Shown here: one piece after another, positions 1 through 64,000 of the stretch
Position numbering within the stretch: position 1 is the stretch's first letter
Layout of the letters: the number at the start of each line of letters is the position of its first letter
DNA from: an uncultured Mycoplasmatota bacterium
GTDB taxonomy: Bacteria; Bacillota_I; Bacilli_A; RF39; UBA660
Direction of reading: 5' to 3'
Assembly (NCBI GenBank): GCA_900542735.1
Contig: UQOS01000004.1
Location: forward strand, 35-64,034
DNA: 64,000 nucleotides
Notes under the pieces: generated by a model
The model's database searches: none
What the model saw: the letters and a program-made list of their open reading frames with translations, nothing else
What the model was told of the DNA's origin: nothing
Translations under genes and position numbers: made by a program

Positions 1-97
1 CATAATTAAAAAATGCATAAGTTACTCCTACTGTTATTAATATCAAACTAATAATAGCTATTAATGTAATAATTATTTGTTTCTTCTTACTTTTCAT
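1..97 (-). CDS. Partial (N-terminus only) secreted/membrane-anchored protein. Begins MKSKKKQIIITLIAIISLILITVGVTYAFFNY. Shares the post-hydrophobic motif T/S-Y-A/S-F/I-F/Y-N-Y with the two paralogs at 4746-6026.
   Basis: Reverse-complement start codon at 95-97, preceded by an AGGAG ribosome-binding site. The N-terminus is Lys-rich, followed by a hydrophobic helix. The motif resembles a SipW-cognate signal peptide. The gene runs off the window. Confidence 0.4.
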   Translation of the reverse strand, partial: MKSKKKQIIITLIAIISLILITVGVTYAFFNY

Positions 98-406
98 TTT
101 TTACAACTCCTATTCTTAGTTTCTAAGTATATTACTTAAAAAACATAGAAATAGGAGTTTTAACTAGTAAAATAAAGGCTTTCTACAAATTAAATAAAAG
201 ATATTTTTATACTTTTTTGAAATACAAAATATTAAAAACAACCATATAATAAAAGGACAACAAGCTAAAACTCATTGTCCTTAATTAATATACTTAGTAA
301 CCTATTTTTTATTACATTTCAATTATATAATAATTACCATTTGTAAACAAGTAGTAATTTAAAAAAAAGAACTACCGTTACTGGTAATTCTATTACTACT
401 TTACTA

Positions 407-685
407 TTATTCTTCTGTGCTAGCTGGTTCTTCAGCTTCTTCATAAGCTTTAAGAATAGCTTCTTCAAACATAGAACGAACTTCTGGATTAATTGGGTGA
501 GCAATATCTCTATAATCACCAGTAGGAGTCTTCTTACTAGGCATAGCTATAAATAATCCCTTTTCTCCTTCAATGATTCTAATATCATGAACTGCAAAAC
601 TATCATCTAATAATACAGATGCAATTCCTTTCATTCTAGAACCTTCTTTTTCAATCTTACGTACATTTACAGATGTAATTTTCAT
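407..685 (-). CDS. spoVG: Septation protein SpoVG
   Basis: The 92-aa protein closely matches B. subtilis SpoVG ([11 protein letters not shown]...[20 protein letters not shown]). Confidence 0.85.
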
Positions 686-768
686 GTGTATCCTCCTTCT
701 AAAGTAATTTACTTTACAAATCTATAATATAATATTTTATTTGAAAAAGCAACGATTTTTAATAAAGT

Positions 769-990
769 TTACACTGGTTGTGTTAATACCAATTTTTTAA
801 TTAAAACATCACTATAACTAAATGATTTAATTTGCATAGTATTTTCTAAACGAACAACAAAAATAGAGGGATAAGTATCAACAATAGTAGCTGAAAATTC
901 TTCTATCTGATTTCTGCTACCATTAAAACGAAATTGCATTGTCTGTCCTTTATAAGAACGAATCTTACTCTTTACCTTTTCTATATTCAT
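769..990 (-). CDS. veg: Veg protein (DUF1021). The likely start is the internal Met (MNIEKVK...).
   Basis: Small protein with a Veg-like sequence (TYPSIFVVRL...SYSDVL). It lies in the conserved veg position between yabG and spoVG. Confidence 0.65.
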   Translation of the reverse strand: MNIEKVKSKIRSYKGQTMQFRFNGSRNQIEEFSATIVDTYPSIFVVRLENTMQIKSFSYSDVLIKKLVLTQPV

Positions 991-1769
991 CTTGGATACC
1001 CCACAAACATACAACCCTTTGTAACAACGCCACCCATTCCCTCAGAACCAGACTTAGTTTTTCCAAGTAAATCAATTAAATCTACTGTTTTATTTCTATC
1101 ATATAAAGCTAAATAAGAAGCTATAATAGCTGGATCTAATGCATGAATATTAATTCTTTTAGGACTAGAAGCAAAAGTAGAACCTGCTTTTATTAATTCT
1201 TCATAATTACTTTGACAAGCACCAGCTATAATAATTAATTTATCTTGATTCTTTTCATAATTTCTTGCTACCTTTACAGCATCAATAAAATTAGAAGTAT
1301 TCTTATAATTCATGACATTATCAGTAGAACCTTTTCTCTTATAATAAGCATCATGTCCTGTAATCACCACAATATCAGGACTTAACTTTTCTAAATAAGA
1401 CTTAATTTCTGTCTTAATATCTACTTCTTTTAAGCATAAACCATAAGCCATAATATTTAACTTTTTATAAAAACTCATGCATCTCTTTAAATAATCTTCA
1501 TCACCATCTATATGTAATACTTTACCAGGCAAATAAAAAAACTCACTACGATCTAAATTTAAATCATTCGTAATAGAAGTAGTAATTCTTTCATCATCTA
1601 CTACATCAGTATTATCAACCTTTACTAAATCATTAACATCACTATCTGCATATAATCTTAAGTTAATTCCCTTTAAATAAGCAATATTACCAGTAATCTC
1701 CATAATCACAAAATAAGTATCATTATGATATGAATTTCTAGTAACAATATCACCAACTTGAAAAAGCAT
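987..1769 (-). CDS. yabG: Sporulation-specific protease YabG (peptidase U57)
   Basis: The 260-aa protein sits between ksgA and veg, as in Bacillus. Overall similarity to YabG is recalled from memory. Confidence 0.7.
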   Translation of the reverse strand: MLFQVGDIVTRNSYHNDTYFVIMEITGNIAYLKGINLRLYADSDVNDLVKVDNTDVVDDERITTSITNDLNLDRSEFFYLPGKVLHIDGDEDYLKRCMSFYKKLNIMAYGLCLKEVDIKTEIKSYLEKLSPDIVVITGHDAYYKRKGSTDNVMNYKNTSNFIDAVKVARNYEKNQDKLIIIAGACQSNYEELIKAGSTFASSPKRINIHALDPAIIASYLALYDRNKTVDLIDLLGKTKSGSEGMGGVVTKGCMFVGYPR

Positions 1770-1800
1770 ATTTTCACCCCTATCAATGAAATATATGCTT

Positions 1801-2601
1801 TTATTTAACTAAATTATTACTAATATCTACAAAAACCTCTAGAGGTAGCTCTTCTGCTCTTACACTTAAATCAAAATGATAATTCTTTAAAGTCTGTTCT
1901 ATTTCCTTTAAATCATAACCTTTTAAATTATTTCGTAAAGTCTTACGCTTAAAACGAAAACTATCTCTAATTAAATTAAAAAATAAAGTAGAATCTTTTA
2001 AAGGTAGCAATTTCTTTTTACGAGTAAGAGAAATAATCATACTATCAACATTAGGTTTTGGTACAAAACAATTCTTACTTACCAAAAACTCTTTCTTTAA
2101 ATCAAAATAATAATTTAAAAACACCGTAATAGAACCATATTCTCTACTAGCAGGTTTTGCACAAAAACGATCTGCTACTTCTTTTTGAACCATAACTACG
2201 ATTTTTTCTATTTCTAAATTACTAGTAACTAACTGCGTAATAATAGGTGTCGTAACATAATAAGGTAAATTAGCTATTACATATAAATGTTCATAGTCAT
2301 AATTATTTAAATCTTCTAATACATTACGTTTTAAAAAATCATCATAAATAACAGACACATTCGTATATTCCAATAATGCTTGGTCTAATATATCTTCTAA
2401 AGATTCATCAATTTCATAACATAATACTTGTTTTGCTACTTTAGCTAACTCTTTAGTTAAAGCACCAGCTCCAGGACCTATCTCTATTACTAAAGTATTA
2501 TCTGGTATCTTAGAAACATCAACTATCTTTCTAGGAATAGAGTTATCTCTTAAAAAGTTTTGACCATACTTCTTCTTAAAATTAAAATTTTTTGTATTCA
2601 T
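1801..2601 (-). CDS. rsmA: 16S rRNA (adenine1518/1519-N6)-dimethyltransferase RsmA/KsgA
   Basis: KYGQNFL and IEIGPGAGALT SAM-binding motifs. 266 aa. Confidence 0.85.
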   Translation of the reverse strand: MNTKNFNFKKKYGQNFLRDNSIPRKIVDVSKIPDNTLVIEIGPGAGALTKELAKVAKQVLCYEIDESLEDILDQALLEYTNVSVIYDDFLKRNVLEDLNNYDYEHLYVIANLPYYVTTPIITQLVTSNLEIEKIVVMVQKEVADRFCAKPASREYGSITVFLNYYFDLKKEFLVSKNCFVPKPNVDSMIISLTRKKKLLPLKDSTLFFNLIRDSFRFKRKTLRNNLKGYDLKEIEQTLKNYHFDLSVRAEELPLEVFVDISNNLVK

Positions 2602-2694
2602 AAAGCCTCCACTACTAATAATATAACATAATTATGAATAGAAAAAAATAAATTTTTAGAATCAAGAAAAAAAGAAGCTATAATATAATAGCCT

Positions 2695-3273
2695 CTATTT
2701 GGATTTCTTCTTATCTGGGTCAGAAAATTCTACTACATTGACACCATTATTTTTTCCTTTAATAACTTTCTTTTTCGTATCCGTTTTTGTAACAACCTCC
2801 ACCTTTTTTGGTACAAAGTGGAAATCCTCTAACATTAATAATACATTAGAAACAGATAAAATATATAACATAGCTTTCATAGGTGCGATAACATCAGCAA
2901 AATAATTGAAATTAATATTATAACCTAAACGAATAATAGCTATCATATTTTTATCACAGAAAGTACGATAAACACTGAATAATAACATTAAAAATACCAA
3001 GCAACAAGTAACATTATAAAATAAACAATTATTTACACTCTTTTGTTTAAAAATAATATTAATAGCAAATAGTATAAACAATAAAATAAATGGAATAAAG
3101 TTAAATATTGCATTGATCATATTCTTTTCAAGTCTTTGATACATATTGATAATGATAAAAAAGCTAAATACAAAAGTTACTAATAAAAGTAAAACTTTTA
3201 AATAAGAAAGAATAGTATTTAAAATCTTAATCATGATTACCCTCCACTTCATCTTTATACCAATTAGAAACAT
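2695..3273 (-). CDS. Polytopic membrane protein of unknown function. It is the last gene of the SipW-associated operon. The true start is probably an internal Met.
   Basis: Several long hydrophobic segments. It overlaps the upstream gene by about 45 nt. No family was recognised. Confidence 0.4.
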   Translation of the reverse strand: MFLIGIKMKWRVIMIKILNTILSYLKVLLLLVTFVFSFFIIINMYQRLEKNMINAIFNFIPFILLFILFAINIIFKQKSVNNCLFYNVTCCLVFLMLLFSVYRTFCDKNMIAIIRLGYNINFNYFADVIAPMKAMLYILSVSNVLLMLEDFHFVPKKVEVVTKTDTKKKVIKGKNNGVNVVEFSDPDKKKSK

Positions 3274-3922
3274 ATTCTACAAAGCTAGCAGCTTTATTAT
3301 AAGCACCCATTACTTCATAAAAACCATCTCTAGTATTATCTTTAATAGAACTAGAAGCAATTGAAGTATTAAAGAAATAACTACTATTATTAATTAAATC
3401 TTTTTTAAGATAAGAAGTTTCATCTAATAAAGAGTTAATATAAAGTTGAATCATATCTTTATTATCTAATAAATATCTACTATTAAAAGTATCAGAATTG
3501 ATAGTAGTTAACCAGTATAAGTTATTAACGATACAACCATTTAAAATATCATTTTCATAAGATTCTCTAAGTTTATATACATCAATAATAGTAATTTTAT
3601 CTTTATCTTTCATATTTTGAATCGTTTCATTAGAAAACTTATCACTACAAGTCTTTAAATTATGATAAAAAACTTGCATTTTATTAACTGGAATACTACC
3701 TTGATAAGTATTGGCATTAAATTTAGAAATGTTATCATTTACAGTTTTAATCTTATTTTCAAAACTAGTAACTAATGGTTGAGAATTAAATTCAACATGA
3801 TAATCTTTTCTAAGTTCTAAATAATGATATCCATTAGCAAGTAAATAAAAACTAGTAAAAGCAAAAACTAATCCAATTAAAGTATAATTAATAATCTTTA
3901 AATATTGTTTAAAAAATTCCAT
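3227..3922 (-). CDS. N-terminally membrane-anchored extracellular protein of unknown function. It lies immediately downstream of sipW.
   Basis: 231 aa with a single N-terminal transmembrane helix (YTLIGLVFAFTSFYLLA) and an Asn/Ser-rich ectodomain. There is an 11-bp gap from sipW. Confidence 0.4.
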   Translation of the reverse strand: MEFFKQYLKIINYTLIGLVFAFTSFYLLANGYHYLELRKDYHVEFNSQPLVTSFENKIKTVNDNISKFNANTYQGSIPVNKMQVFYHNLKTCSDKFSNETIQNMKDKDKITIIDVYKLRESYENDILNGCIVNNLYWLTTINSDTFNSRYLLDNKDMIQLYINSLLDETSYLKKDLINNSSYFFNTSIASSSIKDNTRDGFYEVMGAYNKAASFVEYVSNWYKDEVEGNHD

Positions 3923-3933
3923 ACAAAATCCTC

Positions 3934-4641
3934 CTATTTATTCTTTTTATTGTCTTTATTGTTTTCATCAGGTAATTCTTCTTTATCAGATCTAATTACA
4001 GTAACACTATCTGATGATATATCTTTTAATGATGATAGCTTACTATTATTATCTTCCTCATCTTCATCTTTCATTCTAGATGTTTTAATTAATTTTAAAA
4101 TATCACTTCCTATAATAAGTAAACAAGGAATCACAACGATCATTAACCAACCAATTGGTTTCGTCATAATAGTTTGTAAGTACCCAATCATAGGAATTCT
4201 TAAAAAGACTTTACCTATTACTTCATCTGGTGCGATTAAAGCAAAATCAGCTGTATTATTATGGTCCCCCTTCGTTCTATAACCAATAATCTTAGAATTA
4301 TCATTTTGATCATGAACAATATCAACAACACGGTGCGTAATTGGGGTACCAGCTGTTTCTATATCTTTTGATAAGAAAGTAATAATATCATAAGTTTTAA
4401 TATCATCTTCTGTAGCTCTAATAGTTAAAACAGCATCATAAACATTAATACTTGGTATCATACTTTCACTAATAATTACATAAGCCCCAAATAAAGGAGA
4501 ACGATTAATTCCTTTACTAGCAGATAGTTTTTTATCAACAAAAGTAGCTCCAAACATTAAAAACGCTATACCTAAAACTAAAGCAACAGAATAGAATAAT
4601 ACCGAAGACAGAAAATGTAATATTTTTTTTAAAAAATCCAC
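3934..4641 (-). CDS. sipW: Signal peptidase I, SipW type (archaeal/ER-like S26B)
   Basis: N-terminal transmembrane helix. SESMxP catalytic Ser motif (IISESMIPSIN). A second C-terminal transmembrane helix. Size 235 aa. Confidence 0.7.
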   Translation of the reverse strand: MDFLKKILHFLSSVLFYSVALVLGIAFLMFGATFVDKKLSASKGINRSPLFGAYVIISESMIPSINVYDAVLTIRATEDDIKTYDIITFLSKDIETAGTPITHRVVDIVHDQNDNSKIIGYRTKGDHNNTADFALIAPDEVIGKVFLRIPMIGYLQTIMTKPIGWLMIVVIPCLLIIGSDILKLIKTSRMKDEDEEDNNSKLSSLKDISSDSVTVIRSDKEELPDENNKDNKKNK

Positions 4642-4745
4642 CTTATCACCCTATTTCTATTCTTACTATTATTTAAACTAATAATACCACATAAAAAAAT
4701 AGAAGTAAAATAAAAAAAGAAAAACTAAGTCTTTCTTTACAGTAA

Positions 4746-5381
4746 TTAATAAGTACCAGTAGCGGCAACATTTACTTTTAAGGAGAATTTTTTATCATTT
4801 AACACGGTATAATCAAAATTATCAGTGTTAGGATCTTTAACCCACATTCTAAGACGGAATTTTTTACTATAAGCAACTTCTCCAGCTTGTACATTTCCAT
4901 AGTAAATTGTTTTTCCAGTTAAAAGACTATTGGTAGTTGTAGCTAACTGATTATAGGTAGTAACATTACCTGAATTTGCAGTAATTGGAGTTTCTTGTTC
5001 TTGATTTCCTTCAAATGTAGTTAAATATACTTTTACCCAATCATCATCTAAAGTAGAGTTTTCATTTTTCTCAGTCACTATTTCATATGCTAAATTTGTT
5101 TTCGTAGTAGAAGCCGAAACGGTAAAATCAAAGTATTCTCTATTACCAGATAAAACTTTACCTTGACTATCACTAACAGGAATAGCATCTTCTATATAAA
5201 TACCATTACCTCCACCATTAGCATCGGAATAAGAAAAAACAATTCTACCAGTTTGAATTACATTATTCGTAATACCAGCACCAAAATAATTAAATATGGA
5301 ATAACTAATTCCAATAAATAAACAAATTAAAGATAAAAATAAAAGTAAAACTCCAACAATATTAATTTTAGAATTTTTCAT
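4746..5381 (-). CDS. Secreted protein, paralog B of a two-member family. Candidate SipW substrate (TasA/BsaA-like fibre or coat protein).
   Basis: N-terminal hydrophobic helix followed by the GISYSIFNY motif. Clear paralogy with the 5388-6026 product (TGRIVFSYSDANGGGNGIYIEDA versus TGQIVFTYSDVNPGGSGILIEDA; FRLRMWVK versus YRLRMWLK). Confidence 0.5.
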   Translation of the reverse strand: MKNSKINIVGVLLLFLSLICLFIGISYSIFNYFGAGITNNVIQTGRIVFSYSDANGGGNGIYIEDAIPVSDSQGKVLSGNREYFDFTVSASTTKTNLAYEIVTEKNENSTLDDDWVKVYLTTFEGNQEQETPITANSGNVTTYNQLATTTNSLLTGKTIYYGNVQAGEVAYSKKFRLRMWVKDPNTDNFDYTVLNDKKFSLKVNVAATGTY

Positions 5382-5387
5382 AACACA

Positions 5388-6026
5388 CTACCCTTCTACT
5401 TGATAAGCATATACATCTACTTTAATAGAAAACATCTTATCTTCATAATCTTTACTATCTTCTTTTAACCACATTCTTAAACGGTAAGATTCGTTATAGT
5501 TTTTTAACCCCTCATCTAAAGTCTTTTCATATAAAACATAATAATCTTTATTGTTGATAACTTCTTTTTTTAAACTTGAGAAATTAGTAAAAACTTTTTC
5601 TTCTTCATAACTACCCATCATCTGTGTTAGATAAATTTGAATATTTTTATCACTTAAAGTAGATTGTTCATTTTTATTAATTAATAACTTATATAATAGT
5701 TTAGCTTTTTTAGTAGTAGCCGTAATATAAAAATCAAAATACTGATTTTTTCCAACCATCTTTTTTCCTAAAGCATCACTAATTGGAGAAGCATCTTCAA
5801 TTAGAATACCACTTCCTCCAGGATTAACATCAGAATAGGTAAAAACAATTTGACCAGTATCAATTTCATGATTGGTATCATCTCCTGTATAAATGGAATA
5901 AGTAATACCAAATACACAAAAGAATAATAGAATAGCCGCTAAAAATAAGTAAGACCAATAATTCGTTTTTTTCTCTTGGTTTTCTTTTTTAGTTTGATTT
6001 TCTTGATTTTCTTCTTTCATAAACAT
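5388..6026 (-). CDS. Secreted protein, paralog A of the same family
   Basis: Asn/Glu/Lys-rich N-terminal leader, then a transmembrane/signal helix followed by GITYSIYTG. Paralogous to the 4746-5381 product. Confidence 0.5.
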   Translation of the reverse strand: MFMKEENQENQTKKENQEKKTNYWSYLFLAAILLFFCVFGITYSIYTGDDTNHEIDTGQIVFTYSDVNPGGSGILIEDASPISDALGKKMVGKNQYFDFYITATTKKAKLLYKLLINKNEQSTLSDKNIQIYLTQMMGSYEEEKVFTNFSSLKKEVINNKDYYVLYEKTLDEGLKNYNESYRLRMWLKEDSKDYEDKMFSIKVDVYAYQVEG

Positions 6027-6035
6027 TCTTCCTTT

Positions 6036-6644
6036 CTACCAACCCCAGCGTAAGGTTTCATAATGGACTTCTTTTTGTCTACCAATAACATCCATATTAT
6101 CAGTTTCTGATACCAAAAAATCCATAATATTTCCTTTAATAGCGCCACCTCTATCTAAAACAATTGCGATAATAGGTTCTGTTGAAAAGCTAACATTCGT
6201 AATTTGAACAACAGTACCACATGGAATATTACTATCAGCAGCTACAATTCTAATTTTACCGTAAGTGCTATCTTCAAAATAGATATTTCCATTACGAACA
6301 TCTTGTCTTGGTGGACAAGAAACTCTACCACTACATCCTCTACATACTGGATTATAAGCAGTCATTTGCCCCGTAAAAGAAATTGGCGTTGTTGCACCAA
6401 ATTGAGAAGCTTCTAACATATTACTAACTTCTTTTACTTTCAAAGTTTTATTTTTATTATCATATTTCGTAATAATATGAATTGCTTCAATAGACTTAAC
6501 ACCATTAATATTACGAACACTGTTTACCTTATGAGTATTATTAGAAGCAAAAAAATAGACGCATAAAAAACAAGTAATCACCAATAAAAAACGATGAAAC
6601 ATAATTTTATAAAATGGCGTAACTTTCTTTTTCAACTTTAACAC
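6036..6644 (-). CDS. 3D-domain protein (YabE/YuiC-like cell-wall-binding or lytic domain)
   Basis: N-terminal transmembrane helix. C-terminal Cys-rich 3D/DPBB-like region (YNPVCRGCSGRVSCP...IVLDRGGAI). It occupies the yabE position next to tatD. Confidence 0.5.
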   Translation of the reverse strand: MLKLKKKVTPFYKIMFHRFLLVITCFLCVYFFASNNTHKVNSVRNINGVKSIEAIHIITKYDNKNKTLKVKEVSNMLEASQFGATTPISFTGQMTAYNPVCRGCSGRVSCPPRQDVRNGNIYFEDSTYGKIRIVAADSNIPCGTVVQITNVSFSTEPIIAIVLDRGGAIKGNIMDFLVSETDNMDVIGRQKEVHYETLRWGW

Positions 6645-6684
6645 CTACTTTTGACGACTATTATATAAGCTAAATATACCACAC

Positions 6685-7443
6685 TTAAATAGGTAAGTCA
6701 AATGTCCTAATAGCATTTTCTGTCGTTATTTTGGCAACATTTTCTAAAGAAATGTTTTTTATTTCCGCTATTTTTTGAGCAATATAGAAAATATTACTAG
6801 ATTCATTAGTTTTTCCTCTATTAGGTTCAGGAGTTAAATAAGGACTATCTGTTTCTAAAACGATATTAGTAAGTTCCAATTTTTCTATGACTTCAAAAAG
6901 TTTACTGTTTTTAAAAGTTACTACTCCACCAATTCCAAGTAAAAAGCCTAAACTGATAAATTTTTTCGCCATTTCTAAACTACCACTGAAACAGTGAATC
7001 ACGCCAGATACTTTATATTTTTTTAGAATTTCATAGGTTTCATTAATAGAATCGCGACTGTGAATAACGACTGGTAATTTTAATTTTTCAGCTATCTCTA
7101 ATTGCCTACAAAATACTTCTCTTTGTTTATCTTTATTATCTTTATTCCAATAGTAATCAAGTCCAATTTCCCCAATTGCTACAATTTTAGGATTATTTTT
7201 AACCATTTCTTCTAAGATCTCGTAATCTTTTTCCACAATTTTGTTACTAACTTCAGGGTGATAACCAATGCAAGCATATAAATTTTTATATTTTTCCACA
7301 AATTTAGTGGATAACATAATATCATCTTTCTCACAAAAAGAAGCAATTAACACTTCTACTTGGGCATCACTTGCATTTTTAACATATAAATCAGGCTGTA
7401 CCCCAAAATCATCTCCAATATGCATATGTGTATCTATAAACAT
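6685..7443 (-). CDS. tatD: TatD-family DNase (YabD)
   Basis: MFIDTHMH.G motif and a TIM-barrel metal-dependent hydrolase pattern. 252 aa. Confidence 0.8.
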   Translation of the reverse strand: MFIDTHMHIGDDFGVQPDLYVKNASDAQVEVLIASFCEKDDIMLSTKFVEKYKNLYACIGYHPEVSNKIVEKDYEILEEMVKNNPKIVAIGEIGLDYYWNKDNKDKQREVFCRQLEIAEKLKLPVVIHSRDSINETYEILKKYKVSGVIHCFSGSLEMAKKFISLGFLLGIGGVVTFKNSKLFEVIEKLELTNIVLETDSPYLTPEPNRGKTNESSNIFYIAQKIAEIKNISLENVAKITTENAIRTFDLPI

Positions 7444-7461
7444 AAAATCACCTCGTAACTG

Positions 7462-7938
7462 CTAATCAATATTTAACTTGTATAATCTTTGAATTCTAGG
7501 ATATTTACTATAAGTATCAATACTATCAACAAAAACCCAACCATATTTTTCATAAAGGCCACAGTGTTTGGTAAATATATACAACTCCTTTATTCCTAAA
7601 GTCTTAGCATTATTATATACTGTTTCCATCATTAGTTTGCAAATTCCATTACCCCTAAACTTTTCATCAACATAAACATTACATACCCATGGATAAATAT
7701 CAGGTCTAATACTCAGATCATCATAAGAGATTTGATATATGCCAACAATTTTTTCTTCTTTAAACACACCAAAAGTTTGTGGCAATCTATCACTTTGAAA
7801 ACTATGAATCATGTAACATCTTACCTCATCAATAGTATAGCCTTCTTCTTTACCCCACCATTCATACATCCAACCAACAACAGTATCTAATGTTATATTA
7901 TCAACATTCAAAATTTTTCTAACTTCAAATAAATTCAT
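7462..7938 (-). CDS. GNAT-family N-acetyltransferase
   Basis: 158 aa. Acetyl-CoA-binding-like RGNGICKLMME motif. Confidence 0.5.
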   Translation of the reverse strand: MNLFEVRKILNVDNITLDTVVGWMYEWWGKEEGYTIDEVRCYMIHSFQSDRLPQTFGVFKEEKIVGIYQISYDDLSIRPDIYPWVCNVYVDEKFRGNGICKLMMETVYNNAKTLGIKELYIFTKHCGLYEKYGWVFVDSIDTYSKYPRIQRLYKLNID

Positions 7939-8097
7939 ACATTTTCCTCCATCACTATAATCATTGTATCACAAAAAAAGTAGTCATAATAACTACTTTA
8001 TAATAAAACAAAATGAATATTTAGTTTTATACTACTAACATAAATTTCAGTAATATCATAATACATTATCAGTACTATGTTATTAATATTTAAATTT

Positions 8098-9639
8098 TTA
8101 TTTTTTACCTAATTCTGCTAATTTTTTCTCTTTATCGATTCTCATAAATAAAGCTTCTGGATTACCAACTTCATAAGAATTATCACTTAAGTAAGTTAAT
8201 TCATTTCTAGAATTATTAATCTGCGTCTTTATTTTTTCACTTGTATCAGGTAAATATGGACTTAAGAAAATACCACATACACGAATAGCTTCTAATAAGT
8301 TATATAAAACTGTCTCTAATCTATCTTTTTTAATTTCATCTTTTGCTAAAACCCAAGGTTCAGCTTCGTCGATATATTTGTTGCTTCTTCTTAATACATC
8401 AAATATTTCATCAAGTGATGCACCTATTTCTAAATTGTCCATTTTCTTTTCAATTTTACTATCAAGATTTTGAATCATAGAAATTAACTCATTATCATAA
8501 GTGTCTAAAACATTTTTATTACTAACTTTTCCATCAAAATATTTATTAACCATTGAAATAGTGCGATTAACCAAATTACCTAAGACATTAGCTAGATCAC
8601 TATTAATTCTTTCAATTAATAAATCATAAGTTAAACTACCATCTTGTTGATAAGGAATTTCATGAAGTAAATAATAACGAATTGCGTCTACTCCAAACTC
8701 ATTTACTAAATCATCAGCATAAATAACGTTTCCCTTAGACTTACTCATTTTACCATCACCTACTAATAACCATGGGTGACCAAATACTTGTTTTGGAAGT
8801 GGTAAATCAAGACTCATTAAGAAACAAGGCCAATAAATAGTATGAAAACGAATAATATCTTTTCCTATTAAATGTAAGTCAGCAGGCCAATATTTACTAA
8901 ACATTTCACTACTTCCATCTGGATCATAACCAATATTAGTAATATAATTTGTTAGAGCATCAAGCCATACATAAACAACATGTTTAGGATCAAAATCAAC
9001 TGGAATTCCCCAATTAAAAGAAGTACGAGAAACACATAAATCTTGAAGACCTGGCTTGATAAAGTTATTAATCATTTCATTTTTTCTAGACTCTGGTTTA
9101 ATAAAATCAGGGTGTAATTCAATATACTCTATTAATCTATCTTGATACTTAGAAAGCCTAAAAAAGTAAGCTTCTTCACTTTTTGGTTCCACATCACGAC
9201 CACAGTCAGGACACTTTCCATCAACTAATTGACTTTCTGTAAAGAATGATTCACAAGGAGTACAATAAAGACCTTCATATTTACCTAAATAAATATCACC
9301 CTTATCATACATTTTCTTAAATATTTTCTGTACAATTTCTTCATGATGCTTATCAGTAGTTCTTACAAATTTATCATAACTTGTGTTCATAATATCCCAA
9401 ATATTTTTGATTTCAGCGGCAACACCGTCAACAAATTCTTTAGGAGTAATTCCTTTTTCTTCTGCTTTTATCTGAATTTTCTCACCATGTTCATCAGTTC
9501 CAGTTTGAAAATAAACATCAAACCCTTTTAATCTTTTATAACGCGCAATACTATCTGCTAAAACTACCTCATAAGTATTACCAATATGAGGTTTTCCTGA
9601 TGTATAAGCAATAGCTGTTGAAATATAATATTTTTCCAT
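8098..9639 (-). CDS. metG: Methionine--tRNA ligase
   Basis: HIGN (class I HIGH) and KMSKS motifs. The start is placed at MEKYYIST with an upstream AGGAGA. Confidence 0.9.
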   Translation of the reverse strand: MEKYYISTAIAYTSGKPHIGNTYEVVLADSIARYKRLKGFDVYFQTGTDEHGEKIQIKAEEKGITPKEFVDGVAAEIKNIWDIMNTSYDKFVRTTDKHHEEIVQKIFKKMYDKGDIYLGKYEGLYCTPCESFFTESQLVDGKCPDCGRDVEPKSEEAYFFRLSKYQDRLIEYIELHPDFIKPESRKNEMINNFIKPGLQDLCVSRTSFNWGIPVDFDPKHVVYVWLDALTNYITNIGYDPDGSSEMFSKYWPADLHLIGKDIIRFHTIYWPCFLMSLDLPLPKQVFGHPWLLVGDGKMSKSKGNVIYADDLVNEFGVDAIRYYLLHEIPYQQDGSLTYDLLIERINSDLANVLGNLVNRTISMVNKYFDGKVSNKNVLDTYDNELISMIQNLDSKIEKKMDNLEIGASLDEIFDVLRRSNKYIDEAEPWVLAKDEIKKDRLETVLYNLLEAIRVCGIFLSPYLPDTSEKIKTQINNSRNELTYLSDNSYEVGNPEALFMRIDKEKKLAELGKK

Positions 9640-9649
9640 AATATCTCTC

Positions 9650-10129
9650 CTATCTACCTGTAGAACCAATACCACTCGTTCTAACATTATCTATATTTTC
9701 TTCATTATCAACTGTTAAAAATGGAATAAAAATACCTTGACATATTTTATCACCTTTTTTTACTACATAATCTTTATCTCCATGATTTTCAAGTTTAATC
9801 CACATATGACCTTCATTATCAGGATTATTATAATAATCTCTATCAATAACGCCAACTTGATTACATAATCTAACATTATATTTAAATCCTTGACTACTTC
9901 TTACCACAATTAGTAAAACTTCTGATGAATTCATATTAGCCTTAACACCAAGTGGAAATTTTTTTATTTCACCAGGTTTCAAAATAAAATTAAATAAAGA
10001 TTCAAAATCATAACCGGCACTTTCTTTCGTACTTCTTTTAGGAATATTATATGATTCATATAATTTTTTATCATCACTTACATCCTTTTTAAATTGTTCA
10101 AAACTAATTTTTTCAAAATATCTTGCCAT
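9650..10129 (-). CDS. dut: dUTP diphosphatase-like protein (dUTPase/dCTP deaminase superfamily)
   Basis: Motifs SAGYDF, RSS, GVIDRDY and the C-terminal GIGSTGR. ATG at 10127-10129 with a GGAGGT ribosome-binding site. Confidence 0.6.
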   Translation of the reverse strand: MARYFEKISFEQFKKDVSDDKKLYESYNIPKRSTKESAGYDFESLFNFILKPGEIKKFPLGVKANMNSSEVLLIVVRSSQGFKYNVRLCNQVGVIDRDYYNNPDNEGHMWIKLENHGDKDYVVKKGDKICQGIFIPFLTVDNEENIDNVRTSGIGSTGR

Positions 10130-10147
10130 AATTACCTCCAAAAAAAG

Positions 10148-10352
10148 CGACTATTCTTCCATAAGGACGAATAATCGCGGTACCACCTTAATTTATAGCA
10201 TAACACTATACACTTAAACTCTTAACGCGAGTAACGGATAACTATAATTATCAGCTCCAGAACCATTTATTATTGTTCCTCTATATCTACTTTCACCTAA
10301 CTAGACTCTCTAAAATAGATTTCCAATAACTCTTTCCTTCAAAACATTTATG
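10148..10352 (-). ncRNA. T-box riboswitch leader upstream of dut-metG
   Basis: On the minus strand: AATTAAGGTGGTACCGCG (the conserved T-box sequence), immediately followed by a GC-containing hairpin and a U7 terminator. An upstream AGAGAG GA-motif and a candidate AUG specifier (AAAUGGU). A TTGATG-17-TATAAT promoter lies just after the spoVT stop. Confidence 0.5.
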
Positions 10353-10370
10353 CCATAAATTATAACACAA

Positions 10371-10916
10371 CTAAACATAATCATCAACTATTTTGACTAA
10401 AATTGAAGCAATTAACCTGACAAGTACCTTATCATCATCAGTAATTTCATCGTTAATCAAGATAACACTACCCAAAGAATCACTATCTACCAAAATAGGT
10501 ACTAAAAAAGAAGGCGTATTATTTGTTTCATCTACCACAATATAAGAATTACTATCATTAAAAACTTCACATCTATTATCAATTTTTTCTTTAATATTGT
10601 TTGAAAGTTCTTTATTAAGAAAATGTTTTTGAAACTCCTTAGAAACCGCAATAATTTTCTCTCTATCAGTAATTAAAATATTCTTTTGATAAATTTTAGC
10701 TACGGAATCCACTAAAATAGTAGCATTTTGGACCATATTATCTAATAAAGAATACTTCTTCAAAATAATACCAACACTATCTACAAAAATTTCTAAACTA
10801 TCTCCCTCATTAATTTTAAAATTTCTTCTAATTTCCTTAGGAATCACAATTCTCCCTAAATCATCAATTCTTCTAACAACACCAGTTGCTTTCATATATA
10901 ACCCTCTTTCTATCAT
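10371..10916 (-). CDS. spoVT: Stage V sporulation protein T (AbrB-type N-domain plus GAF domain)
   Basis: N-terminal GVVRRIDDLGRIVIPKEIRR SpoVT/AbrB swapped-hairpin motif. 181 aa. Confidence 0.75.
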   Translation of the reverse strand: MIERGLYMKATGVVRRIDDLGRIVIPKEIRRNFKINEGDSLEIFVDSVGIILKKYSLLDNMVQNATILVDSVAKIYQKNILITDREKIIAVSKEFQKHFLNKELSNNIKEKIDNRCEVFNDSNSYIVVDETNNTPSFLVPILVDSDSLGSVILINDEITDDDKVLVRLIASILVKIVDDYV

Positions 10917-10978
10917 TAGTGTTAGAAAAATTGTTAATATTATACGAAAAAAGTATAGATTTTTTTACTATACTTTTA

Positions 10979-11605
10979 TTAATTACTAGTTCTAGAAGAT
11001 ATATCTTGAAATCTTAAATAACTTTCTTTTGCTTTATTGATTAAATTATTATCACGCAACATAATTTCCATATGTATTTTAGTTTCAAGCTTACCATATA
11101 AACGATTTTCTAAATAGTCATTAACACGACTAATTGCTAATTTTTCTTTATCATCATCAACATTTTCTAAAATATATTGATTAAGAAGCTCTATTCCCTG
11201 TTCTTTTATACTGATAACAGAATTTTCATGCATCTGTTCTTTAAAATCTTTTGTTGTTTTAAAAACCTGTTCATAATAATGATTTAAAGAAGATTCTTCA
11301 AACTCTAAATGGTCAATTTTCTCTTCTAATGTCTGTTTCTTAAGTTGTAAGTATTTATCTATTTGTGAATAACTCTTAATTTTCATATCATTAATAGTCT
11401 GTGTAATAAATTTATCACTATGGTAAATACCAGAGTCTTCATGAATAGAAATTATATTTTTAATTGCCGTATCAAATTCAAGATTAAAAATATTAGTAAT
11501 TGTATCTAGTAAACTATTAATATTTTTTTCTAAATCATACTTCAAATTACTAATAATTATCATTTTATTTTTTTCACGAAACATCTCTTTTAAATCTTTA
11601 TCCAT
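10979..11605 (-). CDS. Hypothetical coiled-coil protein
   Basis: 208-aa ORF that is acidic and Lys-rich. No motif was recognised. Confidence 0.3.
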   Translation of the reverse strand: MDKDLKEMFREKNKMIIISNLKYDLEKNINSLLDTITNIFNLEFDTAIKNIISIHEDSGIYHSDKFITQTINDMKIKSYSQIDKYLQLKKQTLEEKIDHLEFEESSLNHYYEQVFKTTKDFKEQMHENSVISIKEQGIELLNQYILENVDDDKEKLAISRVNDYLENRLYGKLETKIHMEIMLRDNNLINKAKESYLRFQDISSRTSN

Positions 11606-12125
11606 GTTATCAATCCTTTTATACTATAATAATCATAACAGTTTATTGAAATTTAGTCAAATTTCTGTAAAGCAAATAGTAACTAATCAATTTAAATCTT
11701 TTACGATAAATTTTAAGACATTATCTTTATTATATTAATACAATTATTATTATCTACTCATCAACTTCGTATTTATTTTTTATATCTAAAACCTAATCCT
11801 GTTAATTTTTTAATATGATTTTTAAATAAAATCACACTTTTGCTAATAATATTAAATATAAAATCACATTTCTGTTTAGTTTTTATAAAAAATTATCACG
11901 TTTTTGCATAATACAACAAAATAATAATGAAAAATTGCAAAAAAAGAACCCAAGTATAATTTTTCAATTATATCAAAAAATTTCAATAAGAATTACCATT
12001 TATTATTATCGTATAAAGCCAATAATTAATAACATACATTATTTTATAAATTTATGTAATATTTTAATAGGATTCTTTACGAACAAGAAAAAAATTGATA
12101 TAGTAAAAGCAGTTTGGTGATAGTT

Positions 12126-13607
12126 ATGAAAAAAAGAAAAATATTATTTTTAATAGGAATTGCCTTTATTTTCTTAGTAATAGGAACAAAATCATCTCCA
12201 TTATATAAAATAAATGACTGGTATGATGCTGAATGTTTCTTCACAATGGGAAAATCAATGATGATCGGTAAAGTTCCTTACTTAGACTTATTTGAACAAA
12301 AAGGTCCATTATTATTCCTAATCTATGGAATTGCTTCCATTATTTCTACAAATAGTTTTATAGGAGTCTTTATCTTAGAAGTAATTTCCTATACGATTTT
12401 CTTATACTATATTGATAAAATTATTACCTTATATATAGATGAAAAATATAGTTATATACTACTACCAATTTTATCATTACTAATCCTATCTTCTAGAAGT
12501 TTCACACACGGTGGTAGCTGTGAAGAATTTTGTTTTCCAATCCTAGCAATTACCCTATACCATTTTCTAAATTATTTAAAAAATGATAGCATTTCTAATC
12601 GAAACACTATTCTAATAGGTATTATGTCAGGTTTAATTCTATGGACAAAATACACATTACTAGGATTAAATATAGGATTTTGTATCGTATTACTAATAAA
12701 TGAAATTACTAAAAAAAACTATAAAGAATTACTTACAAAAATTGGCTACTTTTTACTAGGGATCCTAATAACTACTATTCCATGGTTAATTTATTTTGGA
12801 TTACACAAAAATGGAATAAAAAGCTTAATCGATACTTATTTTTTATTTAATATTACTAGCTATGCTGATGATATCAGTATACTTCAAAAACTAATAAACT
12901 GTTTTCATACTGTAAATGGTGTTTTAATAAAATATTATCAATATATAATACTAATTATAATTCCTATGATACTATCCATTAAAACAAAAGTATTCTTTAA
13001 AAATACTAAAAACAATATTTATTTATTACTAGTAACTCTATTATTATTAAACTTATTATTTATTGGTGGAACAAACTTTAGATATTATTCTTTACCAATG
13101 CAACCATTTATGATATTTGGACTAATCTATATCTTTTACCTATTATCACAAACAGAAATAAACAAATTTCTAAAAAAGAACATACTATTAATATCAGTGA
13201 TTACTACTAGTATCTGCTTAATAACTAGCTATTATCGTTCACCAAATACTGAATATTTAAAAAAAGAAAAAAGTTATTATGCACAATATACATTTCTAAA
13301 CTATATAAAACCAAACACAACATTATTAAATTATAACTTTTTAGATGGTGGTTTTTACTTCACTACAAAAACATACCCAACAGAATACTATTTTCAAAAA
13401 AATAATATTAAATACCATCTATTTCCACAAAATATAAATAGCCAAAGAAAATATGTAAAAGAAAAAAGAACTGATTATGTAGTAACTACAAATAAAATTT
13501 CTAAAAAGGATTTAAAAATACTAAATGAAAATTATAAACTAATAGCAAGTCATAAACAAAAGTATGAAGGTCATTTAAAAACTTATTATTTATACGAAAA
13601 AAGATAG
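12126..13607 (+). CDS. Polytopic membrane protein, GT-C-like (ArnT/PMT-type glycosyltransferase candidate)
   Basis: About 490 aa with 10 or more hydrophobic helices and a large hydrophilic C-terminal region. ATG at 12126. It lies on the opposite strand to its neighbours, between mfd and spoVT. Confidence 0.4.
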   Translation: MKKRKILFLIGIAFIFLVIGTKSSPLYKINDWYDAECFFTMGKSMMIGKVPYLDLFEQKGPLLFLIYGIASIISTNSFIGVFILEVISYTIFLYYIDKIITLYIDEKYSYILLPILSLLILSSRSFTHGGSCEEFCFPILAITLYHFLNYLKNDSISNRNTILIGIMSGLILWTKYTLLGLNIGFCIVLLINEITKKNYKELLTKIGYFLLGILITTIPWLIYFGLHKNGIKSLIDTYFLFNITSYADDISILQKLINCFHTVNGVLIKYYQYIILIIIPMILSIKTKVFFKNTKNNIYLLLVTLLLLNLLFIGGTNFRYYSLPMQPFMIFGLIYIFYLLSQTEINKFLKKNILLISVITTSICLITSYYRSPNTEYLKKEKSYYAQYTFLNYIKPNTTLLNYNFLDGGFYFTTKTYPTEYYFQKNNIKYHLFPQNINSQRKYVKEKRTDYVVTTNKISKKDLKILNENYKLIASHKQKYEGHLKTYYLYEKR

Positions 13608-13620
13608 TTATGATAAAAAA

Positions 13621-16600
13621 CTATCTTTTTAATTCAATTTTACTTAGTAAATCTACCAAATAATATATATAATGTTTTTCAAGTTTTACAGTATCTAAAA
13701 TAATGATCAATTGATTAGAAAGCATTTTAAAACGGAACATTGGAGTGATATGAAAAGCATCAACAAATAACTTCTCACCATCAATTTTAGTAGTAGCTTC
13801 TTCACTTACCACTAACTCTAATGAGTTTTTCGTATAATTTACCTTTTCAATGCCCAACTCTTTTGCCATTTTTTCAAACCATTCTTGATACATATAAATA
13901 ATAACATCTTCATCAAGTTTACCAAAACGATCTTCTAAATCCAACTGTACTTCCTTCAATTTGTCTAAAGAATCAATCGTATTAATTTCTTTATGAATAG
14001 ATATCTTTAACTGATCATCATCAGTATAATTATTAGAAATATGTGTAGATACATTTAATAATGGTTTCTCATTCTGAATAATTTCTTCTTTTGGAGTAAT
14101 TCCTTTTAATCTACTAATTTCATCTTGTAACATTTTTAAATATAAATCAATTCCTACTGTATCAATAAATCCAGCCTGTTCACTACCTAGAATATCTCCA
14201 GCTCCACGAATCGATAAATCACGAGTAGCAATCGAAAAACCACTACCAAGTTCTGTAAAATCTTTAATAGCATTTAATCGTTTAATAGCAACTTCATTTA
14301 ACATTTTAGATGGCGAATACATTAAATAAGCATAAGCAATCTTATTACTTCTACCAACTCTACCTCGTATCTGATATAGTTGACTAAGTCCAAAATGATC
14401 TGCATCTAAAATAATTAAGGTATTAGCATTCGGAATATCAATTCCCGTTTCAATAATAGTAGTACATATTAAAATATCATACTCATGATTAATAAAAGCT
14501 ATCATTCTATCCTCAAGTTCTTCCTTAGTTAATCTACCATGTGCAAAAATAATTCTAGCTTCTGGTACCAAATTTTGAATTTCAGAAACTTTACGTTCGA
14601 TACTATCAACATGATTATATAGTAAAAATACTTGCCCATTTCTAGACATTTCTTTATAAATAGCGTCTTTAATAATCTGTTTATTTTCTTCAATTACATA
14701 AGTTTGAACAGGATACCTATCAACAGGAGGTGTCTCAATTAAAGACAAACTTCTGATACCAATCATAGACATTTGCAAAGTTCTAGGAATAGGAGTAGCC
14801 GTTAAAGTTAAAACATCAACATTGCTTTTATACTCCTTTATTTTTTCCTTATGAGTGACCCCAAATCTCTGTTCTTCATCAATAATTAATAACCCTAAAT
14901 CTTTAGGTTTAATATCATTACTAAGTAATCTATGAGTACCAATCACAAAATCAATAGTACCATTTTCAAGCTCTGATAAAATTCTTTTTTTCTCTTTAGG
15001 AGAAGTAAAACGATTTAAAAGTCCAATATTAACAGGAAAATCTTTAAATCGTACCAACGCATTTTGATACTGTTGATTAGAAAGAATAGTTGTAGGACAC
15101 AAATATAAAACTTGTTTAGAATCCATTATAGCCTTAAATACTGCTCGAAAAGCTACCTCTGTCTTTCCATAGCCAACATCTCCACACAATAAACGGTCCA
15201 TTGGCTGTCTAGATTCCATATCATTTTTTATTTGTTCTATTGCCAGTAACTGATCTTTAGTTTCTGTATATTCAAAACTAGCATCAAACTGTTTCTGTAA
15301 CTCTGTATCTTTAGAAAAAGCATACCCTTCACGCATTTCTCGTTCAGCATAAAGTTTCAATAATTTATCAGCAATATCATGAATTTTACTCTTAACACGA
15401 GCCTTAATCTTATTCCAATCAGAACCACCTAATTTATTAATCTTTGGCATTACGCCTTCATTTCCAGAATATTTACTAATTAAATCAATTTTTTCAACTG
15501 GAATATAAAGTTTATCATTACCAGCATAAACAACCTCTATATAATCCTTGATCAAATTGCCATGATTTAAAGTTTTAATACCATTATAAATTCCTATACC
15601 ATTAACTGCATGGACTATATAGTCACCAACTTCTAGTTTATTCAAATCTTTGATTTTAGAAGCATATTTAAAACGAGTTTTATATTTCTTTCGAACTGAC
15701 TGATAAGAAAATAACTCCTTAGAAGTAAGTACCACTTTGTCCTCATACATAAATCCCTGATTCATTTCTTTCAAAATGATATTTACTTTTCCCTTTTCAA
15801 GATTTTCTTCATCAGTAATAATAGAAGAAACTTTTAACACTTTACTAAAATTTTTAACCTGTATTTCTTTTATATAAACAATAATGAGTTTATTTAAATA
15901 TAACTGTTCTGATAAAAAATGATTAATAGCTTCAATATTTTCGTGAAAAGATGGAATTTCTTTGCAGTCGAACTGATAAACCGTAAAATCTTTATCATTT
16001 AATAAATTATCAACTGTTAAATAATAATTTAAAGAACCAGGAGCAAAATAAGTAAAGTCATGCATATATGTTCCTTGATAAGAATTATCTTTTTCAGTAT
16101 GATATTCCATTACTTCTTTTAAAATAGATTGATAAGTAATATCTAATTGATGAGGATCTTTATAAAAAGTAATAGGATTATTTAAATATTCTAAAATAGA
16201 AGAAGTCTTAGAGTATTGAGGTAAATACTTTTGTTTTCTTTCTAAAACATCAATATCATCATCAAGAATAAATTCACTATAAGGACGAATAGTGATAGTT
16301 GAAATATTAGAAATAGATTTTTGATTATCCTCATCAAATTCACGAATAGATTCAATGGTATCTCCAAAAAATTCAAATCGTATTGGGTGGTTGGCATTAA
16401 TAGGAAAAACATCAATAATAAATCCCCTAACAGCAAATTCTCCAGTCTTAGTAACCAAAGATTCTCTCTTATAACCAATATTCGTTAAATATTTTGCTAA
16501 TTCTAATTGATCAAAATCTTGATTCACTTGAAAGGTTTTAATATTTTCTTGATAGGTAGTAATTGTAGGTAAAAAGCGTAAATACCCCATTAAATTAGTA

Positions 16601-16914
16601 ATAACTATTACTTTATCATTTTCTAAAATGGAAGTGATAGTTTCTAATCGATTTACCATTAAATCAGGGCTAGTAGCAATTGCTTCACTCGTTAAAAAAT
16701 CGTCCATTGGAAATAAATACACCTTAGACTGGTAATTAGACAAGAAATCAAATAATCGATTTGCTTCAAATAAACTACTAGTAACAATTAAAATAGAACG
16801 ATCATTTTTTTGATATACGGTATCAATATAACGACAAAAAACTTCATCAGTAAGGCCTGATAAAGCTACATTTCTAATATTTTTAACTGGAACATTAGAA
16901 GGAAAAAAATTCAT
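13621..16914 (-). CDS. mfd: Transcription-repair coupling factor Mfd
   Basis: 1097 aa. Walker A GDVGYGKTEVA, DEEQRFGV helicase motif, and the TRCF domain. Confidence 0.9.
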   Translation of the reverse strand: MNFFPSNVPVKNIRNVALSGLTDEVFCRYIDTVYQKNDRSILIVTSSLFEANRLFDFLSNYQSKVYLFPMDDFLTSEAIATSPDLMVNRLETITSILENDKVIVITNLMGYLRFLPTITTYQENIKTFQVNQDFDQLELAKYLTNIGYKRESLVTKTGEFAVRGFIIDVFPINANHPIRFEFFGDTIESIREFDEDNQKSISNISTITIRPYSEFILDDDIDVLERKQKYLPQYSKTSSILEYLNNPITFYKDPHQLDITYQSILKEVMEYHTEKDNSYQGTYMHDFTYFAPGSLNYYLTVDNLLNDKDFTVYQFDCKEIPSFHENIEAINHFLSEQLYLNKLIIVYIKEIQVKNFSKVLKVSSIITDEENLEKGKVNIILKEMNQGFMYEDKVVLTSKELFSYQSVRKKYKTRFKYASKIKDLNKLEVGDYIVHAVNGIGIYNGIKTLNHGNLIKDYIEVVYAGNDKLYIPVEKIDLISKYSGNEGVMPKINKLGGSDWNKIKARVKSKIHDIADKLLKLYAEREMREGYAFSKDTELQKQFDASFEYTETKDQLLAIEQIKNDMESRQPMDRLLCGDVGYGKTEVAFRAVFKAIMDSKQVLYLCPTTILSNQQYQNALVRFKDFPVNIGLLNRFTSPKEKKRILSELENGTIDFVIGTHRLLSNDIKPKDLGLLIIDEEQRFGVTHKEKIKEYKSNVDVLTLTATPIPRTLQMSMIGIRSLSLIETPPVDRYPVQTYVIEENKQIIKDAIYKEMSRNGQVFLLYNHVDSIERKVSEIQNLVPEARIIFAHGRLTKEELEDRMIAFINHEYDILICTTIIETGIDIPNANTLIILDADHFGLSQLYQIRGRVGRSNKIAYAYLMYSPSKMLNEVAIKRLNAIKDFTELGSGFSIATRDLSIRGAGDILGSEQAGFIDTVGIDLYLKMLQDEISRLKGITPKEEIIQNEKPLLNVSTHISNNYTDDDQLKISIHKEINTIDSLDKLKEVQLDLEDRFGKLDEDVIIYMYQEWFEKMAKELGIEKVNYTKNSLELVVSEEATTKIDGEKLFVDAFHITPMFRFKMLSNQLIIILDTVKLEKHYIYYLVDLLSKIELKR

Positions 16915-16927
16915 AATATCACCTATC

Positions 16928-17488
16928 TTACTTATGATTATATTTAGACATTAAAGCATCAAATGGTAACTGAAAATAGTCATCTAAAATAGCCATAACA
17001 GTATCAATAACTGTATCTAGTTTACTTTCATCTTCTCTAGACATTTTACCTAAAACATAATCTTTTGTATCTATACTCTTATTATTAGATATACCAATTT
17101 TTATTCTTTTATACATTTGAGTACCTAAATGCAATTCAATATTCTTAAGTCCATTATGACCACCACTAGAACCTTTTTTCTTTAATTTAAAAGTCCCAAT
17201 TGCTAAATCTAAGTCATCATGAATAATTAAAATATCATCTACTGAAATTTTATAGAAATCTACAAATTTGCGAATAACTTCTCCACTTAAATTAATATAA
17301 GACTGTGGTTTTAATAAAATTATTTTCTCATTTTGAGTCATAGTTTCTACATAAAGTCCATTAAATTTTGACTTTGTAATAGAAACTCCTAAGATACTTG
17401 CATATTTATCTATTGTTTTAAAGCCAACATTATGACGAGTATTTTCATATTCATGACCAGGATTACCTAAACCAACTATTAATTTCAC
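16928..17488 (-). CDS. pth: Peptidyl-tRNA hydrolase
   Basis: MKLIVGLGNPG...NTRHNVGF motif. Confidence 0.85.
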   Translation of the reverse strand: MKLIVGLGNPGHEYENTRHNVGFKTIDKYASILGVSITKSKFNGLYVETMTQNEKIILLKPQSYINLSGEVIRKFVDFYKISVDDILIIHDDLDLAIGTFKLKKKGSSGGHNGLKNIELHLGTQMYKRIKIGISNNKSIDTKDYVLGKMSREDESKLDTVIDTVMAILDDYFQLPFDALMSKYNHK

Positions 17489-17534
17489 ATTATCACCTAC
17501 TTACGAATAAAACTATCATTTTTTATTAAAAATT

Positions 17535-17548
17535 ATTTCCCGGGAAAT
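17535..17548. promoter_or_regulatory. Noc-binding-site palindrome ATTTCCCGGGAAAT within AAAATTATTTCCCGGGAAATAATC (pth-rsmI intergenic)
   Basis: Perfect match to the B. subtilis Noc-binding-site 14-mer. A CCCGGG is otherwise very rare in this AT-rich sequence. Confidence 0.7.
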
Positions 17549-17552
17549 AATC

Positions 17553-18395
17553 TTAGTGCTTTTCCATATGATATTCCTTATAAACAACCGATTTTGGAAT
17601 ATCTCTTTCAACAGCCACTTTCTTAATAGCCTCTTTTTCACTCATACCATCTTCTAAATAAAGACGAATATGTTCTAAAATGGTCATACTAGAATAATCT
17701 TCTTGTTCCAAATTACCCTCAACAACGACTACCATTTCCCCTTTTATAGAATCCACTACCTCTAGTACATCAGTAATAGTACCACGAATAGCTTCTTCAT
17801 ATTTTTTACTGATTTCTCTACATAAAGCAATCTTACGATTTCCAAATACCTCAAGTAAAGAAGTAAGCATATCTTGAATTCTATGTGGTGCTTCATACAA
17901 GATGATAGTATAAGGTAGTTTTTTCAAAGTTTCAAGCTCTTTTTTTCTTTTTAAATCCTTACTATTTAAAAAACCATAAAATAAAAAAGGAGCAGGATTA
18001 ATACCAGACATAGTCAAAGCTGGAACAAAAGCCGTTGGTCCTGGCAAACTAATTACATTAAAGCCATGACTAGTAACATACTCTACTATCTTATACCCTG
18101 GGTCACTAATAATAGGAGTACCTCTATCTGTCACAAGACCAATATTATTTCCTTCTTGTAGTTTTGATAATACCATTTCTTTTAAAGAATCTTCATTATG
18201 ATCATCAGAATGAATAAGTTTTTTCTTTATATTTAATTTATGCAACAGTTCACTAGTAACTCTAGTATCTTCACATAGTAAAAAATCAACCATTTCTAAT
18301 GTATGAATAGCTCTAAGCGTAATATCTTCCATATTACCAACAGGAGTTGGAATTAAATATAAACTAGGACTATTATCATAACTATTTTGTCTCAT
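17553..18395 (-). CDS. rsmI: 16S rRNA (cytidine1402-2'-O)-methyltransferase RsmI
   Basis: LYLIPTPVGN and CEDTR motifs. Confidence 0.8.
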   Translation of the reverse strand: MRQNSYDNSPSLYLIPTPVGNMEDITLRAIHTLEMVDFLLCEDTRVTSELLHKLNIKKKLIHSDDHNEDSLKEMVLSKLQEGNNIGLVTDRGTPIISDPGYKIVEYVTSHGFNVISLPGPTAFVPALTMSGINPAPFLFYGFLNSKDLKRKKELETLKKLPYTIILYEAPHRIQDMLTSLLEVFGNRKIALCREISKKYEEAIRGTITDVLEVVDSIKGEMVVVVEGNLEQEDYSSMTILEHIRLYLEDGMSEKEAIKKVAVERDIPKSVVYKEYHMEKH

Positions 18396-18412
18396 AAAAA
18401 ATCACCTCTATC

Positions 18413-19150
18413 TTATTCAAACATTTTTAATACTTCATCGGTATAATCACCATTCTGTTTATGAATATATAATGGTGGTAACATTTTTAAACTACTATTT
18501 CCCATTTTTCTACCTTCAATAAGCATTAAATTAGATTCACTATTTTCTTTTGGGTAAATAAATTGAATTTTTTTAATTTCGATTCCATATTTTTTAAATT
18601 TTTCAATAATTTCAATTAAACGCTCAGTACGGTGAACCATAGCAAAAACGCCATTATTTTTTAATAAATATTTAACTAACGATAAAATATCATCTAACTC
18701 TATCATTTTTTCATGTCTAGCTATTATTTTATGAATATCATCATTTAAATAACTACTCTCACGATATTTAAAATAAGGAGGATTACACAAAATTACATCA
18801 AAAGAGTCACCTTCATAAATATCTTTTAATTTTTTCATATCGATATTATAAAGTTGAATTTGATTTTCAAGATGATTATATAAAACACTCTTTGTAGCTA
18901 AATCATAACTATCTTTTTGAATTTCAACCCCAACAATAAAAGCTTTTGTTTTAGTAGAAAGAATTAAAGGAATGGGAGCATTGCCACAACCTAAATCGAG
19001 AATTTTTTTCGTTTTTGGATTAATTGTAACAAAATTAGCTAGTAAAACCGAATCTAAAGAAAAAGTAAACCAGTCAGAATTCTGATAAATTTTCAGATTT
19101 TTATAACCAACTAAGTCATTTAAAACTTCCATGTTATACATCAACCTCAA
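18413..19150 (-). CDS. SAM-dependent N6-adenine methyltransferase (YabB/TrmN6-like)
   Basis: DLGCGNA SAM motif and an NPPY catalytic motif. Confidence 0.6.
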   Translation of the reverse strand: MRLMYNMEVLNDLVGYKNLKIYQNSDWFTFSLDSVLLANFVTINPKTKKILDLGCGNAPIPLILSTKTKAFIVGVEIQKDSYDLATKSVLYNHLENQIQLYNIDMKKLKDIYEGDSFDVILCNPPYFKYRESSYLNDDIHKIIARHEKMIELDDILSLVKYLLKNNGVFAMVHRTERLIEIIEKFKKYGIEIKKIQFIYPKENSESNLMLIEGRKMGNSSLKMLPPLYIHKQNGDYTDEVLKMFE

Positions 19151-19922
19151 CTAATGTTTTATTTTTCGTTTCAACCGTAATCTTTCTCCTAAAAACATTC
19201 AAAGATACTACTTTTCCATCAATGCCATTTTCATGATATAGCTGTCCAACACGAGGAAAGTCTTTTTTTAACTCTGAGTAAGTTTGATCTTCATAATTAA
19301 GACAACATAATAATCTACCACAAACACCATTAATTTTACTTGGATTTAGTGCTAACATTTGATTTTTTGCCATATTAATAGATACGCTATTAAAATCTGT
19401 TAAAAAGGTACTACAGCATAAAAATCTACCACAAGGACCAATACCACCAATTTCTTTTGCTTTATCACGAACACCTATTTGTCTTAATTCAATTCTAGTC
19501 TTATAAATTTGTGCTAACTTCTTTGCATATTCTCTAAAATCAACTCTAGCATCTGCTAAGAAATTAAATAATAATTGTGTTCGATCAAAATTATAAGTAG
19601 CATCAATAATATTCATATTTAAAGACATTTGACTAGCAATTTCTCTAGCTTTTGAAACAGCATTATTAGCATCTTTTTGATTCTTTAAATACTTTTTTTC
19701 ATCTTCTTTAGTTGCAATACGAATGACATTTTTTAATGAAAAACCAATATCCTCATCTGCTACTTCATAAGTACTAACAACAACTTGTCCATATTGAAGA
19801 CCTTTTTCTGTCTCTACAATAACATTCATTTTCTTCTTCAAATCAAAATTTTGACTATTAAAAAAATAAGTTTTTCCTTTTCCATTTAAAGCAATTCCGG
19901 AAACTTTATACACTATAATCAC
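19134..19922 (-). CDS. yaaT: PSP1-domain protein YaaT/RicT
   Basis: Cys-rich PSP1 C-terminal pattern (GPCGRFLCC...GRLLCC). Conserved position between holB and the methyltransferase. Confidence 0.7.
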   Translation of the reverse strand: MIIVYKVSGIALNGKGKTYFFNSQNFDLKKKMNVIVETEKGLQYGQVVVSTYEVADEDIGFSLKNVIRIATKEDEKKYLKNQKDANNAVSKAREIASQMSLNMNIIDATYNFDRTQLLFNFLADARVDFREYAKKLAQIYKTRIELRQIGVRDKAKEIGGIGPCGRFLCCSTFLTDFNSVSINMAKNQMLALNPSKINGVCGRLLCCLNYEDQTYSELKKDFPRVGQLYHENGIDGKVVSLNVFRRKITVETKNKTLVEVDV

Positions 19923-20806
19923 CCCCTATTAAATTCAATAATAAATTGGTCTAACATCATTGGCATATTTAAATTATAATCTAAACGCTTAATACAAGTA
20001 AACAAAACTTCAATCTTAGAAATTATATTTTCAAAAGAATTAGAATTTATAATAATATCTAATATCTCACCAAAATTATAATAATTTAAATTTTTATATT
20101 TTCTGATAGCATTATCATATACTTGAATCATATCATAAAAAACATCATTCCAAAATTCTCTATTTCTATAATCATTTTCAAGTACAATAGGCAAATAACT
20201 AATAGAATGTAGTTTTCTTTGTTCTAAGGTTTTAATAATCTCACAAGCTTTATCAAAATTTTCTGAAGTTTTCTGGTGATTTTTATTAATGAAAGTATAA
20301 ATCTGACATCTACTTCTAATTGTTTCTAATACTTTATAACGGTTATCAACTTCAAGAATAGCAATAACATTACCATCTGGTTCTTCCAAAAACTTTAATA
20401 AAGAATTGGCTGCTTGCTTATTTAATTTATCAGCTTGTTTAATTAAATAAATACGAGGTCTATTTTGAAAAGAAGTAGTTTTAAATTTTTCCTTTATTTC
20501 TAATATTTGATCTTTTTTAATCCAACTACCATCTGGTGATATTACTAAAAAATCAGATAACGAATGATTATCAATTAAATGACATATATTACATTCATTA
20601 CAACTATCATAATTAGTATAATGGCTTGTACAAAATAGAGTTTTAATAAAAGAAAGAATTAAATCATCTTTCTTCTCATATTGATTTGTCTCTATTAAAA
20701 AAGCATGACTAAGTTTATGATTCTTAATACTATGCATAACTTGTTCATAAAATAAAGGTTGTTCTTCTTTATAATTATCTAACATATTTATCACCTCAAA
20801 AAGCAA
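19919..20806 (-). CDS. holB: DNA polymerase III delta-prime subunit
   Basis: 295 aa with the AAA+ clamp-loader layout. Sits in the conserved holB position next to yaaT, as in Bacillus. Confidence 0.65.
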   Translation of the reverse strand: MLFEVINMLDNYKEEQPLFYEQVMHSIKNHKLSHAFLIETNQYEKKDDLILSFIKTLFCTSHYTNYDSCNECNICHLIDNHSLSDFLVISPDGSWIKKDQILEIKEKFKTTSFQNRPRIYLIKQADKLNKQAANSLLKFLEEPDGNVIAILEVDNRYKVLETIRSRCQIYTFINKNHQKTSENFDKACEIIKTLEQRKLHSISYLPIVLENDYRNREFWNDVFYDMIQVYDNAIRKYKNLNYYNFGEILDIIINSNSFENIISKIEVLFTCIKRLDYNLNMPMMLDQFIIEFNRG

Positions 20807-21014
20807 TCACCAATAATAAAATTAATGATAATAAAGCTGGAAAACCAAGCAAAGTAATAGAAGTTAATGTAATAATATTAATAGGTATCACAAGATTAAA
20901 ATTACTACCAATTGTATTAAATCCATATAGAATAACAAAACTAAAAAACACTCGTCTTAATAAGTAAAATATTTTTTTAAACATATTATTATCACCTATT
21001 AAAAAGTATGACAT
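20796..21014 (-). CDS. bofA: BofA-like small membrane protein (pro-sigma-K processing inhibitor family)
   Basis: VIPINIITLTSITLLGFPALLSLILL resembles the BofA C-terminal helix (HVPINLVTTAISGILGIPGIAAL). Bacillus-like position next to recR. Confidence 0.45.
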   Translation of the reverse strand: MSYFLIGDNNMFKKIFYLLRRVFFSFVILYGFNTIGSNFNLVIPINIITLTSITLLGFPALLSLILLLVIAF

Positions 21015-21024
21015 AATTAAATAC

Positions 21025-21621
21025 TTATTCTACATTTTTTCTATCAACCAATGCTCTTTCTAATGTCATAGCATCAATATATTCCATATCAGCCCCAATT
21101 GGAATACCACTAGCTATTTTAGTAATAGAAATATTCATATCACCTAGAATTCTTTTAATATATAAAGAAGTAGTTTCTCCCTCAATACTAGGTTTAAAAG
21201 CTAATATAATTTCTTTAAAAGATTCGTTTTTAACTCTATCAATTAGCTTTTCTAACTCAATATCTTCAGGATTTATTCCATCTAGTGGAGAAATTAACCC
21301 TTTTAAAACATGATATTTTCCTTTGTATAGCCCTAATTTTTCAAAAAGAAAAACAGATTTAGGATCTTCAACAACACAAAGAGTATCATCACCACGAGAT
21401 TTATCATTACAAATAGGACAAACATCTAAATCAGTAATACCATTACAAATAGGACATTTATGAATTTTGTTTTTTATATTAGATAAACAAGAAGAAAAAA
21501 ATTCAACTTGTTCGTCGTCCATATCCATAATAGCAAAAGCAAATCGTTCTGCTGTTTTTTCTCCTACTCCAGGTAAATACTTAAAAGATTCTATTAATTG
21601 TTGTAGACTATTAGGATACAT
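21025..21621 (-). CDS. recR: Recombination protein RecR
   Basis: HhH motif LPGVGEKTAERF, a C4 zinc finger and a Toprim domain. Confidence 0.9.
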   Translation of the reverse strand: MYPNSLQQLIESFKYLPGVGEKTAERFAFAIMDMDDEQVEFFSSCLSNIKNKIHKCPICNGITDLDVCPICNDKSRGDDTLCVVEDPKSVFLFEKLGLYKGKYHVLKGLISPLDGINPEDIELEKLIDRVKNESFKEIILAFKPSIEGETTSLYIKRILGDMNISITKIASGIPIGADMEYIDAMTLERALVDRKNVE

Positions 21622-21629
21622 AATTACTC

Positions 21630-21929
21630 CTAAAATAGGCCACCAGGCATCATACTACTATATTTTCCCATTTTTTGTTCTGTTACTTTATCAATTTGTT
21701 TAAAAGCATCATTTAAAGCAACTACTAACATATCTTCTATCATTTCTTTATCATCACTAGTAATATCATCATTATCAATAGTAACTTTTGCTACCTCTTT
21801 GTTTCCCTTTACAGTAACACTAACAAATGAGCTAGTTCCTGTAAAAGTCATATTGTCAATTTCTTCTTTTGTCTTCATCATATCTTTTTGTAAAGTTTGT
21901 GCTTGTTTCATTAAAGCTTGTATATTCAT
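21630..21929 (-). CDS. ybaB: Nucleoid-associated protein YbaB/EbfC
   Basis: 99 aa with the ...MMPGGLF C-terminus. Confidence 0.85.
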   Translation of the reverse strand: MNIQALMKQAQTLQKDMMKTKEEIDNMTFTGTSSFVSVTVKGNKEVAKVTIDNDDITSDDKEMIEDMLVVALNDAFKQIDKVTEQKMGKYSSMMPGGLF

Positions 21930-21946
21930 ATTTATCTCCTCTTTTC

Positions 21947-23626
21947 TTAATTAATTGATACCATATCTTCACCAAATAACTTAATAGCCTGTGATTTGAT
22001 ATCACCACTATTACTATTTCGTACTGGTAATGTATCTTTATCACTATCCCTATCAATTGTAACATATTGATAAAGAACATGATTATTCATATTTTGAATA
22101 TATTTTTCTTTTTCTTGATTCCACTCATCATCAGTTAATAAAGCAACGTCATAATGTTTCTGATAAATTTTTTCTAATAATTTCTGAATTTTTAAAATCA
22201 TAGAAAATCCCCTATTAATCATGGATTCATAATTAAAAGATAAAATAACTTCTCCCAATCCAACTGCTCTTATCTTACCATCAGATATAAAACAAGCAGC
22301 AGCCCCATATTCACTATCTAATGCATAATCATTTAAGGAATTCCATTTAGATTCAAACATTCTTTTCTCATTTTTATCAGCTCTGGCAAAACAATTATTA
22401 ACAATCATATCATTTATTTTACCATTTTGTACCAAATTATCATCAGAAATTATTTCCCGGGAAATAATTTTACTTTCTAAATGAGAATTATTATCATTAA
22501 TATCTATTTTTTCTGTATTTTTTGTATCTTCACTACTCTTAGGAATAGATATATCACTTTTAGCTTCTATTTTTTCATTATTTTGTATATTAGCATTCTT
22601 ATTCATATAATTTAAAAAATAAATTTCCACAATTGTTTTAATATCAGAGCTAAACTTAATTTCTTTTAATAAATCATTTAAAAGAATAGAAAAAGAAATT
22701 AAAAAATTAGAATCATATTGAGAATCATTATTAATATAATAATTTATTATTAGGTCTTTACACAAATATAATAAGTCTTGAACAAATAAAACAAAATCTT
22801 TTCCATTATCATATATAGAATCAAGAAAATTAATCGTGTTAGAAATATCACTTGCTTGAATATAATTCAAAAACTGAATTTTTTGTTCTTTGGAAACAAT
22901 ACCATTTACTTTTTCAAAATCATCAATAGTAATACTAGAGTTAGAATATGCATTTAATTTATCTAACATACCAACAGCATCTCTAAGTCCACCATCAGAC
23001 AAATTAGCTATCATTTCTAATACATTATCTTCAATCCTAATATTTTCAGCTTCACAAATATATTTTAATCTGTTAACAATATTTACATTACTAATTCTAT
23101 GAAATTCAAAACACTGACATCTTGAAATAATTGTAGTAGGAACCTTATGTAAATCAGTAGTAGCTAAAATAAATATTACATGCTCTGGTGGTTCCTCAAG
23201 TGTTTTTAATAAAGCGTTAAATGCTCCAATAGATAACATATGTACTTCATCAATAATATAAACTTTATATTTTAGTTGATTTGGAACTAAGTTAACCTTA
23301 TTTTTTATTTCACGAATTTCATCTACTCCATTATTAGAAGCAGCATCTATTTCAATAATATCTGGACAAGATCCTTCATTAATAGAAACACAATTTTCAC
23401 ATTTTCCACAGGCATCTCCATCTTCCAAATTTGTACAATTTACAGCTTTAGCTAAAAGTTTAGCAATTGAGGTTTTTCCAATTCCTCTTGGTCCAGAAAA
23501 CATATATGCATGACAAACTTTATTGTTTAATAAAGCGTTTTTCAAAATTTGTATTACTACATTTTGGCCAATTACATCATTCAATGTAGACGGTCTATAT
23601 TTACGATATAAAGCTTGATAGGACAT
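21947..23626 (-). CDS. dnaX: DNA polymerase III subunit tau/gamma
   Basis: GPRGIGKTS Walker A, a Cys4 zinc module and clamp-loader domains. Confidence 0.9.
   Translation of the reverse strand: MSYQALYRKYRPSTLNDVIGQNVVIQILKNALLNNKVCHAYMFSGPRGIGKTSIAKLLAKAVNCTNLEDGDACGKCENCVSINEGSCPDIIEIDAASNNGVDEIREIKNKVNLVPNQLKYKVYIIDEVHMLSIGAFNALLKTLEEPPEHVIFILATTDLHKVPTTIISRCQCFEFHRISNVNIVNRLKYICEAENIRIEDNVLEMIANLSDGGLRDAVGMLDKLNAYSNSSITIDDFEKVNGIVSKEQKIQFLNYIQASDISNTINFLDSIYDNGKDFVLFVQDLLYLCKDLIINYYINNDSQYDSNFLISFSILLNDLLKEIKFSSDIKTIVEIYFLNYMNKNANIQNNEKIEAKSDISIPKSSEDTKNTEKIDINDNNSHLESKIISREIISDDNLVQNGKINDMIVNNCFARADKNEKRMFESKWNSLNDYALDSEYGAAACFISDGKIRAVGLGEVILSFNYESMINRGFSMILKIQKLLEKIYQKHYDVALLTDDEWNQEKEKYIQNMNNHVLYQYVTIDRDSDKDTLPVRNSNSGDIKSQAIKLFGEDMVSIN
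22452..22465. promoter_or_regulatory. Noc-binding-site palindrome inside the dnaX coding sequence (AGAAATTATTTCCCGGGAAATAATTTT)
   Basis: Perfect 14-mer plus extended arms. On the minus strand it encodes ...ISREIIS... in the DnaX linker. Confidence 0.65.
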
Positions 23627-23686
23627 AATTACACCTCCAAAACATACAAGTATATTATAACATTAAAAAAGCAACAATTAGAACAA

Positions 23687-24145
23687 TTATTGCCTTTTTT
23701 CTATAAAAAATTCCTTTAAAATTTTAGTACAAGATTCCGATAATATCCCACCCATGATTTCCACAGGTAATCCATAATTTTTATCACACAAAATACTATC
23801 AATAGTACCTTTTTCAACATAATAAGGTATAGTGCCATATACAATTTTCTTAATTCTAGACTGATTAATAGCACTAGCACACATTGGGCAAGGAAATAAA
23901 GTAACATATATATCACAATCAATTAATCTCCAATTATGAAGTTTTGCACAGGCTTTTTCAATAGCTATAATTTCAGCGTGCTTAATAGCATTATTTTTAG
24001 TTTCTTTTAAATTATGAGCTTTAGAAACTATGATTCCATCTTTAACAATAACAGCTCCTACTGGTATTTCACCTTTTTTAAATGCTTTTTGAGCTTCTTC
24101 TAATGCTATCTTCATAAATTTTATATCATCATTCATATAAATCAC
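23687..24145 (-). CDS. tadA: tRNA-specific adenosine deaminase
   Basis: HAEIIAI and PCPMC zinc-binding deaminase motifs. Confidence 0.8.
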   Translation of the reverse strand: MIYMNDDIKFMKIALEEAQKAFKKGEIPVGAVIVKDGIIVSKAHNLKETKNNAIKHAEIIAIEKACAKLHNWRLIDCDIYVTLFPCPMCASAINQSRIKKIVYGTIPYYVEKGTIDSILCDKNYGLPVEIMGGILSESCTKILKEFFIEKRQ

Positions 24146-24160
24146 CTAACAATAAAAAAA

Positions 24161-24232
24161 GTGCACATAAATATAAAATGTTAAGGCTGCTATCTTCCAA
24201 TCCTGACCTGGTTCCATCAATATTTATTGCAC
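24161..24232 (-). ncRNA. ffs: Small (4.5S-like) signal recognition particle RNA
   Basis: Minus strand: GUGCAAUAAAUAUUGAUGGAACCAGGUCAGGAUUGGAAGAUAGCAGCCUUAACAUUUUAUAUUUAUGUGCAC. It carries the domain-IV hallmark ACCAGGUCAGGA...GAAG.AGCAGCC. The closing stem GUGCAAUAAAUAU/AUAUUUAUGUGCAC is followed by U7. It sits next to tadA/dnaX, as scr does in B. subtilis. Confidence 0.5.
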
Positions 24233-24266
24233 GTATATATAATAATATATTTTTTCAAAAAAAACA

Positions 24267-24284
24267 ATGTTTCACGTGAAACAT
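24267..24284. promoter_or_regulatory. parS site 1 (ATGTTTCACGTGAAACAT)
   Basis: Perfect 18-bp palindrome matching the ParB/Spo0J parS consensus tGTTtCACGTGAAAca. Confidence 0.8.
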
Positions 24285-24378
24285 TGTAAATTTTTACTTA
24301 AATTAAGTTTTTTATGTATCAAAAAGTAATTTTTTTAAATTTTAAGTCAAAAAAACATTAAATATTTGAATATTTTGT

Positions 24379-24421
24379 ATGTTTCACGTGAAACATTGTG
24401 GAAAATTATTTACCGGGAAAT
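24379..24421. promoter_or_regulatory. Composite: parS site 2 (24379-24396), TGTGGAAAA DnaA-box-like (24397-24405), Noc-site variant ATTTACCGGGAAAT (24408-24421)
   Basis: Read directly from the sequence. Confidence 0.75.
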
Positions 24422-24695
24422 AATTTTTAGTATATTATTCATATTTTTTCATAAAAGTGTGAATAAAAATAACTGTTAAATACTAATTAATTTTTTTTAA
24501 ACATAAATGAAGTTAGTTTCATTATTAGTAGAATAAATTATTAAATATTAAAATTATATAAAATAATTAACATTACACCACTCCCAACTATTAGCTTATC
24601 AGCAAATAAATATAATAATTATTAAATATATCATAAATATTGATTATTACATTTTTATATTTAAAATTTTGATAAAAATCAAATCAATATTATCT

Positions 24696-24713
24696 ATGTT
24701 TCACGTGAAACAT
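24696..24713. promoter_or_regulatory. parS site 3
   Basis: Perfect ATGTTTCACGTGAAACAT. Confidence 0.8.
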
Positions 24714-25000
24714 GTGCATAACTAATCTTTAATAATTGAATAATATATTAGTTATAATTATATATTAAATAGTACTTCGATTACAGATCAAAATTTAAAA
24801 TAACTTATTTCATTTTAAAATATGATTATAATATTTGAAAATATTGATAATTAATTAAAAAAATAATTATTTGTTTTTAATTATAATAAATAAAATCAAA
24901 TATATATTTAATTTTTATTTAAATAATGTCTTTTGAAATAAATATTATTTAATATTGTAAGTAACAAATTAAACTATTAAAAAAGGTACATAAATTATCT

Positions 25001-25043
25001 ATGTTTCACGTGAAACATTGTGGAAAATTATTTCCCGGGAAAT
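25001..25043. promoter_or_regulatory. Composite: parS site 4 (25001-25018), TGTGGAAAA (25019-25027), perfect Noc-binding site ATTTCCCGGGAAAT (25030-25043)
   Basis: Read directly from the sequence. The Noc-binding site is embedded in AAAATTATTTCCCGGGAAATAATTTTT. Confidence 0.8.
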
Positions 25044-25336
25044 AATTTTTGGTACAATGTTGATAACTTCCTAAAAAATTAATAAAAATAAGCTATTGAT
25101 ATTAATTCATTTTCTAAACATAAACAAATTATATTATTTGCTTTATTAATATAATTAATTATTAAGCATAAATATTTTAATTACTTATTAAAATTAAGAT
25201 TATATAAAAATAAATATGCAATTCCAACTATTAATTTATTAATATATTTACATAATTATCATTAAATACATTATAAGTATTAGTAATTATATTGATTATG
25301 ACATTTCTTGATTTAATATTTTAATAAATATTATAT

Positions 25337-25378
25337 ATGTTTCACGTGAAACATGTGGAAAATTATTTTCCAGGAAAT
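25337..25378. promoter_or_regulatory. Composite: parS site 5 (25337-25354), TGTGGAAAA (25354-25362), Noc-site variant ATTTTCCAGGAAAT (25365-25378)
   Basis: Read directly from the sequence. Confidence 0.7.
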
Positions 25379-25610
25379 AATTTTAATGCATATTTATTAT
25401 TTTTTTAATAAAATTTATGATTTATTAGATTAAAAATAATCACTATCATTAATTAAAACATTAATTAATAATATCTAAATTTTTAAATAATAATCAAATA
25501 AAATAAAAAAATATATTTAGTATTTGTTTGAATAGTATTATTTAAAATAAATACTATTTGAACATTGTAGTAATAAACACTAAATAAATTTAAAAAGATA
25601 CATAAATATC

Positions 25611-25653
25611 TATGTTTCACGTGAAACATTGTGGAAAATTATTTCCCGGGAAA
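25611..25653. promoter_or_regulatory. Composite: parS site 6 (25611-25628), TGTGGAAAA (25629-25637), perfect Noc-binding site (25640-25653)
   Basis: Read directly from the sequence. Confidence 0.8.
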
Positions 25654-25712
25654 TAATTTAAAAAAAAATACATATAAATATATGTATAATTTTTCAATAG
25701 CTTTGTTTTTAG

Positions 25713-25744
25713 TTATCCACAATGCAATAGTTTCACGTGAAACA
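25713..25744. promoter_or_regulatory. Consensus DnaA box TTATCCACA (25713-25721) next to parS site 7 (AGTTTCACGTGAAACA, 25729-25744)
   Basis: Read directly from the sequence. Lies 15 bp downstream of the gyrA stop. Confidence 0.7.
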
Positions 25745-25757
25745 TAAAAGAATGTAC

Positions 25758-28394
25758 CTAATCAGATACATTCTCATTATTAACTTCATCATTTACTGAA
25801 TCTGCTTCCAAATTTTCCTCTTCGTCTTTAATAATAGTAGAAACAGTAGCCACCTTTTGATCATCTTTCAACTTGATAAGTCTAACACCCTGCGTTGCTC
25901 TACCTAAAGTAGAAATTTGTTCCATAGACATTCTCATAATAATACCACTGTCAGTAATAATTACAAGATCTTCCTCACCAGTAACAGCTTTTAATGATAC
26001 TAACATACCATTCTTTTCAGTAACATTTAATGCCTTAACACCCTTGCTACCCCTATGAGTTAAACGATATTCATCAATTGGTGTCTTCTTACCATAACCT
26101 TTTTCAGTAACGATCAACACTTGTTCGTTATCAACAATTACTTCTCCACCAATAACTTTAGCATCACCAAGGTCGATACCACGAACTCCAGAAGCTGTAC
26201 GACCCATAATACGAACTTCGTTTTCCACAAATCTAACCATTCTACCATTAGAAGCACCAATAATAATCTCATTTTCCCCAGTTGTTTTACGAACAGCTAT
26301 CAATTCATCATCATCTTTTAAACTAATAGCTATCTTTCCACTACTTCTAATATTATCAAATTCAGATAAATCAGTTCTCTTAACAATACCATTCTTCGTA
26401 ATAAAGAATAAATAATTATAATCATGTTCCTTGGCAGTAAGTGAAATAATTGAATTAATCTTTTCATCTTTTTCCACAGGTAGTAAGTTAACTATTGGCA
26501 AACCTTTGCTTTGTCTGCTAAATTCTGGAACCTCATAACCCTTCATTCTATATACTTTTCCTTTATTACTAAAGAATAAAATATAATCATGTGTCTCCAT
26601 ATTAAGCATTTTTTCAACAAAATCCTCTTCATTAGTAGACATACCCTTAATACCTACTCCACCACGATTTTGAGTACGATATTCATCTACTAACATACGT
26701 TTAATATAACCTCTATTAGTTAATGTAATTAAAGTGTTTTCAACAGGAATAAGTGATTCATCTTCAATATAATCTATTGCCGTCATATCAATTTTCGATC
26801 TTCTATCATCACCATATTTACGCTTAATTTCAAGCATTTCTTCTTTAATAATACTTAATACTCTCTCTTCAGAAGCTAAAATTGACTTATAATCAGCTAT
26901 TTTAACTAGTAAATCATTAAGTTCAGCCTCTACTTTTCCACGCTCTAAACCAGTCAAACGGCGTAATCTCATTTCAAGAATACTGTTAGCTTGAATCTCA
27001 TCTAAACTAAATCTAGACATTAAATTATTTCTAGCCTCGTCATCACTCTCAGCTGCTCTAATAATATGCACAACTTCATCAATATTATCAAGAGCAATGC
27101 GTAATCCCTCTAAAATATGTACTCTTTCTTCTGCTTTTCCTAAATCATATCTAGTTCTTCTAATAATTACTTCTTTTTGATAATCAATATACTTAGAAAT
27201 AATATCTTTGATGCCTAAAGTTCTAGGTGTTTGACCATCTAATACTAAGAAAATAATACCATAAGAAATTTGAAAATTAGTATGTTTATACAACTGATTT
27301 AAAATTACTTGAGCATTTGCATCTTTCTTTAAAGTAATCGTAATCTTAATACCATCTTTTAAATCAGTATGATAATCTGTAATACCTTCTATTGTTTTGT
27401 TATGAACTAACTCTGCAACCTTATTTTTAAGTTCCATAGTATTAACACCATAAGGTACCTCATCAATAATGATACAACTATGATTACCATGTTCTTCAAT
27501 AGTAGCTTTACTACGAATCGTAATAGAACCCCTACCAGTTTCATAAGCTTTCTTAATACCTGAATTACCAAGAATGATACCACCAGTTGGAAAATCAGGT
27601 CCTTTAATATATTCCATCAATCCCATAGTATCAATATCAGGATTATCAATGTAAGCAACACAACCATCAATAACTTCACTTAAATTATGAGGGGGAATAT
27701 TAGTAGCCATACCAACAGCAATTCCCATAGAACCATTTACAAGTACATTAGGAAATCTAGAAGGTAAAACAACAGGTTCCTTTCTCGTTGCATCAAAGTT
27801 ATCTTCCATATCAACTGTATCTTTATTAATATCTCTTAATAACTCTAGTGATATTTTAGCAAGTCTTGATTCAGTATAACGCATAGCTGCAGCGCCATCA
27901 CCCTCAATATTACCAAAATTACCATGTCCATCAATTAACATATATCTTTGATTAAAGTCCTGTGCTAAACGTACCATAGCTTCATAAATAGAACTATCTC
28001 CATGTGGGTGATAATTACCCATAACTTCTCCGACCGTTTTAGCGCTCTTCTTATGAGGTTTATCTGGTGTATAACCTGATTCATACATAGACCATAAAAT
28101 TCGTCTATGAACAGGCTTTAAACCATCTCTAAGGTCAGGTAAAGCACGAGATTTAATAACACTCATAGAATATTCCATAAAAGAAGTCTTAACTTCATCC
28201 ACTATATTATTGTGGTCTAATCTATCTCTTTCATGAAAATAACCACTAAAATTACTATTTGACTTTATCTTATCAGCATCTTCTTGAGAATTATTATCAT
28301 TAACAGTAATATCAGAACTATTATCAGTATCATTATTACTATTATCTTCACTAGATCTAGCTAATAATTCATTTAAATCATCTTTATTGTCCAT
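25758..28394 (-). CDS. gyrA: DNA gyrase subunit A
   Basis: 878 aa. The active-site Tyr region AAMRYTE and GyrA-box beta-pinwheel repeats. Confidence 0.95.
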   Translation of the reverse strand: MDNKDDLNELLARSSEDNSNNDTDNSSDITVNDNNSQEDADKIKSNSNFSGYFHERDRLDHNNIVDEVKTSFMEYSMSVIKSRALPDLRDGLKPVHRRILWSMYESGYTPDKPHKKSAKTVGEVMGNYHPHGDSSIYEAMVRLAQDFNQRYMLIDGHGNFGNIEGDGAAAMRYTESRLAKISLELLRDINKDTVDMEDNFDATRKEPVVLPSRFPNVLVNGSMGIAVGMATNIPPHNLSEVIDGCVAYIDNPDIDTMGLMEYIKGPDFPTGGIILGNSGIKKAYETGRGSITIRSKATIEEHGNHSCIIIDEVPYGVNTMELKNKVAELVHNKTIEGITDYHTDLKDGIKITITLKKDANAQVILNQLYKHTNFQISYGIIFLVLDGQTPRTLGIKDIISKYIDYQKEVIIRRTRYDLGKAEERVHILEGLRIALDNIDEVVHIIRAAESDDEARNNLMSRFSLDEIQANSILEMRLRRLTGLERGKVEAELNDLLVKIADYKSILASEERVLSIIKEEMLEIKRKYGDDRRSKIDMTAIDYIEDESLIPVENTLITLTNRGYIKRMLVDEYRTQNRGGVGIKGMSTNEEDFVEKMLNMETHDYILFFSNKGKVYRMKGYEVPEFSRQSKGLPIVNLLPVEKDEKINSIISLTAKEHDYNYLFFITKNGIVKRTDLSEFDNIRSSGKIAISLKDDDELIAVRKTTGENEIIIGASNGRMVRFVENEVRIMGRTASGVRGIDLGDAKVIGGEVIVDNEQVLIVTEKGYGKKTPIDEYRLTHRGSKGVKALNVTEKNGMLVSLKAVTGEEDLVIITDSGIIMRMSMEQISTLGRATQGVRLIKLKDDQKVATVSTIIKDEEENLEADSVNDEVNNENVSD

Positions 28395-28405
28395 ACTACG
28401 CCTCC

Positions 28406-30343
28406 CTAAATATCAAGATTTTGCACATAACCGGCATTTTCTTCTATAAACTTTCTTCTAGGGTCTACTTCATCACCCATTAATTTTTCGAATATTGCAT
28501 CAGCTGCTAAACAATCATCTACTGTAATCTTTCTTAATACTCTTTTTTCAATATCCATAGTAGTTTCATTTAATTCTTCAGCATCCATTTCCCCTAAACC
28601 TTTCATACGAGCAATTTCAGCTTTAGAACGCACATTCTCAGGAAGTGTGTTAAGATAATCTGCAAGTTCATCATCATTTAATACGTATTTTCTAGTTTTA
28701 CCATGCATAATTCTATAAAGAGGAGGTTGCGCTGCATACACATGACCAGCTTCTACAATTGGCTTAAAAAAGCGATAAAATAAAGTTAAAAGTAAAACTC
28801 TAATATGAGAACCATCAACATCGGCATCAGTCATAATAATAATTTTATCGTATCTAAGTTTAGATAAATCAAAATATTCACCAATACCAGTACCAAAAGC
28901 AGTAATAATCGTTTTAATTTCTTCATTTCCTAGTGCTTTATCAAGTCTTGCTTTTTCAACATTTAATATTTTTCCTCTAAGTGGTAAAATTGCTTGTGTC
29001 ATAGAATCTCTACCCTTTTTAGCAGAACCCCCAGCACTATCTCCTTCGACTATAAATATTTCAGAAACACTAGGATCTTTACTCTTACAGTCAGATAACT
29101 TACCAAAGAAGTTTGTGACAGCTAAATCACTCTTTCTAGTAGCTTCTCTTGCTCTTTTAGCAGCCATTCTAGCATTCCTAGCTAGTAATGCCTTATTAAC
29201 GATAATCTTAGCATCTTCTGGGTTTTCTAATAAAAATCTTTCAAATCCTTCATAGAAAACACTATCAGCTAAACTTCTAACTTCAGAGTTACCAAGTCTT
29301 CCCTTAGTTTGTCCCTCAAATTGAGGATTTGGGTGCTTACAAGAAATAATCATAGTAAGTCCCTCTTTAACATCGTCTTCTTTTAGATTTTCGTCCTTTT
29401 CTTTTAACATATTGTTTTTTCTAGCATAATTATTAATCACTCTTGATAAAGCTCTTTTAACGCCATCTTCATGTGTTCCACCATCATGAGTATTAATATT
29501 ATTCACAAAAGAATAAATATTAGTATTATAAGAAGTATTATATTGCATAGCTACTTCAAAGAATACACCATCTTTTTCACCACTTAAATGAATAATATCT
29601 TGATGAATAGGTGTCTTTTCCTGATTAATGAATCTAACATATTCACTAATACCACCTTCATAAAGGAAAGTTTCCCCAGTAGTATCTTCTAAATCACGAT
29701 CATCCCTGATATTAATAGATAATCCTCTATTTAAGAAAGCTAATTCACGCACTCTTACTTTTAAAGTCTCATAATCATAAATATCTGTATCAAATATTTC
29801 AGGATCTGGTTTAAAAGTAACAGTTGTTCCTGTTCTATCTGGATTACATTCGCCAATTACATGAAGAGATTCAACAGTATGCCCACCATTTTCAAAACGA
29901 ATTTTATGGATTTTACCATTTTTATATACAGTAACTTCTACCCATTTACTAAGAGCATTTACTACACTGGCACCAACTCCGTGAAGTCCACCAGATACTT
30001 TATAACCTCCACCGCCAAATTTTCCACCAGCATGTAAAACCGTATAAACAGTTTCAACTGTAGAAATTCCTGTCTTAGGGTGAATATCAACTGGTATTCC
30101 ACGACCATCATCTTTTACAGTAATTGAATTATCTCTATTAATAACTACTTCAATATTATGACAGTATCCAGCTAATGCTTCATCAATTGCGTTATCCACA
30201 ATCTCCCATACTAAATGATGAAGACCTTTTACATCAGTTGTACCAATATACATACCTGGTCTTTTTCTAACTGCTTCTAGTCCCTCTAAGACTTGAATAT
30301 CCGAAGCATCATAATGATTTGTTACTTTTTCTTCTGTATTCAT
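28406..30343 (-). CDS. gyrB: DNA gyrase subunit B
   Basis: GHKL ATPase motifs ([16 protein letters not shown]), Toprim EGDSAGG and PLRGKILN. Confidence 0.95.
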
Positions 30344-30346
30344 ATA

Positions 30347-31462
30347 TTATTCCACCTTTTCTGTTATTTTACCGTGGTCAACAATAAAAACTTTAGCCCG
30401 ATTAATAACTCTTTTTTGAATATTTTTTAAATCAGTTGTTGTAATAATAGTTTGTACATCTTTTGGTATAAATTCTATTAATTTATTTCTTTTTGTAATA
30501 TCTAGTTCACTAAATATATCATCGAGTAAAAGAATAGGACTAGTCCCCTTCTCTAACCTAAAAAAAGAAACTTCTACTAATTTAAAGGCAATAATTGCTA
30601 ATCGTTGCTGACCTTGTGAAGCATAATACTTCATATTTTCATTATTTATATAAAAGGAAAAATCATCTCTATGTGGCCCATATAAAGTCATTCCTTGAGC
30701 TATTTCTCTCTTTATATTATTTTTTAATTTTGATAAGTATTTTTCTTTAATATTTTCACTATTAAATTCTACTAAATCAAGATTATTTTCATAAACAATA
30801 TTTAAATTACGAACACCAGCAATCTCAAAGAAAATATTTTCAATCTTCGTATTAATATAATCTAAATATTTTTTACGATATAAGTATATTTGTACTCCTC
30901 TATCTACTAATTTTTCATTGATAATATCTAAATATCTAGTATCTGAAAAACCATTAACACTAAGTTGTTTTAAATATTCATTTCTGTTTTTTAAAAGTTT
31001 ATTATACTCATTTAAATAATTAACATAAAAAGGATATAATTGACTAATTTGAATATTTAATAAATTTCTTCTAATCTGAGGAGAACCTTTAATAATATCT
31101 AAATCACTAGGAGAAAACATAATAACATTCATATTAGAAATATAAGAAGCTATTTTCTTAATTTCATTTTTGTTAATGAATACTCTCTTTTTATCTTCTG
31201 TTAACTCAATTTTTAATTCTTTTAAAAAATTTTCATCACGAAGTATTCCTTGAATTCTACAAAAATTAGCTTGATTTTTAATAATATTGTTTTCTAATCC
31301 CATTCTGTGCGATTTAGTAAGTGCAAGTATATAAATACTTTCTAAAATATTTGTTTTTCCTTGAGCATTATTTCCTATAAAAATATTGATTTTATCACAT
31401 AGTTTAACTTTTTCACTTTGATAATTTCTAAAATTAGTAACTTCAATTTTTGATAAATACAT
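30347..31462 (-). CDS. recF: DNA replication and repair protein RecF
   Basis: Walker A GNNAQGKTN and an SMC-like signature. The start is placed at MYLSKIEV. Confidence 0.85.
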   Translation of the reverse strand: MYLSKIEVTNFRNYQSEKVKLCDKINIFIGNNAQGKTNILESIYILALTKSHRMGLENNIIKNQANFCRIQGILRDENFLKELKIELTEDKKRVFINKNEIKKIASYISNMNVIMFSPSDLDIIKGSPQIRRNLLNIQISQLYPFYVNYLNEYNKLLKNRNEYLKQLSVNGFSDTRYLDIINEKLVDRGVQIYLYRKKYLDYINTKIENIFFEIAGVRNLNIVYENNLDLVEFNSENIKEKYLSKLKNNIKREIAQGMTLYGPHRDDFSFYINNENMKYYASQGQQRLAIIAFKLVEVSFFRLEKGTSPILLLDDIFSELDITKRNKLIEFIPKDVQTIITTTDLKNIQKRVINRAKVFIVDHGKITEKVE

Positions 31463-31566
31463 ATAAAACCCCAAAAAAACTCATATTATCACCTTTTATA
31501 TCTTTTTTGTACTCCTATACCTACATATACATTATACCATAATACAAGGCTAAAAACATAAAAAAA

Positions 31567-31588
31567 AGAAGTTTTTCTTCTTTTTTTT
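31567..31588. terminator. Palindromic rho-independent terminator (AGAAG-TTTTT-CTTCT flanked by A/T runs). It serves the ComK-like gene on the minus strand.
   Basis: A stem plus a U-run on either strand. Confidence 0.5.
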
Positions 31589-32042
31589 AACTATTTTTTA
31601 CCTTTTTTCGTTCATTCAAAAGAGTATTTAATCTAGAAGCACGCATAATCTGATTTTTTATAGAAGCAACAGAACATTTACAGATAATTCTTTTACCATT
31701 TTTAAATTCCACATATGTAGTACCATTTTTTTCATAAACATCTTTTATCCACTTTAAAGATAACCATACACAGTGTTTATCTTCTGGTGAAGCAATCGGA
31801 AAAAAAATTAAATCTGAGCTTTCTTCGACAATTACAGGCACCTTATAATTAGCCCCTAATATTTTTTTACTTCCATCTACTCTTCCCGTATAACTACTAC
31901 CAAAATATCTACAAGAATAATCCATTACTTCATAAGCAGAATCATTAATAAAATATTCATTTTCTGTTTCAATAACTCTAGTTGCATTCTTATTTACTCC
32001 CATAACAGCAGCAGTATCTTCATTTACTTCGTAATTTTCCAT
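31587..32042 (-). CDS. ComK-family protein (competence transcription factor family). It occupies the slot where Bacillus has yaaA/rlbA.
   Basis: Aligns with B. subtilis ComK: YEVN...AV; SCRYFGSSYTGRV versus SCRFFGSSYAGRK; VPVIVEESSDLIFFPIAS versus PPIMVDPSNQIFLFPTLS; CVWLS versus CGWIS. It is 151 aa and shorter at the C-terminus. Confidence 0.6.
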   Translation of the reverse strand: MENYEVNEDTAAVMGVNKNATRVIETENEYFINDSAYEVMDYSCRYFGSSYTGRVDGSKKILGANYKVPVIVEESSDLIFFPIASPEDKHCVWLSLKWIKDVYEKNGTTYVEFKNGKRIICKCSVASIKNQIMRASRLNTLLNERKKVKNS

Positions 32043-32142
32043 AATAATCTCCCCCTACAATTTCTAATAAAATTGTGAGGCTTACTATAACAGATAACTA
32101 TGTCGAAAAAAGTAGAAAGAAGGAAAAAATAATAATTTATGA

Positions 32143-33264
32143 TTAATATGTTCTAATTGGTAATACTAATTGTGTTAAACCTTCGTCTTTTTTAGATTTT
32201 AAAATAATAGGTTTTACTTCTCCAACAAAAGAAATTTCTACTTGTTCATCATCAAATGATTTTAAAGCTTCCATCATATATTTAGCTACAAATGATATTT
32301 TTAAATTTTCACTGTTATCTTTTTCTATATTCATTTTTTCTTCTACTCTACCTATTTCAGCAGAACTACTTCTAACAAATAGTTTATTACCATTAATTTC
32401 AAAAGTAACAATATTTTTTTCTTTATCACTAGTTAAAATACTAGCACGATCGATTACATTATATAATTCATTTACATTTACTTTAATAGATAACATAAAT
32501 TCATCAGGTAATAAATTAGCTGTATTAGGATAAGTTCCATTAATTAATCTAGATTGAAATAAAATATTTTGATATTTAATTAATACTTTATTATTAAAGA
32601 TATGTAATTCAATATTATCTTCACTATCGTCCATAATCTTAATAAATTCTAATAAGTTCTTACTAGGGATAACGATATTATAATTTTCTTCTACAGCATT
32701 ACTTAATGTTAATAACTTTCTAGCTAAACGATAACTATCTGTAGAATTACATTCCATGGTATTACCTACTATTTTAAAGTTAATACCAGTTAAGATTGGT
32801 CTAGATTCATCTGTAGAAGATGCAAATGATGTTTGAGAAATAATACCTCTAAAATCACGACCAGCTAAAATTAAAGGATTTTTACTTAATTCTAAATTAA
32901 TAGCAGGATATTCATTTTTATCAATACCATTTAAATTAAATTCACTATTATCAGTATAAATAGTAATTTTTAGTTCATCTATTACTTCTATATTGATAAA
33001 TTCATCTGGTAATTTTCTAACGATATCGAGAATGTACTTTCCTTGAATAATAATACTACCCTCTTTTTCAATTTCCATTTCTTCTGTTTTGTCAATAAAT
33101 ACTTGAATGGTAATATCATTATCACTAGCTGTTAACATTAATCCTTTTTCTGTTAAATCAAATTTAATTCCAGCAAGTACTGGTACTAAATTTTTAGTAG
33201 ATAAAGCTTTAGATACTTTATTAAGTCCATCTAATAATATTTCCTTTTTAATTTTTAATTTCAT
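32143..33264 (-). CDS. dnaN: DNA polymerase III beta sliding clamp
   Basis: 373 aa with three-domain clamp architecture. Position 3' of dnaA. Confidence 0.9.
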   Translation of the reverse strand: MKLKIKKEILLDGLNKVSKALSTKNLVPVLAGIKFDLTEKGLMLTASDNDITIQVFIDKTEEMEIEKEGSIIIQGKYILDIVRKLPDEFINIEVIDELKITIYTDNSEFNLNGIDKNEYPAINLELSKNPLILAGRDFRGIISQTSFASSTDESRPILTGINFKIVGNTMECNSTDSYRLARKLLTLSNAVEENYNIVIPSKNLLEFIKIMDDSEDNIELHIFNNKVLIKYQNILFQSRLINGTYPNTANLLPDEFMLSIKVNVNELYNVIDRASILTSDKEKNIVTFEINGNKLFVRSSSAEIGRVEEKMNIEKDNSENLKISFVAKYMMEALKSFDDEQVEISFVGEVKPIILKSKKDEGLTQLVLPIRTY

Positions 33265-33304
33265 ATTTAATTCCTTCTTTCTTATTATCTATTATTATTA
33301 TTAC

Positions 33305-33403
33305 TGTGGAAAATGTGGAAAACTTCATATTTACTTTATTTTAACACATATTTTTAAAAAATAGGTTGTGGAAAACTTTTTGATTTTTTAAACTTTATCC
33401 ACA
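33305..33403. promoter_or_regulatory. oriC DnaA-box cluster (dnaA-dnaN intergenic): TGTGGAAAA x3 (33305, 33314, 33367) and TTATCCACA (33395-33403)
   Basis: Four DnaA boxes within 100 bp of an AT-rich region. The arrangement mirrors the Bacillus incC/oriC2. Confidence 0.8.
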
Positions 33404-34804
33404 TCATACTATTTCTTTCTTTAATTTTTCAATAATATTAGCTAATTCTTTATTTGTTAAAACTTCTTTTTCAATCTTTTCTACAGAGTGCATTACTGTC
33501 GAATGATCTTTTCCACCAAAGTCTATTCCTATTTTAGGAAATGATTCATTAGTAAGTTTTCTACATAAATACATAGCTACTTGTCTTGGAAATGCTAGAT
33601 TTGAGCTTCTTTTTTTTGATTTTAAATCTTCAACTGATACTTGAAAATATTCTGCTACAATTCTTTGAATTCTATTAACACTATTTTTTTCACTATATCC
33701 TTTGTTTACAAAGTCTTTTAATACATCAACTGCTAAATCTAGTGTAATTTCAGCACCACCCATAATTGTGGAATAAGCAAGTAGCCTCGTAATAGAACCC
33801 TCAAGGTGTCGTACATCACTTCCTACATTAGAAGCAATATATTCAATGACATCATCAGGAATATTTTTATTAATAGACTCCCCTATTATCTTTTTCTTAA
33901 TAATAGCTACTCTTAATTCGAAGTCTGGTGGAAAAATATCAGCTGTTAATCCCCAACAAAATCTAGTCCTTAAACGGTCTTCCAAAGATTTTAAATCATC
34001 TGGCGATCGGTCTGATGAAATAATAATTTGTTTATTTTCATCATATAACTTAGTAAAAGTATTAAAGAATTCGTTTTGTGTTTGTGGCGCACTTTGAAAA
34101 AATTGAATATCATCAACGATAAGTACATCAACACTTCTATATTTATTTTTAAAATAAGATACATAATCAAAATTTTTACCGTATTCATCTTTTTTATTAA
34201 TTCCTAAAAAGTCTGTAATGAATTGGTCACTTGTCACATATAAAACTTTTTTACTAGAATGTTCTGTAATATAATTACCAATTGCGTGCATTAAATGTGT
34301 TTTTCCTAATCCACTATTTCCATATATAAATAAAGGATTATATAGTACTCCAGGATTTTCAGCTACTTCTAAAGCAGCAGCCTGAGCAAATTTATTAGTA
34401 TTACCAACAATAAAGTTTTCAAAAGTAAATTTCTTATTTAAATTAGAACAAAAATTAGTATTTTCAAAATGATGAGTGGTATTAGTTTCTTTATTATTTT
34501 GAGTATACATAGGACTGATAGGACTATTATCTTCTTGATTATTCTTTAAATCATCTATTTCTTCCTGTGTATAAAACTCAATATCAACATTATCTCCTAC
34601 TACATTACTAAGATTATTAACGATTAAATCATAATATTTAGTAGTTAAATGCTTTTTATACATTGCCATTGGAACAATAATTTTACAAACACCATTACTA
34701 TATTCATAAAGTTCAGTATTTTTAAACCAAGTTTCAAAAGACAGAGGATTCATTTCGGTTTTTATGCTGTTTAAAAAATTAGACCATATTATTTTTACAT
34801 TCAC
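33404..34804 (-). CDS. dnaA: Chromosomal replication initiator DnaA
   Basis: AAA+ Walker A GNSGLGKTHL. C-terminal DnaA signature HTTVMHS..KIEK. Confidence 0.95.
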   Translation of the reverse strand: MNVKIIWSNFLNSIKTEMNPLSFETWFKNTELYEYSNGVCKIIVPMAMYKKHLTTKYYDLIVNNLSNVVGDNVDIEFYTQEEIDDLKNNQEDNSPISPMYTQNNKETNTTHHFENTNFCSNLNKKFTFENFIVGNTNKFAQAAALEVAENPGVLYNPLFIYGNSGLGKTHLMHAIGNYITEHSSKKVLYVTSDQFITDFLGINKKDEYGKNFDYVSYFKNKYRSVDVLIVDDIQFFQSAPQTQNEFFNTFTKLYDENKQIIISSDRSPDDLKSLEDRLRTRFCWGLTADIFPPDFELRVAIIKKKIIGESINKNIPDDVIEYIASNVGSDVRHLEGSITRLLAYSTIMGGAEITLDLAVDVLKDFVNKGYSEKNSVNRIQRIVAEYFQVSVEDLKSKKRSSNLAFPRQVAMYLCRKLTNESFPKIGIDFGGKDHSTVMHSVEKIEKEVLTNKELANIIEKLKKEIV

Positions 34805-34862
34805 CTATTATCACCCCTGACTCCAGTTAATTCAAAATTGCAAGTCTTATTTTAACTTAAAA

Positions 34863-35029
34863 CTGTGGAAAAATAAATAGGTATTTTTGTATTTTTTCTA
34901 ATTCACAATTAATCCACAACTTTTTCCACAACTAAAATACATATAGAATAAGATAAATACAAACTTTTCCACATTTTAAAAAAAATTAAATTCACAGTGT
35001 GAAAAAAGTTTTAAACAATGATGTGGAAA
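34863..35029. promoter_or_regulatory. oriC DnaA-box cluster upstream of dnaA: TGTGGAAAA (34863), TAATCCACA (34909), TTTTCCACA (34921, 34964), TGTGGAAAA (35021), plus A/T-rich tracts
   Basis: At least five boxes within 170 bp between dnaA and rpmH, as in the Bacillus oriC1/incA-B. Confidence 0.8.
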
Positions 35030-35065
35030 ATGTTGAAAACTATGAAAATGGACCAATTTTAAATA

Positions 35066-35078
35066 ATTTTCCGGAAAT
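35066..35078. promoter_or_regulatory. Noc-site-like variant ATTTTCCGGAAAT (one C:G pair short) inside oriC, 3' of the DnaA box at 35021
   Basis: AATAATTTTCCGGAAATAATT. It repeats the DnaA-box-then-Noc-site arrangement seen in the array. Confidence 0.4.
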
Positions 35079-35141
35079 AATTGACAAAACTATCAAAATC
35101 TTATTATAATAATGGAGATTTTATGTCTGGAGGTGGAATGA

Positions 35142-35264
35142 ATGAAAAGAACTTATCAACCAAATAATCGTAAAATGAAAAAAGCCCATGGATTTTTTTC
35201 AAGAGTTAAAGGTAATGTATTAAAGAAAAGAAGAGCAAAAGGCCGTAAAAGATTATCTAAATAA
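35142..35264 (+). CDS. rpmH: 50S ribosomal protein L34
   Basis: [46 protein letters not shown] ribosome-binding site. It falls below the ORF-track length cutoff. Confidence 0.8.
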
Positions 35265-35268
35265 AAAT

Positions 35269-35291
35269 ACCACGAATAGTGGTTTTTTTTG
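35269..35291 (+). terminator. rpmH terminator: ACCAC-GAATA-GTGGT followed by T8
   Basis: A hairpin plus a T-run immediately after the stop. Confidence 0.6.
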
Positions 35292-35315
35292 CTTTTTAAA
35301 GAAATAGGTGAAAAA

Positions 35316-35657
35316 ATGAAAAAAAATAATATTGTAAAAGAAAGTAAAGATTTTGAAAAAGCAATTAAAAGAGGTAAATTTTATAAAAATAATTTATATA
35401 TTATATATGTAATTGATAACGATTATAATAATTATCGCTTTGGAATATCAGTGGGTAAAAAGATTTCAAACAAAGCTGTTATTAGAAATAAATTGAAACG
35501 AAGATTAAAAAATATTATTGATAAATATCAAAATTTATATCAAAATCATAAAGATTATATTATAATAATGAAAAGAAGTTGTTTAGACAAAAGCTATCAA
35601 GAACTAGAAAGCAGCTTTCTTGAAATAATGAAGAAAATAACAGTAAAGGAGAATTAA
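35316..35657 (+). CDS. rnpA: Ribonuclease P protein component
   Basis: Basic 114-aa protein with an FGISVGKKISNKAVIRNKLKRRL RNase P motif. AGGTG ribosome-binding site. Confidence 0.75.
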   Translation: MKKNNIVKESKDFEKAIKRGKFYKNNLYIIYVIDNDYNNYRFGISVGKKISNKAVIRNKLKRRLKNIIDKYQNLYQNHKDYIIIMKRSCLDKSYQELESSFLEIMKKITVKEN

Positions 35658-36593
35658 ATGAAATCAAAAAAAGGAAAGATATTAATAGTTTTTCTATTAT
35701 TACTAACATTAACAACAGGTTGTACAAAAACATTAAAAGATGCAAATAAAAAGGTAGTAACTAATCCTGAAACAGGACAGAGTTTAACAGAAAATATTTT
35801 ATGCCAACCAGAAAACAAACAAACGATTAAAACTTATGAAGAAAATGGAGTAGATTTATCAAAATATCCAAAATGTAGTGAATTTAAAATCACTAGTGGT
35901 GGCTATGAAGGTTTATGGGATAGTATTTTTGTAAAACCACTTGCTTTTGTAATTTTATGGTTTAATAAATATGTAAATAGTGCAGCATTAGCATTAATTA
36001 TCACAAGTATTATTATTCGTTTAATTGCTTACCCAATCACGAAAAAAACAGCTATGCAGTCAGAGTTATTAAAAAAAGCTCAACCAGAATTAGAAAGACT
36101 TGAAAAAAAATATGCAAATAAAACAGATCAAGAATCTATTATGAGAAAAAGTCAAGAAATGACTATGATTTATAAAAAGTATAATATAAATCCAATCTCA
36201 GGTTGTATATATGGATTTATTCAACTCCCATTATTTATTGCCTTCTTAGAAGCAATTAACCGTGTGCCAGCTTTATTTGAAGAAACTTTCTTAGGATTAC
36301 AACTTGGTACAACCCCATCAATTGGTTTATTAAATCAAGGAAACTTCTTATATATTATTTTAATTTTATTAGTTGGATTAACAACATATTTTTCATTTAG
36401 TTTAAATAAAACAACAGCTCAGTCTGAAAATGATCCTATGAAAAATATGACTACAATGATGACAATTATGATCTTAGTAATGGGCTTCTTTATGCCAGCA
36501 GCTTTATGTATTTATTGGATTACAACTAACTTATTTACAGTAGCCCAAAATTTAATTGTAAAAAGGAGTAAGAATGATGTTAGTAAGAAATAG
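35658..36593 (+). CDS. yidC: Membrane protein insertase YidC/SpoIIIJ (lipoprotein type)
   Basis: Lipobox LTTGC and the 60-kDa inner-membrane-insertase conserved transmembrane core. Confidence 0.85.
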   Translation: MKSKKGKILIVFLLLLTLTTGCTKTLKDANKKVVTNPETGQSLTENILCQPENKQTIKTYEENGVDLSKYPKCSEFKITSGGYEGLWDSIFVKPLAFVILWFNKYVNSAALALIITSIIIRLIAYPITKKTAMQSELLKKAQPELERLEKKYANKTDQESIMRKSQEMTMIYKKYNINPISGCIYGFIQLPLFIAFLEAINRVPALFEETFLGLQLGTTPSIGLLNQGNFLYIILILLVGLTTYFSFSLNKTTAQSENDPMKNMTTMMTIMILVMGFFMPAALCIYWITTNLFTVAQNLIVKRSKNDVSKK

Positions 36594-37191
36594 ATATAGT
36601 GGTAAAACTAAAGAAGAAGCAATAAACAATGCAAAAATTGCTTTGCAAGAATTAGAAAAAGATTTATACATTAAAGAAATAGAAGTAAAAAATAGCCTTT
36701 TTAATAAGAAAGTAGAAATAGAAGTTATTAGACATGACGATGTAATAGAATATATTAAGGAATATTTAAAAGAATTAATAAAAAACATGGGTCTTACTTG
36801 TAACTTAGAAGTAAAAAAGAGAGAAAATGGAGTAAACATTACAGTAATTTCTGATAATAATTCTATTTTAATTGGTAAAAATGGTAGAACATTAAATGCT
36901 TTAAATCAATTATTAAAACAAGTATTATTTAATGAAATAGGAGAGTATTTTCCATTTAATCTAGACATTGGAGAATATAAAGTAGAGCGTGAACATAAAT
37001 TAGAATCTCTTGCTAAGCGTACTGCTAGAGAAGTAGCTATTTCAAAAGTAGAAGCAAAACTAGATCCAATGAATTCTTATGAAAGAAGAATTATTCATAC
37101 TGCTTTAGCAGATAATAAAAAAGTAATTACAGAAAGTGAAGGCGAAGAACCTAATCGCTATGTAGTTATTAAACCAAAGGAAGATGAATAA
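36574..37191 (+). CDS. jag: Jag/KhpB RNA-binding protein (KH plus R3H)
   Basis: C-terminal R3H motif (SYERRIIHTALA). Position after yidC. Confidence 0.75.
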   Translation: MMLVRNRYSGKTKEEAINNAKIALQELEKDLYIKEIEVKNSLFNKKVEIEVIRHDDVIEYIKEYLKELIKNMGLTCNLEVKKRENGVNITVISDNNSILIGKNGRTLNALNQLLKQVLFNEIGEYFPFNLDIGEYKVEREHKLESLAKRTAREVAISKVEAKLDPMNSYERRIIHTALADNKKVITESEGEEPNRYVVIKPKEDE

Positions 37192-37249
37192 TCTTCTTTT
37201 CTTTTTATAAAAAAAATGGTAGTATATGCTATATAAAAGAGGTGTTACT

Positions 37250-38605
37250 ATGAATGATACAATTGCCGCTATTTCAACTACTTTAGGAGTAGGTGCTATT
37301 TCTATTATTAGAGTAAGTGGAAATGATGCCATAAAAATAGTAAATAAGATATTTAAAGGTAAAAATTTAGAAAAAGTAGAAACGCATACCATTAACTATG
37401 GACATATTGTAGATAAAGATGAAATAATAGATGAAGTATTAGTATCAGTTATGAAATCTCCTAAAACTTTCACAACAGAAGATGTCGTAGAAATTAATTG
37501 CCATGGAGGTATTTCTACTACCAATAAAGTTTTGGAACTTGTATTAAATAATGGTGCAAGACTAGCAGAACCTGGTGAATTTACAAAAAGAGCTTTTTTA
37601 AATGGTAGAATAGATTTAACTCAAGCAGAATCTATAATGGATTTAATTAATTCTAAGAATGAATCTAAAAGAAAAGTAGCCATCAAAGGTTTAAATGGTT
37701 ATGTTAGTAATATTATTAGAAATTTAAGACAAGAAATACTAGAGTTACTTGCATCAATTGAAGTAAATATTGATTACCCAGAATATGAAGATGCAATTGT
37801 GATGACTAATGATATCGTAAAGCCAAAGATTACTGTAATAAAAGAAAAATTAACTAAAATTATTAATGAATCTGAAAACGGTAAGATTCTAACTAGTGGT
37901 ATTAAAACTATCATTATTGGAAAACCAAATGTAGGAAAAAGTAGCATTTTAAATAGATTATTAGATGAAGAAAAAGCAATTGTTACTGATATTGAAGGAA
38001 CAACTCGTGATACAGTTGAAGGTTCTATTACGATTAATGGAGTATCTTTAAATATTATCGATACAGCTGGTATTCGTGAAACAGAAGATATTGTAGAAAA
38101 AATAGGGGTAGAAAAGAGTTTAAGTTTAATTAATGAAGCTGATTTAATTGTTATTGTTTTAAATAATAATGAAGAATTAACAGAAGAAGATAAGAAAATA
38201 CTAACTGCTTGCAAAGATAAAAAGGTAATTGTTGTTATTAATAAAAGTGATTTAGAAAGAAAAATAAATTTAGATGATATTAAATATCAAAATATTGTTT
38301 ATACAAATACAATTGATTTAAATGGTATCAATTCTTTAAAAGAAAAAATAGTAGAATTATTTAATTTAAATGAGCTTGAACAACAAGATTATACTTATCT
38401 AAATAATGTAAGACAAATTTCACTAGCAAAAGATGCATATCAAATTTTAGAAGAAGTAGATAATGGCATAAAAAATGAAGTTCCAGTCGATATGATAGAA
38501 ATTGATATTAAGCGTGCTTGGGAAAAGCTTGGTGAAATAATAGGTGAAACTTACACAGAAGAATTAATAGACCAACTATTTAGTCAGTTCTGTTTAGGTA
38601 AATAA
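37250..38605 (+). CDS. mnmE: tRNA modification GTPase MnmE
   Basis: GKPNVGKSS G1 box, a DTAG motif and the C-terminal CLGK. Confidence 0.9.
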   Translation: MNDTIAAISTTLGVGAISIIRVSGNDAIKIVNKIFKGKNLEKVETHTINYGHIVDKDEIIDEVLVSVMKSPKTFTTEDVVEINCHGGISTTNKVLELVLNNGARLAEPGEFTKRAFLNGRIDLTQAESIMDLINSKNESKRKVAIKGLNGYVSNIIRNLRQEILELLASIEVNIDYPEYEDAIVMTNDIVKPKITVIKEKLTKIINESENGKILTSGIKTIIIGKPNVGKSSILNRLLDEEKAIVTDIEGTTRDTVEGSITINGVSLNIIDTAGIRETEDIVEKIGVEKSLSLINEADLIVIVLNNNEELTEEDKKILTACKDKKVIVVINKSDLERKINLDDIKYQNIVYTNTIDLNGINSLKEKIVELFNLNELEQQDYTYLNNVRQISLAKDAYQILEEVDNGIKNEVPVDMIEIDIKRAWEKLGEIIGETYTEELIDQLFSQFCLGK

Positions 38606-38658
38606 AATTATAAAAAATGTTATATAAATACAAAAATCATAATTTAAGGTCAAAAATT

Positions 38659-38672
38659 ATTTCCCGGGAAAT
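38659..38672. promoter_or_regulatory. Noc-binding-site palindrome in the mnmE-mnmG intergenic region (AAAATTATTTCCCGGGAAATAATTTTTT)
   Basis: Perfect 14-mer with extended arms. Confidence 0.7.
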
Positions 38673-38749
38673 AATTTTTTTCTATTTCTACTAAAAAAAT
38701 TAGAAATATAGTGTATAATAATTCCAGAAAAAAGAGGAAGTGTATCAAA

Positions 38750-40609
38750 ATGGAATATGATATTATCGTTGTAGGTGGAGGTCATGCTGGTTGTGAAGCA
38801 TCACTATCATCAGCTCGTCTACATAATAAAACTTTATTAGTAACAGGAAATATAAAAAATATAGCTGATATGCCATGCAATCCATCAATAGGTGGACCCG
38901 CAAAAGGAATTATTGTAAGAGAAATAGATGCCTTAGGTGGTGAAATGGCTAATAATATTGATCATAGCTGTCTACAAGTTAAAATGTTAAATACAAAAAA
39001 AGGCCCAGCTGTAAGAGCATTACGGGCACAAGGTGATAAAATTACTTATCCAAAAGCTATGCTAGAAACTATGAAAAATCAAGAAAATCTAGAGATTAAA
39101 GAGTCACTAGTAGAAGACTTAATCGTAGAAGATAATAAAGTAAAAGGTGTAGTTTTAGAAAACGGAGAAAAGATTTATGCCAAAGCAGTAGTTCTAACAA
39201 CAGGAACATACTTAAAAGCAGTTATTCTAAGAGGAGCTAAAAAAACAGTTAGTGGTCCACACGGTGAAAGACCATCTAAATTTTTAAGTGATAAACTAAG
39301 AGAGTATGGATTTACGATTCAAAGATTAAAAACAGGAACTCCTCAAAGAATAGATAAAAATAGTATTGATTATTCAAAAACCAGTCTAGAACCGGGTGAT
39401 AGCATTCCACATACTTTCTCATTTGATAACACACCACTTTATAAAGTAGAAGACCAAGTACCATGTCATCTAATCTATACAACGAAAGAAACACATAAAA
39501 TTATTATGGATAATCTAGAAAAATCAAGTATGTATGGTGGTTATGTAGAAGGAATTGGTCCTAGATATTGTCCTTCTATAGAAGATAAAGTAGTTCGTTT
39601 TAAAGATAAAGAAAGACATCAACTATTCCTAGAACCAGAAAGCTTGTATTATGATGATATTTACATTCAAGGTTTTTCAACTAGTATGCCAGAAGAAATT
39701 CAAGATTTAATGGTTCATAGTTTGCCAGGTTTAGAACATGCCAAAATATTAAAATATGCCTATGCTATTGAATATGATGCTATAGACCCTCTACAATTAA
39801 AGCAGTCACTTGAAACAAAAGTACTTGAAAATCTATTTACAGCCGGACAAATAAACGGTACAAGTGGTTACGAAGAAGCAGCAGGGCAAGGATTAATAGC
39901 TGGTATCAATGCATCTCGCAAGATTCATAACCAAGAACCATTAATTCTTAAAAGAAATGAAGCCTATATTGGTGTATTAATTGATGATTTAGTAACAAAA
40001 GGCACCAAGGAGCCATATCGTATGTTAACATCTCGTGCTGAATATCGTCTATTACTTCGTCATGATAATGCTGATTTAAGATTAAGAGAATATGGTCACG
40101 AAATAGGTTTAATAACAGAAGAAAGATATCAAAAGTTTTTAGAAAAGAAAACACAAATTCAAGAATTAATTAATTTATTAAAAGAAAATAAAATCACTCC
40201 TACAAAAGCTACCAATGAGTATTTAACTAGTATTAATTCAACTAAGTTATTAGATGGTATTACATTATATGAATTATTAAAAAGACCAGAAATAACATTT
40301 ACTAACATAAAACACTTTATAGATATTAACTATAGTGATGAAGTAGTAGAACAAGTTGAAATAATGGATAAGTATGAAGGTTACATTGTAAAAGCAAATA
40401 GAGAAGCAGAAAAAATGTTAGACTTAGAAAAATTAAAAATACCAGAAGATATAAACTATGATAATGTTCATAACCTAGCTAGTGAAGCAAGACAAAAATT
40501 AACCCAAGTAAGACCAACTACTATCGCACAAGCTTCTCGTATTAGTGGTGTTAATCCTGCTGATATTTCTATATTAATGGTTTATTTAAAAAAGGAAAAA
40601 AGAATATGA
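38750..40609 (+). CDS. mnmG: tRNA uridine 5-carboxymethylaminomethyl modification enzyme MnmG
   Basis: FAD-binding motif YDIIVVGGGHAGCEA. Start at MEYDII with an AAGAGGAAG ribosome-binding site. Confidence 0.9.
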   Translation: MEYDIIVVGGGHAGCEASLSSARLHNKTLLVTGNIKNIADMPCNPSIGGPAKGIIVREIDALGGEMANNIDHSCLQVKMLNTKKGPAVRALRAQGDKITYPKAMLETMKNQENLEIKESLVEDLIVEDNKVKGVVLENGEKIYAKAVVLTTGTYLKAVILRGAKKTVSGPHGERPSKFLSDKLREYGFTIQRLKTGTPQRIDKNSIDYSKTSLEPGDSIPHTFSFDNTPLYKVEDQVPCHLIYTTKETHKIIMDNLEKSSMYGGYVEGIGPRYCPSIEDKVVRFKDKERHQLFLEPESLYYDDIYIQGFSTSMPEEIQDLMVHSLPGLEHAKILKYAYAIEYDAIDPLQLKQSLETKVLENLFTAGQINGTSGYEEAAGQGLIAGINASRKIHNQEPLILKRNEAYIGVLIDDLVTKGTKEPYRMLTSRAEYRLLLRHDNADLRLREYGHEIGLITEERYQKFLEKKTQIQELINLLKENKITPTKATNEYLTSINSTKLLDGITLYELLKRPEITFTNIKHFIDINYSDEVVEQVEIMDKYEGYIVKANREAEKMLDLEKLKIPEDINYDNVHNLASEARQKLTQVRPTTIAQASRISGVNPADISILMVYLKKEKRI

Positions 40610-41298
40610 ATTTAGATTTATTTATAGAAGAAACAAAAAAATTAGGCATAGAATTAACCAGTCAACAGTTAGAAAAATTAAATCAATTTTATGAATTATT
40701 AATTTCATGGAATCAAAAAATGAATCTAACTAGAATAATAGAAAAAGAAGATGTTTACTTAAAACATTTTTATGATAGTCTAACACTTAGTAAAGTAATA
40801 GATTTAAAACAAGACTTAACTTTATGTGATGTTGGTAGTGGTGCTGGATTTCCAGGAATTGTTTTAAAAATTTGTTTTCCTAATTTAAAAATAACTTTAC
40901 TAGACTCTCTTCAAAAAAGAGTAAATTACTTAAATGAAATAATAAAAAAATTGGATTTAAAAAAAATAGAAGCTATTCATACTAGAGCAGAAGATTATGC
41001 CAAACAAAATCGTGAAAAGTTTGATATTGTAACAGCAAGAGCAGTAGCTAATCTTAAAATATTATCAGAATTATGTATTCCAATGGTAAAAGTAAATGGT
41101 TTATTTATTGCAATGAAAGCAAATATTGAAGAAGAAATTGAAAATAGTACGGAAATAATAAAAAAATTAGATAGTAAAATAGAAAAAATAGAAACCTTCT
41201 ATTTACCAATTGAAAATAGTATTCGTAATATTATTATGATTCAAAAACAAAAACCAACTAATAATTTGTATCCAAGAAGAATAGAAAAAATGAAATAA
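40606..41298 (+). CDS. rsmG: 16S rRNA (guanine527-N7)-methyltransferase RsmG
   Basis: DVGSGAGFPG SAM motif. Position after mnmG. Confidence 0.85.
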   Translation: MNLDLFIEETKKLGIELTSQQLEKLNQFYELLISWNQKMNLTRIIEKEDVYLKHFYDSLTLSKVIDLKQDLTLCDVGSGAGFPGIVLKICFPNLKITLLDSLQKRVNYLNEIIKKLDLKKIEAIHTRAEDYAKQNREKFDIVTARAVANLKILSELCIPMVKVNGLFIAMKANIEEEIENSTEIIKKLDSKIEKIETFYLPIENSIRNIIMIQKQKPTNNLYPRRIEKMK

Positions 41299-41316
41299 AA
41301 ATAAAAATAATAAGGA

Positions 41317-41345
41317 GTCAAAAAGCCTAAATTTGACTTTTTTTC
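41317..41345 (+). terminator. rsmG terminator (GTCAAA...TTTGAC plus T7), followed by a TTGTAA-N17-TGATATAAT promoter for noc (41347-41377)
   Basis: A hairpin plus a T-run, and an extended -10 promoter. Confidence 0.55.
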
Positions 41346-41416
41346 TTGTAAGAGTGTAAAATTATGATATAATGTTTATAGAATAAAAGAGTAGAAAGAA
41401 TGAAAAGAGGGTAATT

Positions 41417-42442
41417 ATGGATAGAGAAGTTGTAGACTTATACCTAGATGATATTATTCCTAACCGTTTTCAACCACGTGAAGTTTTTAATGAAGAAGCA
41501 TTGAGAGAACTATCAGCTTCTATTAAAGAACATGGAGTAATTCAACCAATTATTGTTAGAAAAATTGGCGATAAATATGAAATTATAGCTGGAGAAAGAA
41601 GATATAAAGCATCTACTATGGCTGGATTAACTAAAATTCCTGCAATTATTAGAAATTTAGATGATAAAGAGGCTTCTAAAGTAGCATTACTAGAAAACTT
41701 ACAAAGAAAAGACTTATCAGCAATAGAAGAAGCAAGAACATATCAAAAAATTCTAGAATTAGACTCTATGACACAAGAAGAATTAGGTCGTACTATGGGA
41801 AAATCTCAAGCAGCTATTGCCAATAAAATGCGTTTATTATCTTTACCAGATGAAGTACAAGAAGCATTATTACAAGATAAAATATCAGAACGCCATGCTA
41901 GAAGTTTATTAAATCTAGATACTAGTGAAGAACAAATCACAATGTTAAGAAAAATTATTTCAAACCGTATGACTGTAAGAGAACTTGATAATGAAATTAG
42001 AAATATAAAAGGAGAAGTTACTAGTCCATCTGTTATGGCACAAGATAATATTGCAATTGTTGAAGAAAGTGGTCCTAAAGTAGAAGTTAGTAAACCAGAC
42101 ATAAATCCTATTATTAGTGAACCTAAAGAAGAAGAAAATGATGATGATTGGTTTAATATACCATTACCACCTCCTAACCCTATTGAAAGTTTAGAGGAAG
42201 ATGAAATAGAAGAAGAACCAGTTAAGATTGTGAATGTAGAAAGACCAAAACAACCTGAGTCAGATTTTAAAATGATAGATGAACTATTAAAATCTACTAA
42301 GACATATAGTTTAGAAGATATCGTTCATGAATTAAAGAATGTAGCAGAGAAGTTTAATAAAAAAGGATTCCATTTAAATTTAGAAGAAAAAGACTTCGAA
42401 AACAATTATCAAGTCATCATTAATATTGAAAAAGATAAATAA
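41417..42442 (+). CDS. noc: Nucleoid occlusion protein Noc-like (ParB paralog)
   Basis: Adjacent to rsmG, as Noc is in Bacillus. IPNRFQPR, GERR and QAAIANKMRLLSLP HTH motifs. No N-terminal amphipathic extension. An acidic, Pro-rich C-terminal tail. Confidence 0.65.
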   Translation: MDREVVDLYLDDIIPNRFQPREVFNEEALRELSASIKEHGVIQPIIVRKIGDKYEIIAGERRYKASTMAGLTKIPAIIRNLDDKEASKVALLENLQRKDLSAIEEARTYQKILELDSMTQEELGRTMGKSQAAIANKMRLLSLPDEVQEALLQDKISERHARSLLNLDTSEEQITMLRKIISNRMTVRELDNEIRNIKGEVTSPSVMAQDNIAIVEESGPKVEVSKPDINPIISEPKEEENDDDWFNIPLPPPNPIESLEEDEIEEEPVKIVNVERPKQPESDFKMIDELLKSTKTYSLEDIVHELKNVAEKFNKKGFHLNLEEKDFENNYQVIINIEKDK

Positions 42443-42445
42443 AAA

Positions 42446-42467
42446 GTAGAAGTTCTACTTTTTTTTT
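42446..42467 (+). terminator. noc terminator: GTAGAAGTTCTAC followed by T9
   Basis: A perfect hairpin plus a T-run. Confidence 0.6.
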
Positions 42468-42533
42468 CGAAAAACATTTCATAATTAACTATTATTTGTT
42501 AAAATAGAATGGTACAAAAGAAAAGGTGGTAGT

Positions 42534-43322
42534 ATGGGGAAGATAATTTCATTAGTAAATCAAAAAGGTGGAGTAGGAAAAACAACAACAAGTATTAATC
42601 TTTCTGCATCACTGGCATATTTAGGAAAAAAGGTATTATTAATAGACCTTGACCCACAGGGTAATACAACGACAGGGGTAGGTATTAATAAAGGCGATAT
42701 TACAAATAGTGTACATGAGGTATTAACTGGTAAATGTGAAATAACAGAGGCAATTATTAAAACTAAATACAAAAATCTTTATGTTTTACCAGCAACAATT
42801 AACTTAGCTGGATTAGATATGGAATTAATAGAAAAGAGTAAATCAAGTCAAGGATTTGCCAAAAATGCACAGTTAAAAACTTACTTAGATCCTATTAAAG
42901 ACTTATTTAATTACATTATTATTGATTGCCCACCATCACTAGGACTAATTACAACCAATGCTCTAACAGCATCAGATTCTGTAATTATTCCTGTTCAATG
43001 TGAATTCTTCGCTCTAGAAGGTATTACTCAATTGTTAAATACTATTATGTTAGCACAGAAAAATTTAAATCCAAACCTTGATATTGAAGGTGTTTTACTA
43101 ACAATGTTAGATTCAAGAACTTTATTAGGGTTAGAAGTTGTAGAAGATATAAGAAGATTCTTTAAAGAAAGAGTATACAACACTATCATTCCAAGATTAA
43201 TAAAGTTAACAGAAGCTCCTTCACATGGAAAACCAATATTAGCTTATGACCCAAAACATAGGGCAACAGAAGCTTATATAAATTTAGCAAAGGAAGTGAT
43301 TGCAAGAAATGGAGACATCTAG
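42534..43322 (+). CDS. soj: Chromosome partitioning ATPase Soj/ParA
   Basis: Deviant Walker A KGGVGKTT. Confidence 0.85.
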   Translation: MGKIISLVNQKGGVGKTTTSINLSASLAYLGKKVLLIDLDPQGNTTTGVGINKGDITNSVHEVLTGKCEITEAIIKTKYKNLYVLPATINLAGLDMELIEKSKSSQGFAKNAQLKTYLDPIKDLFNYIIIDCPPSLGLITTNALTASDSVIIPVQCEFFALEGITQLLNTIMLAQKNLNPNLDIEGVLLTMLDSRTLLGLEVVEDIRRFFKERVYNTIIPRLIKLTEAPSHGKPILAYDPKHRATEAYINLAKEVIARNGDI

Positions 43323-44193
43323 AAGAAAAGCTCTAGGTAGAGGCCTAGAAGAATTATTCAATAATGAACCAATGGATTATGAAAAAATAGAAGAAAAAAT
43401 AGTAGAGACAGCTAACAATGAAGAAATTGTAGAAATTCCTTTATCAGAATTAAGAAGTAATCCTTATCAGCCTAGAAAAAACTTTGATGATAATGCTCTA
43501 CAAGAATTAGCAAATTCTATTAAAGAACATGGTGTATTTCAACCAATTATTGCTAAAAAAAGTATCAAAGGCTATGAAATAATAGCTGGTGAACGACGCG
43601 TAAAAGCATCTATTCTAGCCGGAAAAACTACGATACCTGCTATTATTCGTGATTTTTCAGATCAAGATATGATGGAAATAGCTCTTTTAGAGAACTTACA
43701 AAGAGAAAATCTAAATGCTTTAGAAGAAGCAATGGCTTATAAAAAGTTATTAGATGAATTACATTTAACTCAAGAATCTCTTGCTGAAAGATTAGGAAAA
43801 AGTAGAAGTCATATCACAAATATGTTAGGATTATTAACATTACCAGAAGAAGTAAAAGATATGATTATGGACGGAAAAATTTCTATGAGTCATGCCCGTG
43901 TCCTAAGTAAAATAGACAACAATGAGAAAATAAAAGAATTAGCTGATAAAATCATAGTAGATGGCCTAAGTGTTCGTGAAATAGAAGATTTATCACATAC
44001 AGATACAACGATTGAAAAGAAAAATACACAAGTAAGACATGATACGAATCGTAATGAGTATAAGGTAATAGAGGAAGAATTATCTGAGAAATTAGGAACA
44101 AAAGTAAAAATTAAAAATAATAAAATGGAACTATATTTTGCTAATTCTAACGATTTAAATAGAATCTTAGAAATTATAGGACTAGATAACTAA
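43300..44193 (+). CDS. spo0J: Chromosome partitioning protein Spo0J/ParB
   Basis: ALGRGLEELF N-terminus, GERR and LENLQRE motifs, HTH. Confidence 0.85.
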   Translation: MQEMETSRRKALGRGLEELFNNEPMDYEKIEEKIVETANNEEIVEIPLSELRSNPYQPRKNFDDNALQELANSIKEHGVFQPIIAKKSIKGYEIIAGERRVKASILAGKTTIPAIIRDFSDQDMMEIALLENLQRENLNALEEAMAYKKLLDELHLTQESLAERLGKSRSHITNMLGLLTLPEEVKDMIMDGKISMSHARVLSKIDNNEKIKELADKIIVDGLSVREIEDLSHTDTTIEKKNTQVRHDTNRNEYKVIEEELSEKLGTKVKIKNNKMELYFANSNDLNRILEIIGLDN

Positions 44194-45002
44194 TGTTAGA
44201 AAAATTTTTAATTCCTCAGGTATATTTACCAATCATATATATATGTGTAGCTATTTTAATCAATGGTATCTTAGTTAATATTGTAGAAAAAGTAGTTGCC
44301 AAAAAACAAGAAAACTTTTCCAAAAATAGCTACGCCTATAAAAAATCAGAAACTTTTAAAGTGCTATTAAAAAATATCACAAAATATACTATTATTATAT
44401 TTTTAATTCTAGCAATCTTGACAGTATACGGTGTTGATGTTACATCCGTATTAACAGGATTAGGAATTGTAGGAGTTGTTTTAGGATTAGCTTTACAGGA
44501 TTTAGCAAAAGATATTATTGCTGGATTTAGTATTATTTTTGAAAATCAATATGCTATTGGTGATACAATTTCTATTAATGGCTTTAAAGGAGAAGTTATT
44601 TTTCTAGGATTAAAAACCACAAAAATTAAAAATTATGAAGGCCAAGTAAAAATAGTTGCTAATCGTAACGCTACTGAAGTAATTAATTATAGTATGGAAA
44701 ACTCTTTAGCAATTGTTGATATTGATGTAAGCTATGAAGAAGATAATGAAAAAGTAGAAAAAGTATTAACAGAACTTGCAACAGAATTAACGAAAACTTT
44801 GCCTAAACTAAAAGGTAAAGTAGAATTATTAGGTATTCAAGAATTAGCATCTAGCTCTGTGAAATATCGTATGATTGCTCCTACAGTTTCAATGGAACAT
44901 TTTGAAATAGAAAGAAAAATCAGAAAAGAAGTAAAAGAAAGATTGGATAAAGAAAATATTAAAATTCCATATCCACAATTAGAGGTGCACCATGGAAATT
45001 AA
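44193..45002 (+). CDS. Small-conductance mechanosensitive channel (MscS family)
   Basis: Three N-terminal transmembrane helices and a beta-domain pattern (ISINGFKGEV). Confidence 0.5.
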   Translation: MLEKFLIPQVYLPIIYICVAILINGILVNIVEKVVAKKQENFSKNSYAYKKSETFKVLLKNITKYTIIIFLILAILTVYGVDVTSVLTGLGIVGVVLGLALQDLAKDIIAGFSIIFENQYAIGDTISINGFKGEVIFLGLKTTKIKNYEGQVKIVANRNATEVINYSMENSLAIVDIDVSYEEDNEKVEKVLTELATELTKTLPKLKGKVELLGIQELASSSVKYRMIAPTVSMEHFEIERKIRKEVKERLDKENIKIPYPQLEVHHGN

Positions 45003-45186
45003 AGAATACAAACTAGGTGATAAAGTTATCATGAAAAAAGGGCACCCATGTGGTGCTAATCTTTGGGAAATTGTAAGACTAGGTGTAGATATAAAAATAA
45101 AATGTCTAAATTGTGGAAGAATCGTTATGATACCAAGAATCGAATTTAATCGAAAATTAAAAAAAGTAGAAAGTAGTGAAATTTAG
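44992..45186 (+). CDS. DUF951-family small protein (YyzM-like)
   Basis: 64 aa with a CxxC...CxxC pattern. Conserved position before ychF. Confidence 0.45.
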   Translation: MEIKEYKLGDKVIMKKGHPCGANLWEIVRLGVDIKIKCLNCGRIVMIPRIEFNRKLKKVESSEI

Positions 45187-45189
45187 TCT

Positions 45190-46788
45190 ATGAGAGAGAA
45201 GAAAAAATTAAAGCTGAAAAAGTTTTACTTACATCCAGTAACTACCTTTATTTTATTAACTTTTTTAGTAATGATACTAAGTGGAATTTGTTCTTTATTT
45301 CAAATGCAAGCTACTTATTCGACTTTAAATCCCACTACTGGTGAATTAGAAAAAACATTAGTTACAGTAGAAAATTTATTTGGATTTAATGGTTTAAAAT
45401 ATATCATAAGTAATGCTGCTAAAAATTTTATAAGTTTTACAACATTAAGTACCTTGTTAATATCATTAATAGGCCTAGGAATTGCGCAAGCAACTGGATT
45501 AATAGATACTTTTATTAAAAGAGTATTAGTAAAAATTGATAATAAAAAAATAACCTTTATAATCATTTTCCTAGCAACTATTTCTAGTTTAATCAATGAT
45601 GTTGGTTATGTAATTTTAATACCAATTGCGGCCCTAGTATTTCTAAAAAATAATAGAAACCCAATTGCTGGTATAATAGCTGCCTTTTGTGGAGTAGCAT
45701 TTGGTTATGGAGTAACCGTTTTTGTTGGCTCTATGGAAGTAAATTTGGTTTCTACTACTGAAATAGCGGCAAGATTAATAGATAAATCTTACCATGTAGC
45801 CTTAACATCAAATTTAATTATTATTATAGTAACTTCTATTATTTTATCAATTGTTGGTACAATCATTATAGAAAAAATAATTATTCCTAAATTAGGTAGA
45901 TATAAAGATACAAACGATTTGGCACGAACTCATGAAATAGAAATAATTGAAAGTGTTGAAGAAGCAGAACAAAGAAAACTAGCAGAAGAAATTCATGAAA
46001 AAAAAGGCATTAAATATGCAATGATAACATCTATCATCTTTGCTTTATTCTTTATTTATTCTTTAATTCCAAATTTACCATTTTCGGGAATGTTACTAGA
46101 TATGACTGAGTATACCTATCTAGATCAAGTATTTGGTGCCAATTCTTATTTCCAAGATGGATTTACTTATATGGTATCTCTATTCTTTATTGCAACAGGA
46201 ATTGCTTATGGAATAGGTGCTAAGACCATAAAAAATGATAAAGAGTTATTAGTAGATTCTAGTAAATATATGGTAGAAGTTACAGCTCTAATACCAATGG
46301 TATTCTTTGCTACTCAATTTATAGCAGTTTTTAGAAAAACGAATATTGCGACAATTTTAACCGCATGGTCTGCTAACCTGATTAATAGTTTGAACTTTTC
46401 GGGAATTCCATTAATTATTATGGTAGTGATAATCTTTGCTTTAGTTAACTTATTTAATACAACGCCAACTGCTAAATGGACCATATTAGCTCCAATTGTA
46501 GTCCCTAAATTAATGCAAGCTAATATTTCTCCAGAATTCAGTCAATTTATATTAAGAGCAACAGATTCTATGACCAAAGGTATTACGCCACTTTTAACTT
46601 ATTTCGTTATTTTTGTAGGGTATTTAAATATTTATAATTCTAATAAAAGAAGACCAATTACTATAGGTAGAGCACTTAAATTAATTACACCATACTGTAT
46701 AATTATTAGTCTAGTTTGGCTAGCTATTATCTTATTATGGTATGTAACAGGTTTACCAATTGGCACTCATATATACCCAACACTATAA
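45190..46788 (+). CDS. AbgT-family transporter (p-aminobenzoyl-glutamate or antimetabolite efflux type)
   Basis: 532 aa, polytopic. The N-terminal region resembles AbgT (HPVTTFILLTF...GLKYIISNA...LGIAQATGLI). Confidence 0.55.
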   Translation: MREKKKLKLKKFYLHPVTTFILLTFLVMILSGICSLFQMQATYSTLNPTTGELEKTLVTVENLFGFNGLKYIISNAAKNFISFTTLSTLLISLIGLGIAQATGLIDTFIKRVLVKIDNKKITFIIIFLATISSLINDVGYVILIPIAALVFLKNNRNPIAGIIAAFCGVAFGYGVTVFVGSMEVNLVSTTEIAARLIDKSYHVALTSNLIIIIVTSIILSIVGTIIIEKIIIPKLGRYKDTNDLARTHEIEIIESVEEAEQRKLAEEIHEKKGIKYAMITSIIFALFFIYSLIPNLPFSGMLLDMTEYTYLDQVFGANSYFQDGFTYMVSLFFIATGIAYGIGAKTIKNDKELLVDSSKYMVEVTALIPMVFFATQFIAVFRKTNIATILTAWSANLINSLNFSGIPLIIMVVIIFALVNLFNTTPTAKWTILAPIVVPKLMQANISPEFSQFILRATDSMTKGITPLLTYFVIFVGYLNIYNSNKRRPITIGRALKLITPYCIIISLVWLAIILLWYVTGLPIGTHIYPTL

Positions 46789-46862
46789 AGGCAACAGTTG
46801 TTGTCTTTTTCTATGAAAAGTGCTAAAATATAAAACATAAAATTAATTGAGAGGAGATTATT

Positions 46863-47963
46863 ATGGGATTAACGGCTGGAATCGTTGGACTACCAAATGT
46901 AGGAAAATCGACATTATTTAATGCAATTACCAAAAAAAATATCTTAGCTGCCAATTATCCTTTCGCAACTATCGAACCAAATGTTGGAGTAGTTACTGTA
47001 CCAGATGAGAGATTAGATATCTTAAATGATATGTATCAACCTGCTAGATTAATACCAACAGCATTTGAGTTTACAGACATTGCGGGCTTAGTAAAAGGAG
47101 CTAGTCAAGGAGAAGGATTAGGTAATAAATTTTTATCACATATTAGAGAAACAGATGCTATTGTTGAAGTAGTAAGATGCTTTGAAAACAGTGATATTAT
47201 TCATGTAGAGGGAAAAGTAGATCCAATTCGTGATATTGAAATTATTAATTTAGAATTAATACTTGCTGATTTAGAAAGTATTGGTAATCGAATAGAAAAA
47301 ATTGAAAAGAAAGCAAAAGCTGGAAAAGATAAAGATGACTTAGTCGAATTAGAGGCTTTAAAGAAAGCAAAATCAGCACTTGAGAAAAATCAGTCACTAA
47401 GAATGGTTGACTTTACGAAAGAAGAAAAATTAGCGATAAAGTCTTATAACTTTTTAACATTAAAGCCAATTATCTATATGACTAATATCAATGAAGAAGA
47501 AGTATCAACTGAAGATAATGAATATGTAAAAAAAGTAAAAGAATATGCTGCTTTAGAAAATGCTAAAGTAATAAAAGTATGTGCTAAAATTGAAGAAGAG
47601 TTAAGTCAATTAGATGATAATGATCGCAAAGAAATGCTATTAGCTTTAGGAATTGAAATGAGTGGTTTGGATCAATTAATTAAAGCAACCTATGATTTAC
47701 TTGGATTAGCTACTTATTTTACAGTAGGAACTGATGAAGTAAGAGCATGGACTTTTAAAAAGGGCATGAATGCAAAAGAATGTGCTGGTATTATTCACTC
47801 TGACTTTGAAAAAGGTTTCATTAGAGCAGAAGTAATGTCTTATGAGGACTTAATAAAATGTGGAAGTGAATTAAAAGTAAAAGAAGCAGGTCGTGCTAGA
47901 TTAGAAGGAAAGGATTACATTATGCAAGATGGTGATATTTGCCATTTTAGATTTAATGTATAA
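46863..47963 (+). CDS. ychF: Ribosome-binding ATPase YchF
   Basis: GIVGLPNVGKSTLFNA G1 motif. C-terminal TGS domain. Confidence 0.9.
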   Translation: MGLTAGIVGLPNVGKSTLFNAITKKNILAANYPFATIEPNVGVVTVPDERLDILNDMYQPARLIPTAFEFTDIAGLVKGASQGEGLGNKFLSHIRETDAIVEVVRCFENSDIIHVEGKVDPIRDIEIINLELILADLESIGNRIEKIEKKAKAGKDKDDLVELEALKKAKSALEKNQSLRMVDFTKEEKLAIKSYNFLTLKPIIYMTNINEEEVSTEDNEYVKKVKEYAALENAKVIKVCAKIEEELSQLDDNDRKEMLLALGIEMSGLDQLIKATYDLLGLATYFTVGTDEVRAWTFKKGMNAKECAGIIHSDFEKGFIRAEVMSYEDLIKCGSELKVKEAGRARLEGKDYIMQDGDICHFRFNV

Positions 47964-48477
47964 GCTAAGTATGGAATTAGGATTACACAATATAAAATAT
48001 GAAAAAAATTTTGATGGGGAAACATTAACTATGTTTGTTTCAAATAATCAAGAACCATTAGGAATAATTCAAATAGAAAAAGAGTTAATTGATTTTGAAG
48101 ACATTGATTTTGATAAAGTAGATTTAGATAGTTTATTAAAAACAGTTGAAAAAGACCCCAGTTATTATTCCCAAAAAGAACCTTTTTCTCAAACAATAAT
48201 GATTGAAACATTCTCTAAAAAAGATCAATTAACAGATTCTATCAAAACAATTCAAAATGATCATAATAATGTGTTAGCTCAAATATCTGATTATCTATCA
48301 ACATTAACTGGAATAAAGCCAACTTTTAATAGAAATGATGATCAAGACGATATAGCTACTAGTGTAGATTTTAGTGCTCGTGTTTCTACTGATTATGATA
48401 TAATAAAAAGGGTAATTGAAAACTTAAATATGAAGAATATTGACTATGAGGAAGAAATAAAATCATTTCACAGATAA
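47929..48477 (+). CDS. Hypothetical acidic cytoplasmic protein. The start is probably the internal Met.
   Basis: ORF only. It overlaps the ychF 3' end. Confidence 0.3.
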   Translation: MVIFAILDLMYKLSMELGLHNIKYEKNFDGETLTMFVSNNQEPLGIIQIEKELIDFEDIDFDKVDLDSLLKTVEKDPSYYSQKEPFSQTIMIETFSKKDQLTDSIKTIQNDHNNVLAQISDYLSTLTGIKPTFNRNDDQDDIATSVDFSARVSTDYDIIKRVIENLNMKNIDYEEEIKSFHR

Positions 48478-48491
48478 AAAGGAGAGAAAAA

Positions 48492-49133
48492 ATGGAAAAT
48501 AAAGTATATTCAAAAGTTTATTTTTGGTTATTTATTGGTTTATTAGTAACTTTCTTGACAGGAATTTATACAGCTACCAATAAAGATGCACTAGCAGTAA
48601 TCTTTACACAAGGTTTTTACTGGATATTTCTTTTAATAGAATTAGGTCTTGCAATATTCCTATCTGCTAGAATACATAAAATGCAGCCAACTACTGCTAA
48701 AATTAGTTATTTACTATATACCTTCTTTAGTGGGTTAACATTTTCATCTATATTTATAACTTATAAATTAGAATCTATTATTTTAGTATTTGCTATCACA
48801 TCAGTTTTATTTTTAATCTTCGCCATTATTGGTTACTTTACGAAAATAGATTTAAGTAAAATAGGAACTTTCCTATTAATGATATTAATTGGTGTAATAA
48901 TCTGTACGATAGTAAATATATTTTTACAGAATTCCACTTTTGATTTAATATTATCTATTATTTGTATAGTTGCATTCTTAGGTTTTGTTGCTTATGATGT
49001 TCAAAAAATAAAATATTTAAACGGTTTTATGCTAGAAGATAATTTAGCAGTTATGGGTGCATTTGAATTATATTTAGATTTTATTAATATCTTTATTGAC
49101 TTATTAAGAATTTTTGGAAATTCTGACGACTAA
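48492..49133 (+). CDS. Bax-inhibitor-1/YccA-family membrane protein
   Basis: 213 aa with about 7 transmembrane helices, comparable to BI-1/YetJ. Confidence 0.45.
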   Translation: MENKVYSKVYFWLFIGLLVTFLTGIYTATNKDALAVIFTQGFYWIFLLIELGLAIFLSARIHKMQPTTAKISYLLYTFFSGLTFSSIFITYKLESIILVFAITSVLFLIFAIIGYFTKIDLSKIGTFLLMILIGVIICTIVNIFLQNSTFDLILSIICIVAFLGFVAYDVQKIKYLNGFMLEDNLAVMGAFELYLDFINIFIDLLRIFGNSDD

Positions 49134-49165
49134 ATCACAAAAATCTTGGTAAAAAATAGAAAAAA

Positions 49166-49189
49166 GCATTTACAACAATGCTTTTTTTT
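49166..49189 (+). terminator. Terminator: GCATT-TACAAC-AATGC followed by T8
   Basis: A hairpin plus a T-run after the BI-1-like gene. Confidence 0.55.
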
Positions 49190-49261
49190 GTTATATTACT
49201 AGCGAGTATGAAATGTACTCCTTGCTAGCAATAGCCAAAAGACCAAAAGGAGGTGTAGAAA

Positions 49262-49552
49262 ATGAGAAAGTATGAAATTATGTTTATCGTAAAACCTGAT
49301 TTAGAAGAAACAGCTATCAAACAAGTTGCTCAAGATATGAAAAGTGTTTTAGAAAACAATAATGCTAAAGTATTAGAATTAAAAGAAATGGGTCAACGTG
49401 ACTTAGCTTACGAAATCAATAAATATAAAACAGGTTATTACTTCTTATTTACTATTGAAACTGAAAATTTAAATGCTACTAAAGAATTTGATCGTTTATC
49501 ATTAATCAATGAAAACATTCTTCGTCATTTAATAGTAAAAGTAGAAGACTAA
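49262..49552 (+). CDS. rpsF: 30S ribosomal protein S6
   Basis: MRKYEIMFIV... Confidence 0.9.
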   Translation: MRKYEIMFIVKPDLEETAIKQVAQDMKSVLENNNAKVLELKEMGQRDLAYEINKYKTGYYFLFTIETENLNATKEFDRLSLINENILRHLIVKVED

Positions 49553-49564
49553 GAGAGGTAATAT

Positions 49565-50047
49565 ATGAACAAAGTAATTTTAATCGGAAGATTAACAAGA
49601 GACCCAGAATTAAGATATACTAGTAGTAATATCGCAACAGCATCATTTAGTTTAGCTGTTGATAGAAATTTCACCAATCAAAATGGAGAAAGAGAAGCAG
49701 ACTTTATTAATATCGTTGTTTGGAGAAAACAAGCTGAAAATTGTAAAAACTATTTAACAAAAGGTAGTCAAGTAGCAATTGATGGTCGTATTCAAACAAG
49801 AAGTTATGACGGTCAAGATGGACAAAAGAGATATGTCACTGAAGTTGTGGCTGACAATGTTCAATTTTTAGGAACAAGAGCTAATAATATGGATACAAAT
49901 TCACAACCAGCATTCAATGATAATGCTACTCCTTATGATTTTGCATCTACAAAAGCTCCAGCACAAAATACAACTGATGTATCTAATGACCCATTTGCAG
50001 ATTTCGGTTCTTCTATTGAGATAAGTGATGATGAATTACCATTCTAA
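49565..50047 (+). CDS. ssb: Single-stranded DNA-binding protein
   Basis: OB fold with the acidic DDELPF tail. Confidence 0.9.
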
Positions 50048-50063
50048 AGAAGGAGGAAAGAAC

Positions 50064-50279
50064 ATGGCAGAATTCTATAAGAAAAAGAAAAAAGTTTGTT
50101 ACATGTGTACTGGAAAAGATATCAATTATAAAGATGTAGAAACTTTAAAAAGATATACTAACGATAAAGGTAAAATTTTACCAAGAAGAGTTACAGGAGC
50201 TTGTGCTAAACATCAAAGACATATAGCAGAACAAATTAAACGTGCTCGTGCAATTGCTTTATTACCTTATACAAAATAA
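50064..50279 (+). CDS. rpsR: 30S ribosomal protein S18
   Basis: KKVCYMCTG...[16 protein letters not shown] ribosome-binding site. Confidence 0.9.
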
Positions 50280-50418
50280 GATGGCTATCGTCATCTTTTT
50301 TCTTTTGTTTTTAAAAGAAACTACCAAATAGATAGGTTATAAAAATACATATCTTCTAAATAAAAAAATGACAGATACTATATTTTGTAGTATAATACTA
50401 GCATAGATTGGAGTTAGT

Positions 50419-51378
50419 ATGCAAATTGAAAATAAAATAAAAAAAATCATTAAAAAAAGTAAAAATGTATTTGTTGTAGGTCATAAAAATCTAGATTTAG
50501 ATGCAATAGGTGCTTGTATTGGTGTTAGTCAAATAGCTACACATTTTAATAAAAATAGTTATATCATTATAGATGATGAAAAAAATGAATTAGGTGTTGC
50601 GAAACTATTAACGGAACTTGATGATAAAACAATTCTAATAAAAAGCAAAGACATTCCTAAATATCATTATAAAGATAGTATTTTAATAATCGTTGATACC
50701 AACAAAGCTCACTTACTTCAAAATGATCAAATTATTCATTATTTTAATCATATTATTATTCTAGATCATCATCAAGAATCAGATCAAACCATTCCAAATA
50801 CCATTCAAATCATTAATGAAAAAGCATCAAGTGCTTGTGAGATAGTAACCGGTTTAATTGAAAAATATCAAGTAAAGTTAACTCCAACAACGGCTACTCA
50901 TATATTAGCAGGAATTGTATTAGATACTAATAATTTTATTGTAAAAACTACACAAGAAACATATTTATCAGCATATTACCTAACTAAACAAGGTGCTAAT
51001 CCTAAAAAAGTGCAGTCATATTTTAAACAAGATATCAAAGAATATTTAGAAAGACAAAAAGTAATTTCTAAAGTAAAAGTGATTCATGACAAATATGCCC
51101 TAATAGTAGCTCCTGAAAAACAACAGTATAAAAGAGAAGAATTAGCTAAAATTGCCGATACTCTATTAAGATTTAAAAATATAGAAGCATCATTTGTTTT
51201 AGGAAACCGTATAGATGGTGGCATAGGTTTAAGTGCTAGAAGTGAAGGAAGTATCAATGTAGGAGAAATTGCTGAAAATTTAGGCGGTGGTGGAGATAAT
51301 CATGATGCTGCAGCTCAAATTAATAATGGCAAGACTTTAACAGAAGTATCATTAGAATTAATAGATTTACTAAAATAG
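50419..51378 (+). CDS. DHH/DHHA1-family phosphoesterase, resembling the GdpP catalytic domain or NrnA
   Basis: DHH motif (IILDHH) and a Gly-rich GGGGDNHDAAA DHHA1 motif. It sits in the gdpP position between rpsR and rplI but lacks the transmembrane, PAS and GGDEF regions. Confidence 0.55.
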   Translation: MQIENKIKKIIKKSKNVFVVGHKNLDLDAIGACIGVSQIATHFNKNSYIIIDDEKNELGVAKLLTELDDKTILIKSKDIPKYHYKDSILIIVDTNKAHLLQNDQIIHYFNHIIILDHHQESDQTIPNTIQIINEKASSACEIVTGLIEKYQVKLTPTTATHILAGIVLDTNNFIVKTTQETYLSAYYLTKQGANPKKVQSYFKQDIKEYLERQKVISKVKVIHDKYALIVAPEKQQYKREELAKIADTLLRFKNIEASFVLGNRIDGGIGLSARSEGSINVGEIAENLGGGGDNHDAAAQINNGKTLTEVSLELIDLLK

Positions 51379-51388
51379 GAGGAATATC

Positions 51389-51829
51389 ATGAAAGTTATA
51401 TTTATAAAAGACTTAAAAAAACAAGCAAAAAAAGGTGATATTAAAGAAGTAAAAGATGGTTATGCTGAAAACTATCTAATTAAAAATGGGTATGCCATTC
51501 AAGTAACAGAAAAAAATATGGTTCAAGTAAAAAAAGAGAATGACATGAAAAAACAGGAAGAACAAGAAAAAACAGTAGAAGCTAAAAAACTAAAGGAAGA
51601 ATTAGAAAAACTAACTTTAGTATTTAAAGTAAAAACTGGTGACCATGATAAAGTTTTTGGTAGTATAAGTGCTAAACAAATCAAAGAAGAATTATTAAAA
51701 AAAGGCTATAAGACTGATAAAAAACAAATAGAATTAACAAGCCAATTACAGTCATTAGGCTATCATAAAGTATCTATTATTTTATATAAAGATATTAAAG
51801 CAGAAATAAAGGTCCAATTAGCAAAGTAA
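51389..51829 (+). CDS. rplI: 50S ribosomal protein L9
   Basis: MKVIFIKDLKKQAKKGDIKEV... Confidence 0.9.
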   Translation: MKVIFIKDLKKQAKKGDIKEVKDGYAENYLIKNGYAIQVTEKNMVQVKKENDMKKQEEQEKTVEAKKLKEELEKLTLVFKVKTGDHDKVFGSISAKQIKEELLKKGYKTDKKQIELTSQLQSLGYHKVSIILYKDIKAEIKVQLAK

Positions 51830-51842
51830 AGTAGGTGGTAAC

Positions 51843-53204
51843 ATGGCAATTAAGACAATTCCCAATGATATTGTAGCAGAACAGTCTGTATTAGGAGCAA
51901 TGTTTTTATCTCCCTTAGCTATTGAAAAAGCAACCGATAAATTATTTGCTAAATCCTTTTATTTAGAAAAACATGGTATTATTTTTCAAGCTATTGTAAA
52001 TTTACATGATAAAAAAATTCCAATTGATCTAACTACAATCACATCAGAACTAACACAAACTAATAAATTTAATGAAGTAGGTGGTATTGAATATTTAACT
52101 GAGTTAATGAATACAGTACCAACTGCTGCCAATGTAGAATACTATATTCAAATCGTAGAAGATAATTATATGCTAAGAAGTGTAATTGATACTTCTACTG
52201 ACATTGCAACCTTAGCCTATGAGCATAATGGTGAAGTATCTGATATTTTAGACCAAGTTGAAAGTAAAATTGTTGGTATTATTAGAAATCGTCGTTCTTC
52301 AGAATTTAAGTCTATTCAAGAAGTTTTAAATGAAGTACAAGTGAATTTAGAAAAATTAGCTTCTTCTAAAGGTGATGTTACCGGAATCCCAACTGGTTGG
52401 TATGAACTTGATAAGTTAACATCAGGTCTACATGAAAATCAATTAATTATTTTAGCGGCCCGTCCTGCTATGGGAAAAACTGCCTTTGCCTTAAACTTAG
52501 CAACTAATGTAGCAATTAATACAGATAAAACAGTAGCTATCTTTTCACTAGAAATGGGTGCAGAGCAGTTAGCAAACCGTATTATTTCTTCTTTAGGACA
52601 AATAGAAGGAACCAAACTAACAAGTGGTAATTTAGTAAATGATGACTGGAAAAGAATCACAGAAGCAAAAAGTCAATTATCACACGCAAAACTTTATATT
52701 TCTGATGATGCTGGTGTAACAGTTGGTGATATTAAATCAAAATGTCGTCGCCTAGCAACTAGTGAAGATGGTCTAGATTTAGTAATCATCGACCACTTAC
52801 AGCTATTAAATATGGGCGGCAACTATGGAAATAATCGTCAAGCTGAAATTACTGATATTTCAAGAAGTTTAAAGAAAATGGCTATGGAATTAAAAATCCC
52901 TGTAATTGCCTTAGCTCAGTTATCTCGTGGTGTTGAACAAAGAGAAGATAAAAGACCCAAAATGAGTGACTTGCGTGAATCAGGTTCCATTGAACAAGAT
53001 GCCGATATTGTTGCTTTATTATATCGTGATGATTATTATCAAACTGCAAAAGAATTAGGAGAAGCTCCTGATCCAAGTTTAAGTGAATTAATTATCGGAA
53101 AACATCGTAACGGTCCAACTGGAAAAATTGATTTATTATTTAGAAAAAGTACCAGTACATTCTTAAATTTTATAAAAGATAACAAGGGTGAAGAAAATGG
53201 ATAA
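51843..53204 (+). CDS. dnaB: Replicative DNA helicase (DnaB family; called dnaC in Bacillus)
   Basis: Walker A ARPAMGKTAF and a RecA-like fold. Confidence 0.9.
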   Translation: MAIKTIPNDIVAEQSVLGAMFLSPLAIEKATDKLFAKSFYLEKHGIIFQAIVNLHDKKIPIDLTTITSELTQTNKFNEVGGIEYLTELMNTVPTAANVEYYIQIVEDNYMLRSVIDTSTDIATLAYEHNGEVSDILDQVESKIVGIIRNRRSSEFKSIQEVLNEVQVNLEKLASSKGDVTGIPTGWYELDKLTSGLHENQLIILAARPAMGKTAFALNLATNVAINTDKTVAIFSLEMGAEQLANRIISSLGQIEGTKLTSGNLVNDDWKRITEAKSQLSHAKLYISDDAGVTVGDIKSKCRRLATSEDGLDLVIIDHLQLLNMGGNYGNNRQAEITDISRSLKKMAMELKIPVIALAQLSRGVEQREDKRPKMSDLRESGSIEQDADIVALLYRDDYYQTAKELGEAPDPSLSELIIGKHRNGPTGKIDLLFRKSTSTFLNFIKDNKGEENG

Positions 53205-54747
53205 GAAAAATATATTAATAGTAATAATTGTCTTCTTACTATCTTGTCTTCTATTAGTAATAGGTAGTAATCCTAATACTTTATCTGCTAAAATACTTGG
53301 ATTAGAATCTAAAATAGAAAGTCCTAGACAACTATATAATGTTTATTTAGCAGGAAAATCAATTGGCATCATAGAATCAAAAGAGGATTTAGAAAACTAT
53401 ATTGATGAAAAACAACAGGAATTAAAAAATAAATATCATGTAGATAAAGTATATGCTCCTAATGATTTAGATATTGTGAAAGAAATTACTTATGATAATA
53501 AGATTTCAACAGTAGAAGAAATCTATAAGAAAATAGAAAATATTAAAGGAGCTTCTTCTTTTACGATTGATGGTTATAAAATTTATATTAAAGGAATAGA
53601 AAAGAAGAATGAAGATGGAACTACTACCACAACAGATGATGTAACACTATATGTTCTAGATAAAGATATTTTTACCAATTCTGTTACAAAAACTATCACT
53701 GCTTTTATTGATAATGATACTTATGAAGCTTATTTGAATGATAATCAAAAAAAGATAGAAGGTAACGATACTGGAACCATTATTGAAAATTTATATATTC
53801 AAAATACGATTACGATTAAAAAAGATCGTATACCAGCTGGAGATAAAATATATGAAACAGAAGAAGAATTAAGTAAATTTTTACTATTTGGTACAACTGA
53901 TGAACAAGAAACTTATATTGTAAAAGCAGGAGATACCATTGAAGAAATATCGAATAATAATAAACTATCAACAGAAGAATTTTTAATAGCCAATACTAAC
54001 TTTAAAACAGCCCAAGATTTATTATACCCAGGTCAAGAAGTAAAGTTAGGATTAATCTCCCCAAAATTTGATTTAGTAGAAGTAGAACATGTTGTATCTC
54101 AAAAACCAATTAAAATGGAGACTATCTATAAAGATGATGATACCCAGTATGTAGGTTATGAAAAAGTAGAGCAGGATGGTAAAGATGGACTAGCACTTGT
54201 TACTGAAAAGATTCAATTAGTAAATGGTGAAATTCAAGATACTGTTCAAGCAAATAGTGTTATCTTATCACCATCAATTAATAAAATTGTAGTCAGAGGT
54301 ACTAAGCGTTATTCATCTAGCAGCTTAGGTCCGAATGTTGATGTTCCTGTTGGTATTGGTAGTTGGGTATGGCCTACTAATTCGCCATATACAATATCAA
54401 GTTATTTCTCATGGCGTTGGGGTAAACATCACGATGCTGTTGATATTACTGGTAGTGGTTATGGCTCTCCAATAAAAGCAGCCAACAATGGTATTATCGT
54501 TCAGTCAGGTTATACTTCAACCAATGGTAATTATATTATAATAGCTCATCAAAATGGTTATTACACTATGTATGCCCATATGGCAGCAAGATATAAACAA
54601 GTTGGAGATATAGTCATGGCAGGTGATCAAATAGGTACAATGGGAAATACTGGTTTTGCATATGGTGTTCACTTACACTTTGGTTTATATAATGGTTATC
54701 CATTTAGAGGAGGAGTAGCGATAAATCCGCTAAACTTATATCAATAA
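53197..54747 (+). CDS. Membrane-anchored M23/LytM-family peptidoglycan endopeptidase
   Basis: N-terminal transmembrane helix. C-terminal HHDAVDI (HxxxD) and VHLHFG (HxH) catalytic motifs are intact. Confidence 0.6.
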   Translation: MDKKNILIVIIVFLLSCLLLVIGSNPNTLSAKILGLESKIESPRQLYNVYLAGKSIGIIESKEDLENYIDEKQQELKNKYHVDKVYAPNDLDIVKEITYDNKISTVEEIYKKIENIKGASSFTIDGYKIYIKGIEKKNEDGTTTTTDDVTLYVLDKDIFTNSVTKTITAFIDNDTYEAYLNDNQKKIEGNDTGTIIENLYIQNTITIKKDRIPAGDKIYETEEELSKFLLFGTTDEQETYIVKAGDTIEEISNNNKLSTEEFLIANTNFKTAQDLLYPGQEVKLGLISPKFDLVEVEHVVSQKPIKMETIYKDDDTQYVGYEKVEQDGKDGLALVTEKIQLVNGEIQDTVQANSVILSPSINKIVVRGTKRYSSSSLGPNVDVPVGIGSWVWPTNSPYTISSYFSWRWGKHHDAVDITGSGYGSPIKAANNGIIVQSGYTSTNGNYIIIAHQNGYYTMYAHMAARYKQVGDIVMAGDQIGTMGNTGFAYGVHLHFGLYNGYPFRGGVAINPLNLYQ

Positions 54748-55505
54748 TGAAAGTAAAAGTATTAGCAAGTGGTTCTAAAGGAAATAGTACATTAATTAGA
54801 ACCAGTGAAGTAAAAGTCTTAATTGATATTGGAATTAATTATCAGACTCTAGCTTCAGAGTTAGAAAAACTAAACCTAACGCCAAATGATTTAGATGCTA
54901 TCTTAATTACTCATACACATAGTGACCACATAAAAGGATTACAGGTATTAGTAAAAAAGACAAATCTAAGAGTATATGCCTTAGAAGAAATGTTAGAGGA
55001 ATTATCAAAAAAGATTCCTCTTGATAACATTTTTATTTATGAAAATCCTTTCGAAATAGGAGATTTAAAAATTAATATTATCAGAATTTCTCATGATGTA
55101 GAAGGAGTAGGATTTATTATTGAGCATCGTAATCATTCTCTAGTCTATATCACAGATACCGGTTATATCAATAGAAGATATTTACCTCTCATGACCAATA
55201 AAGATGTCTATATTATAGAAAGCAACCATGATGAAAAAATGTTAATGGAAGGTCCATACCCCTATATTTTAAAACAAAGAGTAATTAGTGATAAAGGCCA
55301 TCTTTCTAATAACACAGTAGCAGAATATTTACTAGAAATAACTGGAACAAATACCAAAAAAATAGTGTTAGCACATATTAGTGAAAAAAATAATACCGAA
55401 GAATTAGCTATTTCCACAACCAAAAATCTATTAGAAGAACATGGTATTTATAAAGATATTGTGGTAGCAAGGCAATATGAATCTTTAGAAGAAATAGAGG
55501 TATAA
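54747..55505 (+). CDS. MBL-fold metallo-hydrolase WalJ/YycJ-like
   Basis: HTHSDH motif. Resembles the YycJ N-terminus. Confidence 0.6.
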   Translation: MKVKVLASGSKGNSTLIRTSEVKVLIDIGINYQTLASELEKLNLTPNDLDAILITHTHSDHIKGLQVLVKKTNLRVYALEEMLEELSKKIPLDNIFIYENPFEIGDLKINIIRISHDVEGVGFIIEHRNHSLVYITDTGYINRRYLPLMTNKDVYIIESNHDEKMLMEGPYPYILKQRVISDKGHLSNNTVAEYLLEITGTNTKKIVLAHISEKNNTEELAISTTKNLLEEHGIYKDIVVARQYESLEEIEV

Positions 55506-55506
55506 A

Positions 55507-55962
55507 ATGATTAAAATAATATGTATTGGTAAATTAAAAGAAAATTATTTAAAAGATGCCGAACAAGAGTATTTAAAAAGATTAAAAAAATATACACAAA
55601 TAGAATTAATTGAATTACCAGATTCTAATATAGATGATGAAAAAATAGCGTTAGAAAAAGAAAAGAATCAAATACTAAAGTATATAAAACCAAAAGAATA
55701 TCTAGTAACCTTAGAAATAGAAGGAAATCAGTTATCATCACTAGCATTTGCTGATAAAATTGATAAAACCTTGATAACTTCTAGTGATATTACCTTTTTA
55801 ATAGGTGGCTCTTATGGAATACACCCAAGTATTAAAGAAATGTCAAACTATAAATTATCTTTTTCTAAGATGACATTTCCTCATCAATTATTTCGTATTC
55901 TGTTATTAGAACAGTTATTTAGAAGTTATAAAATTTTAAACAACGAAAAATACCATAAATAG
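55507..55962 (+). CDS. rlmH: 23S rRNA (pseudouridine1915-N3)-methyltransferase RlmH
   Basis: 151 aa, SPOUT family. Confidence 0.75.
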   Translation: MIKIICIGKLKENYLKDAEQEYLKRLKKYTQIELIELPDSNIDDEKIALEKEKNQILKYIKPKEYLVTLEIEGNQLSSLAFADKIDKTLITSSDITFLIGGSYGIHPSIKEMSNYKLSFSKMTFPHQLFRILLLEQLFRSYKILNNEKYHK

Positions 55963-55970
55963 TGGTATTT

Positions 55971-57152
55971 TTATTTTAAATAAGTATTGATTCTTTCAAT
56001 TTTTTTCTGTAAAGGAACATAGTTTTCATCTTTACCTATAAAACTAATATGATTATCAGTAAGATTTTGAAATACATTATCTTTATTATTACGAATTTTT
56101 TCAAGTCTATAAATAGCTTTTTCTATATCACTATCTGCTTCTAACTCTAAATCTAGACTAGTTAGAAAAGAAAATAAATATTTAATACTAACAACAGGAT
56201 CAGATTGTAAACTATTTATCAAAATCGTTTCATCAATATCAAATGGTAATTCTTCTTTTAATATCTTTTCTTGAATATATTGAATATCGATAGCTTTTCT
56301 ATGATCAACCAGACTAACACCTGTATCTAGAATAAAGAAATCAAGAAAGTCATTATAAATATTTTCAAAGTCGATAAATTCTAATAAATCAATACTTTCA
56401 TCATCAAAATTCTCTTTTAAATATCTTCTAGCTAAATATTCAAAGAAAAATCCCTCTAATTCCATTAAATAATAATGATTGCTTATTAAACTATTAATAT
56501 CATCATTTTTAAGCATAATGGCATGCCCCATTTCATGAATTAAGGAAATAAAATCATTTATAGTATTGTTTTTTAAAATATGAATATAAGGAGTATAAAT
56601 AGGATATCTAAAGGGAATTGTTTCTCCAGCAAGAGAATAATCCTCATAACTAAAATGAAGTAAGTTCTTTCTTTTTAAAATATATTCTTCAAATAAACTT
56701 AAATATTTTTTATTTGGTAGCCATTTAAAAAAATCATAGCTCATCTCTACAATCTCATCATCAGTTAATCCTATAATAGGTAATATATTTTCATCTTCGT
56801 ATGGTTTTAAATTACGAAACTCTAATGTAGCACTTAGTAATGTTTCCGTAATATATTTAGGAATATTTAAATAACTTTTATATATTTTAGTTGGTAAAAA
56901 TCTATTTTTATCTTTGTAGAAAATAAAAGTAGGAGAAGGAGATTCTAATTTATTTTTATCTAACAGATAATTTTTCATATTTTCCAGCTGATAAATGCGA
57001 TATTCACATTCATTTTTTTCACTAGAATTAAAAATACTAATTTGTTTATGTAATTTCTTATATTCCTCAATATGTTTATCAAACAGAGAAACACTCCATC
57101 TGTACTCCATAAAAATTCTCCCTTTCAAATAATTTCCTGTATTATACCACAT
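55971..57152 (-). CDS. Putative zinc metallopeptidase (HExxH)
   Basis: LIHEMGHAIM motif. 393 aa. The family is uncertain. Confidence 0.35.
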   Translation of the reverse strand: MWYNTGNYLKGRIFMEYRWSVSLFDKHIEEYKKLHKQISIFNSSEKNECEYRIYQLENMKNYLLDKNKLESPSPTFIFYKDKNRFLPTKIYKSYLNIPKYITETLLSATLEFRNLKPYEDENILPIIGLTDDEIVEMSYDFFKWLPNKKYLSLFEEYILKRKNLLHFSYEDYSLAGETIPFRYPIYTPYIHILKNNTINDFISLIHEMGHAIMLKNDDINSLISNHYYLMELEGFFFEYLARRYLKENFDDESIDLLEFIDFENIYNDFLDFFILDTGVSLVDHRKAIDIQYIQEKILKEELPFDIDETILINSLQSDPVVSIKYLFSFLTSLDLELEADSDIEKAIYRLEKIRNNKDNVFQNLTDNHISFIGKDENYVPLQKKIERINTYLK

Positions 57153-57249
57153 AAACTAAAAAATAATATCTTTTATTTTCTGAATATGACCAAATAGTCA
57201 CTAGAAAAGAAAAGGAATAGTGTATAATAAAAAAGAAAGGAACCTAATT

Positions 57250-57936
57250 ATGAAAATACTAATGATAGAAGATGACGAAGCTATTCGTACGGGATTAAAA
57301 TACTATTTAGAACAAGAAAACTTTGAAGTAATAGAAACAGATAATGGAAAAGATAGTTTAAAAATATTAACAGATGAAGAGATTTCTATTTGTCTATTAG
57401 ATGTGAATTTACCCGATATAAATGGTTTTGATTTATTTAAAAAGCTAAAAGAAATAAAAGATATCCCAATTATCTTTTTAACAGCCAATGATTTAGAAAC
57501 TTCAATCGTAATGGGATTAGATATGGGAGCAGATGATTATGTTACCAAACCATTTAGAGCACGAGAGTTAATTTCAAGAATTCATAATGCATTAAGAAAA
57601 AAAAGGCAAGGAACTACTAATATAATTCATTTTAAAAATATTACTGTAGACTTAAATGGCGCTAGAGTTTTAAAAGATAATAAAGATGTTTTCCTAACAG
57701 CACTAGAGTATAAAATTGTTTTAACATTCTTTTTAAACCCTAATGTTATTTTTACGAGAGAAAAAATACTAGCAGATATTTGGGATGTTAATGAAGAATA
57801 TGTAAACGATAATACTCTAACGGTATACATTAAAAGAATAAGAGAAAAATTAGAAAAAGATCCAACTAATCCTAAAATTATTGTAACCGTAAGAGGAATT
57901 GGTTATAAATTAGGAGAAGAAAATGCTAAGAGATAA
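57250..57936 (+). CDS. OmpR-family response regulator (BceR-like)
   Basis: Receiver domain (MKILMIEDDE...LLDVNLPDINGF) plus a winged-helix C-terminus. Confidence 0.8.
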   Translation: MKILMIEDDEAIRTGLKYYLEQENFEVIETDNGKDSLKILTDEEISICLLDVNLPDINGFDLFKKLKEIKDIPIIFLTANDLETSIVMGLDMGADDYVTKPFRARELISRIHNALRKKRQGTTNIIHFKNITVDLNGARVLKDNKDVFLTALEYKIVLTFFLNPNVIFTREKILADIWDVNEEYVNDNTLTVYIKRIREKLEKDPTNPKIIVTVRGIGYKLGEENAKR

Positions 57937-58927
57937 AGAAAATAAAAAACTATTACTGTTTCATAGTATCATTCTGTTATTACTAATCTTTTCTTTAATT
58001 ACATTAAAAATAGAACTAAATATAATCTTACTGGTAACCATATTCTATCTAATCACGATTATCATTACTTGGTACCATTTATATAAGAAAAATAAAAAAA
58101 TAAAAAATCTATCTACTTATATGAATAATATCTTAAACAATAATTATTCACTAGATATTAGAGATTATGAAGAAGGAAATTTAAGTAATTTAAAAAATGA
58201 TATCTATAAAATGACAGTAAAACTAAAAGAACAGAGTGATTTAAGTCAAAAAGAAAAGAAATATTTAGAAGAAGTATTATCAGATATTTCACATCAGTTA
58301 AAAACACCACTTACTAGTATGTATGTAATTAATGATGTTTTATTATCTGATAAAAAGATAGATGATTCCAAAAAACAAGAATTCTTAATAAAAAACAGAA
58401 AAGAATTAGAAAGAATTGAATGGTTGGTAACTTCACTTTTAAAAATGTCTCGTCTAGATAGTGGTAGTGAAAAAATTATACCTAAGGAAACAAAACTTGA
58501 TGATTTAATTAGAAAAACAGTAACGCCACTAGAAATCCCTATTGAACTAAAAAATCAACACCTAATATTAGATTATGATAAGAATATCAAATTAAATATT
58601 GATCTTAATTGGACTACAGAAGCTCTAATTAATATTTTAAAAAATGCCCACGAACATACCAAAGAAAACGGTACGATTCAAATAAAAGTAAAAGATACTG
58701 TCATTTATACCGAAATAGAAATCATAGATACAGGAGAAGGAATTTCTACTACTGATTTACCACATATTTTTGAACGCTTTTATAAAGGAAAGACAAATAA
58801 AGAAAGTATTGGAATAGGACTTAACATGGCTAAAAAAATCATTAATTTAGAAAAAGGCGATATTAAAGTAATTTCTAATTCTAATGGCACAACTTTTAAT
58901 ATTAAATTCTATAAGCAAATTATTTAG
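57923..58927 (+). CDS. Intramembrane-sensing histidine kinase (BceS-like)
   Basis: Two N-terminal transmembrane helices with no extracellular loop. H-box SHQLKTPLT and a HATPase_c domain. Confidence 0.75.
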   Translation: MLRDKENKKLLLFHSIILLLLIFSLITLKIELNIILLVTIFYLITIIITWYHLYKKNKKIKNLSTYMNNILNNNYSLDIRDYEEGNLSNLKNDIYKMTVKLKEQSDLSQKEKKYLEEVLSDISHQLKTPLTSMYVINDVLLSDKKIDDSKKQEFLIKNRKELERIEWLVTSLLKMSRLDSGSEKIIPKETKLDDLIRKTVTPLEIPIELKNQHLILDYDKNIKLNIDLNWTTEALINILKNAHEHTKENGTIQIKVKDTVIYTEIEIIDTGEGISTTDLPHIFERFYKGKTNKESIGIGLNMAKKIINLEKGDIKVISNSNGTTFNIKFYKQII

Positions 58928-59002
58928 TGACAAAATTGTAAGAAGAAAAGTCACTATTTAGTAATATATTCTAACTATAATGGTAGTTGTAAGGAGGAAA
59001 AA

Positions 59003-59683
59003 ATGGAAATTTTAAAAGTAAAAAATTTATGTAAAAACTATGGAAAGGGAAATACTTTAGTAAAAGCCTTAGACAACATTAGTTTTAGTGTAGAAAAAGG
59101 AGAATTTGTAGCAATTGTTGGAGCATCAGGAAGTGGAAAAAGTACCTTATTACATCTATTAGGAGGAGTGGATCATCCAACAAGTGGGGAAATTATTATA
59201 GATGGTGAAAATATTTATAAATTAAATGAAAATAACTTAGCTATTTTTAGAAGAAGACAAGTAGGATTAATCTATCAATTTTATAATTTAATTCCTATTT
59301 TAAATGTAGAAGAAAATATTACCTTACCTATTTTATTAGACGGTAGAACGCCAGATAAAGCTTATCTAAAAGAGTTAATAGATATTTTAGGCTTAAAAAA
59401 TAGAATCAATCATTTACCAAATGAATTATCAGGAGGACAGCAACAAAGAGTATCGATTGGTAGAGCACTTATGAATAGACCAGCTTTACTTCTAGCTGAT
59501 GAACCAACTGGTAACCTAGATTCTAAAGCTAGTCATGATATTATGGAATTATTAAAAATGTCAAATGAAAAATATAAACAAACAATTATTATGATTACTC
59601 ACGACTATAATTTAGCTTTAAATGCCAACCGTATTATTACGATAGATGATGGAAAGATTATTTCTGATGAGAAGGTAAAGTAA
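59003..59683 (+). CDS. ABC transporter ATP-binding protein (BceA/MacB type)
   Basis: Walker A GASGSGKST and the ABC signature LSGGQQQRV. Confidence 0.8.
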   Translation: MEILKVKNLCKNYGKGNTLVKALDNISFSVEKGEFVAIVGASGSGKSTLLHLLGGVDHPTSGEIIIDGENIYKLNENNLAIFRRRQVGLIYQFYNLIPILNVEENITLPILLDGRTPDKAYLKELIDILGLKNRINHLPNELSGGQQQRVSIGRALMNRPALLLADEPTGNLDSKASHDIMELLKMSNEKYKQTIIMITHDYNLALNANRIITIDDGKIISDEKVK

Positions 59684-59684
59684 T

Positions 59685-62234
59685 ATGAATATTTTAAATA
59701 AATTAACACTAAAGCATTTAAAACTAAATAAAAGAAGAACGATAGTTACTATTATTGGTATTATCTTATCTACTTCATTAATGGTAGGAATCGGTTTACT
59801 TCTATCAACTATGCGTGAAAATATGATAGATATGGTAATAGCAGAAAATGGAAATAGACATATGACTATCTATGATATGAATCAAAATGAATATCATAAG
59901 TTAACTCAAGAAAAAGAAATTCAAAAAATAGAATTAGCAGAAGAAATAGGGTATGCTGAATTAAATAATTCTATAGAATACGCTTACTCTTATATTAAAG
60001 TAATTGGTGCCGATAAAAACTATTTAGATACAATTACCCTAAGTGAAGGTAGATTACCAGTAAATGATAAAGAAATTATTATCAAAAGACTAAATAGTAA
60101 TTTAAATGTAAAACTAGGAGATACCATTACCCTAGAATTAGGAAAAATAATTTCAGAAGAAGAAAATATTGTAGACGATTTATTAGAAGAAACTCCAATT
60201 ACTTTTGAAAAACAGGAAACAAAAACTTATCAAGTAGTAGGTATTATCGATAATGACATTAATCAATTATATTCAGATTATGGTATTTATTTTTATACTT
60301 ATCAAGATAGTATGAAAACAGATTCTATTACTGCTAACATTCTTTTTAAAAATGTAAAAGATGCTAGAAAAAATATAGAAGAAATTACTGACAAACTTCA
60401 TTTAGAAGATGAAAATGTAGCGATTAATGAATCCCTTTTAAACCTATATGGTTCTAGTCGTTACTCTAATTTAGTATCATCATTATTAAATACAATGATA
60501 ATTATTTTAGTAATTCTATCAATTGGGTGTGCTATCGTAATTTATAATTCTTTTGCAATTAGCGTTATGGAAAGAAAGAAACAATTTGGCTTACTTTCTA
60601 GTATTGGAGCAACAAAAAAACAAATCCGAAAAACCGTTTTCTTTGAAGCCTTTGTAGTAGGCCTAATTGGAATTATCTTAGGTATCATTGGTGCCTATAT
60701 TGGAATTGGTGTCGTATTATTAATCATTAATAAATTATTGCCAGGAGTTTTTGGAAATGGTTGCGAGTTAAAATTGGTTACTTATCCACTCTTTATTATT
60801 ATACCTATTATATTCATGATAATTACGATTTTAATATCTGCATTCATTCCTGCCAAAAGTGCTAGTAAAATCACGCCAATTCAAGCAATTCGATTAAATG
60901 ATGATATTAAAATAAAAGGAAAAAAGTTAAAAACTCCTAAAATCATTCGTAAACTATTCGGTATGGAGGGAGAAATTGCCCTAAAAAATATGAAACGAAA
61001 TAAGAAAAAATATCGTATTACGATTCTTTCATTATTCGTAAGTATTGTTTTATTTATTGTTTTCTCTGGGTATATGAAATATGCTTTATCAGGAATAGAT
61101 AGTTATACAGAATTACCAAATTATGATGCCATTTTAAGTTACTATTTAACGAGTGAAAATAGAATAAGTGAAAAAGATTACTTAGAAGAAATAGCTAAAA
61201 ACACGGATATTAAAAAGCTATTTCAATATCATATTTATCATTTAGTTACCGATACCAATTTAAATAAAAAAGAATACTATAATGATAAATTCTATGAATT
61301 AGAACAGACTTCTATTGCTAGAATGGACAATGTGTTATTACTACAGGTAAATGATAAGACCTATCAGAATATGTTAAAAGCAATTAATAAGAAAGAAATA
61401 AAACCAATCATTTATAACCATTATGAAAAAATAACTTATGCTAATAATAAAAGAAAAAGTTATAGTATCAATAAATATACTTCTAACTTGAAAGAAAGTA
61501 TCAATTTGTGTGAAACAAAATATGTTAGTGATGACGAAATATACAAAGACTGTAAGTATAAATTAAATAACTATTATATAGCAGATATTGATTTCTTTGG
61601 AAACGATTTAATTAATGATAACAATTCATTAATAGTAATAGTACCCTATAATTATTTCAGTGATTTAACAGATTTTAATGATGGAGAAGAAACAGGTAAC
61701 TTGTTTAAATTAGATGATGATAAAAACTTACAGAGTAATTTAGATGAATTAGAACAGAAATATGGTATTTCTTACAACTATAATAATCTAAAAGAAAATT
61801 TTAAATTAACTAGAAATCTTATATTCTGTGTAAAATTATTAGTATATGGTTTCGTAGTATTAGTAACTCTAATAGGTGTAACAAGTGTCTTTAATACCAT
61901 TAACACAAGTATTCACTTAAGAAGAAAAGAATTTGCTATGTTAAGAAGTGTAGGTTTGTCTAGTCATGGATTTAATAAAATTTTATTATTTGAAAGCCTA
62001 TTCTTTGGATTAAAATCATTATTATATTCTCTACCAGTTAGTCTAGGTATTATCTACTTATTATACTTATCATTTACGAATATGACAGATTATGATAGAA
62101 TCCTAATTCCATATAAGAGTATTTTAATAGCTGTAATTGGAGTATTTATTATCATATTAATTTCTACCGTCTATGCAACAAGAAAAATAAGACATGAAAA
62201 TATCTTAGAAGCAATTAGAGAAGAAAATATTTAA
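59685..62234 (+). CDS. FtsX-like ABC permease (BceB-like; 849 aa with a large extracellular region)
   Basis: Two FtsX transmembrane bundles separated by a long hydrophilic domain. Confidence 0.7.
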   Translation: MNILNKLTLKHLKLNKRRTIVTIIGIILSTSLMVGIGLLLSTMRENMIDMVIAENGNRHMTIYDMNQNEYHKLTQEKEIQKIELAEEIGYAELNNSIEYAYSYIKVIGADKNYLDTITLSEGRLPVNDKEIIIKRLNSNLNVKLGDTITLELGKIISEEENIVDDLLEETPITFEKQETKTYQVVGIIDNDINQLYSDYGIYFYTYQDSMKTDSITANILFKNVKDARKNIEEITDKLHLEDENVAINESLLNLYGSSRYSNLVSSLLNTMIIILVILSIGCAIVIYNSFAISVMERKKQFGLLSSIGATKKQIRKTVFFEAFVVGLIGIILGIIGAYIGIGVVLLIINKLLPGVFGNGCELKLVTYPLFIIIPIIFMIITILISAFIPAKSASKITPIQAIRLNDDIKIKGKKLKTPKIIRKLFGMEGEIALKNMKRNKKKYRITILSLFVSIVLFIVFSGYMKYALSGIDSYTELPNYDAILSYYLTSENRISEKDYLEEIAKNTDIKKLFQYHIYHLVTDTNLNKKEYYNDKFYELEQTSIARMDNVLLLQVNDKTYQNMLKAINKKEIKPIIYNHYEKITYANNKRKSYSINKYTSNLKESINLCETKYVSDDEIYKDCKYKLNNYYIADIDFFGNDLINDNNSLIVIVPYNYFSDLTDFNDGEETGNLFKLDDDKNLQSNLDELEQKYGISYNYNNLKENFKLTRNLIFCVKLLVYGFVVLVTLIGVTSVFNTINTSIHLRRKEFAMLRSVGLSSHGFNKILLFESLFFGLKSLLYSLPVSLGIIYLLYLSFTNMTDYDRILIPYKSILIAVIGVFIIILISTVYATRKIRHENILEAIREENI

Positions 62235-62255
62235 AAGACCATTCGGTCTTTTTTG
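62235..62255 (+). terminator. Terminator: AAGACC-ATTC-GGTCTT followed by a T-run
   Basis: A hairpin plus T6 after the permease gene. Confidence 0.6.
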
Positions 62256-62331
62256 TATGCAATAGGTTAACTTTTAACATAAAATCAAAAAATTTACATA
62301 TAATTAACTTATCTTAAGGTAAGGGGATTTT

Positions 62332-62685
62332 ATGTTAGTATTTCAAAAAAGATTAAAAGAAACAAGAAAAGATAGAGAATTAACACAAGAAGAATTAGGA
62401 AAAGCTATCTATGTAAGTAAGCAAGAAGTATGTCTATATGAAAGTGGTAAAAGAACACCACCTATAGATGTATTAATTAAAATAGCCAATTTTTTAGAAG
62501 TAGATTTCCTATGGTTAATTGGTATGGAATTAGAATTTCCAAAAGCAAAAAATCGTATTGTGAGTTTATCTGATGAAGATATTAAAATCATAGATGCTTT
62601 AAAGAAAGACAGTACACTCTATGAAAAATTCTTAATGGATCCAGATAGAGCGATTACAGATATTACGAATCATTTAAAAAAGTAA
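62332..62685 (+). CDS. XRE-family HTH transcriptional regulator
   Basis: N-terminal HTH (LTQEELGKAIYVSKQEVCLYESGKRTP). Confidence 0.6.
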   Translation: MLVFQKRLKETRKDRELTQEELGKAIYVSKQEVCLYESGKRTPPIDVLIKIANFLEVDFLWLIGMELEFPKAKNRIVSLSDEDIKIIDALKKDSTLYEKFLMDPDRAITDITNHLKK

Positions 62686-62738
62686 TAAACCGACAATATT
62701 TTTAATATCATTTATCTATGATAGGTATAGGTGATGAT

Positions 62739-64000
62739 ATGTTAAAAATTGTAACCGATATTTTATGGAGTATCGCTATTGTTTTTTTACTAGGTGGTGG
62801 ACTATATTTTAGTATCAAACTAGGTTTTCCACAATTAAAGTTAAGGCCTTTATTTAGTGGATTCAAAACTGATGATAAGACAAATGTATCACCATTTAAA
62901 AGTCTAACTATGTCACTTGCTGCTAGAGTAGGAGTTGGTTCTTTAGCAGGAATTGCATTAGCTATTTATATAGGAGGTCCAGGTACCATTTTTTGGATAT
63001 GGGTAACAGGCATCATCACTTCTATTAATGCTTTTTGTGAAAGCTATATGGGTGCTAAATACCAAGTAAAAGATGGTAGTTCTTATCAAGGAGGACCTTC
63101 TTTTTATATTGAAAAAGGCTTACATAGTAAAAAGTTAGCAGTTATTTATTCTATTTTAATTATCATAGCGTATATTGTTGGCTTTATGACGATACAAGCT
63201 AACACAATTGCAACTTCACTACACGAATATTATAATTTTGAGCCTATAATAATAGGGATTATTCTAGCTATTATTTCTTTTATATCTATTATGAAAGGAT
63301 TAAATAGTATTGTAAATATTACGAGTAAATTAGTTCCTTTAATGGGATTAGGTTATATTTTATTAAGTATTATAGTAATTATTCTAAATATACAGAAACT
63401 ACCAGCTACTATTATGACGATTATAATGAGTAGTTTTAATTTAAAATCTGTAACATCAGGAGTAATATCTACTTTTATCATTGGAATTCAAAGAGGTGTA
63501 TTTTCAACTGAAGCAGGACTAGGAACAGGTTCAATTGCCTCTTCTTGTTCTCATTCTAAAAATAAAATAGGACTAGGTCTTATTCAAATATTAGGTATTT
63601 ATTTTACAGTATTTATTGTTTGTACATCTACTGCACTAATCATTCTAACATCAGACTATACGAAATTAACATTTGAGAATATGAATGGAATAGAATTAAC
63701 TCAATATGCACTTAATTACCACTTAGGAAAAGTAGGCATCTTAGTTTTAATCATTTCTTTAATATTTTTAGCTTATTCTACAATTATAGCTGGTTACTAT
63801 TACGGAGAAAGTAGTCTAAAATACCTTCGAAAAAATGTAACACCATTTCAAATTAATCTTCTAAAAACAGTAACCGTCTTATTACTAGTAATAGGAAGTA
63901 TTACTAGTCCAACCCTACTTTGGAATATAGTAGATATTTTAGTAGCAATTCTAGCAATTATTAATATGTATTCTTTACTAAGACTAAGACGAGAAATTAT
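62739..64000 (+). CDS. Sodium:alanine symporter family (AgcS) amino-acid carrier. It is partial and runs off the window.
   Basis: FSIKLGFPQ...SPFKSLTMSLAARVGVGSLAGIA matches the AgcS N-terminus. It is absent from the ORF track because no stop codon falls within the window. Confidence 0.6.
   Translation, partial: MLKIVTDILWSIAIVFLLGGGLYFSIKLGFPQLKLRPLFSGFKTDDKTNVSPFKSLTMSLAARVGVGSLAGIALAIYIGGPGTIFWIWVTGIITSINAFCESYMGAKYQVKDGSSYQGGPSFYIEKGLHSKKLAVIYSILIIIAYIVGFMTIQANTIATSLHEYYNFEPIIIGIILAIISFISIMKGLNSIVNITSKLVPLMGLGYILLSIIVIILNIQKLPATIMTIIMSSFNLKSVTSGVISTFIIGIQRGVFSTEAGLGTGSIASSCSHSKNKIGLGLIQILGIYFTVFIVCTSTALIILTSDYTKLTFENMNGIELTQYALNYHLGKVGILVLIISLIFLAYSTIIAGYYYGESSLKYLRKNVTPFQINLLKTVTVLLLVIGSITSPTLLWNIVDILVAILAIINMYSLLRLRREI

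Follow-up and report, generated by a model that had tools for sequence, protein, structure and literature searches.

A signal peptidase cassette within a conserved chromosomal block

What a SipW-class signal peptidase, two paralogous secreted proteins, a single-pass membrane protein and a four-helix membrane protein do together between ksgA and a 3D-domain gene is the question raised by the DNA analyzed here, a 64,000-nucleotide stretch (the window) from an uncultured Mycoplasmatota bacterium. A sequence-only reading had described these five co-directional genes as an insertion into a conserved block, possibly encoding a SipW-dependent fibre, matrix or spore-surface system. The insertion is borne out: ksgA, yabG, veg and spoVG lie on one flank, the 3D-domain gene, tatD, a GNAT gene and metG on the other, and we take the equivalent position in Bacillus subtilis to be occupied by rnmV alone. 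All five open reading frames are present on the minus strand, and the successive intervals from ksgA onward are 93 bp (ksgA to the membrane gene), an overlap, 11, 104, 6 and 9 bp, within the 104-bp limit first given. Transcription would proceed in the order (3D-domain gene)-paralog B-paralog A-sipW-231-aa gene-179-aa membrane gene.

The 3D-domain gene (6036..6644, minus strand) encodes a YabE/RlpA-like protein with a hydrophobic N-terminal segment (Pfam 3D, 28.9 bits, cutoff 23.8). Its end lies 9 bp from paralog B, and the transcription unit probably begins with it; the sole sigma-70-like site with an extended TG ahead of the block is at 6701-6673, in a class of sites no more frequent than in shuffled sequence. 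Since this gene was found at 18 of 26 related loci, we regard it as inherited synteny and not as an obligatory part of the system. The range 2695-6644 originally delimited comprises the cassette plus this gene. At the other end, before ksgA, stands an intrinsic-terminator-like hairpin (2663..2696, minus strand) with a 9-bp stem and a T-run, one of just two such sites across 2500-7600. Within the cassette, a stem-loop (4707..4738, minus strand) begins 8 nt past the stop codon of paralog A, with a 10-bp stem and a 3-nt loop followed by UUUUAUUUU; it is too poor in G-C pairs for the consensus terminator scan to have caught it, and the intergenic region that holds it has a folding z of -2.1. This element is a possible partial terminator, which would separate the structural genes from the peptidase gene.

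Recurrence of the cassette in other genomes had been set beforehand as a check, and all 26 related gut Bacilli metagenome-assembled genomes (MAGs) retrieved have it in the corresponding place on the chromosome. The location between tatD/3D and ksgA is kept at every one of these loci, with paralog identity down to 32%. They carry two to five paralog copies each, with distinct paralog B orthologs, and sipW is present at 25, the remaining locus being cut by a contig end. On this conservation of gene order, the cassette is a vertically inherited, chromosomal core locus.

A peptidase of the ER/archaeal class

The peptidase (3934..4641, minus strand; 235 aa, GTG start) carries the SESMxP motif reported earlier, in the form SESMIP, and both its HMM score and its catalytic residues place it among the ER/archaeal-type signal peptidases I (TIGR02228, 88.2 bits, cutoff 51.85; MEROPS S26B), the LepB-type model TIGR02227 giving 20.1 against a cutoff of 47. 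The Bacillus SipW equivalog NF046067 scores 78.3 bits, under its cutoff of 190, so that the enzyme belongs to the same class as SipW without being its ortholog by the NCBI criterion. It aligns with human SEC11A (7p2p, E 1.5e-6), and its residues S60 (SESM), H103 (THR), D126 (GDHNN) and D132 match the SGSMEP, IVHRV and GDNN motifs of SEC11A, at positions that we take to be the catalytic ones. The Ser/His dyad, whose absence would have spoken against the first assignment, is thus present as Ser60/His103, of Ser-His and not Ser-Lys type, and Ser60, His103, Asp126 and Asp132 are invariant across 26 orthologs. Hydropathy places helices at residues 14-32 (N-terminal) and 167-185 (C-terminal), followed by a charged C-terminal tail. 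As in the B. subtilis tapA-sipW-tasA operon, a dedicated SipW-class peptidase is encoded beside its presumed substrates.

A new protein family with a TasA-like cleavage motif

Paralog A (4746..5381, minus strand; 211 aa), a short core member of its family, and paralog B (5388..6026, minus strand; 212 aa; family HMM E 4e-65) share 40% identity over 200 residues (E 8e-39), at the upper end of the 35-40% estimated by eye. Translation of paralog B may start at the third codon (6020), giving 210 aa, a start with better spacing to an AGGAAG ribosome-binding site. A match to some unrelated, well-characterised family would have undermined the initial proposal; neither paralog matches any Pfam or NCBIfam model. 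From sequence comparison, they belong to a large, unnamed and new family of surface proteins, comprising more than 2,000 clusters.

In both paralogs a hydrophobic helix is followed by the motif noticed at the outset, G-I-S-Y-S-I-F in A and G-I-T-Y-S-I-Y in B. The predicted SipW-type signal peptide of paralog A spans residues 1-28 (5298..5381, minus strand), with cleavage at S26-Y27-S28↓I29-F30; that of paralog B, which has a long charged n-region, spans residues 1-44 (5895..6026, minus strand), its putative site T42-Y43-S44↓I45-Y46 being set in register by the family alignment and by the hhalign match to TasA. The family motif G-x-[ST]-[YF]-[AS]↓x-[FY] is TasA-like, and no other part of the family is as strongly conserved (2.87 bits per column): across 337 members, G occurs in 93%, [ST] at -3 in 97%, [AS] at -1 in 98% and [FY] at +2 in 96%, and the counterpart columns of the TasA family (T25, A27, F29) are invariant. 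All elements of the SipW-cognate pattern are found, namely a small residue at both -3 and -1, an aromatic P2' and linkage to sipW.

Profile comparison by hhalign aligns this motif in register with G-T-W-A↓A-F...G-T-L-D-L...L-S-N-L-K-P of TasA (P 0.0024 with 42 versus 21 sequences, 4.4e-4 with 339 versus 117), a match that spans just the 61-62 N-terminal columns at a probability of 12-34%. When the signal peptides were removed, the comparison was not significant (P 0.09, probability 0.6%), in agreement with the early remark that no TasA similarity is recognisable past the signal region. In the HMM searches suggested with that remark, neither paralog matched TIGR04088, PF12389 (Peptidase_M73) or camelysin NF046066 at E<=1. 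In a scan of 42 diverse members at E<=10, NF046066 was matched by one (E 0.008), and the list of the 25 most-matched families included neither PF12389 nor TIGR04088; the TIGR04088 model is so short that HMMER filters may drop weak matches to it. Unlike the TasA family, these proteins are not recognised by the curated SipW-cognate, TasA and camelysin models, and their mature domains have no detectable homology to it.

The hydrophobic segment could instead be an uncleaved signal anchor, making the paralogs type II membrane proteins and leaving the SipW-class enzyme to serve other proteins or to act as a general signal peptidase. AlphaFold models residues 4-34 of paralog A as one continuous helix, and an anchor of this kind would explain surface retention without LPXTG. 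Moreover, short family members at distant loci have no small residues at -3/-1 and are probably held in the membrane by just such an uncleaved helix. In the cassette family at large, however, small residues at -3 and -1 in 97-98% of the 337 members, with G at -5, form the signature of a signal peptidase site; the motif is in register with the experimentally cleaved site of TasA; and the gene for the peptidase always lies in tight linkage with the paralog genes. We consider the anchor improbable.

The mature domain and a candidate donor strand

The mature part of the paralogs (approximately 170-185 aa, shorter than TasA, as had been stated) is predicted to form a beta-sandwich. The best solved-structure match of the mature paralog A model is the TasA fibre (PDB 8aur), with a fold match that is only modest, and Foldseek ranks second the archaeal AbpA (PDB 7ueg; a weak match, E 1.5e-3, TM 0.28), a jelly-roll subunit of the AbpA/AbpB bundling pili that polymerises by an N-terminal donor strand (PMC9245690). 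A profile search of PDB sequences with the paralog family gave no match. The archaeal operon differs in having no dedicated signal peptidase, and its TapA-like AbpB has no counterpart here.

Directly after the predicted cleavage site of paralog A lies a conserved segment, residues 29-53 (IFNYFGAGITNNVIQTGRIVFSYSD; 5223..5297, minus strand), which carries 2.3-2.6 bits per column against 2.06 in the rest of the domain and is a candidate donor strand. It aligns with the donor-strand region of TasA (residues 28-46), where the donor strand itself comprises residues 28-38 (PMC9674648), and residues 31-50 appear disordered in the monomer model, with a pLDDT of 41-43.

On balance, and by a modest degree of confidence, we favour a SipW-dependent surface-fibre and display system of the tapA-sipW-tasA or sipW-bsaAB kind, with cleavage and polymerisation as its putative steps; by analogy, the family probably builds or decorates a TasA-like cell-surface fibre. 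Membrane insertion of the paralogs would rely on a Sec-type signal, whose n-region is rich in lysine and whose hydrophobic core is 16 residues long. As motif conservation suggests, SipW would cut at [ST]-[YF]-[AS]↓x-[FY], between S28 and I29 of paralog A and between S44 and I45 of paralog B. An aromatic P2' is reported to make TasA a poor substrate for E. coli LepB, a general signal peptidase (PMC10269814), which would explain a dedicated peptidase here. Cleavage would free a conserved N-terminal segment of approximately 20 residues without fixed structure in the monomer, which, judging from fold and from analogy with TasA and BsaA, would act as a donor strand and enter the beta-sandwich of an adjacent subunit, yielding a cell-surface fibre made of the two short paralogs.

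The sipW-bsaA-bsaB-bsaC operon of Clostridium perfringens offers a second parallel. There, several divergent TasA/BsaA paralogs are encoded in one operon with SipW and form membrane-anchored oligomers, in a superfamily whose structure is conserved, whose sequence is highly divergent and which has several paralogs per operon (PMC11580942). Our locus likewise has sipW beside several divergent TasA-like paralogs, BsaA having been compared by description only, and differs from B. subtilis in having two or more of these shorter subunits; it has neither a BsaC-like VWA-domain protein nor an adjacent sortase. As for the N-E-K isopeptide triad of the bsa comparison, paralog A has conserved N40, D53 and K75, which are candidates by sequence only.

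The proteins could also be processed by SipW without polymerising, the cleaved signal being followed by a conserved stalk or wall-binding domain; they would then be monomeric and secreted or loosely wall-associated, the two short paralogs serving as free matrix or lectin-like proteins. The modest fold match and the lack of detectable TasA homology in the mature domain are consistent with this, as is the behaviour of BsaB, a TasA-like paralog of C. perfringens that forms no long oligomers (PMC11580942). Such monomers would nevertheless leave a conserved, disordered post-cleavage segment without an obvious role, the long family members without any other retention signal and two dedicated membrane proteins without a task, and we judge this alternative rather unlikely.

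The accessory membrane proteins

The 231-aa single-pass membrane protein (3227..3922, minus strand), a lineage-specific accessory, had been assigned a TapA-like position. TapA is a secreted beta-sandwich with an N-terminus resembling the TasA donor strand; the 231-aa protein has an all-alpha helical-bundle domain and is therefore not TapA-like. The initial fibre or matrix interpretation is partly supported: the dedicated peptidase and the cognate signal pattern are there, whereas a TapA-like accessory and paralog matches to the TasA or TIGR04088 models are not. Where B. subtilis has TapA, this locus has the all-alpha protein and a four-helix membrane protein (2695..3234, minus strand), previously given as 192 aa (2695-3273). 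That gene is real, and its start is most likely the ATG at 3234 (MIKIL..., 179 aa), where ATGATTAA overlaps the stop of the 231-aa gene, an arrangement by which the two genes are, on sequence grounds, translationally coupled. Its product has hydropathy segments at 11-29, 43-61, 70-88 and 115-133 and a Lys-rich C-terminal tail, with 10 K/R among the last 34 residues, and matches no Pfam or NCBIfam family; searches with the accessory proteins gave no informative homologs. Among the related loci the 179-aa gene always occurs together with the 231-aa gene, and one locus (L014) has neither. The pair may form a membrane base or assembly platform for the fibre, which is the least supported part of our model.

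Long family members and possible adhesin display

Among the best 148 representatives of the family, 97 are at least 300 aa long, with the module at the N-terminus and extra C-terminal regions, a further difference from tapA-sipW-tasA. Adhesin-type or extracellular binding domains above the Pfam cutoff were found in seven of the nine long members scanned, including cadherin-like, BspA LRR, lectin and discoidin domains. In MAG GCA_947631295.1 the core cassette is in one place (L001) and two long members are in another (L031) with no sipW near them, which suggests that dispersed long members depend on a distant peptidase. The fibre system may carry the adhesins of this bacterial group: the long members would be attached to the same structure or incorporated in it, and it would act as a display scaffold.

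More tentatively, and as a possibility that we would not call probable, the 210-residue N-terminal module could serve as an all-purpose tag for SipW-dependent sorting and polymerisation, with a single peptidase, encoded at the ksgA locus, acting on a dispersed adhesin-like family. If so, proteins with cadherin-like, BspA-LRR, lectin and discoidin domains would be held by donor-strand insertion into the short-paralog fibre, itself rooted in the 231-aa/179-aa pair or, in other lineages, in an uncleaved short paralog, and this would be the main route of adhesin display in reduced-genome gut Bacilli. The arrangement is analogous to sortase display in its one processing enzyme, dispersed multi-domain adhesin-like family and short sorting motif, and differs in that the tag is N-terminal, within a folded module, and the processing enzyme belongs to the signal peptidases, not the transpeptidases. 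Sortase substrates proper were rejected: a C-terminal LPXTG with a hydrophobic stretch and charged tail, or a C-terminal hydrophobic anchor, occurs in none of the 97 long representatives, some of which are possibly cut by contig ends. The related orders RFN20 and ML615J-28 are without sortases in genome surveys (PMC10868615).

One long member, P0174 (1,781 aa), is encoded directly downstream of T2SSF (pilC) and Peptidase_A24 (pilD) genes (L027), and products of the bsa operon, chiefly BsaC, need type IV pilus genes for efficient secretion (PMC11580942). That the family might consist of pilin-like substrates, handled by a type IV pilus or by a machine resembling type II secretion, is nonetheless barely conceivable, as no pilus genes lie near the five other dispersed loci or in the core cassette and the conserved motif comes after the hydrophobic segment, with no G↓F/M-x-x-x-E. 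A type IV prepilin was rejected on the same ground, there being no short G-ending leader with F/M-x-x-x-E ahead of that segment.

The neighbourhood also invites a sporulation reading, in which the system would be spore-surface or spore-coat-associated and expressed in sporulation, not on vegetative cells. The cassette lies beside yabG, a sporulation peptidase gene (TIGR02855 above cutoff), a SpoVT-like regulator and spoVG are in the same window, a Coat_F gene adjoins a long family member (L032), and the earliest description of TasA had it associated with the spore coat (PMC9674648). The yabG-ksgA-tatD neighbourhood is, however, ancestral synteny shared with Bacillus, so that adjacency has no functional weight, and domains of the cadherin, LRR and lectin types point to living cells that bind a host or glycans; we find the sporulation reading highly improbable. 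As a statement about when and where the system acts, it can be reconciled with the mechanism of cleavage and donor-strand assembly that we favour.

Gene Organization of the Cassette

Every gene within positions 1-10,000 of the window lies on the minus strand. In the direction of transcription, metG (8098-9687 as an ORF, with its likely true start, MEKYY, at about 9639), a GNAT acetyltransferase gene (7462-7938), tatD (6685-7443) and the gene of a 3D-domain protein (6036-6644) precede a block composed of paralog B (5388-6026), paralog A (4746-5381), the signal peptidase (3934-4641), a 231-aa protein (3227-3922) and a polytopic membrane protein (2695-3273 as the longest ORF). The block is followed by ksgA (1801-2601), yabG (987-1769; above the cutoff of TIGR02855, a sporulation peptidase model), veg and then spoVG (407-685). 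Gaps along the block measure 9, 6, 104 and 11 bp in transcription order, with one overlap, and 93 bp lead to ksgA. The five-gene layout described in the sequence-only reading holds, with two start codons slightly corrected. For the polytopic membrane protein, the ATG at 3234 is almost certainly the true start; there, ATGATTAA and the stop codon of the 231-aa gene overlap, and the product would comprise 179 aa.

A terminator-like hairpin (2696-2673) is located at the stop codon of the 179-aa gene, and a 10-bp stem-loop followed by a U-run is found 8 nt past paralog A. No promoter is claimed, since a promoter scan of the cassette region returned sites no better than those of shuffled sequence.

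A SipW-Class Peptidase and Its Putative Substrates

The peptidase scores 88.2 bits against TIGR02228, the archaeal/ER-type signal peptidase I model (cutoff 51.85), 78 bits against the Bacillus SipW equivalog, which is under its cutoff of 190, and only 20 bits against the LepB-type model. It aligns to human SEC11A (7p2p) over the SGSMEP, IVHRV and GDNN motifs, and has one N-terminal and one C-terminal membrane helix. Residues S60, H103, D126 and D132, the catalytic Ser and His among them, are invariant in the window peptidase and 25 orthologs. The earlier identification of a SipW-type enzyme holds. On these profile matches, the protein is assigned to the SipW class and not to the narrow-sense orthologs of B. 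subtilis SipW.

Paralogs A and B share 40% identity (E 8e-39), in agreement with the 35-40% first estimated by eye. When the five cassette proteins and 42 diverse members of the family were scanned against Pfam and NCBIfam, the peptidase alone was recognised. A word-indexed search retrieved 485 relatives, all of them unnamed and devoid of Pfam domains, and an exhaustive profile search extended the family to 2,107 clusters at E<=1e-3. Among 337 members, the N-terminus consists of a Lys-rich n-region and a 16-residue hydrophobic core, followed by the motif G (93%)-[IV]-[ST] (97%)-[YF]-[AS] (98%)-x-[FY] (96%) and then by x-Y-x3-G-x-T-x-N (94%)-x-I-x-T-G (92%)-x-I-x-F-x-Y (98%)-x-[DE]. This N-terminal stretch is the best-conserved part of the family, the motif reaching 2.87 bits per column vs 2.06 in the domain body. 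The AlphaFold model of paralog A (pLDDT 78.9) comprises a helix (residues 4-34), a low-confidence segment (32-47) and then a beta-sandwich. The segment following the putative cleavage site is thus strongly conserved yet unstructured in the monomer model.

Relation to TasA

The pairing of SipW with TasA-like subunits is established for B. subtilis, B. cereus and C. perfringens, and archaea, too, have donor-strand fibres of the TasA-like kind. The invariant columns G24, T25, A27, F29, N30 and D31 of a TasA-family alignment made from real database proteins correspond to the known G-T-W-A↓A-F-N-D site. When the paralog family was compared with TasA by hhalign, one local match only was obtained, exactly in the expected register (P 0.0024 for 42 vs 21 sequences; 4.4e-4 for 339 vs 117 sequences). 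It pairs G-v-S-Y-A-f-F with G-G-T-W-A-A-F, N-x-I-x-T-G-x-I-x-F with N-s-F-A-a-G-T-L-D-L, and I-x-N-A-x-P with L-S-N-L-K-P. The signal and putative cleavage region are therefore described as TasA-like at the level of sequence. The resemblance to a SipW-cognate signal noted at first is borne out by this in-register match to the TasA site; TIGR04088, the model proposed for it, and PF12389 are absent among the 25 most-matched families listed for the 42 scanned members. The TasA NCBIfam model was touched by one of these 42 (E 0.008).

Once signal peptides were removed, the similarity to TasA was lost (P 0.09), and for this reason the idea that the mature domain is a TasA homolog was dropped. A search of the family profile against PDB sequences returned chance-level matches only. 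The original observation that nothing recognisable as TasA extends past the signal region is thereby upheld, and sequence comparison does not place the paralogs in the TasA family. Their predicted fold is compatible with the TasA class. Members of the BsaA/TasA superfamily are described as conserving structure while diverging extremely in sequence, and as often occurring as several paralogs per SipW operon (PMC11580942). TasA residues 28-38, directly past the SipW site, form the donor strand (PMC9674648). LepB cleaves the TasA site poorly on account of the aromatic residue at P2' (PMC10269814). The family has conserved N, D/E and K residues; that they form an N-E-K isopeptide triad as in BsaA is a speculation drawn from this conservation.

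We lean slightly towards a model of donor-strand assembly. First, the paralogs would be inserted in a Sec-dependent manner. Second, SipW would cut S28↓I29 in paralog A and S44↓I45 in paralog B, thereby releasing the conserved N-terminal strand. The short paralogs would then build a surface fibre by donor-strand assembly, and this fibre would hold long, adhesin-bearing family members on or in itself, with the two membrane proteins of the cassette at its base. Alternatively, the proteins would be processed and stay monomeric, either secreted or at the surface, a possible but rather doubtful outcome given the conserved segment that cleavage would free. That the proteins stay uncleaved and anchored by their signals is unlikely, the motif being so well conserved and the peptidase gene so tightly linked.

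Two Membrane Partners in Place of TapA

B. subtilis has TapA, whereas two other membrane partners stand in its place here. The 231-aa protein has 130 homolog clusters only, all of about 230 aa. In its model (pLDDT 83.7), a membrane helix leads into an all-alpha bundle, for which structural matches are limited to generic helical bundles. The protein is not TapA-like, though it was noted at first as occupying a TapA-like accessory position. Residues C92 and C130 are invariant. A loop at residues 177-194 (NNSSYFFNTSIASSSIKD, window 3341-3394) is invariant in close orthologs and modelled with pLDDT <50, and its core, Y-x-F-[NST]-[ST], is kept in distant ones. This core loosely resembles the post-cleavage S-I-F-N-Y-F of the paralogs, which is no more than a lead; a role of the loop as TapA-like strand donor is purely speculative. 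The 179-aa protein has four hydrophobic helices and a Lys-rich tail, and curated libraries yielded no relatives of it. Only from the strictness with which both proteins accompany the cassette do we infer that they may form a membrane base or assembly platform.

Long Members of the Family

Among the 148 best representatives, 97 have the module at their N-terminus and a total length of 300-1,781 aa. Extracellular binding domains above the Pfam cutoff were found in seven of the nine long members scanned, namely cadherin-like repeats, BspA-type LRR, Laminin_G_3, ALK/LTK glycine-rich or F5/8-type C domains. Cluster look-ups for long members returned no names. LPXTG signals and C-terminal hydrophobic anchors are absent from all 97 long representatives. 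Six genomic contexts of long members contain no local sipW, 231-aa or 179-aa gene, and one of them (L031) belongs to the same MAG as a core-cassette locus (L001), so that a single peptidase appears to serve a dispersed set of proteins.

In L027 (5671-13346), T2SSF (pilC-like) and Peptidase_A24 (prepilin peptidase) genes immediately precede a 1,781-aa member with 12 cadherin-like repeats. This arrangement recalls C. perfringens, in which products of the bsa operon, chiefly BsaC, are reported to undergo type IV pilus-dependent secretion (PMC11580942). That the whole is a type IV pilus-related system is nevertheless highly improbable: the other five contexts lack pilC and pilD, and the family lacks a prepilin motif. 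With one of six dispersed loci concerned, a pilus link was not retained as a general feature.

Conservation and Origin of the Locus

A scan of one genome per species yielded 26 loci, all from uncultured gut MAGs labelled Bacilli, Tenericutes, Mycoplasmatota or Erysipelotrichaceae, apart from the two discordant labels discussed below. In all 26, two to five tandem paralogs of the family occupy the interval from tatD, which the 3D gene may or may not accompany, to ksgA. sipW is next in 25, the remaining locus stopping at a contig edge, and the 231-aa and 179-aa genes follow in 24 (L014 has neither). The cassette thus co-occurs elsewhere. Two labels are discordant: L009 bears 'Candidatus Scybalousia sp.', a Bacteroidales genus in NCBI taxonomy whose like-named Bacilli genus is now Candidatus Alloscybalousia, and L013 is labelled Muribaculaceae. 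Their ksgA-yabG-veg synteny argues that both are Bacilli, mislabelled or mis-binned.

The ksgA locus is a hotspot for family expansion. In four close relatives, extra members adjoin ksgA, either between ksgA and yabG (about 211-235 aa and about 430 aa; L001:9602-11840, L010:10191-12371, L011:9386-11580) or just upstream of ksgA (291 aa; L012:8484-9359); the window has none there. Thirteen distant loci (L013-L023, L025, L026) have a further gene of about 175 aa, situated in the sipW/231-aa gap in 12 of them (e.g. L018:8844-9389) and between sipW and ksgA in L014; neither the window nor its closest relatives carry it. By hhalign against the family (probability 97.6%, E 4e-12), its product is a divergent member, in which the beta-sandwich is retained. 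Neither the G-x-S-Y-A-x-F cleavage motif nor the donor-like segment is present, and the helix is followed by W-Y-x-F-F-Y. This protein is a candidate base subunit that would stay uncleaved and anchored in the membrane.

The locus is core chromosomal and not an insertion of mobile DNA. A mobile-element origin was ruled out by tblastn searches of 72,556 plasmids and 50,697 phage records, which gave no matches, by uniform GC (about 0.21-0.32) across the cassette region and by the fixed syntenic position, which is on the leading strand at a distance of about 29 kb from dnaA.

The proximity of yabG and spoVT would suit a sporulation-specific surface structure, with which the same mechanism is still compatible; we regard such a restriction as distinctly improbable. 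The lineage may form spores, as SpoVT-like, YabG and SpoVG genes are present. The SpoVT-like regulator (10371-10916, minus) combines SpoVT_C with a MazE/AbrB-type domain. In L032, a Coat_F gene adjoins a long family member.

Significance

The hosts are abundant, uncultured, reduced-genome Bacilli of human and animal guts. The locus suggests another route to surface-protein display. A survey of the related orders RFN20 and ML615J-28 found no sortases and inferred reduced surface display (PMC10868615); if the organism belongs to either order, the present system could replace their sortases. More than 2,000 clusters missed by current annotation have a single N-terminal module in common, together with a single dedicated signal peptidase that is linked to it. 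New here are a large substrate family outside every curated model, the fusion of its module to long C-terminal regions in most members (adhesin-like where scanned), two membrane partners where TapA would be, and the standing of the locus as a core one, close to the replication origin, in an uncultured gut lineage with reduced genomes. Should the module polymerise like TasA, the known range of donor-strand-exchange fibres would grow by one bacterial lineage and one sequence family, annotation would become possible for hypothetical proteins in more than 2,000 clusters, and reconstitution of the five genes would offer a tractable test of SipW-class substrate choice. Should it not polymerise, the locus would still represent a clean new substrate class of SipW-type enzymes.

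Other Features of the Window

A T-box leader (RF00230, 97.9 bits, 10160-10351, minus) precedes a dUTPase ORF (9650-10141, minus; Pfam dUTPase E 1e-16) and then metG, whose ORF overlaps it; it is unusual for a T-box-controlled unit to open with a dUTPase gene. On the left arm, the plus strand has a single large gene (12114-13607), which encodes a PMT_2-family glycosyltransferase resembling dolichyl-phosphate-mannose protein mannosyltransferases (E 5.5e-9), a candidate that could glycosylate surface proteins. The replication-origin region (25758-36593) contains gyrA, gyrB, dnaN and dnaA (33404-34804), all on the minus strand, and the coding strand turns to plus at about 35 kb with a YidC/60KD_IMP gene (35658-36593) followed by mnmG. 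A bacterial small SRP RNA (RF00169, 55.4 bits, 24146-24243, minus) adjoins a dnaX-like gene (21947-23626).

Follow-up and report, generated by a model that had tools for sequence, protein, structure and literature searches.

Noc-type binding sites interleaved with parS in a gene-free island near oriC: a candidate platform for two paralogous ParB-family clamps

Plasmid centromere arrays such as sopC of F consist of head-to-tail repeats, each with one palindromic ParB-family site. ParB-family clamps can also repress promoters, and KorB is such a repressor. On the chromosome, the published Noc-binding site (NBS) of Bacillus subtilis, TATTTCCCGGGAAATA, shares all but positions 1 and 6 with parS, and a single Lys at position 179 or 184 is sufficient for NBS specificity (PMC7383237; residue positions here and below follow Caulobacter ParB numbering). 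Gly201 was reported to be invariant in ParB, and most variants engineered for dual specificity have Ser or Thr there (PMC7383237). Noc function requires an N-terminal helix that was predicted in all Noc homologues previously examined (PMC4331003, PMC8429893). Links to replication initiation have also been described: DnaA boxes lie within or near Caulobacter parS (Mera 2014, as cited in PMC6399470), and oriC-proximal DnaA-box clusters of B. subtilis act with Spo0J/Soj (PMC3245932). RacA with ram and RicO with ricS use few specific origin-proximal sites to organize or position origins (bioRxiv 10.64898/2026.03.06.710092).

A pattern search of the window (the whole 64-kb stretch of DNA analyzed) located perfect copies of the 14-mer ATTTCCCGGGAAAT at 17535, 22452, 25030, 25641, and 38659 and degenerate copies at 24408 (1 mismatch) and 25365 (2 mismatches). 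These seven matches compare with 0.14 expected, and none of 100 shuffled sequences reached seven. The first-pass annotation had recognized all five perfect copies, one of them at a slightly wrong coordinate (25640 for 25641), and both degenerate ones. A third variant that it called near-perfect, at 35066, is a shorter palindrome, TTTCCGGAAA, with 5 mismatches to the 22-mer AATTATTTCCCGGGAAATAATT; it is present only in the same species and absent from three relatives, and was therefore dropped from the NBS set. Apart from this copy, the statement that every site is embedded in a 22-bp palindrome stands, exactly for four sites (22448, 25026, 25637, and 38655) and with 1 mismatch at 17531, 1 at 24404, and 2 at 25361. 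CCCGGG, which had been described as improbable by chance and confined to these sites, occurs five times versus 0.34 expected, always within ATTTCCCGGGAAAT sites. Judged by sequence, the palindromes are Noc-type binding sites, as originally proposed: five copies have a perfect 16-bp core, which matches the published NBS at every base, and the window also encodes a Noc orthologue. The flanking extension that lengthens the palindrome is conserved across the clade, giving a conserved stretch of 22-24 bp.

The origin of replication lies at ~35 kb, inside the window. The oriC region (33305-35030), which includes dnaA (33404-34804, minus strand), was located by a change of sign in GC skew and by DnaA-box clusters, mostly of the variant TTTTCCACA, that flank dnaA. 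All NBS of the window fall at 17.5-38.7 kb, within ~18 kb of oriC, and no NBS was found in the outer 43 kb even with 3 mismatches allowed. For each of four of the seven copies (24408-25654), a perfect parS, TGTTTCACGTGAAACA, lies on the left, 11-12 bp away. The four are paralogues of a single module, which brings the number of independent NBS loci in the window down from seven to four.

The four paralogous copies reside in a gene-free island of ~1.5 kb with 15.3% GC (24244-25757), between gyrA and the small SRP RNA gene ffs (24146-24243, minus strand; Rfam RF00169, 55.4 bits), which forms its left border. In structure the island is a tandem duplication that has diverged (unit, ~620 bp), and it contains all seven parS sites of the window. 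Six copies of parS (the 16-bp palindrome TGTTNCACGTGAAACA) are perfect and one has 1 mismatch; they lie, like the island as a whole, 9-11 kb from oriC, and parA and parB are both present. parS 1 (24268-24283), which is perfect, lies just upstream of ffs. The modules that follow have the order parS, DnaA-box-like 9-mer, NBS: parS 2 (24380-24395) with TGTGGAAAA (24397-24405) and a 1-mismatch NBS (24407-24422); parS 4 (25002-25017) with TGTGGAAAA (25019-25027) and a perfect NBS (25029-25044); parS 5 (25338-25353) with TGTGGAAAA (25354-25362) and a decayed, 2-mismatch NBS (25364-25379); and parS 6 (25613-25628) with TGTGGAAAA (25630-25638) and a perfect NBS (25640-25655). parS 3 (24697-24712) abuts the DnaA-box-like TGTGCATAA (24713-24721) and has no NBS. 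A perfect DnaA box, TTATCCACA (25713-25721), and the 1-mismatch parS 7 (25729-25744) closely follow the stop codon and terminator of gyrA. Allowing up to 1 mismatch to TTATCCACA, the island has eight DnaA boxes in 1.5 kb, four of them paralogous copies, versus 0.33 per kb by chance. An earlier reading of the window had overlooked the parS/NBS pairing and the oriC context.

The three remaining NBS are solitary. The perfect 16-mer between pth and rsmI (17534-17549) recurs in that intergenic position in L050, L084, and five metagenome loci among the matches listed. The second (22451-22466) lies within dnaX (21947-23626, minus strand), at nucleotide 1161 of the gene, where it encodes KIISREIISDD (ISREI for the 16-mer itself) in the hypervariable tau linker; the translation agrees with the ISREIIS given initially. 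A perfect NBS in the same frame is found in 22 of 69 full-length dnaX genes of relatives, and its codons are rare (TCC accounts for 1.7% of Ser codons and CGG for 0.8% of those for Arg), a retention at the DNA level that bears out the suggestion that this site is maintained despite coding. The third (38658-38673) is positioned ~40-100 bp upstream of mnmG. L127, L128, and L129, whose Noc-like proteins are 64-72% identical, carry a perfect NBS at the matching position, and additional genes between mnmE and mnmG, where there are any, do not displace it. NBS are kept in relatives at shared positions in dnaX, upstream of mnmG, between pth and rsmI, and in the gyrA-side island.

The Noc orthologue (341 aa; 41417-42442, plus strand) was identified by profile and structure matches. 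It comprises a ParB-type N-terminal domain with a GERR box, an HTH, a disordered acidic/Pro linker (~residues 204-280), and a Noc-like C-terminal domain. Among solved structures it matches Noc best (207 bits; ParB reaches at most 178 bits), and residues 4-196 align to the Noc structures 7NG0, 7NFU, and 7OL9. The score against NCBIfam TIGR04285 is 281.7 bits, below the cut-off of 315, with the alignment limited by the inserted linker to model positions 1-202 of 255. The gene order rsmG(gidB)-noc-parA(soj)-parB(spo0J) next to oriC is the Firmicute arrangement. Specificity positions 173/179/184/201 of the HTH are Q/K/S/R, three of the four being NBS-type residues; Q173, K179, and R201 are conserved in 120/120 close homologues, and Lys184 is replaced by Ser/Thr across the clade. 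The adjacent parA/soj (42534-43322, plus strand) was assigned by profile match and gene order. parB/spo0J (43300-44193, plus strand; 297 aa) has Spo0J 6SDK as its best structural match, and its product carries Arg173 and an N-terminal LGRGL ParA-interaction motif. Both paralogues, the Noc-like protein and ParB, have the GERR CTP-binding box.

The Noc-like protein starts at MDREVVDLYLDDIIPNRFQPR, aligning with Noc from residues 27-28 onward, and is ~25 residues shorter at its N terminus; its start codon has a Shine-Dalgarno sequence in front and an in-frame stop 33 nt upstream. The N-terminal amphipathic membrane-targeting helix (alpha-1, alpha-2, and a loop; ~26 residues) is absent from this protein, from 120/120 homologues, and from nearly all of the best 150 cluster representatives; each of the 270 Noc-like relatives that were inspected lacks it or appears to. 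The rest of the Noc-like protein of the window yielded no strong hydrophobic amphipathic segment. Membrane binding through another part of this protein, or through a partner protein, is possible. Because the targeting helix is lacking, a classical membrane-tethering Noc is unlikely, and the classical Noc action assumed in the first-pass annotation probably does not carry over to this protein.

To survey relatives, one genome per species was scanned for a parS followed, after a gap of 0-30 nt, by an NBS. This returned at least 120 stretches versus ~2 expected in random sequence by a rough estimate. Approximately 115 of them, among the matches listed, belong to low-GC gut Bacilli, in which every listed array is located between gyrA and tadA/dnaX; GyrA of these genomes is 58-91% identical to that of the window. 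Alternating parS/NBS arrays occupy this position in >110 related genomes, and 102 of 104 parS sites fall within the gyrA-dnaX interval. The largest array, in a closed 1.31-Mb chromosome, has 13 tandem units of 83 bp with 95% identity, and another genome has 7.8 units of 64 bp. No similarity of the arrays to plasmid or phage records was found. Among 12 loci sampled independently of the island, parS was present there in 12, NBS in eight, and directly adjacent pairs in five; interleaving is common, yet not universal. The number of NBS in the island shifts quickly among close relatives.

The tightest adjacent parS-NBS pairs in the sample compared are separated by 16-18 bp, and most spacings measure 22-40 bp center to center; this non-overlapping arrangement fits co-occupancy over competition. 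A DnaA box abuts parS at 57 parS flanks in 21 loci, versus ~2 expected (~30-fold enrichment), and such adjacency is seen in only those 21 loci of the clade. Thirty-one of the 57 junctions run on into an NBS 1-4 nt away. A perfect DnaA box is present in the island at 15 of 88 loci, in some lineages only. With spacers of just 0-1 nt and 1-4 nt, parS-box-NBS units might reflect mutual exclusion of the three proteins rather than co-binding. Placement of NBS was assessed in metagenome stretches matching the extended 22-mer pattern, among the matches listed: 105 of 117 low-GC stretches had an origin-proximal gene context, ~8 were at one other locus (polC-polA-fpg), and 20 sites fell inside the dnaX coding sequence, with many others intergenic. 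Sites so concentrated near the origin, here and in the listed metagenome matches, do not appear dispersed in the Bacillus sense, contrary to their first description.

We consider it slightly more probable than the opposite that these elements form a composite platform near the origin on which two paralogous CTP clamps load, and not a system for chromosome-wide, membrane-tethering nucleoid occlusion. The Noc orthologue (41417-42442) would bind the NBS palindromes, which in this group of gut Bacilli, as yet uncultured, appear limited to a small number of conserved positions around oriC. They are concentrated in the AT-rich island, alternating with all parS of the region, and in this species a DnaA-box-like 9-mer occupies each spacer between parS and NBS. 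ParB would load at parS and its anchor-less Noc paralogue at NBS, side by side, as CTP-dependent DNA clamps. We infer that the two could occupy neighboring sites simultaneously and build one mixed nucleoprotein complex that would organize the region around the origin or segregate it, perhaps with cross-talk to DnaA. From the pth-rsmI, dnaX, and mnmG sites, which stand alone, the Noc-like domain would reach out ~20 kb to either side of oriC.

Two other readings seem improbable to about the same degree. The first is classical nucleoid occlusion, in which Noc would nucleate on NBS all along the chromosome apart from the terminus region, spread from them, attach the DNA to the membrane, and keep the Z-ring from assembling over the nucleoid. 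The exact NBS core and the Noc orthologue are as this model predicts, and a cell wall seems present, since an M23/LysM/G5 peptidase is encoded in the window. However, the amphipathic helix is lacking, or apparently so, here and in the 270 relatives, the outer 43 kb of the window are site-free, and the sampled sites are restricted to ~30 kb around oriC plus one other locus among the matches listed. As the sites are clustered at the origin and alternate with ParB sites, and the Noc is anchor-less, classical nucleoid occlusion is probably not their role. The second is that the Noc-like protein acts mainly as a KorB-like transcriptional silencer or operator binder for origin-proximal genes (mnmG, ffs, and gyrA-side transcription), with NBS as operators. 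This would account for an NBS fixed ~90-100 bp upstream of mnmG in relatives despite inserted genes, for the many intergenic NBS, and for a parS just upstream of ffs, and the RK2 KorB structures 8QA8 and 8QA9 are among the weaker matches to the Noc-like protein. It would not account for the densest NBS arrays being in a gene-free island beside parS, away from promoters, for the 20 listed sites within dnaX coding sequence, or for the fast change in island site number between close relatives.

Distinctly less probable than either is a dual-specificity ParB that binds both parS and NBS, making the arrays a ParB-only centromere and the Noc-like protein redundant or otherwise employed. ParB does have Ser in place of Gly at position 201, where Ser or Thr prevails among the engineered dual-specificity variants (PMC7383237), but positions 179 and 184 are Met and Thr, without the Lys/Arg needed by NBS binders; some array-bearing relatives retain Gly201; and the neighboring conserved paralogue has the NBS-type residues. 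We give still less credence to the palindromes acting as RNA hairpins, that is, bidirectional intrinsic terminators: although A-runs and T-runs flank intergenic copies, and the copy between mnmE and mnmG, with a folding energy of -9.1 kcal/mol, has seven T residues after it, the hairpins are weak, no better than shuffled sequence (z = -0.5 to -1.9), the sites were not flagged by a terminator scan, one lies inside dnaX, and the 16-bp core, unlike terminators, is invariant across species with ~40-60% identical proteins. A SmaI/XmaI-type restriction-modification system directed at CCCGGG is hardly credible: the hexamer is rare in the window and limited to the NBS context, but conservation spans 22-24 bp, positions are conserved, the sites adjoin parS, no such genes are among the annotated genes of the window, and avoidance cannot be seen because only 0.34 copies are expected at 25% GC.

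A wider form of the two-clamp reading is possible, though we think it rather less likely than not to hold in full. A large, mostly uncultured branch of low-GC Bacilli would have a centromere served by ParB and an anchor-less Noc paralogue, with alternating sites in a repeat island beside oriC and, in some lineages, a sandwiched DnaA box. The anchor may have been lost secondarily, or the protein may represent the pre-membrane state of Noc, a specificity-switched ParB duplicate still at the centromere. If this is true, the sandwiched DnaA box would physically couple segregation, origin organization, and initiation control.

The locus shares with RacA/ram and RicO/ricS a small set of specific sites limited to the origin-proximal region, whereas RacA and RicO are unrelated to ParB and are membrane- or pole-anchored, and ricS motifs are non-palindromic. 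As in Caulobacter and B. subtilis, putative initiator sites lie at or next to a partition locus and would link replication initiation and segregation; unlike in those organisms, the predicted box is 0-1 nt from parS and sandwiched against NBS, and it occurs in only part of the clade. Repeats are near-identical within an array (95% in L108), as in sopC-type plasmid arrays, but these arrays are chromosomal, hold a fixed syntenic position clade-wide, and have two (sometimes three) kinds of site per unit. The perfect parS consensus, the origin-proximal position, ParA and ParB encoded nearby, and the LGRGL motif are those of chromosomal ParABS centromeres, from which the locus differs in that all parS are packed in one gene-free island, often as homogenized 62-83-bp tandem repeats, alternate with sites for another ParB paralogue, and are absent from parB/spo0J. 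The closest likeness in site and protein is to Noc-NBS of B. subtilis and Staphylococcus aureus: the 16-bp core is identical, the orthologue is ParB-derived, the order rsmG-noc-soj-spo0J is kept, and Gln173, Lys179, Arg201, the GERR box, and the Noc-like C-terminal domain are shared. In contrast to those proteins, this one has no N-terminal membrane-targeting helix, and its disordered linker is long; in relatives the linker extends to as many as ~500 low-complexity residues. Its NBS are origin-restricted in the sampled data, whereas B. subtilis has ~70 loci and S. aureus 41, spread across most of the chromosome. Unlike those of Bacillus and Staphylococcus, they are interleaved with parS in tandem arrays and have A/T flanks conserved to ~22-24 bp.

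A pattern search of the window recovered the five perfect copies of ATTTCCCGGGAAAT claimed in the first-pass annotation, at 17535, 22452, 25030, 25641, and 38659, together with imperfect copies at 24408 (one mismatch) and 25365 (two mismatches). These seven matches compare with 0.14 expected, and none of 100 shuffled sequences contained seven. CCCGGG occurred five times in the window, each time within a Noc-binding site (NBS; a palindrome with a CCCGGG core, TATTTCCCGGGAAATA), as had been noticed on first reading. The 22-bp palindrome AATTATTTCCCGGGAAATAATT matched exactly at four of these positions and nearly so at the remaining three. That a longer palindrome surrounds the core was confirmed across the clade, where extension to 22-24 bp is genuine: in half-sites from solitary and array copies, A (81%), A (83%), A (83%), and T or A (99%) precede TATTTCCC, against a background of ~40% A. 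These flanks are candidates either for contact by Noc or for an effect on DNA shape; in array modules, the left flank overlaps a DnaA-box-like 9-mer. A near-perfect variant reported at 35066 proved to be a different, shorter palindrome and was dropped as an NBS because it is not conserved in relatives outside the species. By their sequence, the seven palindromes are assigned to the NBS family.

The GC skew changes sign at ~34-35 kb, where gene orientation also switches. On one side of this point lie dnaA (33404-34804), dnaN, a ComK-like gene, recF, gyrB, and gyrA, and on the other rnpA, yidC, jag, mnmE, mnmG, rsmG, a Noc-like gene, parA, and parB. This order around the skew switch is that of a typical Firmicute origin, and DnaA boxes are clustered on both sides of dnaA; the window is therefore centred on oriC. 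The ComK-family gene (31587-32042, minus strand), between dnaN and recF, has homologues there in most related loci spanning the position. Elsewhere in the window, a T-box leader (10160-10351, minus strand; Rfam RF00230, 97.9 bits) lies upstream of an ORF ending at 10141. The palindromes extend from 17.5 kb left to 3.7 kb right of the origin, and none was found in the outer 43 kb of the window with three mismatches allowed.

Between the 3' end of gyrA and ffs, the small SRP RNA gene, lies an island (24244-25757) of 15.3% GC without any ORF of at least 80 codons. It holds all of the window's parS sites, six perfect copies of TGTTTCACGTGAAACA and one with a single mismatch (0.28 expected), and four of them are followed after 11-12 bp by an NBS. 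The resulting module consists of parS (16 bp), 0-1 nt, a DnaA-box-like 9-mer, 1 nt, and the NBS (16 bp). The NBS at 25029 is followed on its right by ACAATGTTGATA (25045-25061), a decayed half-parS. As a whole, the island represents an old tandem duplication of a ~620-bp unit. Flanks of the NBS at 25029 pair as a larger inverted repeat (fold of -17.3 kcal/mol, z = -4.0), which points to a symmetric parS-NBS-parS arrangement as the probable ancestral unit. Transcription of the island is unlikely, since a gyrA terminator stands at one edge and ffs is directed away at the other. The island gave no blastn match among 72,556 plasmid and 50,697 phage records, and a mobile-element or plasmid source was rejected on that search. 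A hidden RNA gene was likewise rejected, as Rfam detected only the SRP RNA at the edge and no tRNAs were found. That SRP RNA (24146-24243, minus strand) is of the small, 4.5S-like type, which fits a reduced genome; Bacillus and Clostridium have the large type. The island (24-25.7 kb) was also rejected as the true origin, given that the skew switch, the orientation switch, and the main DnaA-box clusters are at dnaA (33.3-35.0 kb).

The spacer of each window module contains the 9-mer TGTGGAAAA. Read on the opposite strand it is TTTTCCACA, a DnaA-box variant that accounts for seven of the nine boxes flanking dnaA in this organism. Such 9-mers fill the parS-NBS spacers at 24397-24405, 25019-25027, 25354-25362, and 25630-25638; another lies beside a parS at 24713-24721, and a perfect DnaA box (25713-25721) adjoins the seventh parS. 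Clade-wide, DnaA boxes in the TGTGGATAA orientation with no more than one mismatch begin 0-2 nt past parS in 57 parS flanks from 21 loci, where we estimate that chance would give about two. The perfect consensus is the commonest form of this adjoining box, and 31 of the 57 boxes are followed after 1-4 nt by an NBS, in 12 loci that include one from Clostridium sp. CAG:710. Within the intergenic part of the gyrA-dnaX interval, the density of perfect boxes is 4.7 times that in the rest of the loci, and only 15 of 88 loci have one in this interval. The DnaA box in the island is a recurrent feature limited to some lineages.

Distribution of such arrays was analyzed by scanning one genome per bacterial species for a half parS and an NBS core separated by a gap of 0-30 nt. 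At least 120 stretches were found, compared with about two expected in random sequence by our own estimate. Among the matches listed, ~115 came from low-GC gut metagenome-assembled genomes labeled Bacilli, Tenericutes, Mollicutes, Erysipelotrichaceae, Clostridium sp. CAG:710 and CAG:1000, Candidatus Scybalousia, and Candidatus Onthousia, the Scybalousia of this group being Bacilli incertae sedis at NCBI. We take the low-GC group to be the GTDB order RF39. In the low-GC genomes listed, the sites always lay between gyrA and tadA/dnaX, and GyrA was 58-91% identical to that of the window. Arrays ranged from one module to 13 alternating pairs, with regular units of 62-64, 75-76, 83, or ~160-170 bp; a closed 1.31-Mb chromosome carried an 83-bp unit repeated 13.2 times (95% identity), and another genome 7.8 copies of a 64-bp unit. 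In loci spanning the gyrA-dnaX interval, 102 of 104 parS sites were located within it. Each of 12 loci chosen for an NBS outside the interval also had parS there, indicating that the parS island is universal; eight of them had an NBS in the interval and five had directly adjacent pairs. Interleaving of parS and NBS is thus frequent and non-obligatory. The closest adjacent pairs were 16-18 bp apart, and most were 22-40 bp from centre to centre. Peaks at 25-27 and 35-37 bp in the genome set resembled helical phasing (Rayleigh p ~1e-10, period of 10.5-11 bp), which we do not claim because the 10-11 bp periodicity failed to replicate in an independent metagenome set (n = 57, p = 0.66). Outside the clade, an Acidaminococcales metagenome-assembled genome of 47% GC has an NBS-parS-parS-NBS cluster between its Noc-like gene and rsmG (L099:5930-6090), and therefore parS/NBS adjacency may exist elsewhere in Firmicutes, at this locus in a promoter region.

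Some sites stand alone. The NBS upstream of mnmG is perfect and occupies the same place in three relatives (Noc-like protein identity of 64-72%), even with extra genes between mnmE and mnmG; the 21-kb mnmG loci of these relatives contain no other NBS and no parS. Inside dnaX, the NBS encodes KIISREIISDD, as first read. A perfect dnaX-internal NBS occurs in 22 of 69 full-length relatives, always in the frame giving (K/E/Q)(I/N)ISREI(I/K/N), within a hypervariable, unalignable linker 20-60 residues before the conserved IRINN motif. Species lacking the dnaX NBS have no ISREI-type peptide in their DnaX linkers, and retention of ISREI for protein reasons was rejected on these grounds. For its Ser and Arg residues the site uses the least common codons of this genome (TCC, 1.7% of Ser codons; CGG, 0.8% of Arg codons). 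Rare codons, a variable linker, and a peptide present only with the site argue that the dnaX NBS is selected as DNA and housed where the protein tolerates it. In two related loci (L060 and L072), dnaX has two or three NBS copies 45-48 nt apart, producing repeated NISREI peptides.

A metagenome scan with the extended 22-mer, which thus required the extended flanks, returned at least 120 stretches. Among the matches listed, 105 were of low GC and carried homologues of origin-proximal window genes (mfd to rsmG). Another 12, also of low GC, had no counterpart of a window gene; they included two short contigs with parS/NBS arrays and about eight stretches at polC-polA-fpg. The other three were from other taxa of higher GC. 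Recurrent positions among these matches were the parS array (at least 64 sites), dnaX (at least 20), the gyrA/tadA interval (at least 19), recF/gyrB (at least 11, with two intergenic and nine at the recF edge), jag/mnmE (at least nine), mnmE/mnmG (at least seven), and pth/rsmI (at least five). From the 105 origin-proximal stretches and these positions, it follows that a region amounting to a few percent of the genome (1.3-1.5 Mb) carries ~90% of the sites among the extended-flank matches listed. The first-pass annotation had described the sites as dispersed; the sampled sites are instead mostly origin-proximal. A second conserved hot spot, outside the window, flanks polA between polC, polA, and fpg (L135, L159, L180, L201, L232, L240, and L242), with three NBS around polA in L201; in one contig, this locus is ~8 kb from dnaA. 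An NBS at the recF/gyrB junction was seen in several relatives (for example L133:5032, L141, L151, L197, and L198) and is missing from the window because recF and gyrB are only 3 nt apart there.

The 341-residue Noc-like protein (41417-42442, plus strand) matched Noc best among solved structures (207 bits, with ParB proteins at 178 bits or less), and the best match of the neighboring 297-residue protein was B. subtilis Spo0J. Binding to parS or NBS is decided by four positions, occupied by Gln, Lys, Lys, and Arg in Noc and by Arg, any, any, and Gly in ParB, and one Lys at position 179 or 184 suffices for NBS specificity (PMC7383237). The Noc-like protein has Gln, Lys, Ser, and Arg, and the ParB has Arg, Met, Thr, and Ser. 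Under the single-lysine rule, the former is predicted to bind NBS and the latter parS. The AlphaFold model of the Noc-like protein is confident only for the DNA-binding domain (residues 81-198) and the small C-terminal domain, with a disordered linker (204-280) between them; owing to a shallow alignment, the N-terminal domain is poorly modelled.

The protein begins ~25 residues later than Noc, with the conserved core MDREVVDLYLDDIIPNRFQPR; a good Shine-Dalgarno sequence precedes the start codon, and 33 nt upstream of the start the frame is interrupted by a stop codon. What is absent is the amphipathic membrane-targeting helix, a Noc-specific segment needed for nucleoid occlusion and predicted in all Noc homologues examined in earlier work (PMC4331003 and PMC8429893). 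The short N-terminus is kept in each of 120 homologues sharing at least 62% identity and in nearly all of the best-scoring 150 representatives of 50% identity clusters from a library of 1.84 billion proteins. These 150 have the Gln-Lys-x-Arg signature wherever readable, and about a third have the Noc-like C-terminal motif (strict pattern). Putative helix-less Noc orthologues are thus a very large family, at least 150 of the best-scoring clusters. In representatives P0121-P0270, the linkers between the DNA-binding and C-terminal domains are very variable, Asn/Asp/Gln-rich, and of low complexity, reaching ~500 residues; P0190 (798 aa) is an example of a helix-less protein among them. The window's protein is a Noc orthologue that lacks the membrane helix, a functional feature by which Noc is defined, and scores below the curated Noc family cut-off. 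We therefore call it a Noc-type DNA binder, not a nucleoid-occlusion protein. Literature searches for alternating parS/NBS arrays, for Noc in Tenericutes or RF39, and for helix-less Noc found no description in the searchable literature.

Noc is the textbook ParB duplicate: its DNA specificity changed, and it took on the new role of tethering to the membrane for nucleoid occlusion. Noc-type proteins that lack the helix and have mostly origin-proximal sampled sites, interleaved with parS, suggest a different function. As the simplest account, we propose that the Noc orthologue would bind the NBS palindromes and that the system would act with ParB at the origin, not at the membrane. The island would then serve as a composite platform where two CTP clamps, paralogues of each other, are loaded next to one another. 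The likeliest function, which we hold at somewhat better than even, would be organisation or segregation of the origin region, possibly linked to DnaA. Classical nucleoid occlusion, the job of Noc proteins that have the helix, appears unlikely. A KorB-like regulator of origin-proximal genes is about equally doubtful. A dual-specificity ParB recognizing both sites is less probable again. In its favor, the ParB (43300-44193) has the motif ISMSHAR, with Ser at the equivalent of Caulobacter Gly201, a residue described as invariant in ParB orthologues and often replaced by Ser or Thr in engineered dual-specificity variants (PMC7383237); relatives vary between Ser and Gly. Terminator hairpins are very improbable, as the folds of the palindromes are weak and statistically non-significant, and that CCCGGG merely marks a restriction target is scarcely credible.

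Helix-less orthologues whose sampled sites are almost all origin-proximal and interleaved with parS separate two innovations, DNA specificity and membrane binding. The arrays are natural DNA substrates for studying a pair of CTP clamps loaded at neighboring sites: their behavior, whether one blocks, corrals, or cooperates with the other, and the place of DnaA between them. As a practical use, arrays flag where the origin lies in gut metagenome-assembled genomes, of which hundreds carry them.

NBS number ~70 in B. subtilis and occupy 41 loci in S. aureus, over most of the chromosome (PMC4331003 and PMC5540599), whereas the sites sampled here are mostly origin-proximal. The recurrent DnaA box recalls the binding of DnaA at the Caulobacter centromere, as relayed in PMC6399470 from Mera 2014, the oriC-proximal DnaA-box clusters of B. 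subtilis that act with Spo0J/Soj (PMC3245932), and S. aureus Noc, which restrains replication initiation (PMC5540599).

Follow-up and report, generated by a model that had tools for sequence, protein, structure and literature searches.

The 64-kb stretch of DNA analysed here (the window) contains a gene-free array of protein-binding sites between gyrA (25758-28394, minus strand) and the SRP RNA (24146-24243, minus strand). All parS-like sites of the window lie within 24267-25745. A gene or RNA hidden inside the array was considered and rejected, because the region holds no ORF longer than 48 aa and no Rfam match. Together with the G+C content of 15%, this agrees with the initial annotation, which had described a gene-free, AT-rich stretch between gyrA and SRP RNA/tadA.

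The perfect 18-mer ATGTTTCACGTGAAACAT occurs six times, starting at 24267, 24379, 24696, 25001, 25337 and 25612. A seventh site at 25728, TAGTTTCACGTGAAACAT, has two mismatches to the 18-mer and one to the 16-mer parS. Against the 16-bp palindrome TGTTNCACGTGAAACA, the array thus contains six perfect sites and one with a single mismatch, at start-to-start spacings of 112, 317, 305, 336, 275 and 116 bp. Dinucleotide shuffles gave 0 matches to parS and, even at three mismatches, 0.28; outside the array, no site within three mismatches of TGTTTCACGTGAAACA was found in the 64 kb. parS 1 lies 21 bp upstream of the SRP RNA 5' end and is followed by T8 on the minus strand, a combination of palindrome and T-run that resembles a hairpin terminator. 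At the other end of the array, a DnaA box and parS 7 lie directly downstream of the gyrA terminator.

A 43-bp module consisting of parS, 1 nt, TGTGGAAAA, 1 nt and a Noc-binding site (NBS) is present four times. The DnaA box TGTGGAAAA (= TTTTCCACA) adjoins parS at 24397, 25019, 25354 and 25630. The NBS sequence ATTTCCCGGGAAAT is perfect at 25030 and 25641, with one mismatch at 24408 and two at 25365; these sites stay perfect or near perfect while the spacers drift. The window contains five perfect NBS, one with one mismatch and one with two, compared to 0.14 expected. Three of them are isolated sites (ATTTCCCGGGAAAT starting at 17535, 22452 and 38659) in the 62 kb outside the array, conserved in ten strains, and many clade members have a comparable NBS within dnaX.

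Strict TTWTNCACA boxes number 7 in the 1.5 kb of the array versus 0.2 in shuffles, which makes it the second densest DnaA-box cluster of the window after oriC. Boxes of the TTATNCACA type are thus clustered outside oriC, as in datA or the Bacillus DBC. The DnaA-box clusters of oriC are about 7.6-10 kb away, and TTTTCCACA is the dominant variant there (7 of 10 boxes). The array was rejected as a second origin, since the cumulative GC skew is still falling through 24-26 kb and turns at ~35 kb, with its minimum near 35000.

Table 1 Features of the array, of oriC and of the ParA/ParB-family genes in the window.
Feature	Position	Strand	Description
Isolated perfect NBS	17534..17549	.	Intergenic, within 24-bp palindrome AAATTATTTCCCGGGAAATAAT
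Isolated perfect NBS	22451..22466	.	Within dnaX coding sequence
Whole gene-free array	24244..25757	.	7 parS, 4 NBS, 7 strict DnaA boxes, 15% G+C
parS 1	24264..24287	.	Perfect 16-mer 24268-24283 within 24-bp palindrome; without DnaA box or NBS
Module 1	24380..24422	+	parS 24380-24395; DnaA box TTTTCCACA 24397-24405 (minus); NBS 24407-24422 TATTTACCGGGAAATA, 1 mismatch
Extra DnaA-type box TTATTCACA in spacer	24458..24466	-	
parS 3 + DnaA-type box	24697..24721	+	parS 24697-24712, abutting TTATGCACA 24713-24721 (minus strand); without NBS
Module 2	25002..25044	+	parS 25002-25017; DnaA box 25019-25027 (minus); perfect NBS 25029-25044
Module 3	25338..25379	+	parS 25338-25353; DnaA box 25354-25362 (minus); NBS 25364-25379 TATTTTCCAGGAAATA, 2 mismatches
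Module 4	25613..25655	+	parS 25613-25628; DnaA box 25630-25638 (minus); perfect NBS 25640-25655
DnaA box + parS 7	25713..25744	+	Perfect TTATCCACA 25713-25721; parS 25729-25744 = AGTTTCACGTGAAACA, 1 mismatch
oriC, reference	33305..35030	.	DnaA-box clusters either side of dnaA: 33305-33403, 34864-35030
Isolated perfect NBS	38658..38673	.	Between mnmE and mnmG
Noc-position ParB paralog, 341 aa	41417..42442	+	Specificity residues Q-K-S-R; presumed NBS binder
ParA/Soj ATPase	42534..43322	+	
Canonical ParB/Spo0J	43300..44193	+	N-terminal LGRGLEELF (ParA contact), R173, ParB_C; presumed parS binder

Much of the initial annotation of these sites holds: their identity as parS, the joining of four of them to a DnaA box and an NBS, the distance of ~8 kb from oriC, and a consensus box flanking the last copy, found as the perfect TTATCCACA at 25713. 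Its one-mismatch DnaA box is credible, as the same variant dominates oriC. It had counted seven perfect 18-bp copies; six are perfect and the seventh is a variant with two mismatches. The first four spacings were correct, while the last two are 275 and 116 rather than 274 and 118. The NBS had been described as perfect or one-base variants, which fits two perfect sites and the one-mismatch site; with its two mismatches, the NBS at 25365 is not a one-base variant.

The array is made up of two-and-a-bit copies of a degenerate ~620-bp unit. Its repeat families are spaced 609-652 bp apart and units A and B are 71% identical over aligned columns, in line with the degenerate tandem duplication of ~610-625 bp proposed earlier. 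The parS sites are 100% identical, while the duplicated units around them have drifted to 71% identity. As the four composite modules of the window stem from one duplicated unit, their number alone is not independent evidence. Same-species assemblies were located by exact-sequence look-up of YbaB, and the array was recovered in 10 independent assemblies with 3-8 parS and 1-4 NBS; in all 10, each internal parS abuts a DnaA box. In one same-species assembly the gyrA-tadA gap is just 392 bp. The array is real and dynamic, and the assembly artefact that the initial annotation had allowed for is not borne out.

The window encodes a cognate ParB together with ParA, the ParB carrying the ParA-contact peptide, R173 and, in the sequence ..KISMSHAR.., an unusual S201. 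Its positions 179 and 184 are M and T, neither of them K/R. The gene for a second ParB-family protein lies between rsmG and soj-spo0J. This paralog has retained the CTP motifs; its linker is acidic and disordered, its C-terminal domain folded. Its specificity residues, read from GKSQAAIANKMRLLSLP...ISERHAR, are Q173, K179, S184 and R201, and all four are invariant among 20 aligned homologs. Position 184 thus carries S, not K, although one K, at either 179 or 184, is enough for binding to NBS (Jalal 2020). Neither QKSR nor RMTS appears as an exact variant in the accessible part of the Jalal 2020 supplements. The best solved-structure matches of the paralog are Noc. Of the AlphaFold model, the DNA-binding and C-terminal domains alone were used; the N-terminal domain is modelled poorly because the alignment is shallow. 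The DNA-binding domain model gives TM-scores of 0.90-0.91 against Noc-NBS (6Y93) and 0.66-0.75 against ParB-parS (6S6H).

The N-terminal amphipathic helix is absent from the paralog. Only 7 residues precede its IIPNRFQPR box, an upstream extension of the ORF is impossible, and residue 28 of B. subtilis Noc aligns with residue 3 of the paralog. The N-terminal extension is likewise absent in 20 of 20 aligned homologs and in ~143 of the best 150 representatives at 50% identity. Relatives of the paralog have a long disordered linker and reach a total length of nearly 800 aa. The helix was present in all Noc homologues examined by Adams 2015 and required for function, so a role of the paralog in nucleoid occlusion, as suggested in the initial annotation, is not supported. 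Its pairing of Spo0J with a Noc-like paralog stands in that both are encoded and the specificity residues are of the Noc type, but not with respect to the membrane helix.

When 185,579 species genomes were scanned for parS and NBS no more than 30 bp apart, at least 120 stretches were returned. Among the stretches listed, at least 116 of 120 species-level genomes carry the pair in the gyrA-tadA-dnaX interval; by tblastn on the 120 listed, gyrA was found in 96, dnaX in 93 and tadA in 84, with 3-4 located elsewhere. The comparison of the gyrA-tadA interval proposed earlier thus reveals parS-NBS pairing at the same locus in more than 100 species. Among the matches listed, the gyrA-tadA gap contains 4.26 parS and 2.54 NBS per kb, compared to 0.09 and 0.12 outside. 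Many species have strictly alternating parS/NBS tandem arrays, with periods of 56, 62, 74, 75, 83, 84, 105 and 119 bp among the matches listed, and these different periods argue for repeated independent amplification of the pair. Clostridia and Streptomyces matches (L029, L072, L036) were rejected, being without NBS flanks and about as numerous as expected by chance.

In a RecR-anchored sample, which was not selected by motif, a parS cluster lies in the gap in 16 of ~18 clade loci, and in ~11 of these loci NBS are present too. Judged by this sample, nearly every member of this clade of small-genome gut Bacilli has the parS cluster. Co-location of NBS is frequent, not universal, with parS-only arrays in L152, L153, L170 and L171. 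The position of the array within the gyrA-dnaX interval differs among species; in L081 (OZ006981.1), for instance, it lies between tadA and dnaX. Among the matches listed, the parS-NBS distance is 17-49 bp, and a fixed order of the NBS relative to gyrA was rejected (53 versus 28). Variable distance and unfixed order argue against a rigid protein-protein geometry. The nearest-NBS distances among the matches listed are bimodal, at 25-27 and 35-37 bp; helical phasing is only suggestive, because the loci share ancestry and the motif scan restricted the span of distances.

A DnaA box abuts 9% of clade parS sites versus 1.2% of background among the matches listed. The arrangement is found in 22 of 118 species loci listed, mostly relatives of the window, and many arrays have plain AT spacers. 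Among these loci, a DnaA box abutting parS is a trait confined to the subclade of the window.

The searchable literature holds no relevant report on parS-NBS pairing or on these taxa. The initial annotation had called the arrangement undescribed, which applies to the pairing within that literature but not to clustered parS, which are well known.

With seven parS in 1.5 kb of gene-free DNA, four of them within 43 bp of a DnaA box and an NBS, the array is probably the origin-proximal centromere of the chromosome, a composite zone at which two ParB-family proteins would load. After nucleating at parS, ParB dimers would close into CTP clamps and spread along the AT-rich DNA, forming a partition complex on which ParA and probably SMC would act. 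The Noc-type paralog would nucleate at the adjacent NBS, as well as at scattered NBS elsewhere, so that the same DNA would be co-occupied. Lacking a membrane-targeting helix, the paralog is unlikely to anchor DNA at the membrane in the way of Bacillus Noc. It more likely uses its long, acidic, disordered linker and its conserved C-terminal domain to recruit or modulate some other partner at the centromere. In the subclade of the window, DnaA would bind the box wedged between parS and NBS. With sites 1 nt apart, ParB, DnaA and the Noc-type protein are likely to affect one another's occupancy, by competition or by cooperation, and this would couple initiation status to centromere status.

The array may instead be an ordinary multi-parS centromere in which NBS and DnaA boxes are passengers of duplication, uncoupled from ParB loading. 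We consider this unlikely. It would account for the origin of the four composite modules from one ~620-bp unit and for the variable spacing and order of parS and NBS; parS clusters are common in bacteria, and parS-only arrays suffice in some clade species. However, the NBS have resisted the drift of their spacers, and the pair has been amplified independently in many species with different unit lengths and unrelated spacers. Among the matches listed, the NBS density in the gap is ~20-fold that outside, and ~40% of parS still have an NBS within 50 bp after removal of the one selected pair per locus.

It is rather improbable that the locus is mainly a DnaA-box cluster that titrates or regulates DnaA near oriC, as datA or the Bacillus DBC do, with parS there only because centromeres sit near origins. 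The density of strict boxes, the variant shared with oriC and the box at every internal parS in ten strains would all fit such a function. Against it, almost the whole clade has the parS cluster at this locus, whereas boxes abut parS in the 22 of 118 loci listed, mostly in the window's relatives, and are missing from the plain AT spacers of many arrays.

Alternatively, one protein could bind both types of site, in which case ParB alone would occupy the array and the paralog would have its site of action elsewhere. This possibility is raised by S201 of the window ParB: Jalal 2020 found G201 conserved in extant ParB and mostly T or S at this position in dual-specificity variants. S201 is confined to the ParBs of close relatives of the window, while the more distant clade ParBs have G201, and dual specificity is rejected as a general explanation on these grounds. 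Moreover, M and T at 179 and 184 are not the permissive K/R needed for NBS binding, and a dedicated, highly conserved paralog with Q173 and R201 is present. Dual specificity of ParB is thus judged very unlikely.

ParB spreading can silence neighbouring genes, and the sites could be mainly operators through which ParB-family proteins silence or insulate the SRP RNA/tadA/dnaX unit or gyrA read-through. The parS 1 palindrome, with its terminator-like hairpin so close to the SRP RNA, would suit this role, but the differing placement of arrays within the gyrA-dnaX interval and the presence of seven to ten or more sites, far beyond the need of an operator, make it highly improbable. Finally, an assembly artefact or mobile repeat element, conceivable for so repetitive and AT-rich a sequence with a 392-bp gap in one strain assembly, can be practically dismissed given the same flanks in 10 independent assemblies, a locus fixed in more than 100 species, and a window with no further copy of the unit, no transposase and no terminal repeats.

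Beyond the composite centromere itself, a more far-reaching reading is possible, which we put forward tentatively. A two-clamp centromere may exist clade-wide, with a helix-less Noc orthologue at NBS interleaved with parS, working at the centromere and not at the membrane. This orthologue may never have had the helix or may have lost it, and might preserve an ancestral, pre-occlusion Noc, a second ParB that bound the centromere. In the lineage of the window, DnaA, ParB and the Noc-type clamp might compete or cooperate on the 43-bp module and thereby couple initiation to segregation.

ParB and Noc are a textbook example of a duplicated DNA-binding protein in which one copy acquired both another site and another task. 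In the usual view the two act apart: ParB at a handful of parS near the origin, and Noc on the membrane at NBS that are scattered. Here, parS and NBS are paired and amplified together in more than 100 uncultured gut species, and the Noc orthologue is without the helix that gives Noc its function. The array thus points to an undescribed two-protein centromere and may provide a natural system in which to study two CTP-gated clamps that load in the same zone. Whether Noc was at first a second protein of the centromere could also be tested with it. The NBS, just 1 nt away from a DnaA box, is a possible DNA-level basis for the unexplained link between Noc and DnaA in S. aureus, and the array is a simple sequence signature by which to locate the centromere in such unculturable genomes.

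In B. subtilis, about ten parS, most of them within genes, are scattered across a large origin domain. The window shares with the Spo0J(ParB)/parS and Soj(ParA) system of this species the 16-bp parS, origin-proximal sites, the gene order rsmG-noc-soj-spo0J, and a ParB with an N-terminal ParA-contact peptide and a C-terminal dimerisation domain. In contrast, the parS of the window all lie in one gene-free 1.5-kb array, where most of them are joined directly to binding sites of another kind. The NBS TATTTCCCGGGAAATA is identical to that of B. subtilis and S. aureus, and the paralog resembles their Noc in gene position, Q173, K179, R201, CTP motifs and structural matches. It differs in the missing N-terminal amphipathic membrane helix, in S184 and in the long disordered linker, and the NBS are concentrated beside parS rather than just scattered.

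The centromere region of Caulobacter crescentus also contains DnaA boxes, which link the initiator to segregation (Mera et al. 2014; PMC6399470). Caulobacter belongs to another phylum, and in the window the box is 1 nt from parS, in every unit, with a second ParB-family site on its other side. Clusters of parS near the origin are well known, ranging from 1 to 20-23 sites in various species according to a review. Streptomyces coelicolor and Listeria innocua, each with 20-23 parS in the origin region, resemble the window in having many parS near oriC. As far as the review describes them, their clusters consist of parS only and extend over tens of kb, whereas the arrays of the window's clade are compact, some of them tandem (56-119 bp), with a second site interleaved. 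In S. aureus, Noc restrains DnaA-dependent initiation, and a contact at DnaA-bound origin DNA was proposed (Pang et al. 2017). This brake is similar in linking a Noc protein to DnaA, although Pang et al. described no composite DNA element; such a contact would have a physical basis in the NBS and the DnaA box that lie 1 nt apart in the window.

The parS array fills an interval with a G+C content of 15% between the end of gyrA and the SRP RNA, in which no open reading frame exceeds 48 aa and Rfam gave no match. Six of its seven parS copies are perfect matches to ATGTTTCACGTGAAACAT; the seventh, counted as equally perfect in the initial annotation, reads TAGTTTCACGTGAAACAT. The 16-bp parS core is likewise perfect in six copies; in the seventh, one base is mismatched. 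No site of the ATGTTTCACGTGAAACAT type arises when the window is dinucleotide-shuffled, and no further parS-like site (up to three mismatches) occurs outside the array in the whole 64-kb window. Four of the seven copies open a 43-bp module, in which parS is followed after 1 nt by the DnaA box TGTGGAAAA and, after 1 nt more, by the 16-bp Noc-binding site (NBS) TATTTCCCGGGAAATA. Two modules have an exact NBS and a third deviates at one base, the extent of variation originally described, but the remaining one has two mismatches. A fifth parS is adjoined by TTATGCACA, and a perfect TTATCCACA precedes the last. The proposed degenerate tandem duplication is borne out, its unit measuring about 620 bp. 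Over aligned columns the two full units share 71% identity, yet all parS are intact, the pattern expected if selection acts on the sites and not on the spacers. The initial observation of a parS array is thus confirmed; it was off only in small details, among them two parS spacings wrong by one or two bases.

Coordinates of the array, its surroundings and related sites (window positions unless a contig is named)
Feature	Position	Strand	Remark
T-box leader	10160-10351	minus	sole other Rfam match in the window; unrelated to the array
NBS within dnaX	22451-22466		perfect; part of a 24-bp palindrome
SRP RNA	24146-24243	minus	followed by tadA, dnaX
Array interval	24244-25757		between gyrA end and SRP RNA
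First parS	24264-24287		24-bp palindrome; scores as intrinsic terminator
gyrA terminator hairpin	25775-25748	minus	
gyrA	25758-28394	minus	
DnaA-box clusters	33305-33403; 34864-35030		flanking dnaA
NBS-like palindrome ATTTTCCGGAAAT	35066-35078		oriC region
Noc-type paralog	41417-42442		
ParB	43300-44193		
NBS within dnaX, other clade contigs	L132 8140; L137 8028; L162 8138; L164 8073; L143 2021; L146 1418; L158 4007		
parS beside TTTCCCGGGAAA core, Clostridia MAG contigs	L029 7470-7530; L072 7590-7625		one just upstream of parA

The palindrome of the first parS is followed by T8 on the minus strand, lies 21 bp upstream of the SRP RNA 5' end and may overlap the SRP RNA promoter.

With the GC skew turning at about 35 kb and the DnaA-box clusters flanking dnaA, the array is placed 7.6-10 kb from oriC in the left replichore. 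TTTTCCACA accounts for seven of the ten oriC boxes and is the identical variant found in the array modules. The module box, initially annotated as a one-mismatch DnaA box, is therefore this organism's standard one. Strict TTWTNCACA boxes number seven in the array (0.2 in shuffles), and the array is their densest cluster in the window after oriC. Across oriC lie, in order, mnmE, mnmG, rsmG, the ParB paralog, parA and parB. The palindrome ATTTTCCGGAAAT, which lies shortly before a TTGACA hexamer preceding rpmH, is one C:G pair short of an NBS and differs from true sites in half-site spacing.

Searching for exact matches to the neighbouring YbaB protein, we obtained ten contigs of the same species from independent human-gut assemblies (L121-L130). 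All ten carry the array between gyrA and tadA with the same flanks, so that it is not an assembly artefact of collapsed repeats, a concern raised at the outset. Copy number differs among strains: the gyrA-tadA gap is 392-1849 bp long and contains 3-8 parS and 1-4 NBS, a variation that reflects gain and loss of modules, and L125 retains three parS and one NBS. In all ten strains a DnaA box abuts each internal parS, and the isolated NBS of dnaX and of the intergenic region near pth are kept.

A scan of 185,579 genomes, each from a different species, for parS cores lying within 30 bp of NBS cores gave at least 120 stretches. Nearly all of those listed are from uncultured low-G+C Bacilli of animal and human guts, variously labelled Bacilli, Tenericutes, Mollicutes or Erysipelotrichaceae and including Clostridium sp. 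CAG:710, Ca. Scybalousia and Ca. Onthousia. Among the matches listed, tblastn placed gyrA in 96, dnaX in 93 and tadA in 84; three or four were off-locus, all without NBS flanks. The Clostridia contigs L029 and L072 were rejected as parS-NBS pairs, since they lack these flanks and their number is about that expected by chance for the scan. GyrA identity to the window is 57-91% among the listed matches, which indicates that the locus feature is old. In the 81 gap-spanning loci listed, site density within the gyrA-tadA interval is 4.26 per kb for parS and 2.54 per kb for NBS, compared with 0.09 and 0.12 in the flanks.

In many species the two sites form tandem arrays in strict alternation: ten units of 83 bp in the closed 1.31-Mb genome L081, nine of 75 bp in L052, six of 84 bp in L031, and further periods of 56, 62, 74 and 105 bp. 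The spacers are unrelated between species, and the pair has evidently undergone repeated, independent amplification. The parS-NBS spacing is 17-49 bp (modes 25-27 and 35-37) and the order is variable, which favours co-loading over a rigid complex. A DnaA box abuts 9% of parS sites (background 1.2%) and occurs in 22 of 118 loci, mainly window relatives, several with a perfect TGTGGATAA.

Because this sample was motif-selected, a second was drawn by RecR alignment in metagenome contigs. A parS cluster is present in the gap of 16 of about 18 gap-spanning clade loci, with NBS also in about 11. Tight pairs or alternation occur in six or seven loci, among them L148 with its 119-bp alternating array; several clade loci have parS only, and the higher-G+C outgroups of this sample have neither parS cluster nor NBS. 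The parS cluster at the gyrA-tadA locus is thus nearly clade-wide; NBS often accompany it but are dispensable. The dnaX-internal NBS recurs among clade members even where DnaX identity is only about 40%, which suggests a selected Noc-type site inside the gene.

The paralog occupies the noc position and carries Q, K, S and R at the four specificity positions of its recognition helix region (GKSQAAIANKMRLLSLP...ISERHAR). These positions switch ParB from parS to NBS, with Q, K, K, R in Noc and R, T, A, G in ParB, and one lysine at 179 or 184 suffices (Jalal et al. 2020). Noc proteins are its best matches among solved structures; the modelled DNA-binding domain gives a TM-score of 0.90-0.91 on Noc-NBS (6Y93) and 0.66-0.75 on ParB-parS (6S6H). 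The GERR and ENLQR CTP-binding motifs are present. Its one defining difference from Noc is the absence of the N-terminal amphipathic membrane helix: seven residues precede the conserved IIPNRFQPR box, and the further 25 that B. subtilis Noc has there, helix included, are missing. Adams et al. (2015) found the helix in all Noc homologues examined, and removing ten residues abolished function. All 20 aligned homologs and about 143 of the best 150 representatives from a 1.84-billion-protein library lack the extension, so its absence is no annotation error. Judged by its sequence, the paralog is a Noc-type, presumably NBS-specific protein; the 'Noc-like' label thus holds for specificity residues and position, but without the helix we do not call it a nucleoid occlusion protein.

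The paralog and its relatives P0255-P0404 belong to a very large, helix-less family. Its members have a disordered linker of very variable length (total 335-798 aa) and composition (acidic, or N-, Q- or P-rich), then a conserved C-terminal domain of about 55 aa, confidently folded in the model and weakly matching the end of the Noc family model. The window paralog's linker contains a DDDWFNIPLPPP motif. The gene order mnmE-mnmG-rsmG-noc-type-parA-parB-DUF951-abgT is kept in distant clade members (L211-L214), of which only L211 and L212 have HD-domain genes between rsmG and the noc-type gene, and mscS after parB.

ParB itself is canonical: it has an N-terminal LGRGLEELF peptide (contacting ParA), its specificity residue 173 is R, and it ends in the ParB_C domain used for dimerisation. 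It has serine at position 201 (..KISMSHAR..), where extant ParBs conserve glycine and dual-specificity variants mostly have T or S (Jalal 2020). This serine is limited to the window's close relatives (86-100% identity), and glycine occupies the position in more distant ParBs of the clade.

We consider it probable that the array is a conserved composite centromere in which parS is paired with the binding site for a helix-less Noc orthologue, DnaA boxes being added in this lineage; the initial interpretation is partly supported and considerably extended. Given the exact matches to a very thoroughly studied site and the presence of ParA and ParB, the parS array would be a ParB loading zone. The adjacent NBS would most likely load the Noc-type paralog, because of its specificity residues and the co-evolution of the sites, placing two CTP-gated clamps on the same short AT-rich stretch. 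Lacking the membrane helix, the paralog could not follow the known Noc mechanism; judging by its linker, long and acidic, and its conserved C-terminal domain, it may recruit or modulate another factor. With a DnaA box 1 nt from each neighbour, independent binding by three proteins is hardly possible in the window's lineage, and binding of ParB, DnaA and the paralog may be interdependent there.

That NBS and DnaA boxes are mere passengers copied with parS is doubtful in view of the independent amplifications of the pair and the preservation of the sites. A primary role in DnaA titration is unlikely, as the boxes are confined to a subclade, unlike the general parS cluster. A dual-specificity ParB binding both site types could be read from the serine at 201, but the glycine of distant clade ParBs and the missing permissive lysines in the window's ParB make it very unlikely as a general explanation. 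The evidence also goes against an operator role, which we rate as slighter still, and against both an artefact and a mobile element, which can practically be dismissed.

In the searchable literature we found no report of a combined parS/DnaA-box/NBS element or of parS-NBS pairing. Links between two of the partners are known from other bacteria: DnaA boxes are present in the Caulobacter centromere, and S. aureus Noc restrains DnaA-dependent initiation. All parts of the array are of known kinds; their arrangement is new.
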